The notes under the pieces were generated by a model, which worked only from the letters and a program-made list of their open reading frames with translations, ran no database searches and was not told the origin of the DNA. A DNA stretch of 64,000 nt from Glaucostegus cemiculus (Eukaryota): contig CDPCPM010000979.1 in assembly GCA_976551045.1 (NCBI GenBank), positions 992,001-1,056,000 on the forward strand, given 5' to 3'. Of the stretch, positions 1 through 64,000 are shown piece after piece. Numbering within the stretch: position 1 is the first letter of the stretch; each line of letters opens with the position of its first letter. A program made the translations under genes and the position numbers.

Positions 1-208
1 TGCCAACAATGGTGGTGTCATTGGCAAATTTATAGATGGTGTTTGAACCCTCCTATCCACAGTCATGAGTGTAGAGAGAGTAGAGCAGTGGGCTAAGCAC
101 GCATCCTTGAGGTGCACCTGTGTTGATTGTCAGTGAGGAGGAGATGTTACTACCGACCTGCAATGACTGTGGTCTCCCGATATAAACAAGTCAATGATCC
201 AGTTGCAG
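1..208 (-). mobile_element. Rex1/Babar LINE RT fragment, inverted relative to the adjacent 3' part
   Basis: The minus strand encodes CNWIIDL...[23 protein letters not shown]...TIYKFANDTTIVG, the Rex1 RT motifs. The fragment runs off the window start. Confidence 0.85.
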
Positions 209-815
209 GTTAAGGAGGTTCAGCTTGTCACTGAAGACTCCAACAAACCTCTACAGATGTGCTGCTGAAAGTATCCTGGCTGGTTGCATCATGGTCTGGG
301 ACAGCAATTCGAATGCTCAGGAACATAAGATGCTGCAGAGAGCAGTGGACTCAGCCCAGTACATCACAGGTACATCCCTCCCCACTATCGGGAGTATCTA
401 CATGAGGCACTGCCTCAAGAAGGCAACATCCACCATCAAAGATCCCCACCATCCGGGCCATGCCATCTTCTCACAGCTCCCATCGGGCAGGAGGTACAGA
501 AGCCTGAAGTCCCACACCACCAGGTTCAGGTACAACTACTTCCCTTCAACCATTCAGTTCTTGAACCAACTTGCACAACCCTAATCACTACAGTTTAGCA
601 AGACTATGACCACTTTGCATTAAAATGGACTTTGACTTTTTTTTGTTCTAATTGTCCTTTCTTGTAAAAAGTGTATATGATTTATGTGTAATCTATGCTT
701 GTCTTGTGAATGCTGCTTATATGATGCTATGTGCCTGTGATGCTGCTGCAAGTAAGTTTTTCAGTGTGCCTGTGCACACATGGACTTGTGCAGATGGCAA
801 TAAATTCAACATTGA
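209..815 (+). mobile_element. Rex1/Babar LINE 3' end (ORF C-terminus plus 3' UTR)
   Basis: ORF 225..584 has NLYRCAAESILAGCI...DPHHPGHAIFSQLPSGRRYRSLKSHTTRF, typical of the Rex1 C-terminus. The 3' UTR ends with AATAAA near 800. Confidence 0.88.
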
Positions 816-1048
816 CAATACACAATAATGCAACACATACCAAAGAAAGACAACCCTGTAAATGATGTTGGCACAACTGGTCAGGCAAGTAAGCAGCAGC
901 ATAGTGTGTGCCTTTGTCATGACAACAAGCAGCAGAGCACAGAACCATGAGGTGCTTCTTTTAGAGATGTCTTTTTGAACTGATCAAAATGGGAAGACAG
1001 GCCAAGGTGAGTATCAGTTCCACTCCAAGAAGCTTAACGACCACTTAC

Positions 1049-1144
1049 TTTTTGCTTTGCACAGCATGCTTTTGTGGTTGATTTCAGAGACAGGCAATAC
1101 CCTCAAATCAATCATTGATTTAAAAATATCCCTCAATTCCTCAT
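1049..1144 (-). CDS. Candidate isolated 96-nt internal exon of an unidentified gene
   Basis: Minus strand: pyrimidine tract and AG (ctttatctttttacaattag), 96 nt open in one frame (EELRDIFKSMIDLRVLPVSEINHKSMLCKAK), then a GTAAGT donor. No recognisable homology. Confidence 0.25.
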
Positions 1145-2766
1145 CTAATTGTAAAAAGATAAAGAGCAAGATGGGCACATCTTGGTCTGGGAACCCACCC
1201 TTTTCTGGCCTATGTCTATACTTTACCAATGTTCTTTAAATAATTTACACTATAGAAGGCTGTGCTGACATTTCTAACAAAGTTGGTCTGCACAAATATA
1301 TAGTAAACCCGTACATGTGGAATTGAGTAAAACAGAACTGGTTCTTTCACAAGTCAGCAATAGCCAACAGGTCCCAATAACTTAGCAACTTTTATTGATT
1401 GCAAAACTATGCAATTTCACTTGCAGTAAAACCATTTCTCACATTGCTGAATATTTGATTTCAGATGGTTGATCTTGGTTAAAAAAATTGTGAACTGGGC
1501 TTGCATAGAAAATACCCTCCTTTTGAAAAATGCATTCTGGAATATGACAGAGACCAAAATACCAGAAATGTCTCTGGTTCCATTCCTGATTGATGTGGCT
1601 TGCTGGTCACAGATGGACGGGGAAAGGGTGGTCACCCCTACTGCTGCCTCACAGGTTTGAAATAGAAAAGGGAAGAAGCAATCTACATTTCCATGAACAG
1701 CCACTGTCCAGAGACACCCAGTTGGAATTGCTATTACAACAGGCTTTACTCTCATTCCTCCCCACCTCCTTCACTCCTTCCTTTGCATGTGAACAGTCGG
1801 CAGATGTTCCTCACAAGCAGCTCAAAGGGAGCTAATGGAAAGCTGCCAGTGGACAAGGCTCAGTGGACCAGCGTGAATCACCACCTTCTGAAGGGAAGGA
1901 AAGGAAGAAGATATTATTCTGATAAAGTCCAGTGATTTAACAAAGTAAAATCTAAATGAATGAATCCTCTTTCTGTTTGCCTTCTTGGATCTGAGAGTTA
2001 AATGTATTAAGCTCCTGATTTTAAAAGTTATTTATCCTTCCAGTAATAGAATTATGTTCACTGCTGTCCTCATGCAAACAACTGGTATCTTTGTACTACT
2101 TTAGCAGATGCACTGATGACACTGATCATGGTTTCTTCCTTTAACAGTGTGACTTTAAAGGGAGAGGTTCACTCAGTGGAACTGGGCCACTGTGCTTTTG
2201 CAGTTGCTTTAATCCTACAGTTAGGTGAACCCAGGAATATTTGATTTCAGATCATTGATTTTGGTAAAAAAGGTAGCTACACTGTGGACAGATGCCAAAC
2301 AAAGATTGCAGAGATTCCTTCATCTACGATTATAACACAGAGTTAACAACCTAGAAGTTATGAGACAGGAGCAGCCAGTCTACACTGTATTGCACAGTGC
2401 GCCAACACTGTTTGGACATGGGGCCACTGTTGCAAATGTTAATAGTGCCAGAAGGCTCCAGTGCTCCAGAATCAACACACAAAGGAGAATATCTCATCTG
2501 GGCTCAAGACAGGGTCAAGGTGGTTGGGGTTGGGAAGTAATCAGAACTTGAAGGGAGTAGGGATTGAATGAGTTATCAAAGAATTAGTGATGTTGTGGAC
2601 GGGGGAAGGTAGGAAGTCAATATTATGACATCAGGAACATGAGATGGTCAGGTGAACAGTGTCATCATAGAGTGAGGAATTGGAAGGGGCAGTCAGGATC
2701 TGCCTTAGTTGGGTGAATAAGATCTGGACTGACTGGTGTGACATCTGGAAGTGAAGCACCATGGAA

Positions 2767-3717
2767 TCTAGATGATAATGTGGTAAATTGGATCAGCAAG
2801 TTTGCTGGTGACACTAAGATTGGAGGCATTGTGGACAGCGAGGAAAGCTTTCAAAGCTTGCAGAGGGATCTGGACCAACTGGAAAAATGGGCCAGAAGAT
2901 GGCAGATGGAATTTAATGCAGACAAGTGTGAGGTGTTGCATTTTGGAAGGACAAATCAAGGCAGGACATACACAGTAAATGGTAGGGCACTGAGGAGTGC
3001 GGAGGAACAAAGGGATCTGGGAGTTCAGATACATAATTCCCTGAAGGTGGCATCACAGGTAGACAGGGTTGTAAAAAAGACTCTTGGCATCCTGGCATTC
3101 ATAAATCAAAGTATTGAGTATAGGAGTTGGGTTGTTATGGTGAAGTTGTATAAGACACTGGTGAGGCCAAATTTGGAATATTGTGTGCAGTTCTGGCCAC
3201 CTAACTATCAGAAGGATATCAGTAAGATTGAAAGAGTGCAGAGAAGATTTACTAGAATGTTGCCGGGTCTTCAGGAGTTGAGTTGCAGGGAAAGATTGAA
3301 CAGGTTAGGACTTTATTCCTTGCAGTGTAGAAGAATGAGGGGAGATTTGATTGAGGTTTACAAAATTATAAGGGTGTATATATCAGAGAAAATGCGAGTA
3401 GGCTCTTTCCACCTAGATTAGGAGAGATAAGTACAAGAGAACATGGATCTAGGGTGAAAGGGGAAAGATTTAGGGGGAACATTAGGGGGAACTTCTTCAC
3501 TCAGAGAGTGGTGGGAGTGTGGAATGGGCTGCCATCTGATGTAGTAAATGCAGGCTCACTCTTAAGTTTTAAGAATAAATTGGATAGATACATGGATGGG
3601 AGAGGTCTGGAGGGTTATGGACTGGGTGCAAGTCAATAGGACTAGCGGAATAAAGTTTCGGCACAGACTAAAAGGGCCACATGGCCTATTTTCTGTGCTG
3701 TAGTGTCCTATGGTTCT
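2767..3717 (+). mobile_element. CR1 LINE, 5'-truncated, with 6-bp TSD
   Basis: ORFs 2738..3421 and 3454..3639 carry ISKFAGDTKIGG, WQMEFNADKCEVLHFG, LVRPNLEYCVQFW and FFTQRVVGVWN. The 3' tail is ctatggttctatg. ATGGAA is duplicated at 2761-2766 and 3718-3723. Confidence 0.93.
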
Positions 3718-4319
3718 ATGGAAAGGAGTGGTGCCCTAAGGATGGATGTAAACACAGGATGTAACCTTGGTGGGACCCTAATCTGGCACTGCACTCTGAA
3801 AACGTGACCATCTGTGATCACTCCGGGGCAACATGGTCTAAGTGCCCTGGTAGCACACCAAAAGAGGAAGGTGTCACTTGTTAAGCACCTCATGCTTGCA
3901 ACTGCCCAGTCATATTTCAGTGGAACTGACTAGAAACAGAAGTTATGACATTTCATCCCTTCTGAAGAGGATTTTCAATCACAAAGTGCTGAAACAAACA
4001 CAATATTTCAAGGTCAACCTGTTTATTTTGAGCAGTTGATACCTCCATTAAAATACCTACAGAGGGACATCATCCATCCAATGAAATATCCAAAACTGCA
4101 AACTCCTAGTGACAGTTCCATCCAATTCTCATTCTTTGTAGTTCTGCAGTAGTGTTTTGTTGTAGTTCTTTGTAGTCTTTGCTCTTTTGATAGAATTAAT
4201 GAATATCTATCAGAATACATCCTGCATGTCCTTATTAATTTATGAATCATAATCCTATGTTCACAAAATATTAAACAAATAAAGATATCCATCTCACTGA
4301 GGTCATTACATGCCCTGAG

Positions 4320-5525
4320 CAGGACTTGGCAGAAATTTTGAACAAATGTTTTGCATCTGTCTTTGAGGAAGTAGATATTAAAAGCATCCCAAAATACTGG
4401 AATATCTAGGGATGAAAATAAGGGAGAAATTTAGAACAATCTCCAAAACTAGGGAAATGGGAAAAGGCAAACCAATGGGGACAAATGTTCTGGTCCCAAA
4501 AACTTGCAGCCTAGGGTCTTAATAGAAGTGGCTTCAAATATAGTGGACACTATTTGATATCTTGCAAAGTTTCCAAGATTCTGGGAAGGTCCCAGTGGAT
4601 TGGAAGAATGCAAATGAAATGGCCCTATTCAAAGAAAGAGGGAGATAGAAAGTAGGAAACTGTAGGCTAGTTGGCCTGACTTCTGTTCTTGGGAAAATTG
4701 CTGGAATACATTAAGGAAACAGTAGGAGGGTGTTTAGAAAACTGTAATACAAACAAGCAGAGTCAACAGAGATTTATGAAAGGGAAATCATGATGAACGA
4801 ATGTTTTAGAATTCTTTGGGGATGTAATGGAAAAGGTGGATAAAAGGGAACCAGTAGATGTAATCTACATAGATTTCCAGAAGGCATCCAATAAGGCATT
4901 ACATAAAAGGTTACTGCACAATGGAAAGGTTAATGGAATTGGGGAGAATACTTGGCTAAGTAACAGAATACAGTTGGGACAGATGGATCAGTGTTGGGAT
5001 GGCCAGTTGTAACTGGAAAGGTGCTGCTGGGATCATTGCTGGCCTTAACTATTTACCATCAATAATAATGACTCAGATGAAATGATCAAGTTGGACTGTA
5101 GCCAAATTTGCTGATAATGGGAAAACGAGTTGTAAAAAGGACCCAGAGCCAGCAAAGGAGAAGGAGTAGGTTAAACATGAAGGCACAAATTTATTAGATG
5201 GAGAATAATGTGAGGAAATATAGGGGATATTTACTTTGATAGAAAGCAGAAAGAAAGCAGAGTATTTTTTAATTGGTGAGAGACTAAAGGATGCTAGTGG
5301 ACTCTAGAAACCTGGGTATCCTTGTACGTGAAACATGGAGTGTTAACATAAAGCTGCAGTGAGTAATTAAGAAGGCAAATGTAACATTGGTTCTTTGTGG
5401 GTAAGAAATGGAGACTAAAAGTGAAGTGTCACCACAACTGTGCAGGGGCGGCAGTGAGATCTAAAGTGGAGGACTGTGAACAGGTTTAGTCCCCTTAAAG
5501 AGAAATGTCCTTGCATTGGCAACAG
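4320..5525 (+). mobile_element. Old degenerate CR1 LINE ORF2 (RT region)
   Basis: Frame-broken CR1 motifs: LNKCFASVF, VPVDWKNANE, VDVIYIDFQKA (ORF 4827..5012), KFADN. It ends abruptly at the opposite-strand CR1. Confidence 0.75.
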
Positions 5526-5527
5526 TT

Positions 5528-6086
5528 CTGGGTGAAAAGCCTCCCTCTGATATCCCCCTTGAACTTCCCACCCAATAATTTAAAGCCAAGCCCTCTTGTA
5601 TTGAGCATTGGCGCCCTGGGAAAGAGGCGCTGGCTGTCCACTCTGTCTATTCCTCTTAATATTTTGTATACCTCTATCATATCTCCCCTCATCCTCCTTC
5701 TCTCCAAAGAGTAAAGCCTAAGCTTTCTTAGTCTCTCCTCATAATCCATACACTCCAAACCAGGCAGCATCCTGGTAAATCTCCTCTGCACCCTCTCCAA
5801 CACTTCCACATCCTTCCTATCATGAGGCGACCAGAACTGGACACAGTACTCTAAGTGCGGTCTAACCAGAGTTTTGTAAAGCTGCATCATCACTTCATGG
5901 CTCTTAAACTCGATCCCACAACTTATGAAAGCTAACATCCCATAAGCTTTCTTAACTACCCTATCCACCTGCGAGGCAACTTTCAGTGATCTGTGGATAT
6001 GAACCCCCAGATCCTTCTGCTCCTCTACACTGCCCAGAATCCTGTCATTAACCTTGTACTCTGCCTTGGAGTTTGTCCTTCCAAGG
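5528..6086 (-). mobile_element. CR1 LINE fragment lacking both 5' and 3' ends
   Basis: ORF 5495..5968: YKTLVRPHLEYCVQFWSPH...ERRRMRGDMIEVYKI...RLFTQ. Homology stops at the FTQ motif, with no 3' UTR. Confidence 0.9.
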
Positions 6087-6239
6087 TTTGTTCTTCCAGA
6101 GCATCACACAAAATGCTGGAGGAACTCAGTGGCTCAGGCAGCATCTGGGGAGGGAAATGGTGGCTCAGTTGCAGATCAGAGGCTGGTTAATCCTTGGCAT
6201 GTGATTTACTCTGGACATACCAAAGCCTTCCGCCACCTC

Positions 6240-6470
6240 CATGGCACAAATCAGAAGTGTAATGGGATATTCTCCAGTTGCCTGGATGAGGGCAAATGGC
6301 AGCAACACTCAAAAAACTCAGTACCATCCAAGACAAAATATTGCACTTGATTGGTACCCATCCAGCTACCTAAACATTTACTTCTTCTGTCACGGACACT
6401 CTGTGGCTATGGGTGAACTACCTGGAAAATACACTGTGGTTACTTGCTGAAGCCAGTCCAACTGGACCTC
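6240..6470 (+). mobile_element. Degenerate CR1-group/L2-like LINE C-terminal fragment
   Basis: AQIRSVMGYSPVAWM followed, after a frameshift, by TLKKLSTIQDK. This resembles the thumb region of CR1-group RTs. Confidence 0.5.
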
Positions 6471-6486
6471 CTGAACTCTGACAGCA

Positions 6487-7978
6487 TTGGTATTGGTATT
6501 GGCTTATTATTGTCACTTGTACCGAGGTACAGTGAAAAACTTGTCTTGCACACTGTTCATACAGATCAATTCATTGCACAGTGTGTTCAGGTAATACAGG
6601 GTAAAATCAATAACAGAATACAGAGTAAAGTGTCACAGCTACAAAGGAAGTGCAGTGCAGGAAGACAGTAAGGTACAAGGTCATAACAAGGTAGATTGTG
6701 AGGTCAAGAGCCTACCTCATCACATAAGGGAACCGTTCAATAGTCTTATCACTGTGGGATAGAAGCTGTTCTTGAGCCTGGTGGTATGTGCCCTCAAGCT
6801 CCTGTATCTTCTGACTGATGGGAGAGGGGAGAAGAGAGAATGACCCAGGTGGGTGGGGTCTTTGACTATGTTGACTGCTTCATCAAGGCAGCGAGAGGTA
6901 AAGATATAGAGGGGAGGCTGGTTTCTGTGAAGTGCAGAGCTGTGTCCACAACTCTCTGCAGTTTGTTGCGGTCCCAGGCAGAGTAGTTGCCATTCTAAGC
7001 CATGTTGCATCCAGACAGGAAGCTTTCAATGGTACATCGATAAAAGTTGGTGAGTGTCAAAAGGGACATGTCAAATTTCTTTAGCCTCCTAAGGAAGTAG
7101 AGGCGCTGGTGAGCTTTCTTGGCCTTGGTGTTTACGTGGTTGGACCAGGACACGCTATTGGTGATGTTCACTCCAAGAAACTGGAAACTCTCAACCCTCT
7201 CAACCTCAGCATCATTAATGTAGATAGGTGTAGGTACACCGCCCCCTTTTCTAAAGGCAATGACCAACTCTTTTGTTTTGCTGACATTGAGGGAAAGGTT
7301 GTTTTCATGACACCATGTCACCAAGCTCCCTATATCCTTTCTGTACTCTGACTCATCGTTATTTGAGACACGGACCACTACAGTGGTATCATCTGCAAAC
7401 TTGTAGATGGAGTTAGAGCAGAATCTGGCCATGCAGTCATGAGTGTATAGGGAGTAGAGTAGAGGGCTGAGGACGCAGTCTTGTGGGGCACCAGTGTTGA
7501 GAATAATCGTGCTGGAGGTGTTGCTGCCTATCCTCACTGATTGCAGTCTGTTGGTCAGAAAGTCAAAGATACAGTTGAAAAGGGAGCTGTTGAGTCCCAG
7601 GACCCAGATGAGTTTGCTTGGAATTATAGTATTGAAGGCGGAGCTGTAGTCAATAAACGATAGTCTAATGTAGGTGTCTTTACTGTCCAGATGCTCTAGA
7701 GATGAGTGTAGAGCCAGGGAGGTGGTGGCCTGTTTAGCAGTAGGTGAATTGCAATGGGTCGAGGTTATCTGGGAGGCTGGAGTTGATGCCATGACCAGCC
7801 TCTCGATGCCCTTCATGATGGTGGTTGTCAGAGTCACTGGTTGGCAGTTATTAAAACATGTTACCTTGTTTTTCTTAGGTACTGGAATGATAGTGGTATT
7901 CTTGAAACAGGTGGGAACCTGAGATTGAAGCAGGAGAGGTTAAATATGTCTGGTAATACCCCAGCCAGCTGATCAGCA
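6487..7978 (-). mobile_element. Rex1/Babar LINE, 5'-truncated (~1.5 kb)
   Basis: ORFs 6995..7837 and 6720..7010: [53 protein letters not shown]. The 3' end has a (ATACCA)n tail near 6487-6500. Confidence 0.93.
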
Positions 7979-8944
7979 ACACACACCTTCATGTACCAAA
8001 CTCTCATCTTCCTGACTGTGGTCCTCTGACTCACCCAGCAGGTGTTCCTACCACAGTCCAACCCTCATTGATGCCCCAACCCTACTCACATCCCTGGACT
8101 ACTCATGTGTTGAACTTCCTCCCAAAAGCAGCATTCTCGCCACCATAATTCTCCAGAATATACTGTTTCCAAATTGAAAGAATTCCAAGTTTAATATATT
8201 TAGTTTGGGGGTGGGGTTCACAATCATTTGATCTGAAGTTGTCTTAAGTTAAAGATGGATGTTCCCAGATGTTAGGTCCAGGCCGCAGAGACCAAAGTGA
8301 AGTGACAGCAACTTTGGAATATTTCACACATTAAGGAACTGTAAACTTCTGCATCTTTTTATGTGTTCTCTGGATGAACAATTAATCCTAATACCCATCG
8401 TTGAGTAATGTCCACAGGTTCTAATTTATTTATTGATGTTTTTACCACATTATTGGTGAAACAGTGACATTTTAAGGCTGTGCTGAGCTGAGTCTGTGTG
8501 CAGTAGTTTGGACCCCCATCTTCGAGTTGTTGCTGACTGTGGGTAAAATGCAGCCAAGCTGGTCCTGAGCCAGTGGAATATTCGTTTCTGTGCAAATAAT
8601 GGAGCCATGTGTCCTCCAGCTGCAGTTCGTCTCTTAGCCAAAAAGGATGATTTTTTTTGTTATCATTCTTTAACCTGAAAGCAGATTTCTTTTATGGTCT
8701 AGAGTTTTTATTAAAATTCAAAACATCTGGAAATTATCACATTTTAAGAAGTATTTTTTTCTGTAACAGATTTACTGAAGAGCATTTGTACTGTCTAAAA
8801 ACTAAGGATGAATGAAACTAAAGTTGCAATCCGTCATTTTATTCACTTTTTTAAAACACCTCAGGGATCTTGTTTAAGAGTTAACAAGCAGAAGTTAAGG
8901 CCAACCATTCCAGCGCCTGGTTTATTGAAAGACTTTATACCTGC

Positions 8945-9880
8945 ATAGAATCATAGAATCGTAATAAAAAATTGCAACACAGAGAAAGCCATTCAGCCCA
9001 CCCCATCTGTGCTGGTGGAGAATGTGCCACCCCACCTAATCCTACGTCCCAGCATTGGCCTATGGGTCACAGCGCTTCAAGCACACCTCCAACTACTCGT
9101 TACACGTGTTGTTAGCTTTTCAGTCTCCCATGCTTTCAGGCGACAAGTTCCAGACCCTACCTGGGACCTTGTCAAATGCCTTTTCTAAAATCCATGTAGA
9201 CTACATCAAACCCACTACCCTCAGTGATCCTCTTAGTTACTTCCTCAGCAAATTCAATGAATTAGTTAGACATGACATTCTGTTAACAGATCCATGCAGC
9301 CTGTCCCTGATGAGCCTGCTGAGTTCCTCCAGCATCACTGTGTTTTCCATCGAGATTCCAGCACCAGCAATCCTCTGTTTCCCTGATGAATCTGTGCCGT
9401 TCTAAATGAAGGTTTATACTGTCCTTTAGAACTGATTCACTGAAGTTAAACTTCTGGCCACTAATTGATTACTTTATCCCTTCTTAGCCAGTGCAATACA
9501 AGCAGTCATACTCTCCTCTGGTACCTATCGTGTAACCAAGGGGTTTTGAATAAATGAAGTTAGAGAGTACAATTTTTTCCTTGCAGCGTTTAACAGCTAT
9601 GGATATTATTCCACCCATGCCTGGCATACTATCCATTTTCAAAGGGGATAAAAACCTTTAATACTTACTATTTTGCTATGATTATTCCATTCAACATTTT
9701 TCACATGCTCTTCTTAGCTCCAACATCAGCATCATCCTCTTTTGTGAAGAAAGTTGCAAAATATTCCTCGAAAATCTTACTCACATCTTCCGTGTTGATT
9801 ACTTGCTCTCTAACAGATCTTACTCATTCCTTGTTATATAAAAATCTTTGATTTGATTCATCAATATTCTTTTCTATCAA
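8945..9880 (-). mobile_element. Fragmented old CR1 LINE
   Basis: The CR1 terminal repeat (catagaat)2, i.e. ATTCTATG on the minus strand, lies near 8945. The minus strand encodes VYMDFRKGI.KVP (RT motif) near 9165-9205. A Penelope-type short repeat interrupts it at ~9310-9385. Confidence 0.6.
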
Positions 9881-10009
9881 CCCTAATTTACCTTTTAATT
9901 TGACACTTTTCATATTCTTTTAAACACCCAGTATCTGACCTAAGGTTTTTTGCCCATGTTATCTTCCATGAATCTTTTCCACCAGGAAGTACTAGACTTG
10001 AGAGAGTAA

Positions 10010-10410
10010 TAAAGTAATACAGCAGGGAGACAGGCCCTTCAGCCCAACTCATCCATGCTGACCAAAGCGCCCACATAAACTGGTCCCATTTGTCTGCATT
10101 TGGCCCATATCTCTCTAAATCTTTCCTATCCACGTACTTATCCAAATATCTTTTAAATGTTATTATTTCACCTGCCTCAACTAGAACATAGAACAATACA
10201 ATACAGCACAGAACAGGCCCTTCGGCCCATCAAGCTGTGCCATCCTACAAACATCTCCCAAACTAACTCTTTCCACCCTCATATCCTACTATTCCACATT
10301 CTTCCATGTGCTTATCTAACAATCTCTTAAACCTGTCCAACATATCTGCCTCCACTACCACCCCAGGCAGTGCATTCCATGCACCAACCACTCTCTGGGT
10401 GAAAAACTAC
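10010..10410 (-). mobile_element. Two adjacent CR1 3'-end fragments (~10010-10180 and ~10183-10410)
   Basis: Each has the CR1 3' UTR motif (ggg.gaagggcctgt..c.gtgctgta) and a terminal ORF segment (FKRYLDKYVDRK; FFTQRVVGAWNALP). Confidence 0.8.
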
Positions 10411-11359
10411 TTTCACACTTAGTTCCACCCTTTTTCTTTGTGGAAATATATTTTTCCAGAACCTCCTAGGTCTCTTCCTTAAATGCCTCGCATTGCTCTG
10501 AGAGTGATTTCTATTGGAGTCGGTGTCTTTGTCACTTTTTGCTAAATTGCTTCTCAATTTTTCTGCCCTCCAGTGGATTGCCCTGCTTTGCCCACCCAAA
10601 TGATGATTCTTCACGTGCAAGGAGAGAGAGAGTTATGAAAAATAACCAGGGTGTAAGCCAAGGGATTATCTCATTAAATGATGGAGTAATCAAAACTGAA
10701 CCCAAGTCTTCCTTTATCTTCCGCGTGTCCACTTTCTAAAGAGTGACCATCAGAAGTGGAACTTGATAGATTTTCTTTTTCCCCATTTGTAAGTGCTGAG
10801 GTCAGTTGTAGTGTTGTTGTTGTCACACCCCCTCCCCTCACCCTTCACTGAGACCCAAAGAGCTCAGCACAGTACATAGATCATATTTTATATCTGAATG
10901 GATTTTGGGATCAAAACAATCAAGTATCCACGGCAACCTCAGAGGTACATGCAGCTTCTTCTCAGCTTATGCACAAGCAGCTCATTTTTGAAAAAAAATT
11001 AACTTTATTAATGTTAATTTGAACAATATTTATATTATAATTGTTCTATATTTAGGTCACTCTCACAAAGTGATGCCTGATCTGTCCAGCATTTACATCA
11101 TTTTGTTTTGCTACATTATACTCATGACTCATTGGAAGGAATTGACTCACTTCAACACTTGACGTCTAGTAGCCTTGAAAGTCATTGGAACCCTCCCTTT
11201 TCATCCTGGACATTCTAACCATACCTTGTGGGAAAGGATTTTGGCTCCAGGTTTCCTGTAAGGATTGAGTATAAATATTGAACATTTGTTGACTGGGAAG
11301 AGATTCTATTAGTTCATTTTCAAAATGTCACATTTATGAAATAACATGTTGACTGGACC

Positions 11360-11502
11360 CCAGGAGTGACAGCAAGAAGTGCACTATTTATTTATTTTTG
11401 TAACTTATAGTAATTTGTATGTCTTGCACTGTACTGCTGCTGCAAAACAACAAATTTTGTGAAATATTTCCATGATAATAAACCTCATTCTGGTTCTGAT
11501 TA
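11360..11502 (+). mobile_element. Rex1-type 3' UTR tail fragment
   Basis: gcactgtactgctgctgcaaaacaacaaatt...gataataaacctcattctggttctgatt: AATAAA followed by a degenerate (TTCTGA)n tail. Confidence 0.55.
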
Positions 11503-12054
11503 TCTTTGTTTATTATTGAAATCAACCACAAATATCAACAAACCAAATAACATGGTTTCCACAAAACTTGACTTGGAGCTAAACCTTTCTTGAAGTCTTT
11601 TCACCAGCTCCAAACAAAAAAATCTCTGAATAAGATATGATTCGCCACAAACCCATACGTTATTAAGAAATAACTTTAACCAAAATTGGCTTCAAAGAGA
11701 TATATAAAAGTTTACATGTATTTATTTTGCCCTAATTTTGTCCCTACCTTCATGCAGCGAACACGGGTGTCATACACACCGTGTTTTAAGGTTTTTCTCT
11801 TCTGCACACTCAGAGAGAATTACACAAAAGCAGCCTTGGCAATTTTTAATCTTTTTCATATTAGGTTGTGAATAAAAATGTGGATGGAAGATTCTGGAAA
11901 GAGAAAATTTAAAAAGTTAGCGAGAAAGGGCAAGATAGTGAAAGAGACTGTAATGGAAATCATTTAAGAGTACATATCCAGTTAGAATTAAAGCAGGAAA
12001 ACATGGTAGAGACCTCACCTGCATGCATGCAGCATTTGTATAAGTAGGTGAATT

Positions 12055-12371
12055 ATAAGATAAGATAAGATAATTATTTATTAGTCACATCTACATTGAA
12101 ACATACAGTGAAATACATCTTTTGTGTTACTGAGAATGTGCTGGGGGCAGCCCGCAAGTGACCGCCACACACACTTCCAGCACCAACATAGTATGTCCAC
12201 AACTTCCTAACGTGTACGTCTTTGGAATGTGGGAGGAAACCGGAGCACCCGGAGGAAACCCACGCAGACACGGGGAGAATGTACAAACTCCTGACAGATA
12301 GAAGTGGGAATTGAACCCAGGTCGCTGGTGCTGTAACAGCGTTACGCTAACCACTACGCTACCATGCCACC
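12055..12371 (-). mobile_element. tRNA-derived V-SINE with Rex1-like tail
   Basis: A box TAGCGTAGTGG, B box GGTTCAATTCC, V domain GCGTGGGTTTCCTCCGGGTGCTCCGGTTTCCTCCCACA, then AATAAA and an (ATCTT)n tail. Confidence 0.9.
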
Positions 12372-13899
12372 CACGCATTAATGGCACAAATAGAAATGAA
12401 TGAGCACAATCAAACAGCCATTACAGAGATAAGGTAGCAAAGACTACATTTGGGAATTAAATATTACGGAAGGATTAGGCACAATACAAAAGGTGAAACT
12501 CTGATGCTAAAAAAGGAATAAAGGGGATTGAGAGAAAGGATCACAGCTCGGAAAATCAAGAACAAGAATCAGTTTGGGCAGAGCTAAGCAAGGGCAGGGA
12601 GCAGAAAACACTTGTGGGAGTGGCAGTAATGGTATAAATCAGGAAGTTAAAAGTATATGTAACAAGGTTAATGAAATAATTGTGAAGAACTTCAATTTAA
12701 CTATAGATTGGGCAAACAAAATTACTGGTAATAGTGTACAGGACAAATTCATGGTGTATATAAGTAGTGGTTTACCAGATCAATGTACTGAGGAACCAAC
12801 AAGAGGTCAGGCTATTTTACATCTGGTATTATGCAATGAAAAAGGATTAATTAATAATTTAGTGGTTAAAAAGACTTTAGATGAAGAGTGATTGTAATAT
12901 AACGGAGTCTTATATAATGATTGAAAATGATTTAGTTCAATTTAAAACCAAAGTCTTAAATCAAAACATAGGAAGGTATGATATGTGAATTAGCTGTGGT
13001 AGATGGGAAAACCACATTAAAAGGATGAAGTAAGCAAGCAATGGCGAACATCTAAAGAATCAATGCATAGGTTACACGTAATAAATATCCTTCTCAGCCA
13101 TAAAAACCCAACAGGAAATATGGTCCATCTGTGGCTGGTAACAGAAGTTAATGATGATATTTGATGAAAGGTAAAGGTTTATAACATTACCAAAATGAGC
13201 AATAAGCTGGCAAAATGTCAAAATTCAGCAAGAAATGGTCAAGTTATTAATATGGAAAAGGACTAATCTAAATAAATCGTAATTGTTCCTATCTTATGTT
13301 TAAAAGAAAAGATTAGTAATACTGAAGATGGGTATCTTACAGTATGAGACAGGAGAAATTATATTAGAGAATAACAACATGTTAGAGAAACTGAATCTAT
13401 TTTGAGTCTATCTATATGAAAGGATTCATCAAAAACTTTCAAGAAACAGTGGAGAACAACAGGTCTGGAGGAATGAGAAGCTGAAAAGAAAAACATTATT
13501 TATAGCATGATATTGGAGAAACTAAAAAGACTGGGAAAAAAATCTCCAGGACGTGATCACCTGCAACCCAAAGCATTGTAAACGGAAGCATTGGCAATAG
13601 TGGATCCGTCTGTTGTCATATTCCAAAATTCCATTGACTGATCCCCACAGATCCGAAGGCAGCAAGTACAACCCACTACTTAAAAACGAGGGAAGAGAGA
13701 AAGAAAATGGAACCACAGAGTAGTTAGCCTAACATCAGGTGTAGGGAAGATGTCCTATTCAGGAACTGGTACAAGGCACCAGAGAAACGGATAGAAAAGG
13801 GCAAAGGTCAACATCGATTTATAAAAGGAAAATCACGTTTGAGAAATCTGTTGAGATTTTTTTGAGGTTATAACCAGCAGAATAAATAAAGGAAAATGA

Positions 13900-13996
13900 A
13901 AACCACGATGATATGGAAGAACCCAGCAGGCCAGGCAGCATCTGTGGAGAAAAGCAAGCGATCAACATTTCAGGTCAGGACCCTTCTTCAGAACTG
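13900..13996 (-). repeat. Penelope-like terminal-repeat fragment with the best-preserved hammerhead-like motif
   Basis: Minus strand of 13961-13995: CAGTT CTGAAGA A GGGT CCTG ACCT GAAA TGTT GAT, followed by the shared ccacagatgctgcctggcctgctg segment. Confidence 0.6.
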
Positions 13997-14324
13997 CTTG
14001 AGGAGAAGCAGTGGCCGTAGGCTTTGATAAAGTGTCACACTAAAGGTTATTGTGCACAGAACATCAGGCAATTATAGAGCACATACATAACTGAAGGTTA
14101 ACATGCAGGTAAAGCAAACAATTCTGAAGGCAAATGATATGTCCGCCTTTATTGCAAGAGGATTTGAGCATAAGAGTAAGGGTATCTTGCTGCAATTACA
14201 TGGGGCCTCCGTGAAACTGCACTTGGAATACCTAGGGAAGACCATTTTGTCAGCAGAGGAGAGCATCAAAGCTTCACCAAAGTGATTCGTGGGATGAGAG
14301 GTTGTACAAGGAGAGTAGGTTAAG

Positions 14325-14628
14325 TGGTACTGGTACTGGCTTATTACTGTCACTTGTACCGAGGCACAGTGAAAAACTTGCCTTACATACCATTCGCACA
14401 AATAAATTCATTAAGTGCATTGAGGTAGTACAGGGTAAAAACAATAACAGAATACAGAGTAAAGTGTCACGACTAGAGGGGAGTGCATTGCAGGTGGACA
14501 CCGTGGGATAGAAGCTGTCCTTGAGCCTGCTGGTACATGCCCTCAGGCTCCTATATCTTCTGCCTGATGGGAGAGGAGAGAACAGAGAATGACCCAGGTG
14601 GGTGGGGTCTTTGATTATGCTGGCTGCT
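14325..14628 (-). mobile_element. Rex1 3' fragment with a small internal 3' UTR deletion
   Basis: ORF 14274..14678 has AASIIKDPTHLGHSLFSPLPSGRRYRSLRA. Tail (GTACCA)n. About 85 bp present in the 6487 copy is missing near 14500. Confidence 0.88.
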
Positions 14629-17407
14629 GGACAGCTTCTCTTCTCTGGACTGAAAGCTGGTTGAAGAACAGAACACAAAGTAGGAAAAAATGAGTAATTT
14701 TTGAGCTGGAAGGCTGTGAGTAGTTTTGTGCTGGGACACCCAGCTGTTCATAATCTCTCTCTTAATGAGGGGATCAAGTGTAATATGTCCAGATTTGTTG
14801 ACAATTCAAAACTGGGTGGCAGTGTGGATTGTGAAGAGGGGGCAGAGAGATTTCGGGGGATATAGAGAGAGGGCAAGGACACTGAACATGGAATAATAGA
14901 CGGTTAAATGTGAGTTATCCACTTTGGTGGATAAAATAGAGGAATGGATTTTGGTCGAAGGTGAGAGGTTGAAAGATGTTAGTTTCAGAGGGATCTTGAA
15001 GTTCTTGTACTCACATCACTGTAAGTTAACATACAGGTACAGCAAGCAATTAAGAAGCAAATGTTCTGCCTGCCTTTAATGCAGGAGTGTTTAAGTACAG
15101 GAGGAAGCAGACTGAGCCTACAGTCTGGAGTTTAACAAAACAAGAGGTGTTTTCATTGAAGTATATACAATGTTTACAGGGCTTGAATCAAGTGACCCTG
15201 CTTCTACTTTTATGTTCTTTTTGTGTTCTTTTGCTGTTGGTATGATTGTGTCTTCATTTGTCAGTGTAAGAAATATCAACATGACTTGATGCGGAAATGG
15301 TAAAGGTTTAAGGGATGTTCTCAATTGAAGTTCAGTCCTTTCGTGCATTAATTCTGCTCTCAAACAGTATTTATCATGTTTTGGTGCTAAAGCAAAAGAG
15401 CAGAGAAACTATTTTAGGTAGCTGTTAGCATAAACCTTTAAATTAAGACCCACAAATGGTTATATCCTCAATGTCCATGATATTAATAAAGATGCATAAT
15501 ACATCCAAATGAACAGCATTTAAACCCAAGTAAATTTATCAGTCATAAGCATTTGGTCTAGTAATGGGAGAGTTCTACTGCTGCCTTGTGCTCCTTGCTA
15601 GCGTAACACATGCTGAAATGAAATCATGATATCCGATCTGCTTGTTCAGATTGCATGTATTGCCATCTCTATTTATAAAACATTGAATCCCCTTTATCAG
15701 TCCTGACATAACACCAGAAACATGAAACCGCCTGGAACATGGGTAAGAAGGGAAGGCACGTGCTCAGTCTTGAATGATCCTTGATGATGCCAAGGGGGAG
15801 AGTCTCTAAAGAAGTCTGATCCCTCATCATTTGCCACGTTGCAGGGACAAGACCAGAGCCCAGATGGTTAAGAGCAAACGAATAGCACATCTGAGGCCTT
15901 CAGCGGAGTTGTATGTAGATTGTGCAAGACGCTGGTATGGAAAATGTAGCTGGCAACTGTGCAGCTGGAAACTGTTAACTCTGTGTAGCCTCTGGGGTTA
16001 CAATTGTGACTACAGCAATAATTACTCAACAAAAGCAGTGTTTAAAAATATTTCTCCATAAATAGCAGCTATACCTTCTAATCCGTTGTTTGGATGTCCA
16101 TAAAGGCTTTACTAGTGTAACTGTCTTTAGTTAACTGGATTTCTTTTAAATAAAATTAGGAATCTTCATTTATTCAATTTTCTGTACTGAGGGAAGTGAT
16201 ATAAAGCCAATGTAGCTCATGGGGAAATTTTACAGCACGCCTGTCTCTTCAGGGATCCAAACTGAATCCCCTCCCTTGTTCAATGGAGCATCTGTTTCCA
16301 TCAGTGTGGGCTCCAAAACTGTCCAGCTTCTAATTACATGCACATTAGCTTTCTGTAAATAGTCTGAAATCATTCAAATTCATTCCACTAAAAAGAATGC
16401 GAAGCATGTGACCAGCAAGAATTTTTCACCAGTCAGTTGAAATGAGTTTGGCAGGAGGAGAGGCAGGAGGAGAGGCATTAACGAAGGGCTGCAGTTTGCA
16501 CATTGAGCCAGGAGAAACAAACAGCACTGGAATAAAGACTGGCCCAGCCTTAGGAAGGATCGTGTCAGGGGTAGGACGAGGGGTAATGTGGGACAGATGA
16601 AGGTGGATGGCCTGGAAATTCTATCACATGACGCAACAATTATGTTCACGATGCAATATAAATGCATTGGGAAACAGTTCACAAACCATGAGCTGGGATT
16701 TACAATATGCTCCACAAAATCTGCTTTTCTCTTTTCACATCCTCATTTGATCTAATGTGCCAATGCATGGCAGCTTGGATGGGCACAGAGGTAGCTAACA
16801 ACGTACAGGACATCTGGATGCCTCGCCAGCAATTGTAATTGACACGTACGTAGCTTGCAGACAATGCTGGTCACTCATCCAGGCAAAGCCCTTCCCACAC
16901 CTGCAGCCTGTTCTGTCATTTGCCATTGTAGGTTCCAGTTGTGGAGTCCAGAAAGGGGAACTGGCTTCATGTGGACCCACTTGAAATGTTACACCGATAT
17001 TTACAGACAATCCAAGTAGAAAGGAGATGTCTTGTTTCTCTCCTCCCATCCACTTCCTCCCTTCACTCACACCCCTCACCTCCCTCTCTTCAGCTGCCCA
17101 CGTACTACAGGGCTCTTCCAGAACCAGCATGGCGGCAAAAGCATTGTTTCAGCATGCCCGTCGTCCACTCCATTGCACTTCCTTAAGCAGCCTGGCTTCC
17201 AGATGACAACACTGCCCACAGGTTGCACAGAGGGTCATGGCCCGCCCCTCCTGTTCACCAGCCACCCCTTGGCTCAAAGGCAGGTGGCAGCTGTGGCAAA
17301 ATAGTCCTTTGCCAGGATACCAGACGTGGATCTGCTTGTCTTGTTGCCTCCAGTCACATATCCACTGGATATTGAGGGAATGGGATGGTTCTGAGATGAG
17401 CTGAGCT

Positions 17408-17684
17408 GAGATAATATTTCTTTATTAATCACATGTACATCGAAACACACACTGAAATACATCTTTTTTGCGTAAAGTGTTCTGGGAGCATCCCACAAGT
17501 GTCACCGCACTTCCAGTGCCAACGTAGCACGCCCACAACTTCCTAATCCATACGTCTTTGGAACGTGGGAGGAAACCCACACAGACACGGGGAGAACGTA
17601 CAAACTTCTTACAGACAGTGGCTGGAATTGAACCTGGGTCGCTGGTGCTGTAAAGCGTTACGCTAACCGCTACACTAACCTGCC
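17408..17684 (-). mobile_element. V-SINE with Rex1-like tail
   Basis: Close match to the 12055-12371 copy. One half of the duplicated GGTTTCCTCC V-core is deleted. Confidence 0.88.
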
Positions 17685-18430
17685 TGGTATAAAGCACAGT
17701 TGACAAGCAGGGCCGTAGAAACAATGGGCACATTTTTGCTCCAGCACCAGCTCTAATGCCAGGACGTTATGGATGCTCCAGATCCTAATGCTGGTGTTGG
17801 CCCGTTAACAGTGGCACTGATCCTGCTGCCAGTGGTGTCGGCTGCTCACGTGATGCTTCAGTGGACTCCTCATGGTGCAACTGGGCAGCACAATCTTCCT
17901 CAGAAAACCCAGCTTCCAGGAGAATGTGTCCCTGAGCTTAGTGCTGGATTAAACTTGGGACAAGCACAGCACAGCAACCCCTTCAAAGGCAGCCCAGAAA
18001 CTGGCTGTCAGAGGGGTAAATAACTACAGCAGAAATGCAGGAAGAATTCAGGCTGCGAAGAGCTTTCCACAGATGCTGAGTTCCCTCGGCATCTCTGCTT
18101 GTGTCTTGGATTCCAGCATCTACAATTTTACTTGTTTTCCAAGAGAAAGTCATTTTATTACTATTATTTATTTGTTAGCTTTAATGATTTTAATTGATTT
18201 CTAGTGTGTGGAAAAAATTTTAGTTTTTAAATGAAAAAATATTGTTTCAATAAATTAAAAGAACTATATGTTTTTATTGTTACATGTGCACTGGCTGTGA
18301 ATGTTGAAGGCATTCGAAAATGTTCAGAGGATCCAGCCACACCAGTCATCAGCCTGGGGGTGCAGATTCTTTGGATGTCAAAGTGGTTCTGTAAGTTCAA
18401 CCAGCTACCTGTGCTGAGGTTCAACTATGC

Positions 18431-18609
18431 AAAGTGTTGGGAGCTAACCGCCAGGCTCCCGGTGGAAGATTGCATTGGGGGCCACACTAAAAGTGTTGGG
18501 AGCTAACCGCCAGGCTCCCGGTGGAAGATTGCATTGGGGCCACACTAAAAGTGTTGGGAGCTAACCGCCAGGCTCCCGGTGGAAGATTGCATTGGGGCCA
18601 CACTAAAAG
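18431..18609 (+). repeat. Tandem triplication of a 58-59-bp unit
   Basis: aaagtgttgggagctaaccgccaggctcccggtggaagattgcattggggccacacta x3, starting at 18431, 18490 and 18548. The copies differ only by one G. Confidence 0.95.
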
Positions 18610-19867
18610 CAAACAACATCTAACGCAGCAAATCTTTCTGAGGGATTTCTGTTCTTCGTGCTTTAACACCTTCAGAAATACGTCATCTATTGTTACCACT
18701 ACCACATGTTGCATTTTGTTCCAAAGCAGGCCATACATAGCTGGTATTACTGAGCCGAATTCTGCTGTATTAGAGCTTTCAATTAAACAGACAGGAAACT
18801 CATGATAAGTATTGGGTTCATGTTCCACATGAAACAGTACAGCGGACAGCTGGAAGAGGCAGTGAGAGGGGCAAGAAAGAGCATGAAGTGTGGCCTTGAA
18901 TACAGGGGTGTGTGATCCTTTAGCCATGGGTGAATCCACATTTGAGAAGGAAGAATCCCATAAGGAAACCAATGGGAAACTAATTTTCCAACACTTTTCT
19001 GGTAAGTTGCTCAAGAATGAGATTTGAGTTAGAGCAAGCCCCAGATGTTGGGACCCCTTTCTGCTGAGGTTATTGTGAGGAATCCTGGATGTCAAACAGT
19101 TCCATCCATAAAAGTTCAGAACAGCACCAGCTGATAGACTGTCCCCACTTGGTGCTTTCTTTCTCCTGGAATAATGATCATAGTACCTTGCCTAAGCCCT
19201 GTATTACTTACTTTAGACAGAAATGAAATGATTTCAGGCTCATTTGTCCTGCAGTGGCCTAGAAGGATTCTATAGCATTGAAACGTTTCGGGCTGAATTT
19301 GCAGCTGTAATAATGGCAAAGACATAGAATTTCATTTCAATTCTCTGTGAAACCCAAGCAACCTCTGGAGTCTGCAGACATGTAATTTACTTTGAAAGCC
19401 CACAGGATACGTTACTAAAACCCTCAAAGGTAGAAATTTTAGTAAAATTAGCCTTAAATGTTTATGCACAATTTTCATTTCTATTACAAAAGTTAAGACT
19501 TATTCTAGTCGTACCTGAATTGTAATCAGGTACTCAGCCACAACACTGCTGAAGTAAAACTGAAAAGAAAAAAGCCACAGATGTTGGCAACCTGAGGTAA
19601 AAACAGAGTGACAAAATATTCAGTATGTCAGGCAGCATCTGTGAAGAGAGAAACTGAGTGAATGTTTCAGGTTGATGACCTATAAACAAAACCAGTGAAC
19701 TACAAGTTTACTGCTGAACCACCATCCAGCTCTGAAAAACTGAGGTAAATCACATACTCACTTTCATCCCTGACTATGGCCCCAATCCATGAGCTACAAT
19801 CCTGATCACCAAACCCAGCTGGTTCCTCCTCTCTCAACCTGATTCTGATCATCAACCAGCTCCTTTG

Positions 19868-20660
19868 GCACACCTCAACGTCCCGGACCAGAGACACACC
19901 ACAGCGTCCTGGACCAGAGACGCACCTCAGTCCCCCGGACCAGAGACACACCTCAGTCCCCCGAACCAGAGACACACCTCAGTCCCCCGGACCGGAGACA
20001 CACCTCAGTCCCCCGGACCGGAGACACACCTCAGTCCCCCGGACCGGAGACACACCTCAGCGTCCCAGACCAGAGACACACCTCAGTCTCCCGGACCAGA
20101 GACACACCTCAGCGTCCCAGACCAGAGACACACCTCAGTCCCCCGGACCAGAGACACACCTCAGTCCCCCGGACCAGAGACATACCTCAGCGTCCCTGAC
20201 CAGAGACACACCTCAGCGTCCCGGACCAGAGACACACCTCAGCGTCCCGGACCAGAGACACACTTCAGTCCCCCAGACCAGAGACACACCGCACTCCCCC
20301 GAACCAGAGACACACCTCAGCGTCCCAGACCAGAGACACACCTCAGTCTCCCGGACCAGAGACACACCTCAGCGTCCCGGACCAGAGACACACCTCAGTC
20401 CCCCGGACCAGAGACACACCTCAGTCCCCCGGACCAGAGACACACCTCAGCGTCCCGGACCAGAGACACACCTCAGTCCTTCGGACCAGAGACACACCTC
20501 AGCGTCCCGGACCAGAGACACACCTCAGTCCCCCGGACCAGAGACACACCTCAGTCCCCCGGACCAGAGACACACCTCAGCGTCCCGGACCAGAGACACA
20601 CCTCAGCGTCCCGGACCAGAGACACACCTCAGCGTCCCGGACCAGAGACACACCTCTGTC
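19868..20660 (+). repeat. 26-bp minisatellite, about 30 copies
   Basis: Unit ggaccagagacacacctcag + (tccccc | cgtccc). It produces the artefactual 294-aa ORF 19865..20749 with a 26-aa period. Confidence 0.97.
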
Positions 20661-20967
20661 CCAGTCCTGAAAACCTGTTGTGGCAAATCCAATTTAATTC
20701 TGGATTTAAACTTCTGTTGTATAGAGTAATAACAGTCCCAAAATCATGAAAGTTAAGGAGTATATATGGGCCTCTGCTATTTAGATCACCCTGGTGACTC
20801 TTTTGGAATGTTTACCAAAAAGCTGGTTGATTCTAGACTACTGTCTGGCTCAGTCATAGTTACCTGTGTCAATAAAAGAGGAATGTAAATACATGAAATC
20901 CTGACAGGGGAAATCAAAATGTCAAATCACAGCATTAGGGATACTTTCCCCAGGAGTTTGTAATTGT

Positions 20968-21045
20968 TGGGAGGGGGGGTGAAGGGGTAGGGGCGGGATG
21001 GGGGCGGGGGTACGGGTAGGGTGGGGGTGGGGGCAGGGGCAGGCT
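20968..21045 (+). other. G-rich tract with G-quadruplex potential
   Basis: More than ten runs of three or more G with short loops: gggagggggggtgaaggggtaggggcgggatgggggcgggggtacgggtagggtgggggtgggggcagggg. Confidence 0.6.
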
Positions 21046-21378
21046 TGGTTGGCTGGGTGGCAGTGTTGAGTGTGGTGGGACTGGTGTTCTGGGGTTATAT
21101 TCCCCTTTAGAAAAATATATTTAATGGCTCTTTACAATTCACTTTTCCATTTCACAGGGGCTCTCAGGCCCGACAGAGAGAGTCCACGGACACAGTCCAG
21201 GCATTCAAAACATTCATTTTCACAGATACATTTTATCCCGCCAATTTATATTGGCACTCTTCTACTACCGAGTATAAACTGGGATCCTTCCTCTTCCTGC
21301 TGTAGTTTAAGTTGGAACTTAGTTTACAGTGACACTTTTCCACCCTGTAGTTAAATCTGGCACCCCCGCAACTCTTTA

Positions 21379-21720
21379 ATCACAAGATCACAAGATAATG
21401 TAGCAGAAGCAGGCCAGTCGGCCCATCAAGTCTGCTCCAAAGGGAAGGGAGGGTGGGGAAAAAGAGGATAGAGAGAAAAAAAAATCTATTCTAAGTCCAA
21501 ATCCCTGCCTTATCTCCATATCCCTTGATACCTTGACCAATTAGATATCTATCTATTTCCTTCTTGAATATTCCCAATGATCTGGCTTCCACTGCTTTCT
21601 GTGGTAAGGAGTTCCACAGGTTCACCACCCTCTGGCTAAAGAAATTCCTCCTTATCTCTGTTTTGAACTCGCTTCCTCTAATTCTAAGGTTGTGTCCTCT
21701 AGTCCTGGACTCCCCCAACG
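21379..21720 (-). mobile_element. CR1 3' end, (TCTTGTGA)n-tail subfamily
   Basis: ORF 21491..21760 has TRGHNLRI...RRNFFSQRVVNLWNSLP. Terminal tcacaagatcacaaga on +. Near-identical to 40713-40894. Confidence 0.9.
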
Positions 21721-22129
21721 TTGTCACTCTTTCTCTATGCCCTAGATGATGCTGACACAAATGTTACCCTTCCATCCAGTCAGCCCCTAATTGACAGTGG
21801 AACTCTCCCACCTCTTCCCCAAATGAACCATTCCCAGCTGAGACTCTTTCCACTTCACACTCCCTCTTCCTCTTTAATCCCCTTAAAACCCTCTACATGA
21901 TCTGTATTTCAAGCACCAGGATACTAGAACTACTGTAAGTCCAAATCCAGCAAAGACTGAATTCAGTGTAGGTAAGACGATAGCCACCTCGAAAGTACCC
22001 TGATTGGTTCAATGACAACCCAAGCTCAGTCACAAATGCTAAGTCTGACATCACCATATCCTATCAATATCTCCAAAGCCAGAACAGCGGTATTACATTT
22101 AGACCATTCACATTTTTAAATATTGGATC

Positions 22130-22680
22130 TTCCAAAGAGTAAGTAAACTCCTCTCTCCAAGCAGCTTCTCTAAGTCCACTTGTGCCAGGTCAATCTTATT
22201 TTACTGAAATTGGTCTTCCACAGTGAGGCACCTTAATCCTCAGACCATCCTTATCCTTTTCGATAACCACCTTGAAACTTAAAGTTCTGGTCACTATCAC
22301 CAAAATGTTCATCCACTGACAGTCCTGCCAATGCCCGCTCCATTCCCCAAGACCAGGTCCAGAAGCTCTCCTGGATGCCTTTAGAAACTTCCCCATCTAT
22401 GCCTCTCACACAAAGGTGATCCGAATTACTACTGAAGTTGAAATCCCCTATTACTGTGAGCCTGATATGCTTCCACCTCTCCGTGATTTGCACACGTCTC
22501 TGCTCCTCTACCTCCTGCTGTCTGGAGGCCTGTAGGGACACCCCAACAAAGTCATCGCCCTCTTTCAGTTTCTATGTTCTACCCATATGGCCTCATTTGT
22601 AGAACCTTCCAGAATATCCTCCCTCAGTACAACAGTAATAGATTCCTTAGTTCAAATTGCAATGCCTTGTTTTTCACACA
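22130..22680 (-). mobile_element. CR1 endonuclease-domain fragment
   Basis: ORF 22251..22541 contains EVEEQ...VIGDFNF...EHFGDSDQN, APE-type EN motifs of CR1. Confidence 0.7.
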
Positions 22681-23074
22681 CCCCCACCCAGGCCTGACTG
22701 GGTGTTTCTAATATTTTTTGCTTGCATTTCAGCATTCAGATTTTCAGCATCTAGTGGTTTTTTTTGGATTTTCACCTTCTTTACCCTGGAATATTGAGTG
22801 GCCAGTCATGTCCGCCTTTCACTGTTTCCTTGATAGCAGCAATTCCCATGTGCTAATCAACAATCTGAGTTCATCTGTCTCACTGGGCAGACTCTGCATT
22901 GAACAGATACAACTTGGACTTCTGTCCCACCCACCTGCCTTACCATGTCAATGTTTGCTCTGTCTATTGGACTCATTTAGTTCTCCTATATTTGACTGCA
23001 CCGCCAACCCCGCTATTATCCAGGTCCCATTCTCTTGGCAAATTAGACTAAACCATAAAAAAAAAGTCAAAAAA

Positions 23075-23245
23075 ACCCTGCAGATGCTGAAAATCTGAAA
23101 TAAAAACAGAAAATATTGGAAACACTCAGTAGGTCAGGCAGCATCTGTGAAAGGAGAAACAGAATTTACATTTCAAGTCAAAAGTCTTTCATCTGATGAA
23201 GGGTCTTCAATCTCAAATGTTAACTCTGAATCTCTTTCCACAGGT
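23075..23245. repeat. Head-to-head inverted pair of Penelope-type terminal repeats
   Basis: Imperfect palindrome centred on ttcatc-t-gatgaa (~23188-23200). Each arm carries the TGATGAAG...GAAATGT-type motif. Confidence 0.6.
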
Positions 23246-25915
23246 ATACACTCATCGAGAGGAGACACAAGCCAAGGATGGCGTGCAGGATGCAGAGGCT
23301 CATAGGTTGAAAGGGAAGGGCCAGGGGAAAGCTATCTCTGGTCTGTCTGCGTGATACATTTATCCACACCATTTTTCAGAGTGAGGTGTACTCCACGGTT
23401 TGCCTGACTACTTTCCTGCCTCCTTGCTTTGTCTGATGGCTATCTATTCATTCTGTGACCACTTTCCTTAAGCTGCACAGTGACCACCTTTAGAAGTTCA
23501 CTACCCACATAACCCTCAGGCTCACAGCTGCACTGCTGTGCCTCCAGGTGGCCTCAACTTCTGAAACCATGTTCTCAAGCCAGCCAGACTAGAGGGCCCT
23601 TCCACAGATGTCGTCACCCACATTTCAGGGAGTGGTTTGGAATTCCCATGTCCTCTAATCTATGCAACACATAGGACTAAACACTCCCTCCCATACTATT
23701 GCTTTAGAAAGGGCCCCTTGGAATATAATCCAATCTCTATTCCCATTCAGTATCTGAACTCTAAAAATGTGAGAAGTGAGAAGTTTCCCCAGAGCCTTCC
23801 AATCAAAGCCAAAGCCTGCATCTCGAGATCTCTGCACTCTGAGCTTCACTGTCAAAAAGTGAGCCACTCCAAGCTGAACTGCAGTATATCAGCCTGGAAG
23901 ATAATGATTATGTTAAAATTATATTGATTGTTAAATCAGTGTTTTATTCTCATTTTGAGATTAGTTTAACAAATTGCTGTTTCCTGAACCAAGGATGTAA
24001 TGACCTGTAAAATATTGTACAGAGCCAACTGGAGGTCAGGTACGGTGCTGCTTAAACATGTTGGGGTGAAATTCTTCACTGGTTCCTGTGCTGAACATGA
24101 TGAGAACATCAGCCCTGGAGAACATCAGTATCTGCAGAATCAGTTCCATGACTTCAGAGCGGAGTACAACTAACGGCCAACAGACTAGGAAACCTCAGAG
24201 ACCAGTGACCAATTTTACAGAAACATAATTAACTCAGCTTTGTTCTTTCCTCTGGAACAGCCAATGGTCCTTCAGGAGACGGTGGCTGCCATTGGCTGCC
24301 ATCAGATCACCTCTTTTTTGTGTGGTTGTGGTCAGTCCCTTCTCTTCACCTACAGTAGCAACAATTCCAAAGCTGAGTACAAATGCCTTCACAGAGTCAA
24401 TACTTTCAGTTACTACATCAAGGACACAGTGAGGCCCTTGAGTCAGTTCTTTGAACGTGTTGCTTGAGTACCCAGGGCAACTTCCATGACTCTGGCCACC
24501 ACGTACACCTGTCACTGCGGTCAGTCGGTTACTGCAGATTCCAATGCAGAGGTCCCAGTAGAGTCCACGCCCTGTTACTTACTTGGCAAAATGACAAAAA
24601 AAATTGCAGCACTAGTTGTATATTGTGCAATGCTTCCCTGTGAAAGGCTGGTCACCAGAAAAGTGTACATAAACACTGAGAACCCCAGCATGACAAATGT
24701 CAGTCAACTTATCAAATTATATTGCAAAGCAGTCTGTCATCTTCACTCTCTCAGTCGAGTGTGATGCAATGCCTTCTGCGATGTGACTAATTCCCTGTGA
24801 GACAGCATCATTTGATAAAGGAGTGCTGAATCACCCCAAACAGAACAATAAGCAACTGTCATTGGAGGCGTCATTAACCTTTCACCCACTGTAAATAGCA
24901 AAGTGAGGTCCAGGAGATACTTTGCTTTTCATAGACATTCATCTGTCATTGTTGCAGGACCACTTCCTCTCACTCCTTTGGAAACATTACATTGGCTTTC
25001 CTTTTAACTTTGGGTGTTTGGTCACAAGGTGACAAAGCACCTTTGATGGTTTTGTAGCATCATCACTTTTAAACACATCGCTCACTGAGTTTTGGGGTAT
25101 TCTTCTTCCTCTCTGGAATAAAGCTGCACCTTATATATCTGGCATCACACTTTCTGTTGAAGGCCAAATGTTTCCTTGTCTTTTCCAGCATTGTTTCATC
25201 TTCATTAAATTGCTCATTGTTTGTCTCATCTGTATGTTTCACCAAACTTCTACTAATTCCTAAAAATGATTCAAATGCACCTGCTTTAACATTCTGTATG
25301 GACAAACTGAAATCCTTACTTAACGTTTGTTTTGTACACTTGTTAATTTAAGTTGAAAACAGTGTGCAAACATAATTTTGAATGAAAGACAAGAAGTATA
25401 CCTGCAGTGGATTGATATGTAAACGTGTTCGGAGCTCTTTGCGATTTTTTGTGAAATTCCACTCTGTTCAGAATCTAATAAGTCTGTTATTTTTCACGTT
25501 ACTTAAAAATTTTAATACACTTATTCCTCATTTCTTTTAATCGAAGCTCACACAGCGAAGATGCAGCCATGAACCAACTCTTTTCGATTCCATGGACTGA
25601 TCACTGAGAAACTGCATCTGATCACAATCCAGCCACTGACATCAAAGTGAAAATTGGAAGGTCACCTGAATCGGAGGTCACCATGGTCAGAGGTTTTTGA
25701 ATTGCATTCAGTTGTTCCTAATCCCACAACTAACATCACTAAAGCAGATGCTATCATCTCTCATTTTCCTACTGTTGGTGCAATCTTACTGCATACAACC
25801 CAGCTGGGGCAATTCCTTACATTAAACAATGACCCTATTTCAGAAGTATGTCCACTGCTGTAAAGCACTTCAGCACGTCATGAACCAGCTGGTTTAGGTA
25901 CAAATCCAGGGCAAG

Positions 25916-26780
25916 ACATAGAACGGCGCAGCGCAGGAGCAGGCCCTTCAGCCCACCATGGCTGTGCCAAACACAATTCCAAATTAAACTAATTCCTTCT
26001 GGCTACACATGCTCCATACCCCTCCACTCCCTGCCTGTTCATGTGCCTGTCTAAAAGCCTCTTAACCATTGCCATAGTATCTTCTTCCTCATTGCCCCAG
26101 CAGCGTATTCCAGTCACCTACCACTCTGAGAAAAAAATTGCCTCGTAAATCTCCTTTAAACTTCCCCCTCTTGCCGTAAACCCATGCCCTCTAGTACTTG
26201 ACATTTCACCTTGGGAAAAAGATTCTATCTACCCTGCCTATACCTCTCATCATTTTATATTCTTCTATCAGGTCGCCCCTTCAATCCTCCAGAGAAAAAA
26301 AAGTTTGTCCAACCTCTCCTTATAGCTCATACCCTCTAATCCAGGCAGCATCCTGGTGAACCTCTTCTGCTCCCTCTCCAAAGCCTCCACATCCTATCTG
26401 GAATGCAGCGACCAACCAGTACTGTACCCTATGCTCCAAGTGTGACCGAACCAAAGGGTTAAACAGCTGCAATATGACCTCCCTACCTTTATACTCAATG
26501 CCTCAGCCAATGAAGGCAACATGCCATTTGACTTCTTGGCCATCCTATCCAATTGTATGCCACTTACACAAAGTTATGGACTTGGACCCCAAGAGCCCTC
26601 TGAACATAAACGCTGCTGAGGGTCCTGCATTCACTGTACACTTTCCCCGTACATTTGACCTACCAAAGTGCACCACCTTACACTTGTCCAGATTAAACTC
26701 CATCCAACATTTCTCCAACCCTATTTCCAACACATCTGTACCCCACTGTATCCTTTGACAACCTTCCTCACTATCCACTA
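25916..26780 (-). mobile_element. CR1 LINE 3' part
   Basis: ORF 26545..26778 has DSEEGCQRIQ...WMEFNLDKCKVVHFGRSN. The CR1 3' UTR gggctgaagggcctgctcctg lies near 25935-25955. Confidence 0.85.
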
Positions 26781-27449
26781 TCTAATCAGTCAATCTACAT
26801 TTTCATCTGAATCACTTTGTCATTTATCACAAAGCCCAACCATTTCACATTCATTCCAGTTCAAGTTCCTCTGTACCACGAAAGTATTTCCAATATATAG
26901 GACATAAAAATTGAAAGGCTGTGAACCAAATGCAGAGTAAACTTGACTGAAGTCATTCCAAATACATCATTGGATTCTCAAAGCATCTTTCTGTGCAACA
27001 TTTCTACCTTGCTGGGTTACAGGAACATCTTGGCACATGGCATCACCCCCTGTGAGTGTTAAGAAATGTAAGGTTCCTACATGAACGTGGAAGGTACAAA
27101 CTTTCTGACAAGTGTTTGCTGAATTCTGCCAGCTGCACAACAACAGAACACGAGTGAGCTACAGTTCCCCAGCAGATCCACCGCAGAATCTATGGGTTTC
27201 ACTGGGGCCAGAGCAGTGACTCCATTCAGTTCTATGGAGCAGAATGATCAAGAGGGACCCATGTAGGTTTAAGGCAATTTACAAATTTTTATTTGAGTAT
27301 AAATCTTTTAGTTTTAAATTAATGGCAGTATCTTCTTAATCTTTATAATAGATTGATTAATTTTTAATGTGAAGGATATTCAGAAGCACCCATAGATATT
27401 TTGTCAGTTTGACAGGAGCCTCAGCTGATGTAGTGGAGGATGGGCTGTC

Positions 27450-28095
27450 AAAATAAACCAAGCGCAGCTTTGGTGATTGTTCTGTGCTCAGACCAGAGGC
27501 AACCCTGAACTTTCTGTTGCCTGCCACCTCAATCCTCCAGCCCACTCATTCACTGACCTATCATCCTGTGACCTCCTCTACTGTCTCAATTTGAATCACC
27601 TTCTGTATTGGCATGTTGCAGTTTTTTGAACGTAATATTGAACTCTACAACTTCAGGTAGCTTGACTTCCATCTGCATCAGTCTTCCTTCTATAATGTTG
27701 CCTCAACTTGTTCGTTCTTTTTCCCTGCTTTTTCTTCCCTCTGGGGGTGAAGGACGTTCCCAGCCTGACCTGCTGGGTACATCTTCCTGCTCTGCATTTC
27801 ACATCTCCCACTTTCTTTTGTCTAGGTTCTCCCTCTCTAACTGCTGCCATTCACTCACTGGCCTTGTTTACAGTTTATCCCCATGGTCACCCTGGTTTTA
27901 CCCTGTCAGAGACATCCCTCTCACCCTCCATACAGTCTAACAAGCTGCTTTTATCTCCTTCCCAGTCTGGCAAAGAGTCTTCTACCTAAGGTGTTAGCCC
28001 TGGTTCTCTTCCTACAGATGCTGCCTGACCTATTGAATATTTCCAGCATTTTCTGGTTTTATTTCAGAATTCCAGCATCTGCAGTTTTTTTGATT
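27450..28095 (+). mobile_element. Penelope-like element relic (GIY-YIG C-terminus, 3' region and terminal repeat)
   Basis: Degenerate KRSFGDC...GNPELSVACHLN...NIELYNFR*, then a pyrimidine-rich region and gatgctgcctgacctattgaatatttccagc...attccagcatctgcag. Confidence 0.6.
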
Positions 28096-29879
28096 GTCCA
28101 ATTGTTTTGTGGTCTGTGTAAGTGGGGCTTAGCAGGTAGGTGAGTAGTGAGCATGAATGGCTGTAAAATGTTGGAGAACTCTGGCTCATTGTCTTGCACA
28201 AGAGACCAGTGATTCTATTGGCACAGTCTGTTCTTGTCTCAATCTTTTAATTTGTTCATAGGGTGAGGGTGTTGTGTCAGATGGCAAGGGTAGCATTTCC
28301 TGCTCATCACAATTTTCCTTTGAGAACATTGTGATGATAACTGAGTATTGTACACAGGACACCAAAGGGTCAACCCACCTCACTGTGAATCCAGAGGCCA
28401 GACACTATAACGTCTGCAAGTTTCTTTTCTCAACACAGATGTGCTTTTAACAATAGCATAATGGTTTTGTTGGCACCATCACCTACACTAAATTTATTCA
28501 GTAAACTGAATCCAAGTTCCCTATGTGATGTGATATTGCAACTTTTGCCTCATTAGTTCAGCTCCCTGGATTACTAATCCAGTCACATCACCCTAACACT
28601 GCCACACCTCTTAGTGTGCACAGGCTCATTTGGGAGTGGGCGATAAATGCTGCCGTGTAAGAATGAACAAGTAAAAGAAGTCCTTTTTATACATTAGATC
28701 TAAATAGATCTCCTGGACTAAAGCACTGTATATCCCGATGTACTGTACCTTCACACCAGCAGTGAATGGAGCAGGGCTGGGCTTGCTGCTTCTGCCAATA
28801 TTCAGAAAACTGCACAAGGGTCCAATGCTGAGATAATTTCCTGACTCCTTTGTGTAAATTTTACCAGACCACAGTTAACGCTGGACTTTGTTATGATTTA
28901 AGAAAAAAAACAGCTGCACAAGAGCTGTTTTCTCTCAGTCGACCAGATGGTACTTTCTGGCCTAGGCCAAACAGTGACGATCAAGGCAGGTTAACAAAGG
29001 AGGGCTTTATGTGTCTGAATGAAAGGAGCTTGGGAGGAGGTGAGGAGCAACACTTCCAGGTGCAGGCCACACAGTTTTACACAACAGCACCGAGACAAAT
29101 ACCATCCTGTGTAATTCAGCTGTTACTTGCACTGAGAAAACAGAACTCCAGGAAGTAAAAGCATTGTTTACAATACAACCTCGGGGTGCTTGAAGCTCTA
29201 ATCATGTGTGAAATTGTATTGTATTTAATTCCACTGGGTTGCAACAGGTAAGAATATTTTCTTCTTTTGTGAAGCATTGGTGGGAATAAAATGCAAATGA
29301 GGTCATTCACTCTATCCATGGCTAGGTTGAGGCTCTGCTGTTCCCTGGTTGTTAACCTTCATTAAAGCAGCAGCCCACAATTTATCCTGTCAAGAATTCA
29401 AGAACAGTATATTTTCCCTCATTCCTTCTCTTCCGCTACCTATAATTATGTTATTGTGTTCTGTTTCTAAATTACAAAGAAAATACAGTTGAAAGATTGT
29501 GGGAACTTCATAATGTAATGATAAATTCCAAGCTTGACAAAATGATGTTGAGGCCTTCAAGGCAAAGTCAGGAGCAGCCTGTCAGTACTAGAGACTGGAA
29601 AGGCCTAACGTTTACAGGGGAGTAAGAGAATTACAGTGAGGGCATGAAGGAAATAGTAAACATTCTTGAATTCTTCACAGGATAAGTTATGGATTGCTGT
29701 CCCAATTAAAGACAAGATTTGTGAAATATCAGAGACTCAATCCATCCACCTCTGAGTAAACTGGATGATTGAATTTTCTTGCTCTTCACAAAAGAACAGA
29801 TCACACTAACCCGGTACCACCCAGAGGGAGTACTGGGAAGTGTTTAACAGCTGCAACTCATCAGGTAAAGGCAGAGGTG

Positions 29880-31650
29880 GCAGCATTTGCTTCATGATTA
29901 ACCCATCGTGGTGCACAGACATGGCCATTCCGTCAGTCTGACCGGGAACATCTGGCGGTCAAGAGTCGTCTGTTCAATCTGCCGAGGGAGTTCTCCACCG
30001 TCATCCTGATAACGGTGAACATTCCACCGCTGGCAAACTTCAAGCTGGCACTGGGGGAGCTGAGCACCATGACCAGCAGTCACGAGACGGTGCACCCTGA
30101 TGCCTTGCCGATCATCGCAGGGGGGACTTCAACCAGGCCCGTGTGAAGAAGTCTCTGACAAACTACCAGCAGCACGTCACCTGCGGACACAGAGGAGCCA
30201 ACACACTTGATCACTGTTACACCTCCATCAACAACACTCACCGTGCCATCCCGCCCCCACACTTTGACAAGTCTGATCACCTGCTGTACTACTCCCGACA
30301 TACAGGCAGAGACTGAGGATGGCAGTGTAGCGACTCACACTACCGGGGTCTGAAACACCATCAGCCGCCGCGGGGAAATGTGCGGGTTCTCGCGATAGCG
30401 CGCAGAAGGCGGGACTTCCCGGCGGGGAGTATGACGTCACTTCCGCCAGCCATGTTTTTTGTAGTCCGGTATATGTGCGGCTTTTTGGAGAGTTATTAAA
30501 AGCGTGCTCGATCGAGTCTCCGTGTCCTCGTGTTTTTTCTAAGTCGCACCCCGCTGGCTGCTACAGCAGCACCAGGGGTGAGGACCGTGAAGGTCTGGCC
30601 AAGGGAGGCGGAGGAGTGTTTACAGGACGGCTTTGAATTGGTGGACTGGACCATATTCAGGGGTTCATCTTCAGATCCAAGTGAACACGCTACAGCTGTC
30701 ACTGACTTCATCGAGACCCGCGTGGATCAGTGTGTTCCTTCGAGAACATACTGAGTTTCCCAAACCAGAAGCCCTGGATGAGCCAGATTTGCAGTCTGCG
30801 GAGGGCTAGATCTGTGGCGTTCAAGACCAGTGATCTAGAACCCTTTAAGAAGTCCAGGTATTACCTATGGAAGGCCACCTTGAGAGCAAAAAGTCAATTC
30901 CGTGTGAAGTTGGAGATGCAGTTCAATGCACAACAGCTGTGGCAGGGTTTGCATGCCATTACTTTCTAGGAGGTGAAATCTGATAGTGTAAGTGGCTGTG
31001 ATGCCTCACTCCCTGATGAGCTCAACACTTTCATGCATGTTTTGAGAGGGAGAACAACACACCTGTGCAAATCCCCACAGCATCTAGCAACACAGTGATC
31101 TCTGTCTCAGGGGCCTACGTCAGAACATCCTTGAAGAGGGTGAAGCCCCGTAAGGCGTCAGGCCCCAACGGTGTACCTGGTAGGGTATGAAAATCTGTGC
31201 TAACTAACTGGCTGGAGTGTTCAAAAACATCTTCAGCCTCTCATTGATGCAGTTGGAGGTTCCCTCCTGCTTCAAAAGGATATTAATCACTCTGGTGCCC
31301 AAGAAGAGAAGGGTGAGCTGCTTCAATGACTCTTGCCCAGTAGCACTCACATCTACTGGGATGAAGTGCTTTAAGAGGTTGACTATGGCTGGAATTAACT
31401 CCTGCCTGAGCAAGGACCTGAACCCACTGCAATTTGCCTACTGCTGCAACAGGTCTATAGCAGATGCAGTCTCACTGCCTCTCCACTCTGCTCTGGAGCA
31501 CCTAGACAACAGCAAAACATACATCAGGCCACTGTTTATCGATTACAGCTCAGTGTTCAACACCATCATCTCCTCAGCACTAATTAATAAGCTTCAGAAC
31601 CTGCCTCTGTACCTCAGTCTGCAAATGAATCCTTGACTTCCTTATCAGGA
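29880..31650 (+). mobile_element. Rex1/Babar LINE (EN through first half of RT), 3' end missing
   Basis: LPREFSTVIL, GDFNQA, TLDHCY, SDH (EN); VRTVKVWPREAEECLQD; ORF 31217..31636 with PLQFAY and LFIDYSSVFNTI. It stops at the ILDFL motif and is interrupted by a solo LTR. Confidence 0.9.
30326..30565 (+). mobile_element. Solo LTR (240 bp), likely Gypsy-type
   Basis: Termini TGTAGC...GCTACA (TG..CA, 6-bp inverted repeat). GCAG TSD at 30322-30325 and 30566-30569. Removing it restores the Rex1 frame RQRLRMAAPGVRTVKVW. ATTAAA at 30495-30500 suggests + orientation. CpG-rich. Confidence 0.88.
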
Positions 31651-31654
31651 GATT

Positions 31655-32845
31655 TTGGTATTGGTACTGGTTTATTGTTGACACTTGTGCTGAGGTACAG
31701 TGAAAAGCTCGTCTTACAAACGGATCGTACAGGTCAATTCATTACACTGTGCAGTTACATAGTTAGTACAAAGTTCATTGTAGTACAGTAAAAACAGTAT
31801 AGAATAAAGTGTCACAGCTACAGAGAAAGTGCAGTGCAATAAGGTGCAAGGTCACACAAAGTAGAATGTGAAGTCACAGACCATCTCATTGTATAAGGGA
31901 ACCTTTCAATAGTCTTATCACAGTGGGGAAGAAGCTGTCCTTAAGTCTGGTGGTGCATGCCCTCGGGCACCTGTATCTTCTACCCGATGGAAGAGGAGAG
32001 AAGAGAGAATATCCCGGATGAGTGGGGTCTTTTATTATGCTGGCCGCTACACCAAGACAATGAAAGGTAACGACAGAGTCCAAGGAGGGGAGGCTGGTGT
32101 CCATGATGCGCTGGGCTGTGTCCACAACTCTCTACAGCTTCTTGCAGTCCTGGACAGAGCAGTTGCCGTACCAAGCCGTGATACAACAAGATAGGATGCT
32201 TTCTATGGTGCATTGGTAAAAGCTGGTGAGAGTCGAAGGAGACATACCAAATTTCTTCAGCCTCCTGAGGAAGTAGAGGCGCTACTGAGCTTTCTTGGCT
32301 GTGACACCTACGTGGTTAGACCAGGACAGGCTGTTGGTGATGTTCACACCCAGGAACTTGAAGCTCTCCACGCTCTTGACCTCAGCACCATTGATGTAGA
32401 GTAGACAGGTGCATGTAACCACCCCCTTTCCTGAAGGGAATGACCAACTCTTTTGTTGTGTTGACATTGAGGGAAAGGTTGTTGTCATGACACCATTCCA
32501 CCAAGTTCTCTACCTCCTTCCTGTACTCTGACTCATCGCTGTTGGAGATACGGCCCACAACGGTGGTATCATCTGCAAACTTGTAGATGGAGTTGGAGCA
32601 GAATCTGGCCACAGAGTCATGTGTCTATAGGGAGTAGACTAGAGGGCTGAGCATGCAGCCTTGTGGGGCACCAGTGTTGAGAATAATTGTGCCAGAGGTA
32701 TTGCTGCCTATCCTCACTGATTGCGGTCTGTTTGTTAAAGTCAAGAATCCAGTTGCAGAGGGAAGAACTGAGTCCTAGGTCTCGGAGTTTGGTGACGAGC
32801 TTGCTCAGAATTATCGTATTGAAGGCAGAGCTGTAGCCAATAAAC
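31655..32845 (-). mobile_element. Rex1/Babar LINE, 5'-truncated
   Basis: ORFs 32617..32865, 32382..32612 and 31886..32125 carry [19 protein letters not shown] and LPSGRRYR. The 3' end is AATAAA + ccagtaccaatacca. Confidence 0.93.
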
Positions 32846-33319
32846 AATAAACAACTCTGCAACATTGCATAACTCTAGCCAGGCCTCATCTCATCTGGTC
32901 TTGAAACCCACCGCAAAGGAGTCACTGTCAGTGCAGATTTCTGAGGCACAGAGGGCTGCAAGTGCAGAGATGCCAAGGACAGTTCTAGCAGGACATCTTC
33001 CTGGGCAGAAGATACTATTATAATGATCGGAGCAAGAGGCCATGGAGAGTCATTGACCATAGAAGGCATACGTAATAAATGGCATTTATTCATCCACTAA
33101 TGGCCCAATGGAAAACTGAACCGATTTTAAATGACACAGTCTCAGTTTTAAAATGACCATTGATGTGGCTGTAGACTATTCAGTCAATCTGATCTGTACC
33201 AGCAGAAATTCAGCAAGATACCACTATTCAACAGAAACCATGTTACAAGCACACATTAGGGTGGTTTTGACATTAGGTTTTGACGTCTTATCTCATGGAG
33301 TCATACAACATTCTCAGTG

Positions 33320-33650
33320 ATTTTCAGACTTGTACACCAAGCCCCTCTGTTCCTCAATACTCCTTAGGACCCTATCTTTTATTTTATATGTTCTACCCTT
33401 ATCTAATCTCCCAAAAGGCATTACTTAACATTTACCAGAATTAAATTCCATCTACTAATTGCTCGGATCAACTAATCAATCTCTTTGTGTCCTAATATTG
33501 CCCTCCTCACTATCCATGACACCACTACTGCCCTCCTCACTATCCATGACACCACTACTAACTTTTATGGCAGGTGCAAACTTACTAATCACACTTCCAA
33601 CATTAACATTGAATTGTTAATGTACATAACAACAGTAAGTGTCCCAGTAC
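33320..33650 (-). mobile_element. Degenerate CR1 fragment with a 30-bp tandem duplication
   Basis: Minus strand ISKFAP...MEFNSGKC. gccctcctcactatccatgacaccactact is duplicated at 33500-33559. Confidence 0.6.
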
Positions 33651-34300
33651 TGCATTGGTGTTGTGGCTGGGTATTGACCAGGATATTGAGGATCACCTCA
33701 ATGCATGGACAGTGCATCAGGACTGCAGTCTACAGCCACCTAAAGCTCTGATACAGACATGGCAATGCCTGGCTCAAAATTTCCAGGAGACACATATAAA
33801 TATTTTCCAGTTAGGAGCAGATTACTCTCTCACACTGATGGACAACCAGTTGAAATGGTTGGACTCTTGCAAGCAGGATCCTTTACAACCACAAGGCGAA
33901 CTATTGAGAAACTATGACTAGTTCTTGCAATGTACAACCCGGTAGAACTTACCCCTGATAATGGTCAGCACTTGTACTCTGCACACCCAATGCATTTGGT
34001 ACAATTTGACTTATCACTGAACATCTCAAGGCAAGGCCTAAAACTCAGATCAAACACTGAAGGAAATATTAATAAGTCGTTTTCCATAGATTCAATCCAA
34101 TCATTTAGGCCATCATATTCTATCATATCTTCTCCCTTCCCAGATAACTCCTTACACTGACATGGGATAAGATATTGATGGGCGGTCACTTTAGAACAAA
34201 AGTGGATTTTTTGGTGGCCAGTTTTGAGGGGATGGCAGAAGAGAAGAACCAGAGAGGATGGCCTTCAGAGCCCAGGAAGGCAATTACAGGCAAGAGATTG
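33650..34300 (+). mobile_element. Gypsy/Ty3 LTR-retrotransposon integrase relic
   Basis: ORF 33655..33921 VLWLGIDQDIED...PPKALIQTW...HINIF...LMDNQLKWLD resembles VWWPGID.DIE...PP...W...HIDF...VD.YSKW.E. ORF 33930..34160 PVELTPDNGQHL resembles P..L.SDNGPQF. Confidence 0.7.
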
Positions 34301-34354
34301 GGTGATGACAGTAAGACCTCTGCAAAAGTCAAGTGGAAGATTAGAACCGTACAC

Positions 34355-35010
34355 AGAAACAGAAAATGCTGGAAGAACTCAGCCAGGTAAGTAGCATCTT
34401 CTGTGGAACGGGAAAACAGTTAATATTTTGGGTCAGGGATCCTTCCTCAGAAGTAGGGATAGAATGGAGGGTTTACAGATTTCAAAGCAGAGCTGGGGGA
34501 GGAGTGAGGCATAAGACAGGAGAAGAGGATAGGTTACGATGATAAGGGGGATGAGTACTAACCATGAGCAAGGCTTCTTTAAGAAAGGGGGTGAGAAGGG
34601 GACATCAGCACAATAATGGGGAACAAGGAAAGGGTATTTGAAGTTGGGTCATTTATCTGAAGTTGGAAAATTCAAGGTTCATCCAGGTTGCAAAGTGCCA
34701 AGATGGAAGAGAAGATGCTGTTCTTCTAATTTATACTGGACCTCAGTAAGGCAGTGGAGGAAGCCACAGGCAGACAGGTTGGAATGGGAATGGGATTGAA
34801 CATCGAAGAGGCATGCAATAGGAAGCTCAGGATCACTTCTGTGGTCTGAGTGCAGGTAATCCGGAGAATGGTCACTGGGTCTCAGCATTGGGTCCCTCCA
34901 GTGAAGTGGAAGCCACAATGTGAACACCGAATGCCATAGACTAGACTGGAAGAAGTGCAAGTGAATGGTTGCTTCACCTCGAACGATTGTTTGAGTCCCT
35001 GGATGATGGG
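34355..35010 (-). mobile_element. Penelope-like element (Neptune-like): GIY-YIG endonuclease C-terminus plus terminal repeat
   Basis: FTCTSSSLVYGIRCSHCG (ORF 34882..35067) and PELPIAC...SHSHSNLS...KLEEQHLLFHLGTLQPG (ORF 34679..34960). Downstream on the same strand is CTGAGGAAGGATCCCTGACCCAAAATATTAACTG and the shared repeat. Confidence 0.85.
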
Positions 35011-36499
35011 AAGATTTAATGGGCTGAAGGGCTTGTTCCCATCTGTATGAATCGACAGCTTTACCACCCTTTACTCTTTAAAGACTAACTTAGCCAGACT
35101 TGGTCACATACTCTAATATTCCCTTATGTGGTTCCATGCCAATCTTTTTTCTAATAATACTGTAAAGCATCTTTATATATAACTATATAAACTATAGAAA
35201 ACTATATAAACATGGTGTTGTTCTTGTTTCTTGAAGACATGGTGAAATACAGGGAGACATGAGAGGCACAAGATTAAAGAAATAACTTGCAGTGTGTCAG
35301 ACTGAGATAGTTGAAGGTTGTGCCAGTGATAGAAGGGAAGTACATGGTCTGTTTGTGTACATTGCGTGTTTTGAATGAAAACTTTGCCAACTGCTAAGAT
35401 CACGTCAGATACAAATTGCTTGCAGATCATCAATGTAAATAATGCACCGTAGTGGGGAAAAGGTCTGTTAGTACATTGGGTGCAAGGCTGATTCGACTGA
35501 CAATTGATGAAGCCACCTTCCTTCACACCATCCAAGTGCACAATAGCAGAACACAGCAGGCACACCACAGACAAAATATTAGTTGGTCCACTGCACATTA
35601 CCTTCTGAGGCATGGAAATGTCTCCAGTTCCTTGCCTTTATGTAACACCTTTCTAAAAACAGCAAAAAGCTCTTACAGTTAATTACTTTTTTTCTCTCAG
35701 TGTGAGCACTGTTGTAATGCAGGAACCACAGAAACTATTTCTCACAAGTGGATGTCATCAACTGTTATTTCTGTGCTGCTTAGGGATTCAAGAACTTGTT
35801 CTGTAACCTTTGGAAGGCAGATGTTGGAACATATAAAGATGACTCAGCTCTGTTTAGCACAGTATGAGTGAACATTTATGTAGGAGTTATTACTTCATTA
35901 AAGGCCATTTAGCTGGCACCATGTTGCAGGATACAATGGGACATGACTAAGATCATATCCTTGGTCTCTAATGGAGAAAATTTATATCCGCAGAAATAGT
36001 TGTTCTCGATCCATTGTAAAGAAAATGTCAAAATTAGTTTTTAAAAGGAAGGGTGAAGTGTTTTATGGAGTGATCACAGGAATCTGTGCAGCTGCAGGAC
36101 TCATTTCTGACACTGACCCAAGCACAGTTCAGGTCTCTACCCAGTGATCTGGAGAGTAGTGTCTGCACACAGAGCTTCAGGAGTACCGGGATTCATGCCA
36201 CAGGCACCCCAGGCAGATGTCTATAAATCTTTACTGGAAGGTGGATGGCTAGCTTTTTCCAAGGGGCTGGATGAGATCAGTGGTCTCCCAGAGGAAAGTT
36301 GCCGTTAATTGTTGGGAAACACCTGGTAACTGTCCACTTCACAGTTAGCCTTAACTCAGCATGAGCAAACATCTAAGAGGTGGTGCTCCAACTATCTGCT
36401 GGCACTGATCAACCCAGTCTACTGGCAACACAGTGCAATACACCCTGAGGCAGTTGGCCAGTGACTTAAACTCAGTAAACTACCTCTCAGTCCATAAGC

Positions 36500-36840
36500 A
36501 GAAACAAAGGACCATTAAAAGTAGGAGCAGGAGATCAACCCCCTTGAGCTTGTTCATATATTCAAAAACATCATGTCTGATCCGATTTTGGACCCTGCTC
36601 CACATATCCATTTCCCATAACCATTGACTCCAAAGACCAAAAATCTGTTGCTGAATATACTCAGTGATAACTTCCACAGCTCTCTGCTGTAGAGGGTTCC
36701 AAAGATTCACAACTCTCTAAGAGATGGAATTCTTCCTCATTTCCATCTTGAATGAATAACGATTCCCTCTGAAACTGTGCTGTCTGGCTCTGGATTTCCC
36801 TATGAAAATAACCATCCTCTCAGCACCTACCTTGTTGAGC
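36500..36840 (-). mobile_element. Old CR1 3' end
   Basis: MRKNSIS.RVVNLWNPLQQRAVE (ORF 36480..36710) plus a CR1-type 3' UTR. Confidence 0.7.
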
Positions 36841-37009
36841 ACTACACATTAATTTGTAGAGCCATTGGGAAAGACCAAACAAATGTATTAAATTGGATAA
36901 CTCTGTCAAAGAATCAGTGGACATGATGGGCTGAATGTTCTCCTCCTGTGCCAGATAGTTCAATGACTTATTGGTGATTTTCTCCACGTGTGATATCGTG
37001 ACCAATTTT

Positions 37010-37710
37010 GGTAAATTGGTTTATTATTGTCACATGTACCAAGTTATGAAAGTATACGGTTTGTACAGATCAGTTCTGTACACAGTGAATCGAGATGGTA
37101 CAAGGTAAAACAATACAGGGTGCAGAATAAGGTGTTACAGTTGCAGAGAAAGCACAGCGCAGGCAGACGGTAAGGTACAAGGTCATAGCGAGATAGAGTC
37201 CACTTTATCATACTAGGGGACCGTTCAATAGTCTTATAACAGCAGGATAGAAGTTGTCCTTGAGCCTGGTGGTACGTGCTTTCAGGCTTTTGTATCTTCT
37301 GCCCGATGGGAAAGGGGAGAAGAGAGACTGTCCGAGGTGGGTGGGGTCCTTGGTTATGTCGGCTGCTTTACTGAGGCAGAGAGGAGTGGAGACAGAGTCC
37401 ATGGAGGGGAGGCTGGTTTCCGTGATGTGCTGAGCTGTGTCCACAACTCTCTGCAGTTTCTTGCGGTCACGGGCAGAGCAGTTGCCGTACCAAGCCTTGA
37501 TGCATCTGGATAGGATGCTTTTATGGTACATCTGTAAAAATTGGTGAGGGTCAACGGGGACGTGCCAAAGTTCTTTAGCCTCCTGAGAAAGTAGAGGCAC
37601 TGGTGAGCTTTCTTGGCTGTGATGTCTACGTGATTAGACCAGGATAGGCTATTGGTGATGTTCACTCCTAGGAAATTGAATCGCTCTACCCTCTTGACCT
37701 CAGCACCTAT
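37010..37710 (-). mobile_element. Rex1/Babar LINE 3' part
   Basis: ORFs 37354..37665 and 37208..37600: LSWSNHVD...AHQCLYFLRRLK...PSGRRYKSLKARTTRLKD. AATAAA tail near 37015. Confidence 0.92.
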
Positions 37711-38324
37711 TTGACTTTACCCATACAATTGTCATCAGACCTCTTTCCCAATAAGCCATATTTTTGTTTATTCAGTTTTCATGGTTGGATGGCCAGTATT
37801 TGTTGCACAACGCCTTCGAACTGAATGGTTTGATAGACATTTCACAGGGCGTTTAGGGGTCAACCATACTGGTGAGGTTTGGAGTCAGCCTTAGTAAAGC
37901 TGGCACATGTCCACCCCTGAAAGGATCAGCCATCAGCAAAGTAGATGGGTTTTGGAAACAACCCAGTCGTATTGTGGTCATCACATTTGAAGATCAGCAC
38001 TTTTTGATTAACTGAATTTAAATTCCACAGCTGCTGTAGTGGGATTTGAACTCAGATCCCTGGATTGTTTGGCAAGGTCTCAGAATTACTTGGTCAGTAA
38101 TCTCTCTCATACTATTTTAGTTTGCGTTTCCTTTTAAAAGAATTCAGCCTCTTAGAAGACAACAGTTTGTGATTATAAAAAATGTGCAATTCAAACTCCA
38201 ACAATTCTTCATGTAAAGATTCCTTTACTATGATCTGTTTTAATTCTCTTTTGAATTACTTGCATTTGCTGTGAACAATTCAGGTGGCAGGTAGTCATTA
38301 ATTTACATTAGTTACACTGTATGC

Positions 38325-39698
38325 GACAAAATAGGGCAAAATCAGCAGTTTCATTTGAATTCTTTGAGGAGGTAACAGGCAGGATAGACAGAGTCAGTGG
38401 ACGTTAGTTACTTGGATTTTCAGAAGGCCTTTGACAAGGTGCCACCCATGAGGCCTCTAAACAAGGCAGGAGCCCATGGTGTTAGAGGCAAGGTACTCAC
38501 GTGGATAGAAGATTGGCTGACTGGCAGAAGACAGAGCCTGTGGATAAAGGGGGCCTTTCAGGATGGCTGCCGGTGTTTAGTGGAGTTCCGCAGGGGCCAG
38601 CGTTGGGACCACAACTTTTCACCTTACATGTTAATGATCTGGATGAAGGAACTGATGGCTTTGTGACCAACTTTGCAGACAACTTTGAATTGGTATTGGT
38701 TTATTATTGTCGCTTGTATTGAAGTACAGTGAAAAATTTGTCTTGCAATACCGTTCGTACAGACCAAGTCATTGAGGTAAGACAATAAGGTGCAAGGTCA
38801 TAATAAGGTAGATTGGGAGGTCAAGAGTCCATCTTATCATACTAGGGAACCATTCAATAAAGGGGCAGGTAGTGTTGCTGAGTCAGTGAGTCTGCAGAAG
38901 GACTTGGGCAGTTTTGGAGACTGGGCAAAGACGTGGCAGGTAGAATGCAGCGTGGGGAAGTGTGGGGTGACACACTTTGGTAGGAAAAATAAAGGCATAG
39001 ACTATTTTCTAAATAGGGAGATAACTCAGAAATAGGAGGTGCAAAGGGACTTGGGAGTTCTAGTACAGGATTTCCTAAAGGTTAGCTTGTAGGTTGAGTC
39101 AGTAGTAAGGAAGGCAAATGCAATGTTAGCATTCCTTTCAAGAGGACTAGAATATAAAACAAGGATGTAGTGCTGAGCTTTTATAAAGACATTGGGGGTA
39201 TTGAGAGCAGTTTGGGGCACTATAGCTAAAGGAAGGATGTGCTGGAATTGGAGAGGATCCAGAGGAGGTTCCCAGGAATGAAAGGGTTAATATAAGAGGA
39301 GCATTTGATGTCTCTGGCCCTGTACGCGGAATTCAGAAGGATGAGGGGGGATCTTACTGAAACCTACCGGAAAATAAAAGGCCTGGATAGAGCAGATGTG
39401 GAGAGGATGTTTCCAGTAATGGGAGAGTCCGGGACCAGAGGGCACAGCCTCAGAGTAAAAGGGATGTCCCTTTAGAACTGAGGTGAGGAGGAATTTCTTC
39501 AGCCAGAGGGTGGTGAATCTGTGGAATTCATTGCCACAGAGGACTGTGGAGACCAAGTCATTGGGTGTATTTAAGGTAGAGATTGTAGGTTCTTGATTGA
39601 TAAGATAGTTAAGGGTTACAGAGAGAAGGCAAGAGAATGGGGTTGAAAAAAAGTCGGCCATGATGGGCCAAATGGCCTAATTCTGCTCCTTCATCTTA
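38325..39698 (+). mobile_element. CR1 LINE RT to 3' end
   Basis: YLDFQKAFDKVP, SGVPQGPALGPQLF, NFAD, RRNFFSQRVVNLWN and the 3' UTR gggccaaatggcctaattctgctcct. It is interrupted by a Rex1 tail at 38688-38860. Confidence 0.9.
38688..38860 (-). mobile_element. Short Rex1 3' tail inserted into CR1
   Basis: attggtattggtttattattgtcgcttgtattgaagtacagtgaaaaa matches the Rex1 tails at 6487 and 31655. Internally deleted. Confidence 0.85.
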
Positions 39699-40084
39699 TG
39701 GACCCAAATGGATCAGGTGTGATTAACAAGTATTCACCACCCTCTAACACAGCACGAATAGCATTTGTGTCCCTGCCCTACCACAGACATTCCCTCTGTT
39801 CTGTCAACCCTGCCCCTACTCAGCAACTTCAAATGCACTGGTTTTCTCACTTTTCCTCTTATGAGAAAAGGTCATTGATTTCATATCTCCACAGATCCTG
39901 CCTGACCAGCTGAGTCTCTCTAGCACAGTCTTTATCTCAGACTTCCAGCATCTGCAGTCTTATATTTTTCAATGTGTCACTAATTATCCTGTTGTAACCT
40001 TGAGTGGGAATGTTGAACTCAGCTGGCAAAATGTTGACTCACTGACTTCTGACTGTTACTTTGTCCAGAGCGACTGTATGAAGA

Positions 40085-40365
40085 TCATGGTCAGACAGCA
40101 CAGCAGAAGGCCCCTCAGCCCACAAATCAAAACTGATATAAGTATCAATCCAACTGTATCCCCTCCCACATTCTCATCAACTGCCCCAAACTCCAGGGGC
40201 AATTAACAGGGGCCAATTAACCTTCCCATATGTGAAAGGAAACCAGAGCATCCAAGGAAAAGCCACACAGTCACAGAAAGAATGTGCAAACTCCAGACAG
40301 TACTGGAGGTCAGGACCAGCCCTCTGCAGAGCTGTAAAGCAGCAGTTCCACTAACTGTGCCACTG
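40085..40365 (-). mobile_element. Old V-SINE with CR1-type tail (HE1-like)
   Basis: Degenerate V core (ggaaaccagagcatccaaggaaagcc on +). The tail end cacagcagaaggcccctcagccca resembles CR1 3' UTRs. Confidence 0.65.
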
Positions 40366-40712
40366 CAAGTGGTGTTCCCATGTGCTTGCTGGCCTCATCT
40401 TTCTTGTTGGTAAAGGTGGTGGGTTTGGGAGGTTCTGACAGTGTCCTGGAGGACTACCTTTTGTGGATGGTGCACACTGCAGCTACTGGTCCCAGTAGTG
40501 CAAAGAATGAATATTTAGTTAGGTGAATGGGGATTTTACTCTTTCCTTTTCACTGTCCAGGGATCAACACTCCTCCCAGGTAATGCAGTAATTATTTATG
40601 CATGGATTACATTTGATCTTTATAATCCCCCATCCCTGTTGCTTTATTTACTATCCTAGAGGCTGATTTTTCCTCTCAATTATAATACTATGGTATACAT
40701 GGTAAACCAGTG

Positions 40713-40894
40713 TCACAAGATCACAAGATAATGGAGCAGAAGCAGGCCAGTCGGCCCATCGAGTCTGCTCCAAAGGGAAGGGAGGGTGGGGAAAAAAGAG
40801 GATAAGAGAAAAAATAAAAATAAAAACCTATTCGAAGTCCAAATCCCTGCCTTATCTCCATATCCCTTGATACCTTGACCAATTAGATATCTAT
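40713..40894 (-). mobile_element. CR1 3' end, (TCTTGTGA)n-tail subfamily, very short
   Basis: Near-identical to 21379-21555 (tcacaagatcacaagataat...gaccaattagatatctat). Confidence 0.9.
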
Positions 40895-42504
40895 GATCAA
40901 CTCCATCAGCTACTCACCAAGTTATCCAGGCAACGGAATCATTTAGATGTAGTCTCCTAAATACTGCTTCATGACTGCCTGGACAACAATTATTAGTCTC
41001 ATTTTCATTCTGTGATTACACCAAGCATCACAGGCACTGATCGATTGTCATTCAGCTGAGGTGCCACAAGGTCATGTAACTAAGTAACCATCTCCCTGGG
41101 AAACCACAAGAAATGAAGAGTCCTTGCAATTTGTGCTGGAAAAGATCCAGAGAAGAGATGCAAGAAAGCTTCCTTAGTTTTAAGAACTTGAAGTAGGCTC
41201 AAGGATCTGCACAATAAAATCTGTTTACTTGCAAGGAGCTCAGACTAGAGATGACCTGATGAAGGGCCATAAAATAATTAAAGGACTGCCAAGAAATCCT
41301 AATGATAGATTATCTAGGTTTATCAGATTGAGAAGGTTGAAACCAGGTAACCAGGAAAGGACTGGACTTTAATCACATGGAATTAGAAATTTACAGCACA
41401 TTTGTTGACTTGTCTTCATTTCCTAGGGAACTACACATCTCTAGATTACAATAGCTGCTGGTGCACTGGGCACTGGCTCTGTACAAGTTGGATCAGTCTC
41501 CAGCTGGATGCAAAAGGTAAATATCTTTAGAAATAGCACAGAGCACATCACTTGAGGAGCCCCGAGAGGAATTTTCCAAAGATCATTAGTCCCTGATTGC
41601 CTTCAATATTTTTGTGGCTTTTGCCTCTCACAGGAGATACATGATTGACAGGGTGTGGGAGGTATGGAGAAACTGTGACCCACATGGGAGACTTCTGGGT
41701 GCAAGGGCATTAAGTAAAAACTTTAGCCACAATGGACTAGCCATCCTAAAGTGGTGTAGGTGTGAAGGACCACTGGTCATTTCCTGCCTACAAACTTATA
41801 TATTCCCCACACAAAACAGACCTAAATTGACCAATTAAAGAACTGGAAGGTTAAGTATAGCAGCTTTTGAAAATAACCAGAAAAGATTGTGAAATAATCT
41901 CATGAGTATGCCTGACAACATGGCAACTTCATGCTGTCTGCTCATTGACTGAGTGTCTAATGGGCCCAATGATGAGTATCAGCAGCTTGTTCTGGTCTCC
42001 CACATGATGCCAAGGTGACATGCAAGGCCTTGCTGCCAGGCAGGGGTTTGCCACTGGAGATCAGACTGGCTTGAGAACACAAACCAACAATGACAGAGCC
42101 ACAAAAGGGAAGTGACTCATTCATCATGTCCTGGGAGCTAACTCACAGACATGGATGACAGCATTCACTTGTGCCTTCAATGCCTTTGACTGATCACAGG
42201 AAAGAGGACCTGAAATCAAGATCTCAGCTCTGGCACTAAACTTTGATCAACTAGACACCATAGACACATGCCCTCCTGTAGCTTTCAACACTGAGATTTC
42301 CTGCAGCAAGCACCTCCAGCTGCTTGGAATAGACCACTCCTACTTCCTCTGCAGAATCTCTCAAACTCATTGGAAAGATAAGTAAACCAGAGTCCGTCTC
42401 CTCTCCAAGTCCCATATCCCCAGCAGTGAGGCTCTAATTTCATTCAGTTGGCTCCTTGGGCACACCATCACCTCTGGGTGTCCAGCACCAGGCTCCTGAA
42501 CAAA

Positions 42505-42895
42505 AGAACCGAACAGCGGAAGAGCTCAGTGCAGTAAGGTGGAGGCAGAGTGTGTATGTTGATGCTTCAGGTTGTGACCTTACATCAGGACCGAGAAGGA
42601 AAAGGAAAGATTACCTGTACGTTAGCAGTATGAGAGAGGGGTAGGACAAAGGCTGGCGGGTGATAGGTGAAACCACATTTGGTGGTAATGGAACCAAGTG
42701 GGGGAGTGGGAGGAGATGGGGAAGGTGGTCAAAGGGAACTCTGTACCACCCTCCCTCAGACTGCAATTCACTGGCAATCTTTCCCTCAGCCCTGAAAATG
42801 TCAACATACACCTGTTGCCTCCACAGATGCTGCTTGAATTGTTGAGTTCCTTCAGTGTCCTTTTTTTTGCTGTGGATTCCGACATTTGCAGTTAC
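42505..42895. repeat. Penelope-type terminal repeats in inverted arrangement
   Basis: A left arm at ~42505-42600 (minus CTGATGTAAGGTCACAACCTGAAG) and a right arm at ~42790-42895 (cctgaaaatgtcaacatac...ccacagatgctgcttga) flank a purine-rich segment. Confidence 0.55.
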
Positions 42896-43754
42896 CAGGC
42901 TCCTGAAGCAGGCACTTTTCTGAGCTCAGTCATGGAAAGAGGTTATCAGCAGACAGAGAACTGCAGCTGTGCCCAGAGCTTCCTGAGAAAAAACAACGCA
43001 ACATCCCAACTGACTTGGGAATTCCAGGTTCAAAAGTCCTCAAAAATGGAGAAGCAGTAGTCAGGATGGTATTGAGAACCTCAGCTCCACACATCAGGAG
43101 CATACAGAAACCCTGCACAAAAGCTGGAAGGATTACATCTTTTCATAAATACCCACCAGTGGGCACCTTCGTCCTCCATACAGGAGTCAACAGCTTCAGC
43201 ATTGATCTCAACAGCCACCTTAGAATTCACAAAACTAGAGTGAATGCAAATCATCCCGAATTGTAATGAGGATGGAGGTTTATATTTACTACAAAGATCA
43301 GCAGTAGGTGTGGGCAGATTGCCACTGGCAGCAGGTCCTACCTGCTATGATTTTCCCAAAACAGTGGCAGAAGCACATTCAGCAATGAATTACAAGAGGA
43401 AAATGAGATAATTCCTTGATGGGGAAAGGGCAGAGTGGTGCGACTAGTTTAAACACATTGCCAAAAACAAATGGCAAAAATGTATTCAGCCAAAAAGTCT
43501 TTGTGTGTTGTGAGTAAAACAAAATACTGTGAAGATATACTTCGAAACAAACGTACATAGAACTCCAGTAATGGACTTCCAACTGCCGGTGACGTTTCTA
43601 ATGCTCTTTTTGCTGTGGCCACTGGGGAATCTCTCATTCACCACATCATGAAGTACAAAAGAAAAACCTGCAGTGACTTAGCATCTTTCATGACAAGTAC
43701 AGTTTGAAGAGTAATGTAGGAAGCACAACAGCAGGATTCTGTAAAGCAAGATCC

Positions 43755-44063
43755 CACCGCATGAACCACACGCCTGCAGTCCCGTGTCACCGCATGAACC
43801 ACGTGCCTGCAGTCCCGCGTCACCGCATGAACCACACGCCTGCAGTCCCGCGTCACCGCATGAACCACACGCCTGCAGTCCCGTGTCACCGCATGAACCA
43901 CACGCCTGCAGTCCCGCGTCACCGCATGAACCACATGCCTGCAGTCCCGCGTCACCGCATGAACCACACGCCTGCAGTCCCGCGTCACCGCATGAACCAC
44001 ACGCCTGCAGTCCCGCGTCACCGCATGAACCACACGCCTGCAGTCCCGCGTCACCGCATGAAC
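43755..44063 (+). repeat. 33-bp CpG-rich minisatellite, about 9.3 copies
   Basis: Unit caccgcatgaaccacacgcctgcagtcccgcgt. It gives 11-aa repeats in four open frames. Confidence 0.97.
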
Positions 44064-45809
44064 CTGTTTTGATTTTGTTCATTCGGGAGGAAGTATTGAA
44101 TACAACACCACAGCTAACTTTTCTACCTTTCTTCAAATTAGTGCCTTGAAATATTTTATTTCCATAACTTATGTTTGATGAGAGGACAGGCAGGGGGGCC
44201 ACAATTTGGTGCCTCATTTGAGAAATGGCACTGCTGCCAATGTGGCTTTCCTTCAGTTGTGCATGGGAGCATTAGCCTAGGTTCGTGTGCCTCAGGATAG
44301 GAACTTGAACCCACAACATCCTGACTCAGAGGCAAAATCCTATCCTGTCTTGATCATATCTTACATAACGAATTCAAAAGAGTTGTTCCAGTATGTTTAC
44401 AGTGTCCGAAACCAGCTCTGTCACATTTTCTTATGTGGTCTGTCTGGAAGCCATAACAAGCTGCTTGTAACTTACCATAACTCCTCTCAACTACAACAAT
44501 AACACATTCCAACAACTTTCAGATAGATCTCACTATAATGTTACAGCCGTAGTGTCTTCAGGTTCTGTGCTTCTAGTTACAAAGGCAAATAACAGATCAA
44601 TCAACATAACATCCAATATTGAACATAATGACTCAACTAATGGAAGAGTCTGGTACAACCAAGAATCAAAACCCATGCAATCCCCACATAACTTACAACA
44701 GAAATTCTCAAAAACACCTGAAAATGTTGTCTGATGCACTCACCACCACAAAATAAAGATTGATCATAACCAATGTTTTAACACCATAAGACTTGATAAG
44801 CAAAAGAAAACTTAACTGCTATTTTTATATATTATTTCCTTTGGAAAGATGGACTTGAACCTTCACTGAAGGAGCATTAAGCAAAAATCACATTTTAATA
44901 TCAGCATATATATCCAGCCACTATTGAAGCAGAGTGTGTCTTTATAATGCAATACCTCTTGTTTTGAGATCATCATGTTCTCCCCAACGATAGGGGGTTG
45001 AGTTTTCTTCGTAAAACACATTGTCAGTGTTGTGATAGTCAAATGTTAATCAGTGCGATACCTTGCATAAACTAATTGCGGAAGAAACACTATGAACTAC
45101 ATTTAACATGCTCAGCTCTGCTTTGTAATGCTTTCCGGCATTTTCTGTCTTATTTCAGGTTCCCATCATTTATAATGTTTTGATTTTGGAATAAGTTCAG
45201 ATAGCTTGTATTAAAAATTCTACAACAGAAATAAAGTTACAACTCTTGAATCATTTAGGACAGAAAATCTTTCAGCTGGTACCCAAATCCATCACTGAAC
45301 CAAGAAATAATTCAATCATTCACCATAATTATCAAAATGAATGTTATTTATAGGATTCTTCCTCAAAAATATCAGCAGTATATCAGCATAAAAATCAGAT
45401 TTTCTCAATAGCAAATATTACTAAATCCAAATCAGTCTAGAGTGGGGTTGTGACCAGCAACACAATAGAAGTTGAGAACACAGAGAACCCAGTGCAAAAT
45501 CAGCTAAATACCATCCATAATACATGCAGTGAAATGGAAAACAGTAATGGAATTTGGCATTGATTTAGTTGGAGATGAAATGACTGTTGTTTTTAATGAA
45601 TAATGCATGACTGCTTCACGGGCAACAAGATGCTGATCTAACAGTTGATCCTATGTTAATTAAGGTGGTATTGGGCATAAAATTGAGGGAAGAGTTGTCT
45701 TTGGTTTCACAAGTATATTGTTGCAAAGCATTTTTAAGAAACTTTGGTATTCTTCCAACATTGTGATTAACATTCATCATTCAATAACAGTGTGAAAGTA
45801 AAGCTGCAG

Positions 45810-46020
45810 TGATCCAAGTTCAGTTCTGACCTTCTCCCTCTGACTGCATGATTTTCCACTGGTAGTTTGGTTTCCTCCTACATCCCAAAGACGTGCTGGT
45901 AGGCAAGATCCCCCTAGTGTAGGTGGTAACAGGGGGGAGTTGATGGGCATGTGAGAGAGACTAGGAGGTAAGTGGGGGAATGGAACTGAAGGGACTGCAC
46001 TGAGGTCATTGGGATGGGTC
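45810..46020 (+). mobile_element. Degenerate V-SINE (partial)
   Basis: tggtttcctcctacatcccaaagacgtgc V-core remnant, followed by a purine-rich CR1-type tail. Confidence 0.55.
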
Positions 46021-46089
46021 ATGGACACAGGATTGGGAAGCTGAAGGTCTTACTCTGGTTCCGATGTTCCCGTTGCCAGCACTTGTTAT

Positions 46090-46412
46090 TGAGAGATACA
46101 GCAATGGACACGTGCTCTTCAGTCATCAAGTCCACGCTGTCCATCAGCCACCCATTTACAACAACCCTACATTAACCCCATTCCCCCAACTGCACCCAGG
46201 ATCTACTATTCACCTACACAGTAGGGGCAAATTGTAGTGGCTAAGTAACCTACTGACCTCTTTGGAATTTGGGAGGAAACCAGAGCACCCAGAGGAAATC
46301 TACGTGGTCAAAGGGAGAGCATGCAAACTCGCATAGACAGCACCCAAAGTCAGGATTGAACCAAAGTCCCTGGTGCTGTGAGGCATTAACTCTACTAGTT
46401 GTGCCACCCTCC
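46090..46412 (-). mobile_element. V-SINE with CR1-type tail (HE1-like)
   Basis: Head ggtggcacaactagtagagtt...ggttcaatcc, V core (tttcctctgggtgctctggtttcctccca), and a tail ending gctgtatctc as in CR1 3' UTRs. Confidence 0.75.
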
Positions 46413-47299
46413 CGGTTATGCACAAACTATTTGAATTTATCTACAAACTTCAGTGTCTTCAGTTCAAAAACCAAGGCCTGGAATTTGCAGTCAGCAGAGA
46501 AACGATGAAAGATGGCAGAGATCTCATGCTCTGTGTAGTGTAGACTTCATTTTTCTGCTGTCAGTTGGAATCAGTCATCAGATCAAGGGATGTCCCTAAG
46601 CTCCAGCAACAGTATGTTATAAAGCAACTAAATAGCAAATCACATTGAAGATTTCTCAGAGAGCAAACCAGGAATAAAAAGCACAATTTCAGCTACCACC
46701 TTATACATTGTAGAGCATGAAATAAAACCTAGAATGTATACAGAAGATTAAGGCTGAAATATTTTAAAAAAACTCAAACTGTATTTTATAATCCATCAGA
46801 TTTTGAACAATTTATCTCAGGGAATTACTAGTCGTGAATTTAAAATTAGTTCTCAGAGCCAGAGATGTTGCTAAACAGTAAAAATGGCTCAGCACTCCAA
46901 CAATTCACTTCACCACTTGTGCAACTTCAGGTATTGACCACTGATTTCAGGGTGACACTGGAGGAGAAGGTAGCATGGAGTGCTGAGAGTTAATCACTGA
47001 CAGGACTCTGGATTTCTGAATTTACTCAGCCTCTTGCATTCTCCAGAAGCTGCTGTCAGTCTCACTAAATGACTGTGGGAGAGCAGGAAGTGGGTCAGTA
47101 GCCGAGCTAAGCTGAGCCAGATGGCAGTTTGGTTCAGGGGAGGTCAGGAAACAATCTGGACCAAGTGCAAAACACAGGGTTATTTCCTAGTGAGCCAGCC
47201 ACCACTGGGCCCACATCTAGAAGGATAGAAAGTAGGAGCCGTTCAGTTCAAGTCTGCTGCACCATTCAATACAATCAGTACTGCGGTTCTATCGCCACA

Positions 47300-47575
47300 G
47301 AAGAGGACACAAAACATTCCAAAACTTTCAGGGAACCAAAAATCTAAGGGAGGTGAGGTGAAATGAAATTAAATTAGTATTAGTAGGAAAAGGGGTGCTG
47401 GAGAAATTAATGGCACTGAAAGCTTACAATGCCCAGGACCCGAATCTGTGTCCCAGAGCAACTGATCATCATTTTCCAGAATGGTGGAATCTGGAATATT
47501 TCCTGCAGACTGGAGGGTGACGAATTTAATGCCATTATTTAATAGGGAGCAAGAAAGAAAACTACAGACCAGTTA
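47300..47575 (+). mobile_element. Degenerate CR1 RT fragment
   Basis: VLEKLMALKA...PADWRVTNLMPLF...NYRPV. Confidence 0.6.
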
Positions 47576-48714
47576 CTATAAAAACCTGATAAAGTTGTTC
47601 ATATTTTATTTTAAGTATACTGCATACTACACACAGACTGCAAGCAGGCAAAAAAAGTAAACAAAAAAAAATGAGCTGTGTTTTAACCTGTTCCCTCATT
47701 CAGGCAACATTGTATTAGTGAGCATTTAACAGATCCCAAAATAACAGGATTAAGAAAGCTTTGCTTTTTGTCTGATTTGTAATAGCCCCAACTGGTAGAT
47801 CTCTTATACAATACTTATTACTTTTAACCACTAAAAATGAAACTATATCAAATGATAGCTTTGTACCAGCTTAAAGCTCATGTAACATGGCTCACTTTGG
47901 AGGCCAGGACTGAAACTGGGGTGGGGGGGTGAAGGGAGGGAGAGAAATTGTCCAGCTGACCAAGGACACCATTGCTAGAAATGGCAAGCAGCTTCTCTGT
48001 GTTGGCCAAGGATCCAGTTCAGTCCAGGAGCAAAGTCACCACCCCTGGGAAACGCAGATCCTACTGAGGCAAAAAAACAAGGAGGGGCAAGAAGAGTCTT
48101 GCAGCAGAAACAAGCGTATCCCCAAAATCTGATGTCCACAAGACTGCCTGAAAGGTTTGCTGATTTGAAAGAAAAATCCAAAGGAATGTGCACTCTCTAC
48201 TTATTTTCAGTACATTTAAATGCAGTATGAACAAAAATACAAGTATAAAATTCAAACTAAACATAGTGCAAGAACAATTTATGCTGTCAGTCTTTCATGT
48301 TTGGCGCTGAGGAATCAGAATAACAGGAACAGAATGCAGACTGTAAATTGAGCTTGTGAACGATCCATGAAATTGGCCTTGCCTATGGAATGATTTGAAG
48401 TTCCTTTCCTTTACAAGAAAAATAATTCCATGACATTGCGACAGCCCTGCTTACAACATGAAAGTGCTTTAATAATTCAACCGCAAAGTGATGACTCTGG
48501 TGCAGGGGCAGCCAACCTCACTGGGAGTTACAACTTATTGTAGACGATCAAGACCATAGAATGATACAATGCCAATGGTACATTCTACCCAAACTGTCTG
48601 CACTGGCACTTTGAAAGAACCACACAATTAATCCAAGTTGTCATTTCTTTCCCCATAGACCTATAATTTATTTCCCTTTTAAATATTTATTCAATCCTTT
48701 TGTTAATTTTAAAG

Positions 48715-48913
48715 CCAAAGAGCTGGAAAGAATCAGCAGGTTAGGTAGCAACTGTGGAAAGAGAAATAAACTTATGGTTTCAGATTGAAGCCCCTTCCTC
48801 AGCACTGGGAAGGGGAGAAAGTTATTTTAAGTTGCAGACAAGCAGGAGTACAAATGGAAGGGCAGACCAGGGTTACCAAGGCAATCTAGAGACAAGAGAC
48901 TGCAGATCCTGGA
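48715..48913 (-). repeat. Penelope-type terminal-repeat segment
   Basis: Minus CTGAGGAAGGGGCTTCAATCTGAAACCAT and tgctacctaacctgctgattctttccagc. Same orientation as the GIY-YIG relic at 50415-50640. Confidence 0.55.
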
Positions 48914-49484
48914 ATGTGGATCCACAGAAAGCATCTGGCCCAAAGGGAGTCTCCGGCTATGTCCTTAGATCCTGCGCAGATCAGCTGGCGGGAGACCCTC
49001 TCCTGGACCAACCATGTCGATGCTATGGACAAGAAAGTTCACCAGTGCCTCTACTTTCTCAGGAAGCTAAAGAAATTTGGCGTGTTCCCTTTGACACCAG
49101 TTTTTACAGATGCATCATAGAAAGCATCAGATCCAGATGTATCACACTCAGTATGGCAACTGCTCTGCCTGTGACTGCAAGAAACTGCAGAGAGTTGTGG
49201 AAACAGCCCAGGACAGCACAGACACCAGCCTCCCCTCCAAGGACTGTCTACATTTCTTGCTGCCTCAATAAAGCAGCTGACATAATCAAAGACCCCACCC
49301 ACACGAGACATTCTCTCTTCTCCCCCCTCCCATTGGGCAGAAGATACAGAAGACTAAAAGAACGTACCACCAGGCTCAAGGACAGCTTCTATCCCACTGT
49401 TATAAGACTATTGAACAGTTCCCTAGTACGATGAGATGGACTCTTGACCTCACAATCTACTTTATGTCATGTCCTTGCACCTTA
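48914..49484 (+). mobile_element. Rex1 LINE with most of the RT core deleted
   Basis: VDPQKASGPKGVSGYVLRSCADQLAG (RT start) is joined directly at ~48993 to LSWTNHVD...HQCLYFLRKL (post-RT). The C-terminus and part of the 3' UTR follow. Confidence 0.85.
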
Positions 49485-49485
49485 G

Positions 49486-50410
49486 GGTCATAGAGCACTG
49501 CAGCACAGAAACAGGCCCTTCAGCCCATCTAGTCCAGGCTGACCTGATATTCTTTCTAGTCCCATCTACCTGCACCCATACCAGATCCCTCCAAAGCCTT
49601 CCCATCCATGTCCCTATCCAAACTTCTCTTAAATATTTCAGTTGAACCCACATCCACTTCTACTGGTGGCTCGTTCCAGACTCACACCATCCTGTAAGTG
49701 AAAAAGTTCTCCTTCGGATATTTCAGCTTTCACCCTACACCTATGTCCTCTAGTTCTTGTTTCTCCCAACCTTAGGGAAAAAGCCGGCTTGCATTCACCC
49801 TATTTACTCCCCTCATCTTGTACACCTCTAAAATTTCCCCTCATTCTCCTGCGCTCCAGGGAGTAAAGTCCCAACCTATTCAACCTTTCCCTATAACTCA
49901 GGTCCTCAAGTCCTGGCAACATCTGTGTAAATTTTCTCTGCACTCTTTGAAGTTTATTGATATCTTCCTAGTAGGTAGGTTACCAGAGCTGCACACAATA
50001 CTCAAACGCAGGCACAGTAGTGTAGCAGTCAGCGTAACGCTATTACAGCACCAGCGACCCGGGTTCAATTCCGGCCACTGTCTGTAAGGAGTTTGTATGT
50101 TCTCCCTGTGTCTGCGTGGGTTTCCTCCGGATGCTCCAGTTTCCTTCCACACACATACGGGTTAGGAAGTTGTGGGCATGCTCTGTTGGCGCCTGAAACG
50201 TGGCAACACTTGCGGGCTGCCCCAGGAACACTACACAAAAGATGTGTTTCACTTGGTGTTTTGATGTACATGTGAATAATAAAGATATCTCATCTTATGT
50301 CACCTCACCAACGTCTGATACAACTTCAGCATAACTTCCAAACTCCTGTACTCAATGCCCTGATTTATGAAGGTCAATGTGCTAAAAGTTCTCTTTACAA
50401 CCTGCCCTGC
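49486..50410 (-). mobile_element. CR1 3' part, interrupted by a SINE
   Basis: CR1 3' UTR (gggctgaagggcctgtttctgtgctgcag) and ORF C-terminus. The sequence resumes after the SINE at cctcaccaacgtc. Confidence 0.88.
50008..50297 (+). mobile_element. V-SINE with Rex1-like tail
   Basis: B box GGTTCAATTCC, V core gcgtgggtttcctccggatgctccagtttccttccaca, and tail tttcacttgg...gatgtacatgtgaataataaagatatctcatctt. Confidence 0.9.
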
Positions 50411-50414
50411 CTAC

Positions 50415-50640
50415 CTAAGGGGCTGTTCCTCCAGTTTGCATTTGGCGTCACGATGGAGTGGAGGATAGACAGGACCGTGTGGGAAAGGGGAGGAGAAATA
50501 AAATGTCCCACAAGTCCAGAGGGCCATGGTGGACAAAGCAGTCGCCTAGTCTGCACTTGGTCTCCCCGGTGCAGTGGCGGCCACATTGAGAGCACCAAAT
50601 GCAATAGACAAGAATGGAGGAGGTGCATGTGAATCTCTGC
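50415..50640 (-). mobile_element. Penelope-like GIY-YIG relic
   Basis: The minus strand reads FTCTSSILVYCIWCSQCGRHCTGETKCRLGDC, the same family as 34679-35010. Confidence 0.75.
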
Positions 50641-50769
50641 TCCCTGCAGTATCGGGGAGGGGAGGGGACGGATGGGTGAACCAGGGCAATTCAGGATTAA
50701 TGAGGCAATCTAATGTTTACAGGGCTATCTGGTTATTAGATTACTGGGTTTGGGTGACTGCCTTTTTCT

Positions 50770-51520
50770 AAATAGAAAAGTTCTGCAGTAAGGTTCTCCA
50801 TCCAAAATATTAACCAGGTTTTCTGTCTCGACAGGCACTGCCTGTGAGTCTGCCACTCCACTTCCAGCATTCTCCTTCTGGTTTCAGGTCTGACAACAGA
50901 TCAGGTCTGCATTTCACAGATTTACAGGTCCCTTTGCTTGGTTTCTCTCCCTCTGGTTGCCCTCATGAAGCCAGTGAGGAAATAGCTCTGTAAACTTTGG
51001 AATGGTCCTGGAACCCTGGCTTCGCCCTGTCCGAGAGATTCCCTTTGTCCTGTTCTTCCCTCAGCCACCTCGTCTGCAACTTGAAACTAACTTGCTTTAG
51101 AGGAATTCAACCAGGTCAGGCAGCGTCGGTGAAGAGAAGTGGACAGTCAATGTTTCATGCTGAGACAGGTCGACTCTCTATTTCCCTCCACAGATGCTGC
51201 CTGACCTGCTGAGTTCCTCCAGCAGTTTGGTTTTTTTTGCAATGTCCAGATGAAGGGTCTCGACCTAAAGTGTTGACTGTGCATTTCCCTCCACAGATGC
51301 TGTCTGACCTATTGAGTTTCTCGAGCAGTTTGCTTTTTGCTACAGATTCCAGCATCTGCAGTCTCTTGTCTCTTTTCTCTTTGCTTTCTCACTTTCTGTT
51401 CTTGTGAAGGATCTGTGACCTGAAATGTTAACTCAATTTCTCTTTCCATGCATGTTGTCTGCCCTGCTGAGTGTCTTGAGCATTTCCTGGTTTTATTTCT
51501 GATTTCTAGCATCCGACTTT
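50770..51520. repeat. Cluster of Penelope-type terminal repeats in tandem and inverted orientation
   Basis: Repeated ccacagatgctg(c/t)ctgacct...gag...cagca...ttccagcatctgcag units. Hammerhead-like segments occur at ~51245-51278 and ~51400-51432. Confidence 0.65.
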
Positions 51521-52079
51521 CAATCTCTTTTAACTCTTTATAATCTCTCTGCACTAAGGAGAGCTGAGCTCTGTCTCTCCAGATAACTGAGGTTCCTTAT
51601 CTCTCGTGCCATTGTAAATCTCTACTATACCATCCCAAAGCCTAGACTTACTTCCTAGGGGGGTGGTTGATCAGAATTGAATTCAAGTTTTCTGAAGTGT
51701 TCTGGTAATTTTAAGTACATAAAAGACATATGTTTAAAATGTGAATCAATTTTCCCTGTTGTAGGATGTACCTAACATTTATAGAAGCTCTGCGGTGAAT
51801 GACCTACAAATTTCAATGAGCCAAGTCAAAGTCAACTTCACTCATTCTGCATCTTTGAAGCATCTTCCCAAATCCCCTCACTTTTACTGAGTCTCCTTCC
51901 AATCAGCTTCCACATTGCCCCAGCGGATGGTCAGTGTTGTAACCATGGTGCCTTCATTGAGCTTCCAGTGGTGTTGCACTCTGGAGGAGGAAGGGCATTT
52001 GAAGGCAGAAACGTTTAAGATCACCTTAAAGTGAGAAAGCAATGAGAAGAGAGATTTCAAACATGCAATTCTTCAAGCT

Positions 52080-52700
52080 GGTCTGATTGGACCCTTAAGT
52101 CTGCATTCCATCCAACTTGTGGTAATAATTCACCTCTTGCTTTTCAGATTTCTGTCTGCTTCTGGCTTAAAAAATATTCAAACACTCTGCTTTCTACAAC
52201 CTTTGCTGAAGAGTTCCAAAGACTCACAGAAAAATTCACCTCATCTCCGTCTTAAATGGGTAAACCCTTATTTTAAACAGTTCTATTTCCCCCATACAAA
52301 GAAACACCCTCTCCACATCCACACTGTGAAGAATCCTCAGGACCTTATGTATTTCAATTAAAACCCCTCTCGTTCTTCTAAATTCTAGTAGATGAAAATC
52401 TACCCTGTCCAACCTTTCCTCATTTGAAGATCCACCTCAGGTATTAGCCGAGTAAGCCTCCTCACAACTACTTCTAACGCATTAACATCCTTCTTTTAAT
52501 AAAGTGACCTATACTTAACACAGTCCAGATGTGGTTCAACCAAACCCTTCAGTGACATCATCCATCATTTACATAAAAGATCTGGGGACACCTTATCAAA
52601 TGCTTTCTGGAAATCCAGGTATATTCTCCTGTATCCACAAAACATGGTAGTTTCTCAAAGAACCCCTGTAAATTGGCCAAAAAATGATTTGCCTTTCACA
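52080..52700 (-). mobile_element. Degenerate CR1 fragment
   Basis: The minus strand has YLDFQKAFDKVS (near 52590-52625), RRTRGVLIEIHKV and a CR1 3' region. Confidence 0.6.
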
Positions 52701-53309
52701 AAAGTAGACTATCCTTGCTTGATTATAGGTACCAGCAGGGATGTGGTGAAAGCGCATTTAACTGTAGTACTCAAAAGGGAACATAGGTATTTGGAAGGAA
52801 GAATTTGCGGGGCTGTAGGGAGTGTGCAGGAGAATGCGAGTCCTCTTACATAACATCGGTATAGATCTGATCAGCAGGATGCTCTCCTTCTGTGCTATAA
52901 CCATTTTGTGATACAAAGAGGCTGCAAAAGAGATACAGACTGGTTAAAGTTTAGTGTAAGCTAATTGCACAAAATCATGAAAATACATGGACTTTGGCAG
53001 GAATAATAGAAAATAGAATATGTCATAAAAGGTAGTTCCAGGAAATATTGCTCTTCAAGGGGATCTGAGAGTGTGTACCTGAACTACAGAAAGTTAGCAT
53101 GTTGGTGCAGCAAACAGTCTGGAAAGCAAATGTCATGCTTGTCGTATGGACATCTGCTACAGCATCGACAGCTCTGGCTGGTGTAAACAAGATCAGTTGC
53201 TCCTTCTACATTTCTGCTGCTTACAGTCAACCAGGGCTTCACTTGTTACAATTTCTGCCCACAAATGCCTTAATGAAGTTTGTTAAGTTCTGTCCACTAC
53301 TCAAGCGGC

Positions 53310-53640
53310 AAATCAAGTCAAGTAGAATTATTGTCATGTGCACAAGTAGCGAGGTACAGGTACAATGAAAAACTTGCTTGCAGTAGTGTTGCAGGCACAT
53401 AGATTTAGACAATATAAACTGTATATAAATCATACGAGACAGTGAAGAAAAAGGCTGTGCAAAACAAGACACATGTGCAAAAAACAATCAATGAAAAGTC
53501 CATGGTAGTGCAAGAGGTGATCCAAGGTGTTCTGTTGCTGAGGTAGGATTCGGGCTGTGCAGGTCAGTTCAAGAACCTGATGACTGTAGGAAAGTATCTG
53601 TTCCTGAACCTGGTGGTGTGGGACTTCAGGCTTCTGTAGC
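53310..53640 (-). mobile_element. Rex1 3' end with (CTTGA)n tail
   Basis: The minus strand encodes YRSLKSHTTRFRNRYFP, the same subfamily as 209-815. Tail aatcaagtcaag on +. Confidence 0.8.
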
Positions 53641-54344
53641 AGCAACCATTATTTTCCATTGTACAATCTCTACTACAATCTATGCTAACTCTTAGAACGT
53701 GGTGATTCTATTCTGGTCATTCAGAAAATAACCTTAAATGGCTGCTACAGCAGTGCAAACCTCAGCTTTTAACCAGAGCTCCCAGATATGGGAATACTGA
53801 ATGTGCTCCAAAGCAAAAATGTCACGTGAAACTGGCCACATGATCAGTATTGTGGATGAATTACTGCATACAATTCCTTTCCTGAAAACATGATCCATAA
53901 GCTTTGCATTCCTGAACATGCATAAAAAGGGGAAAGTACACCAATTCAATCCACTTTCCACAGACTGAGATAAATTGACGCCCCAAAGTAAAAATAATGG
54001 CAAAGTAGGTGTGTATCTGCCTTGTAAAACAGTGATGGGGGAAACAGTGCTTTACATTTAACAATTAATACAACAACAAAAGGAAAAGAAAACTCAAGAT
54101 ATTGAGCAACAAGACTGCATTTGAGGGAAGAAATCACTCTTAATAGCCTTTATCAGAACAAAGATGCAATAAAAGAGAGCATCAACCAAAAATCAGACCT
54201 GCAGGAATTTGAACAAAGATAAGTTAAGAGTAATTGAAAAATGAAGAAAAACAAATTGAGATTGAAATATGCAAATACATAGATAATTAAATGTGGTTCT
54301 GATAATAATGCTGCAAAGCTTTACTTTTTTCACAATGCAAATGT

Positions 54345-56369
54345 TTTTTTTCAATCTTTTTATTGATAACAAATCATTACAGGTTAAGATATATAACAAC
54401 AATGTTTACACATGTATTATAAAAGTATCAAGTAAATCATAGGTAATCATAAAAAAAAAGCAATAAAGAATGATGTATATAAAAGAAATAGTTCCAACAA
54501 TCTCTCGGTTCATAAGTGTAATGTAAAAGATAAAAAAGAAAAAGATTTGTTATATAATTAGAAGAAAAAACAAAAAAAAACCCAAATCAATTTTTTTTAA
54601 AATTTTTTAAAAAATCATAATAATATAGAGTAAATTAAACCAAAAATGAATTTTAAAAAAAGGGGGGAAAAAAACAAAACAAGGAGAAAAAAAACTGGGC
54701 TAAAATTCAATAGAAATAGAACAATATAATGTCGTCAGCTCCGTTTCTCTAAATTTAAAAAAAAAGTTATAGAAGCGGAAACTACATCGTATGAAAGTAT
54801 TGAATAAATGGACTCCAAATATCTTCAAATTTAAGCGAAGAATCAACAGTACCACTCCTAATTTTTTCCAAATTAAGACATGATATAGTTTGAAAGAACC
54901 ATTGAAAGGTGGTAGGGGGTATTGGATCCTTCCATTTAAGCAGGATGGCTCGTTTGGCCATCAATGTAACAAAAGCAATCATACGATTAGCAGAAGCAGG
55001 TAAATGGCCAGACTTTATCCATGGTAATCCAAAAATTGCAGTAATAGGGTGAGGTTGTAAATCGATCTTCAATACATCTGAAATAATATTAAAAATGTCT
55101 TTCCAATATTTTTCCAAATAAGGACAAGACCAGAACATATGTGACAAAGAAGCCATGTTTGATTTACATCTGTCACATATAGGGTTTATACGATCATAAA
55201 AACAAGCTAGCTTATCTTTGGACATATAGGCCCTGTGCACAACTTTAAACTGTATCAATGAGTGTCTGGCACACATTGAGGATGTATTAACTAAATGAAG
55301 AAATTTCTTCCAAGTCTCTATAGAAATCTGGAGTTCAATTTCCCAATCATTTTTAATTTTGTCCAGTGAATCTGCTCGTATTTTCATAATTAAATCATAA
55401 ATTATTGCTGTCAAGCCCTTCTGATGTGGATTAAAACCTAAAATTTTATCAATAATTTCATCTTTATAAAGAAATGGAAAGGAAGGTATAGTAGCTTTTA
55501 AAAAATTTCTAATCTGCAAATATCGAAAAAAATGTGATCTAGGTAAATTATATTTATTAGACAGCTGTTCAAAAGATGCAAAACAGTTATCAATGAATAG
55601 ATCACGAAAGCATACTATTCCCTTCCTTTTCCATAAAGAAAAAGCTGTATCTAGTCTAGATGGTTGAAAAAAAATTAGATTGTATAGGACTTGACAAAAC
55701 AAATTTAGTCAATCCAAAGAATTTACGAAATTGAAACCATATTCGTAAAGTATGTTTAATGATTGGGTTAGTCATATATTTACTTAATTTGGTAAGTGCA
55801 AAAGGAAGTGAAGCTCCTAAAATAGAGAATAACGAAAATTCAAGTGTTGATTGATACTCAAGGTGTACCCATTTAGGGCATTGAATAACATTTAAGTCTT
55901 GTGTCCAAAAAATTAAATATCTGATGTTGATTGCCCAATAATATAATCTAAAATTAGGCAAGGCCATACCACCATCCTTTTTCAATTTTTGTAAATATTT
56001 CTTACTTAGTCTTGGATTCTTGTTCTGTCAAATATATGAAAGAATTTTAGAATCAACCTTGTCAAAAAAAGACTTTGGGATAAAAATTGGAATCGCTTGA
56101 AATAAATACAAAAATTTTGGTAAGATATTCATCTTAATTGCATTAATTCAGCCTACCAATGATAAAGACATTGGAGACCATTTAGTAAGCGATTGTTTAA
56201 CTTGGTCAAATAAAGGTAAAAAATTAGCTTTAAATAAATCCTTATGTTTATTAGTAATTTTAACACCTAAATACATAAAATAATCAGTTACCAATTTAAA
56301 GGGTAACTGGCTATAAATTGAGGTTTTCATATTCAGTGGAAAAAGTTCACTCTTATTAAAATTTAGTTG
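54345..56369 (-). mobile_element. L1-clade LINE, 5'-truncated ~2 kb, with poly(A) and 11-bp TSD
   Basis: ORF2 fragments: KLNFNKSELF...YLGVKIT, MNILPKFLYLFQ, KKDGGMALPNFRLYYWA and the C-terminal CDRC...HMFWSC knuckle (ORF 54782..55702). AATAAA and an A-run at ~54345-54365. AATGCAAATGT is duplicated at 54334-54344 and 56370-56380. Confidence 0.93.
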
Positions 56370-57672
56370 AATGCAAATGTATTAAGATTAGCCAATCAGA
56401 AATCAGTGTATTTTGTATGTAAATTTTACTTATAAGTTAGATTCCTGTATCTATTTCACATTTAGTCAGAATTTTGCACAATGATCAGAATCCACTGAAT
56501 ATCCCAGCACAGGTACAACCTCTTGCAGGATATCACAAAGCACTGATGATGATTTTACTTCTCAGACTAATAGTTAATTATAAGTTAATTATTTTAACAA
56601 TTTTGCTGAGTGAAATTTGAACAAGACACCAAGAAAATGTCTTTCCTTTCAAGCATTATAAAAAGTCCAATGAAATCTAAGATTTCCCATTTGTTAGGCA
56701 AAGGGTCATTGGTTCAAGTCCAGTTTGAGATTGTATCTGTGGAGGATGTAATAAGATCCTTAGATAACACTTGATAAGAGTTGATCAATATATAAGTAGT
56801 TATTTTTCCTCAGTAACCTTTATACATACAACAGGAATCTGCAATCATTTGTCCATAGCCATTCTCCAAGGCTTAACTGTTCAAGACCAGAACTGTTTGC
56901 TTCTGTTGTATGTGTACACATGTCCGTTTTTTGCAACCACATTCCCGAGTCATAAAAGGAATAATGAGACTAAGGAAATAGTTCTAAAATACTGAGTAAA
57001 GAATAAGAGAAGTCTGACATTATTGGCTTATTCTGAAATTGAGTTTGTTTTCCCTTACCCTGTGGACAGTGATTTGGATCTGCCTGCTCAGCAGGAGGCT
57101 GCTCAACTTATCCCCTTTGCTTTAGAAGTGGAGAGGGCATCATGTTTACCAGCAGTGGGTACTAAATGCATCAACTAACAGAAATCATTCAGCCCAGGCT
57201 GAGGCAGTCCTCCACCTTGGTTAAGTATTGACTTCCAGACTGTAAATATTTCACCTGAGGCAGGGCCTTGGAAATACTAACAGTTTCCAACAAATACAAA
57301 TATTTTTTGCTTTCCTTTTAAATTAGTTTAAGATTCTCCATAATGCATACTAGAATCAACTCAAAGATATTCTTCTCTTTACATTTTGCTTCATCTTCAG
57401 CTTGGAATAGTTCAGCAATCTCCCAACTAATTTGTTCTTTATTTCTTGCTTTTTGTTATTGTGTCACAATTATTTTATGTGCATTCACACATCAGGCATT
57501 AAGCATAATTCTGTACTATTAACGCCAACTCACAACCTAAGATCAGTTAAAAGCATCAATAAAATTTTAATCCAGGATTAACATTAAGGCATAATTTGGT
57601 ACAGAGTTAAATCTCAGATGACATAGTACTTCAAATTCCAGCTTAAATGTTATGAAATTTAGTTTCTAGGCT

Positions 57673-58629
57673 TAGAACATAGAAAAACCACAGCACAAAT
57701 CAGGCCTTTCGGCCCACAAAGCTGTGCTGAATATGTCCCTACACTAGAAGTTACTGACCATTCCCATAGCCCCCTATCTTACTTAGCTCCATGTACCTAT
57801 CTAACAGTCCTTTGAAAGACCCTATCGTATCCGCTTCCGCCTCCACCACTGCTTCCGGCAGCCCATTCCACGCCCTCACCACTCTCTGAGTAAAAAACTT
57901 TCCCCTGACATCTCCTCTATATCTACTCCCCAGCACCTTAAACCTGTGTCCTCTTGTGGCCACCATTTTAGCCCTGGTGAAAAGCCTCTGACTATCTACC
58001 CGATCAATACCTCTCATCATCTTATACATCTCTATTAGGTCCCCCCTCATCCTCCTTCTCTCCAAGGAGAAAAGGCTGAGTTCCCACAACCTGCTCTCAT
58101 AAGGCATGCTCCTCATTCCAGGCAGCATCCTCGTAAACATCCTCTGCACCCTCTCTACAGCTTCCTCATCTTTCCTGTAGTGAGGTGACCAGAACTGAGC
58201 ACAATACTCCAAGTGGGGTCTGACCAGGGACCTATATAACTGAAGCAATACCTCCCTACTCCTAAATTCAATCCCTCAACCGATGAAGGACAATACACCA
58301 TACGCCTTCTTATCCACAGAGTCAACCTGCGCAGCCGGCTTGAGCGTCCTATGGACTCGGACCCCAAGATCCCTCTGATCCTCCACACTACCAAGAGTCT
58401 TACCATTAATTCTATATTCCGCCAACATATTTGACCTACCAAAATGAACCACTTCACACTTATCTGGGTTGAACTGCATCTGCCACTTCTCAGCCCAACT
58501 CTGCATCCTATCTTTGTCCCTCTGTAGCCTCTGACAGCCCTCCAAACTATCCACAACTCCCCCAACCTGTGTGTCATCAGCAAACTTACTAACCCACCCC
58601 TCCACTTCCTCATCCAGGTCATTTATAAA
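57673..58629 (-). mobile_element. CR1 LINE 3' part, relatively young
   Basis: ORFs 58276..58683 and 57751..58248: INDLD...SKFADDTQVGG...LVRPHLEYCAQFWSP...KFFTQRVVRAWN. 3' tail ttctatgttcta. Confidence 0.93.
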
Positions 58630-61600
58630 GTGGGGAGCAATTAAAATAAACTGAGATATGGCAAGTGTGGTAAAGTCCAACAAGTAGACTAAAGTCCTTT
58701 AGTCCTGCAGTGAAGGTAATTTCTCATCACACCCTGACCAACTCCAGTTGCATATTAACTAGTTGCCTTTAAATTCCCTTAAAAAAAATCCTTAAAATAT
58801 CACTGCCAAGGTGATCTTGGTAAAATAACAATTTTTATTTTTATTTTCCTGTAGTTTAAGAACATGATATTTAATAGATTCAGAACACTGTACCCTGTGT
58901 ATTATTTAGGTGAGATGAAGAATGTTGCAGCTATGTGTAAGGTCAGAGAAATTCAGCCCCTGGTTGTGAAGAGACATTTACAAAATCCCAAGCTCAAAAC
59001 AGACTTGGGACACCAGCTCATAGTTAAGCCCCTGATAAATTTAGAGTTCCAGAGAAAAGATTTGCAGTTTTGACACTAAGCCATTGGTCTAGAAATTCTA
59101 TCATGTAGTGCAATATTTCTGTGCACTAAGGGATATAATTTCTGTGCAATAATATGCAGGATAGAACATCAGGAACTGACCACATACTCTGCAAAGTCTG
59201 TGATTTCTTCAGGGTTATCACTATGTCTGAGACATTAATGCAGGCAGCTCCAAGACCTGTGCAGCGATATCTCATGCATACTTGCACACCATCTCCCTCA
59301 TTTTTGTCCATCCTGTAAAAAGCACGCACATTTCTTGCAGAAGCTAGTCTTCACAGTACATGGAGATGGTTGCTGAGAACATTCTCCTGCTCTTCATTAG
59401 GTTAAGTAGTTATGGTTTTCCTTTGGGATTCCGACACACTGTATACACCACCTCCCCACTATGCCCCCTCCACGTGTAGCCCCTGATCCATAATCATTGG
59501 TCATGATCCACAGACTGTGCCTTTCATTCAAGAGATTAGTTCTCACCTCTTAAACCAAGTCAACTCCCTCAGTGCCCCAACACCTCTGCCCCATGCCCCA
59601 GCTCAACCCTAAATGTCATGATCCTGCTGATCATAGAGTCATAGGGCACTACAGCACAGAAACAGGCCCTTCAGCCTATCTAGTTCATGCAGGCCTAGTT
59701 TACTGCCTAGTCCCATCTACCTACACCCGGACCATATCCCTCCAAACCCCTCCCATCCACAGACCTATCCAAACTTCTCAAATATTACAATTGAATCCGC
59801 ATTCACCACTTCCACTGGCAGCTCGTTCCACACTCGCACCTCCCTCTGAGTGGTGAAGTTCCCCCTCAGACATTTTACCTATCACCCTAAACCTATGTCC
59901 TCTAGCTCTAGTCTCACCCAACCTCTGGGGAAAAGCCCGCATGGGTTCACCTTATCTATACCCTCATAATGTTGTACACCTCTATAAGATCTCCCCTCAT
60001 TCTCCTGCGTTCTAGGGAATTAAGTTCTAACCTATTTAATCTTTCCCTGTAACTCAGGTCCTCAAGTCCTGGCAACATATGTGTAAATTTTCTCTGCACT
60101 CTTTCAGGCTTATTGATATCTTTCCTGTAGGTAGGTGACCAGAACTGCACACAATACTCTAAATCTGGCCTCACCAACATCTTCTATAACTTCAACATAA
60201 CATCCCAACTCCTGTACTCAGTGCCCTGATTTATGAAGGCCAATGTGCTAAAAGCTCTCTTTACAACCTGATCTACCTGTGAGGTCACTTTCAAGGAAAT
60301 ATTGATCTGTATTCCGAGGTCCCTTTGTTCTACCACACACCTCAGAGCCCTACCATTCACTGTGCAAGTCTTACCCTGGTTTGTCCTCCCACAGTGCATC
60401 ACTTCACACTTGTCTGCATTAAATTTCATCTGCCATTTTTCAGCCCATTTCCCAGATGGTAAAGATCATTTTGCAAACTTTGATAGCCTTTCTCGCTGTC
60501 CACTACGCCCCCAATCTTGGTGTCATCTGCAAATTTGCTCATCCAGTTTACCACATTATCATCTAAATCATTAATATAGATGAGAAACAACAACAGACCC
60601 AGCACTGATCCCTGTGGCACACCACTAGTCACAGGCCTCTGGTCAGAGAGACAACCATCTACTACCACTCTCTGGCTTCTCCTGCTAAGTCAATGTTGAA
60701 TCCAATTGACTACTTCATCCTTAATGCCAAGTGACTTCACCTTCTGGAGCAGCCTCCCATGCGGGACTTTGTCAAAGGCCTTGCTAAAGTCCATGTAGAC
60801 AACATCCACAACATCCCTTCATCAACTTTCTTGGTAACCTCCTCAAAAATCTCAATAAGATTTCTTTGACATGACCTGCCATGCACAAAGCTATGCTGAC
60901 TATCCCTAATCAGTCCCTATCTAGCCAAATACTTATATATTCTGTCCCTCAGAATACCTTCCAATAATTTACCCAAGATTGATACAAGGTTCACCAGCCT
61001 ATAATTTCCCGACATTCTTAGATCCTTTCTTGAACAACATTAGCTATCCTCCAGTCCTCCGGCACCTCACCTGTGGCCAAGGACATTTAAAATATCTCTG
61101 CCAGGGCCCCTGCAATTTCTGACCTAGCCTTCCACAAGGTCTGAGGGGGACACCTTGTCAGGCGCTGGGGATTTATTCAGCTTCATTCACCTCAAGACAG
61201 CCAGCACCTCCTCTTCCATAATCTGGATACAGTCCATGACCACACTACTCATTTGCCTCACTTCTAGGCTCTGTGTCCATCTCCCAAGTAAATACAGACA
61301 AAAAAAATCCATTGAAGATCTCCCCCATCTCTTTCAGCTCCACGCGTAGATGACCACGCTGATCTTCAAGAGGACCAATTTTGTCCCTTGCTATCCTTTT
61401 GCTCTTAATATAGCTATAGAAACCCCTGGGATTCTCTTTCACCCTGTCTGCCAGAGTAACCTCATGTCCTCTTTTTGGACCTCTACGTATTGATAGATGA
61501 AGCTTTCCTGAACACATTTGACAAACTCTATCCCATCCAGTCCTTTTACAGCACGGGCATCCCAGTCAACATGTGGAAAGTTAAAATCATTTACAATCAC

Positions 61601-61908
61601 AACTTTATAATTCCTCAACTGTCTGCTCGTTCTCTACAAATTTGCTCCTCTAAATCCCGCTGACTATTAGGAGGTCTAAAATATGGTCCCATTAATGTTG
61701 TCGTCCCTTTTTTATTCCTCAGTTCCACCCAAATTGCCACAGTAGATGAGACCTCCAGTGTGTCCTCTCTGAGCACTACCGTGACATTTTCCCTGATGAT
61801 TAATGCCACCCCTCCCCCTTTAATATCTCCCCCTCTATCATTTCTAAAACAACAGAACCCCAGAACATTGAGCTGTCAGTCCTACCCCTCCTGCAATCAA
61901 GTGTCACT

Positions 61909-62948
61909 AATCAGAATCAGTTTTATTGTCACAACCACATACATACAAAGTATGCAGAGGAGCGAGATACCGTCCTCCTCAGGTGCTCGTCCCATACAAA
62001 AAAATGACATAACAACCAACAGAGACACATACACACTTGGCAGAATACATAGTGTAGATCATTACACCTTAAAAGCTAAGGGGATTGAACTTAAATTCAG
62101 GATCGATTTATCGATTTTCACTTACACATATACATGTGCAAAGACATCAAAGACAATAAAGGACACCTGGACAAAAACATCAAAACATTAACAGCCCCCC
62201 TGCCTCACCCCGCACCGACGACCACCTCCAACCCCCGCAGTCCTACAACCTCAGGGCCCACAGACCATCAACAACCTCCGGCCCACAGTCCGACCACCTC
62301 CAGCCCACAGTCCGACCACCTCCGGCCCACAGTCCGACCACCTCCGGCCCACAGTCCGACCACCTCCGGCCCACAGTCCGACCACCTCCGGCCCACAGTC
62401 CGACCACCTCCGGCCCACAGTCCGACCACCTCCGGCCCACAGTCCGACCACCTCCGGCCCACAGTCCGACCACCTCCGGCACCTTCGCCTCCGACTCCGC
62501 AGTCCGACGACCTCCGGACCCGAATTCCAGCTCCGCAGTCCGACGACCTCCGACCCGAATTCCGGCCTCGCATTCCAACGACCTCCGGCCCCGAACTCCG
62601 GCCTTGCAGTCCGACGACCTCCAGCCCGAATTCCGGCCTCGCAGTCCGACGACCTCCAGCCCGAATTCCGACTCCGCAGGCCGACCACCTCCGGCCCGAG
62701 CTGCCCCCTCACCGCCCGCATCCCGACGCCACCACGAGGCTCCCGGGCCTTCAAGACGCTGCCGCCTCCGATGAGATCCGACGAGCCGTCGGAGCTGACA
62801 GTACCGACAACGACTCCATAAAACGGCACACAAACATCAGAACAAAGAACACACAAGAAAAAAACTACAGAAAACACTAGAAGACTAACAAAAAAACACA
62901 AGGACTACAGACCTGGGAGAGGCCGCTGCAACCAGGTGCACCGCCATC
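61909..62948 (-). mobile_element. Non-autonomous Rex1-like retroelement (~1.04 kb) inserted into the CR1 EN domain
   Basis: The CR1 sequence is continuous across it (gtcacta|atgtctacgacatc). On the minus strand it starts GATGGCGG and ends gtgacAATAAAactgattctgatt. No RT or EN coding. Internal minisatellite. Confidence 0.7.
62270..62700 (+). repeat. 22-bp minisatellite (about 9 copies) grading into diverged ~33-bp units
   Basis: ggcccacagtccgaccacctcc is repeated to ~62480, followed by ccgacgacctccggcccgaattccggcctcgcagt-like units. It causes long Pro-rich and Gly-rich ORFs on both strands. Confidence 0.95.
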
Positions 62949-63296
62949 ATGTCTACGACATCATAATTCCACGTGCTGATCCACATTCTAAGTTCATCTC
63001 CCTTACCTAGAATACTCCTTGCATTGAAATAGACACAACTCAGAACATTAGTCCCACCACACTCAACCTTTTGGATGCACTCTTCACAGGTGTAGTCATC
63101 AGGGACACTGGAAGCTTCCCTGACTTCCCACATCATGCAAGAGAAGCACAGCACTACCCTGGGTGTCATTCCAACTGTTCTACCTGTCCAATAACGAAGA
63201 AAGAAAGGGAACATAACAGAACCTCACCTTAGCCTCCACCTCTTCTCACCAAAGCCCCTTGAGCCAAAGCTTCAGCTCTCCACTCCAACACCGACG

Positions 63297-63384
63297 ATCA
63301 GCAGCAGCCAATAGTAAGTTAGGGTTAAGCTCCAAAATGAGCGCTCCACTTAACCTGAACTTCTTACTATTGGCTGCTACTGAT
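63297..63384. repeat. Imperfect inverted repeat with two CCAAT boxes near the CR1 5' end
   Basis: atcagcagcagccaatagtaagttagggttaag (63297-63329) versus cttaacctgaacttcttactattggctgctactgat (63349-63384), with a 19-nt spacer. Confidence 0.7.
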
Positions 63385-64000
63385 TAGCTGATTAGCCAGT
63401 TATTACTAACAATAATCAAGTGTGCTTCTTTAAGGGTCCTGCTCACTGGAAATGAACACAAAGCCCACAGACTCACTTCCTTTGAAAACTCTCACCACTA
63501 GTTTCAAGTCCTGGTCCCTTCTCACTGGACATGATGCAGTGTCAGAGCATGAGAAGGAAAGGGCTTTCACTGCATGAACAGAGCATAGTTGATTCTATTG
63601 GATACAAAGACTTGGACTTTGTGCAATACAGAATTTTGCAGCCATGAAATTTCAAGTAATTATTTGTTGGCCCATGGTACACTAGAGATCTCACGTTATT
63701 TTCCAACTGCACAACACTCTCTGTGCCCTTGCATCTTAAAACACAGCCACCATCATCCCCAAACATGTAACTTTTGCAATGATAAACATGCTAAAATTGT
63801 GATGGCTGTTTTACTGTTCATTTTCAACAGGATGTAAATTGCTCCTAAAATTGTTTCCATTTTCTGCAGTGCTACTTTTCTCTCCAGTTTCCACTTACAT
63901 TTATTTTCATTTCACTGACTGTAAAAATTATCATAAACCAACCTAATACAGAAAAGTTGTTATCTGTTTCTTTTATGAAAAGGCTTTCCTTAAGAAGCAT

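Follow-up and report, generated by a model that had tools for sequence, protein, structure and literature searches.

Penelope-like elements (PLEs) of metazoans, including Xena, Poseidon and Neptune of fish, are known to carry minimal hammerhead ribozymes (min-HHRs) in their pseudo-LTRs (pLTRs), as described by Cervera and De la Pena (2014, PMC4209133). PAc, the Poseidon element of Anolis, shows internal initiation, a 30-40-nt tail, unprocessed RNA as the main template and a protein-assisted ribozyme (Frangieh et al. 2024, PMC11167929). Endonuclease-bearing (EN+) PLEs of the Neptune clade combine a reverse transcriptase (RT), a linker zinc motif and a GIY-YIG endonuclease with CCHH, and their insertions show 5′ truncation, an adjacent inverted copy and a tail (Craig et al. 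2021, PMC8557442). Telomere-attached PLEs have been described as endonuclease-less (PMC8557442, PMC6431247) and as absent from vertebrates (Li et al., bioRxiv 10.64898/2026.07.22.740005). The latter study also describes non-LTR retrozymes, which are pLTR-derived, non-coding, hammerhead-bearing and present as many monomers, and defines them by two consecutive units with complete motifs.

The window analyzed here, a stretch of 64,000 nucleotides, holds a family of repeats with close counterparts among these systems. As in known min-HHRs, its hammerhead has the same core, an extra base between positions 9 and 10.1, a G10.1-C11.1 pair and a palindromic, loopless helix III, and its copies are mostly solitary and tied to truncated PLEs (PMC4209133). 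Stem II spans 4-5 bp, as against 7-8 bp in Schistosoma (PMC4209133). Supplement file 2 of that study has no shark, skate or Callorhinchus entry. The window repeats are thus mostly ordinary, a known type of element with a known miniature hammerhead, and the motif itself represents one further host for the min-HHR pattern. The new part of the analysis is the evidence for G addition and target duplication at the starts of the copies.

Repeat copies in the window

An iterated profile search located 19 copies of the repeat, 18 of them at E<0.01; five dinucleotide shuffles of the window yielded two matches only (E 0.21 and 0.48). Since the window copies themselves went into this profile, its E-values are inflated. 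A second, independent profile drew on genome copies and was confined to the region downstream of the motif (four loci were left out to keep the motif out); it recovered 15 window copies at E<0.05. Extrapolation gives a genome-wide copy number of about 4x10^5. The sequence-only reading had counted at least 14 copies, a figure that the iterated profile bears out, with several at 50770-51520, where five indeed lie within 50763-51526. Twelve of its 13 single sites were matched, the exception, 45110, being a weak motif-less fragment (score 30.5), and its best motif, assigned to the minus strand of 13961-13995, is located at 13995-13960 (Table 1). A covariance-model scan of the window with Rfam gave no hammerhead match at E<=10. 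A miRNA-like Rfam match at 51099-51220 is merely a head-to-head repeat pair.

Table 1. Repeat copies and associated relics, in positions of the 64,000-nucleotide window.
Feature	Position	Strand	Remarks
pLTR fragment, only part downstream of motif	6077..6185	-	profile
pLTR fragment, only part downstream of motif	9302..9379	+	profile
Best pLTR copy in window	13895..13996	-	aligns ~-33 (hammerhead front edge) to +50 relative to predicted cut
Minimal hammerhead motif, core 11/11, C3 at 13991	13960..13995	-	predicted cut between 13964 and 13963
Short pLTR fragment	18065..18129	+	profile
Decayed pLTR copy with tail	19570..19709	-	profile
Weak pLTR fragment	22683..22753	+	profile, E 0.084
Inverted head-to-head pLTR pair	23072..23245	.	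joint at motif front edge, ~-26 and -28
GIY-YIG C-terminal relic, very decayed	27480..27584	+	iE 3e-4, weak
pLTR copy, older (GUU) type	27932..28092	+	downstream of 27480..27584 relic
pLTR copy, core 10/11	34329..34482	-	downstream of 34691..35016 relic
Frameshifted GIY-YIG endonuclease relic	34691..35016	-	E 7e-16 and 1e-12
pLTR fragment with tail, without motif	39858..39963	+	profile
pLTR copy, 3′ UTR upstream of it	42490..42623	-	profile
pLTR fragment, inverted relative to 42490 copy	42794..42898	+	profile
pLTR copy, core 10/11	48710..48830	-	profile and motif
GIY-YIG relic, additional to those listed earlier	50418..50642	-	profile
Five-copy cluster	50763..51526	.	plus, minus, then three plus head to tail; four scored copies: core 5-9/11

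Relation to Penelope-like elements

Judged by its sequence context, the repeat is the pLTR of a Neptune-type PLE, in line with the Penelope origin first proposed for it. In 19 of 20 loci it lies on the strand of the RT anchor and 3′ of it; L106 has a 5′ copy that continues into the N-terminus of the ORF, and in L099 a tail is joined to a pLTR copy with the ORF start. The repeat takes in the last part of the 3′ UTR, the hammerhead and the beginning of the ORF. An RT followed by a C-terminal GIY-YIG domain with CCHH, the layout of EN+ PLEs, was found in L092 (RVT_1 at E 0.003 and GIY-YIG at E 0.05, both below the Pfam curated cut-offs) and in motifs visible by eye, CCHH and a C-X4-C-X2-C linker being recognizable in ORF remains (L101 and others). 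Unlike the Neptune elements of PMC8557442, the window's family was placed in the clade by its CX2-5CxxC linker between RT and endonuclease, a motif common to Nematis, and not by an RT tree. We found no intact ORF in this family, the longest frames having 523 aa (open) and 654 aa (with one stop), and the frameshifted L018 frame had no match in Pfam. The two GIY-YIG relics named at the outset as neighbors of the repeat on the same strand do end about 210-350 bp upstream of it, near the consensus distance of 373 nt from ORF stop to cut site.

Like PAc, the family has an ORF that begins in the pLTR close to the hammerhead, a pair of 3′ ends separated by 30-40 nt and an apparently uncleaved template; it differs in the Neptune/Nematis C-X4-C-X2-C linker, in that no intact copy was found, and in its likely start codon, about 20 nt past the cut site instead of 26 nt before it (PMC11167929).

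Anatomy and decay of the hammerhead motif

The motif consensus was drawn from 40 of 90 genome copies chosen blind to the motif, namely those with a 5′ end at -45 or earlier (positions relative to the predicted cut). The core CUGANGA...GAAA and the NUH triplet are majority bases in these copies, all 40 have the extra A after A9, the G10.1-C11.1 pair is present, and helix III is a loopless palindromic ACGU by majority, with CpG decay. The core pattern is matched 8,277 times, compared with 98 for a reversed control. Young copies are predicted to form a textbook minimal type I hammerhead, and the anatomy deduced from the window (extra A, 4-bp stem II, loopless ACGU helix III) holds for the genome copies. 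The core bases of the initial consensus stand as well; its ambiguity codes, however, mostly reflect CpG decay, and its cleavage triplet, GUU, occurs in older and minor subfamilies only, the young majority subfamily having GUC.

Subfamilies were compared in an alignment of 165 copies, retained from 397 for a pyrimidine-rich upstream region and a core identity of at least 0.55, with motif-selected central matches left out. The inner pair of stem I is C-G in young copies and U-A in old ones (12/21 vs 3/127), a compensatory change that amounts to a single event between subfamilies, its p value (8e-10) being counted on copies. Stem II shows just a one-sided U-A to U-G change. One subfamily (18/165 copies) reads CUGAUG-C-A, a departure from the min-HHRs of PMC4209133.

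G12 is altered in 16 of the 40 consensus copies and the core is complete in 11. Non-CpG core positions are kept at 0.925, against 0.896 in the flanks (p 0.056), which counts slightly against neutral decay. In a folding model without tertiary contacts, the active dimer of young copies reaches -14.1 kcal/mol, compared with -29.3 for other dimer folds. Just 1 of 15 window copies retains all 11 core bases; it has suffered C-to-U changes in helix III and the stems, and its active dimer is predicted at +4.2 kcal/mol, whereas the most stable dimer fold comes to -15.3. With a single complete core, and that one unfavorable as an active dimer, the window copies look dead, and we predict them to be inactive.

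Ends of the copies

The ends of the copies bear on the role of Penelope hammerheads. In the 90 blind copies, 3′ ends are bimodal, falling at about +62..72 and +101..107, which places the two termini some 67 and 103 nt beyond the predicted cut. The 5′ ends are ragged, reaching -1045, with a pile-up at the front edge of the hammerhead: of 57 ends that fall between -100 and +20, 20 are within -35..-28 (p 3e-10), as against six at -3..+3, around the predicted cut site, which is not enriched (p 0.11). Fifty copies start at -40 or later, without coding sequence, and 29 have an adjacent inverted partner. The 30-40-nt tail and the adjacent inverted, 5′-truncated copy, both traits of Penelope insertions, are present in this set.

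The break at -32 is sharp. A hand count of the 100 matches listed (of 271 in all) found a non-templated preceding base in 57, and a G (38) or an A (13) at -33; at the control-site break, the preceding base was non-templated in 3 of 57. The -57 control brings out the sharpness but holds too few matches for bases to be counted, and variants or breaks close by are numerous among the matches. Of 37 true truncations, 22 have a G before the start, where the background is 27% (p 4e-5), and G is also in excess in solo copies (12/20). The corresponding figure at a -21 control, confounded by internal deletions (7/30 fetched; 30/70 fetched), is 4/12 and does not differ significantly from that at -32 (Fisher p 0.18), and five of the seven A/G letters before cut-site starts are G; a general untemplated base addition may therefore be involved. 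In L308 and L330 the target duplication adjoins the start, and in L324 it does so with a single extra G. Of the 70 copies fetched, only eight have a target duplication of at least 6 nt, and five of these eight have 3-4 extra bases. The 5′ pile-up with an extra G is absent from the available part of the PAc account (PMC11167929).

None of the sequencing runs on record as containing the stretch is of RNA. RNA reads from a related species cover both strands with no pile-up of starts or ends and are uninformative on cleavage; in ordinary RNA-seq of a related species, 15 of 88 joints were listed, and none of these joins back at the cut site.

Origin of the short copies

The repeats are decayed pLTR ends of Penelope-like elements with a minimal type I hammerhead motif, and the short ones without an ORF are probably run-off cDNAs that the element made from its uncleaved RNA and not members of a separate family. 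Transcription would begin with the A of CAGT, at -32. RT would start internally, at +67 or +103, as seen in vitro for the anole Penelope, and would copy 100-135 nt until it reached the capped 5′ end, where it would often add a base opposite the cap; two run-off products would frequently join head to head. A longer copy would result from initiation in the second, downstream pLTR of a tandem transcript, followed by premature termination of RT. For the ribozyme to cut, it would have to be a dimer or to be helped by protein; the RNA that was copied would be uncut, and the copies would decay neutrally after insertion. On balance, though with somewhat less assurance, we regard the stumps, some 10^5 in number, as fossils that record where the capped transcript started, with the hammerhead at the extreme 5′ end of the uncleaved template. 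The copied RNA appears to have been uncut across many insertions, beginning at the first base of the ribozyme. This agrees with what was seen in vitro for the anole Penelope and speaks against cleavage and circularization as the source of the short copies.

Alternatively, the same element could have left a 5′-end pile-up through RT stalling or template switching at the base of the hammerhead fold, and not through the 5′ end of the transcript. The peak does fall at the edge of stem I, ends of inverted partners are also frequent at about -17 to -35, and at a few junctions (L107) the stem I pentamer is common to both arms. We nevertheless consider stalling unlikely, as the break is sharpest at a single base with an excess of G before it, solo copies included, CAGT remains frequent in subfamilies that have lost the downstream pairing with it, and a 4-bp helix would be a weak barrier.

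A retrozyme-like non-autonomous family, self-cleaving, circularizing and mobilized as a unit, had been suggested from the window and would account for the many short copies without coding sequence. Short head-to-tail units exist (51140-51526; L233), and retrozymes are reported from the single chondrichthyan genome of Li et al. 2026 (bioRxiv 2026.07.22.740005). This origin is nonetheless quite improbable. The ORF-less copies share the 3′ ends of the autonomous element, the Penelope tail, and grade into endonuclease-bearing copies through a continuous spread of 5′ ends; since, moreover, the pile-up lies at the front edge of the hammerhead and not at the cut site, where there are only 22 pattern matches, eight of them internal deletions, a separate family is unsupported. 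The trio at 51140-51526 has 5, 8 and 9 of 11 core bases and hence no two consecutive intact units, so that the window copies fall outside the definition of Li et al.

Hardly credible, finally, is a 3′ splice site at the pile-up, with exons spliced onto the pLTR and copied along: a pyrimidine tract and CAG are conserved directly before the core (before -30), but the target duplications named above abut the A at -32 exon-free, the upstream flanks share no common exon, and the prevalence of G at -33 is unlike exon ends, where A is commoner than G. An intron of the D. virilis Penelope does terminate where helix I has its 5′ end (PMC4209133).

A second Penelope family

Elsewhere in the genome, outside the window, we found an intact, endonuclease-bearing Penelope with two ORFs and a complete hammerhead. 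ORF1 is GDSL-like and overlaps the RT-GIY-YIG ORF2 at a slippery heptamer, in the -1 frame; a PDB search with the end of ORF1 gave no match. The 5′ end carries a monomer-type hammerhead with a full helix III, and the 3′ ends join (CCCTAA)n. Our search of the openly accessible literature returned no account of this family, nothing on a Penelope pLTR strong-stop, shark Neptune PLEs or a non-templated G at a Penelope cap or start and, judged by titles and the opening of abstracts, no vertebrate telomeric EN+ PLE; either family may already be catalogued in Repbase, Dfam or subscription journals.

If it holds, the second family is weightier than that of the window: with intact, identical copies, it provides an element that can be tested directly, and its complete and loopless hammerheads form a natural pair. 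The loopless ones occur in non-coding 1.1-1.35-kb units in long arrays. The arrays of the family are polarized, (CCCTAA)n-linked and located at contig ends; of 40 scored copies, 34 are no more than 320 kb from a contig end and have their 5′ end outward. The family likely builds arrays at chromosome tips. Whether this young, intact lineage behaves like a telomeric retroelement while keeping its endonuclease, as an Athena/Terminon-like chromosome-end element in a vertebrate, seems to us evenly balanced. Its C4-type arrays, for their part, come under the retrozyme definition of Li et al. 2026.

The dispersed repeat is a Penelope pseudo-LTR

Iterated profile searches identified 19 copies of the repeat in the window (only 2 weak matches appeared over five shuffles), and a profile built from genome copies found 15 at E<0.05, confirming the dispersed repeat proposed in the sequence-only reading. 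Twelve of the 13 single sites named there were recovered, the exception, at 45110, being a weak fragment without the motif; the "several" copies placed at 50770-51520 proved to be five, in 50763-51526. Forty fixed-position 10-kb stretches contained 56 copies, which for the genome (2.85 Gb) extrapolates to some 4x10^5; density in the window is about twice that of the sample.

An RT fragment from locus L018, used as a protein query, gave 12,662 candidates, of which 150 were scored, and 20 loci with long open frames were examined. The repeat lies 3′ of the frame, on the same strand, in 19 of the 20. These frames comprise RT, a C-X4-C-X2-C linker and a GIY-YIG domain with CCHH; the Pfam matches of one locus (L092) fall under the cut-offs. 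At L106 a 5′ copy continues directly into the ORF N-terminus, and at L099 the element body begins at the repeat's tail, beside an inverted copy. Together, these arrangements identify the repeat as the pseudo-LTR (pLTR), made up of the 3′ UTR end, the hammerhead and the first codons; its assignment to Penelope elements thus stands. The linker points to the Neptune or Nematis clade (PMC8557442). The 20 long-frame loci and the 150 scored candidates included no intact copy of the family.

An endonuclease relic, said to precede two window copies, was upheld for copy 34482(-) and, weakly, for copy 27932(+). Further coding relics are given in the table; the closeness of the one at 23276 to a pLTR copy implies an internal deletion. 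Head-to-head copies at 51099-51220 and 23072-23245 make long hairpins, the first of which produced a spurious miRNA-family match. Every copy has a pyrimidine tract ending in YAG at about +5 to +23 past the predicted cut site, directly before the likely start codon, an arrangement resembling a 3′ splice site, and another such tract precedes stem I. The window also holds minisatellites (18431-18609, 19869-20660, 43755-44064, 62219-62699; units of 58, 26, 33, 22 and 35 bp) and several further dispersed repeat families with LINE-like fragments.

Coding relics in the window and the intact element of the second family
Feature	Position	Strand	Remarks
GIY-YIG endonuclease relic	50642-50418	-	Third relic, absent from the sequence-only list
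Penelope coding relic	23276-23349	-	E 2e-4; absent from the sequence-only list; 70 bp from pLTR copy
Intact second-family element	L432:2181-4400, 6963-9527, 9506-10000, on into L433 (G000:C4:74001-94000)

A minimal hammerhead in decaying copies

Searching for the core with a 13-nt spacer gave 8,277 matches; the reversed pattern gave 98. In 40 copies picked via a downstream 32-mer, the majority sequence is a minimal type I hammerhead with stems I and II of 4-5 bp each, a GUC triplet and a loopless ACGU helix III; the extra A is present in 40/40. This bears out the anatomy proposed from sequence except for the GUU triplet, which belongs to an older subfamily. There the inner pair of stem I is U-A, and C-G in young copies (12/21 vs 3/127), a covariation that amounts to a single compensatory event. 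Stem II varied only in one pair, from U-A to U-G. The hammerhead matches the motif that Cervera and De la Pena (PMC4209133) describe in the Xena, Poseidon and Neptune elements of fish and as isolated, scattered copies; its activity was low, and seen in dimers only. The window repeats are a real but ordinary addition to the known Penelope-like hammerheads.

The copies are decaying. G12 is altered in 16/40, the full core is retained in 11/40 and core plus palindrome in 2/40; variable positions are mainly CpG sites, and non-CpG core positions are marginally better preserved than the flanks (p 0.056). Of 15 window copies, one retains the full set of 11 core bases, and the energy model makes its active dimer unfavourable (+4.2 kcal/mol); under the same model young copies, too, favour other two-strand folds.

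One subfamily, making up 18 of the 165 aligned copies (L091, L134, L136 and L279 among them), has CUGAUG-C-A as its core and a shortened stem I, reflecting either a changed A9 or an extra base between G8 and A9. Another subfamily has a stem I mismatch (L001, L003-L007, L031, L038, L039); six of its copies have about 800 nt of downstream sequence in common, so it was probably amplified inside a larger duplicated unit.

Copy ends and the origin of short copies

Ends were mapped in 90 copies selected blind to the motif. Relative to the predicted cut site, the 3′ ends cluster at about +62 to +72 and +101 to +107, forming the Penelope tail; two equivalent 3′ ends in an anole element are its two internal RT start sites (PMC11167929). 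The 5′ ends extend as far as -1045, with 13 copies reaching the endonuclease, so that short and long copies form one continuum, which does not support the retrozyme-like non-autonomous family suggested earlier. An inverted partner adjoins 29 of the 90.

Between -100 and +20, 20 of 57 5′ ends fall at the front edge of stem I (-35 to -28; p 3e-10). The cut site holds 6 of the 57 (p 0.11), three of them apparently a single insertion that was duplicated. Searching for copies whose first base is A(-32) gave 271 matches; among the 100 listed, the preceding base, counted by hand, was C in 43, G in 38, A in 13 and T in 6, whereas at a control site the templated base was kept in 54/57. Of 37 true truncations preceded by a base other than C, from a set of 70 copies, 22 had G there (27% expected, p 4e-5). 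Target duplications adjoin the start at L308 and L330, and at L324 with one extra G.

Short copies probably originate from a transcript starting at A(-32), a site that fits an initiator consensus. RT would start 100-135 nt inside this transcript and run off its capped 5′ end, the product inserting either singly or attached to an inverted partner. The copies extend across the cut site, so their template was uncleaved. Against a capped start, G at a control position (-21) was not significantly lower in a small sample (4/12, p 0.18), the few starts at the cut site also often have G, and no pile-up of starts appears in ordinary RNA-seq from a related species. Evidence from the junctions for a capped start is a modest and testable addition. 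The Penelope element of D. virilis, with an internal promoter and a start 46 bp before an intron (PMC2377424), provides a precedent for initiation within the pLTR, though at a different spot.

A second hammerhead family near contig ends

A core pattern with a widened spacer gave 11,993 matches, versus 309 for the control. A different hammerhead, its stems wholly unlike those of the first family, dominates the 100 listed; among them it recurs in arrays that run from the beginning of contig C4, one per 1.1-1.35-kb unit. An intact, young Penelope-like element lies within the C4 array (see table). Its ORF1 (855 residues) has a candidate GDSL-like domain at the end (feature score 0.93). ORF2 (740 residues) has RT (E 5e-7) and GIY-YIG (E 9e-6) matches, both over cut-off, and overlaps ORF1, in the -1 frame, at a putative frameshift site, a slippery heptamer. 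Of 1,785 candidate copies, 40 were scored, and all 40 show 100% identity across 601 nt. By inspection, helix III of the hammerhead at the full element's 5′ end measures 5 bp and has a loop; the minimum-energy fold contains stem II and most of helix III, without stem I. ORF2 relatives at 45-71% identity are numerous, so the lineage may already be catalogued in databases. The element also occurs on C192, C235, C40, C64, C80, C138, C188 and C216.

This telomere-linked family is a more surprising result than the window repeat. Its arrays are head-to-tail, polarised and near contig ends: 34 of the 40 scored copies lie ≤320 kb from one, 5′ end outward, and of the other six, three have the same polarity 0.8 Mb in, two are reversed and one is internal. 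As contigs often break in arrays, a contig end is no proof of a chromosome end. The 3′ ends of element and unit join (CCCTAA)n, and truncated 5′ ends come after such tracts. Non-coding 1.1-1.35-kb units form long arrays (L177-L180, L431, L444, L450, on C4, C188 and C80), interleaved with (CCCTAA)n tracts of up to about 1 kb and more. Each unit carries an identical loopless minimal hammerhead (active dimer -22.7 vs -29.0 kcal/mol). These arrays agree with the published definition of a non-LTR retrozyme. The family resembles Athena and Terminon elements (PMC6431247, PMC8557442) but, unlike them, retains an endonuclease.

Second-family copies also recur every 63-87 kb at G000:C1:9.83-10.48 Mb (L155-L164, L423-L430), each near an RT frame that, from its features, we take to be R2-like; the region is possibly an rDNA-like or duplicated array. 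Also on C1, pol frames of LTR or retrovirus-like type, about 520-530 residues long, lie in L425-L426 and L436.
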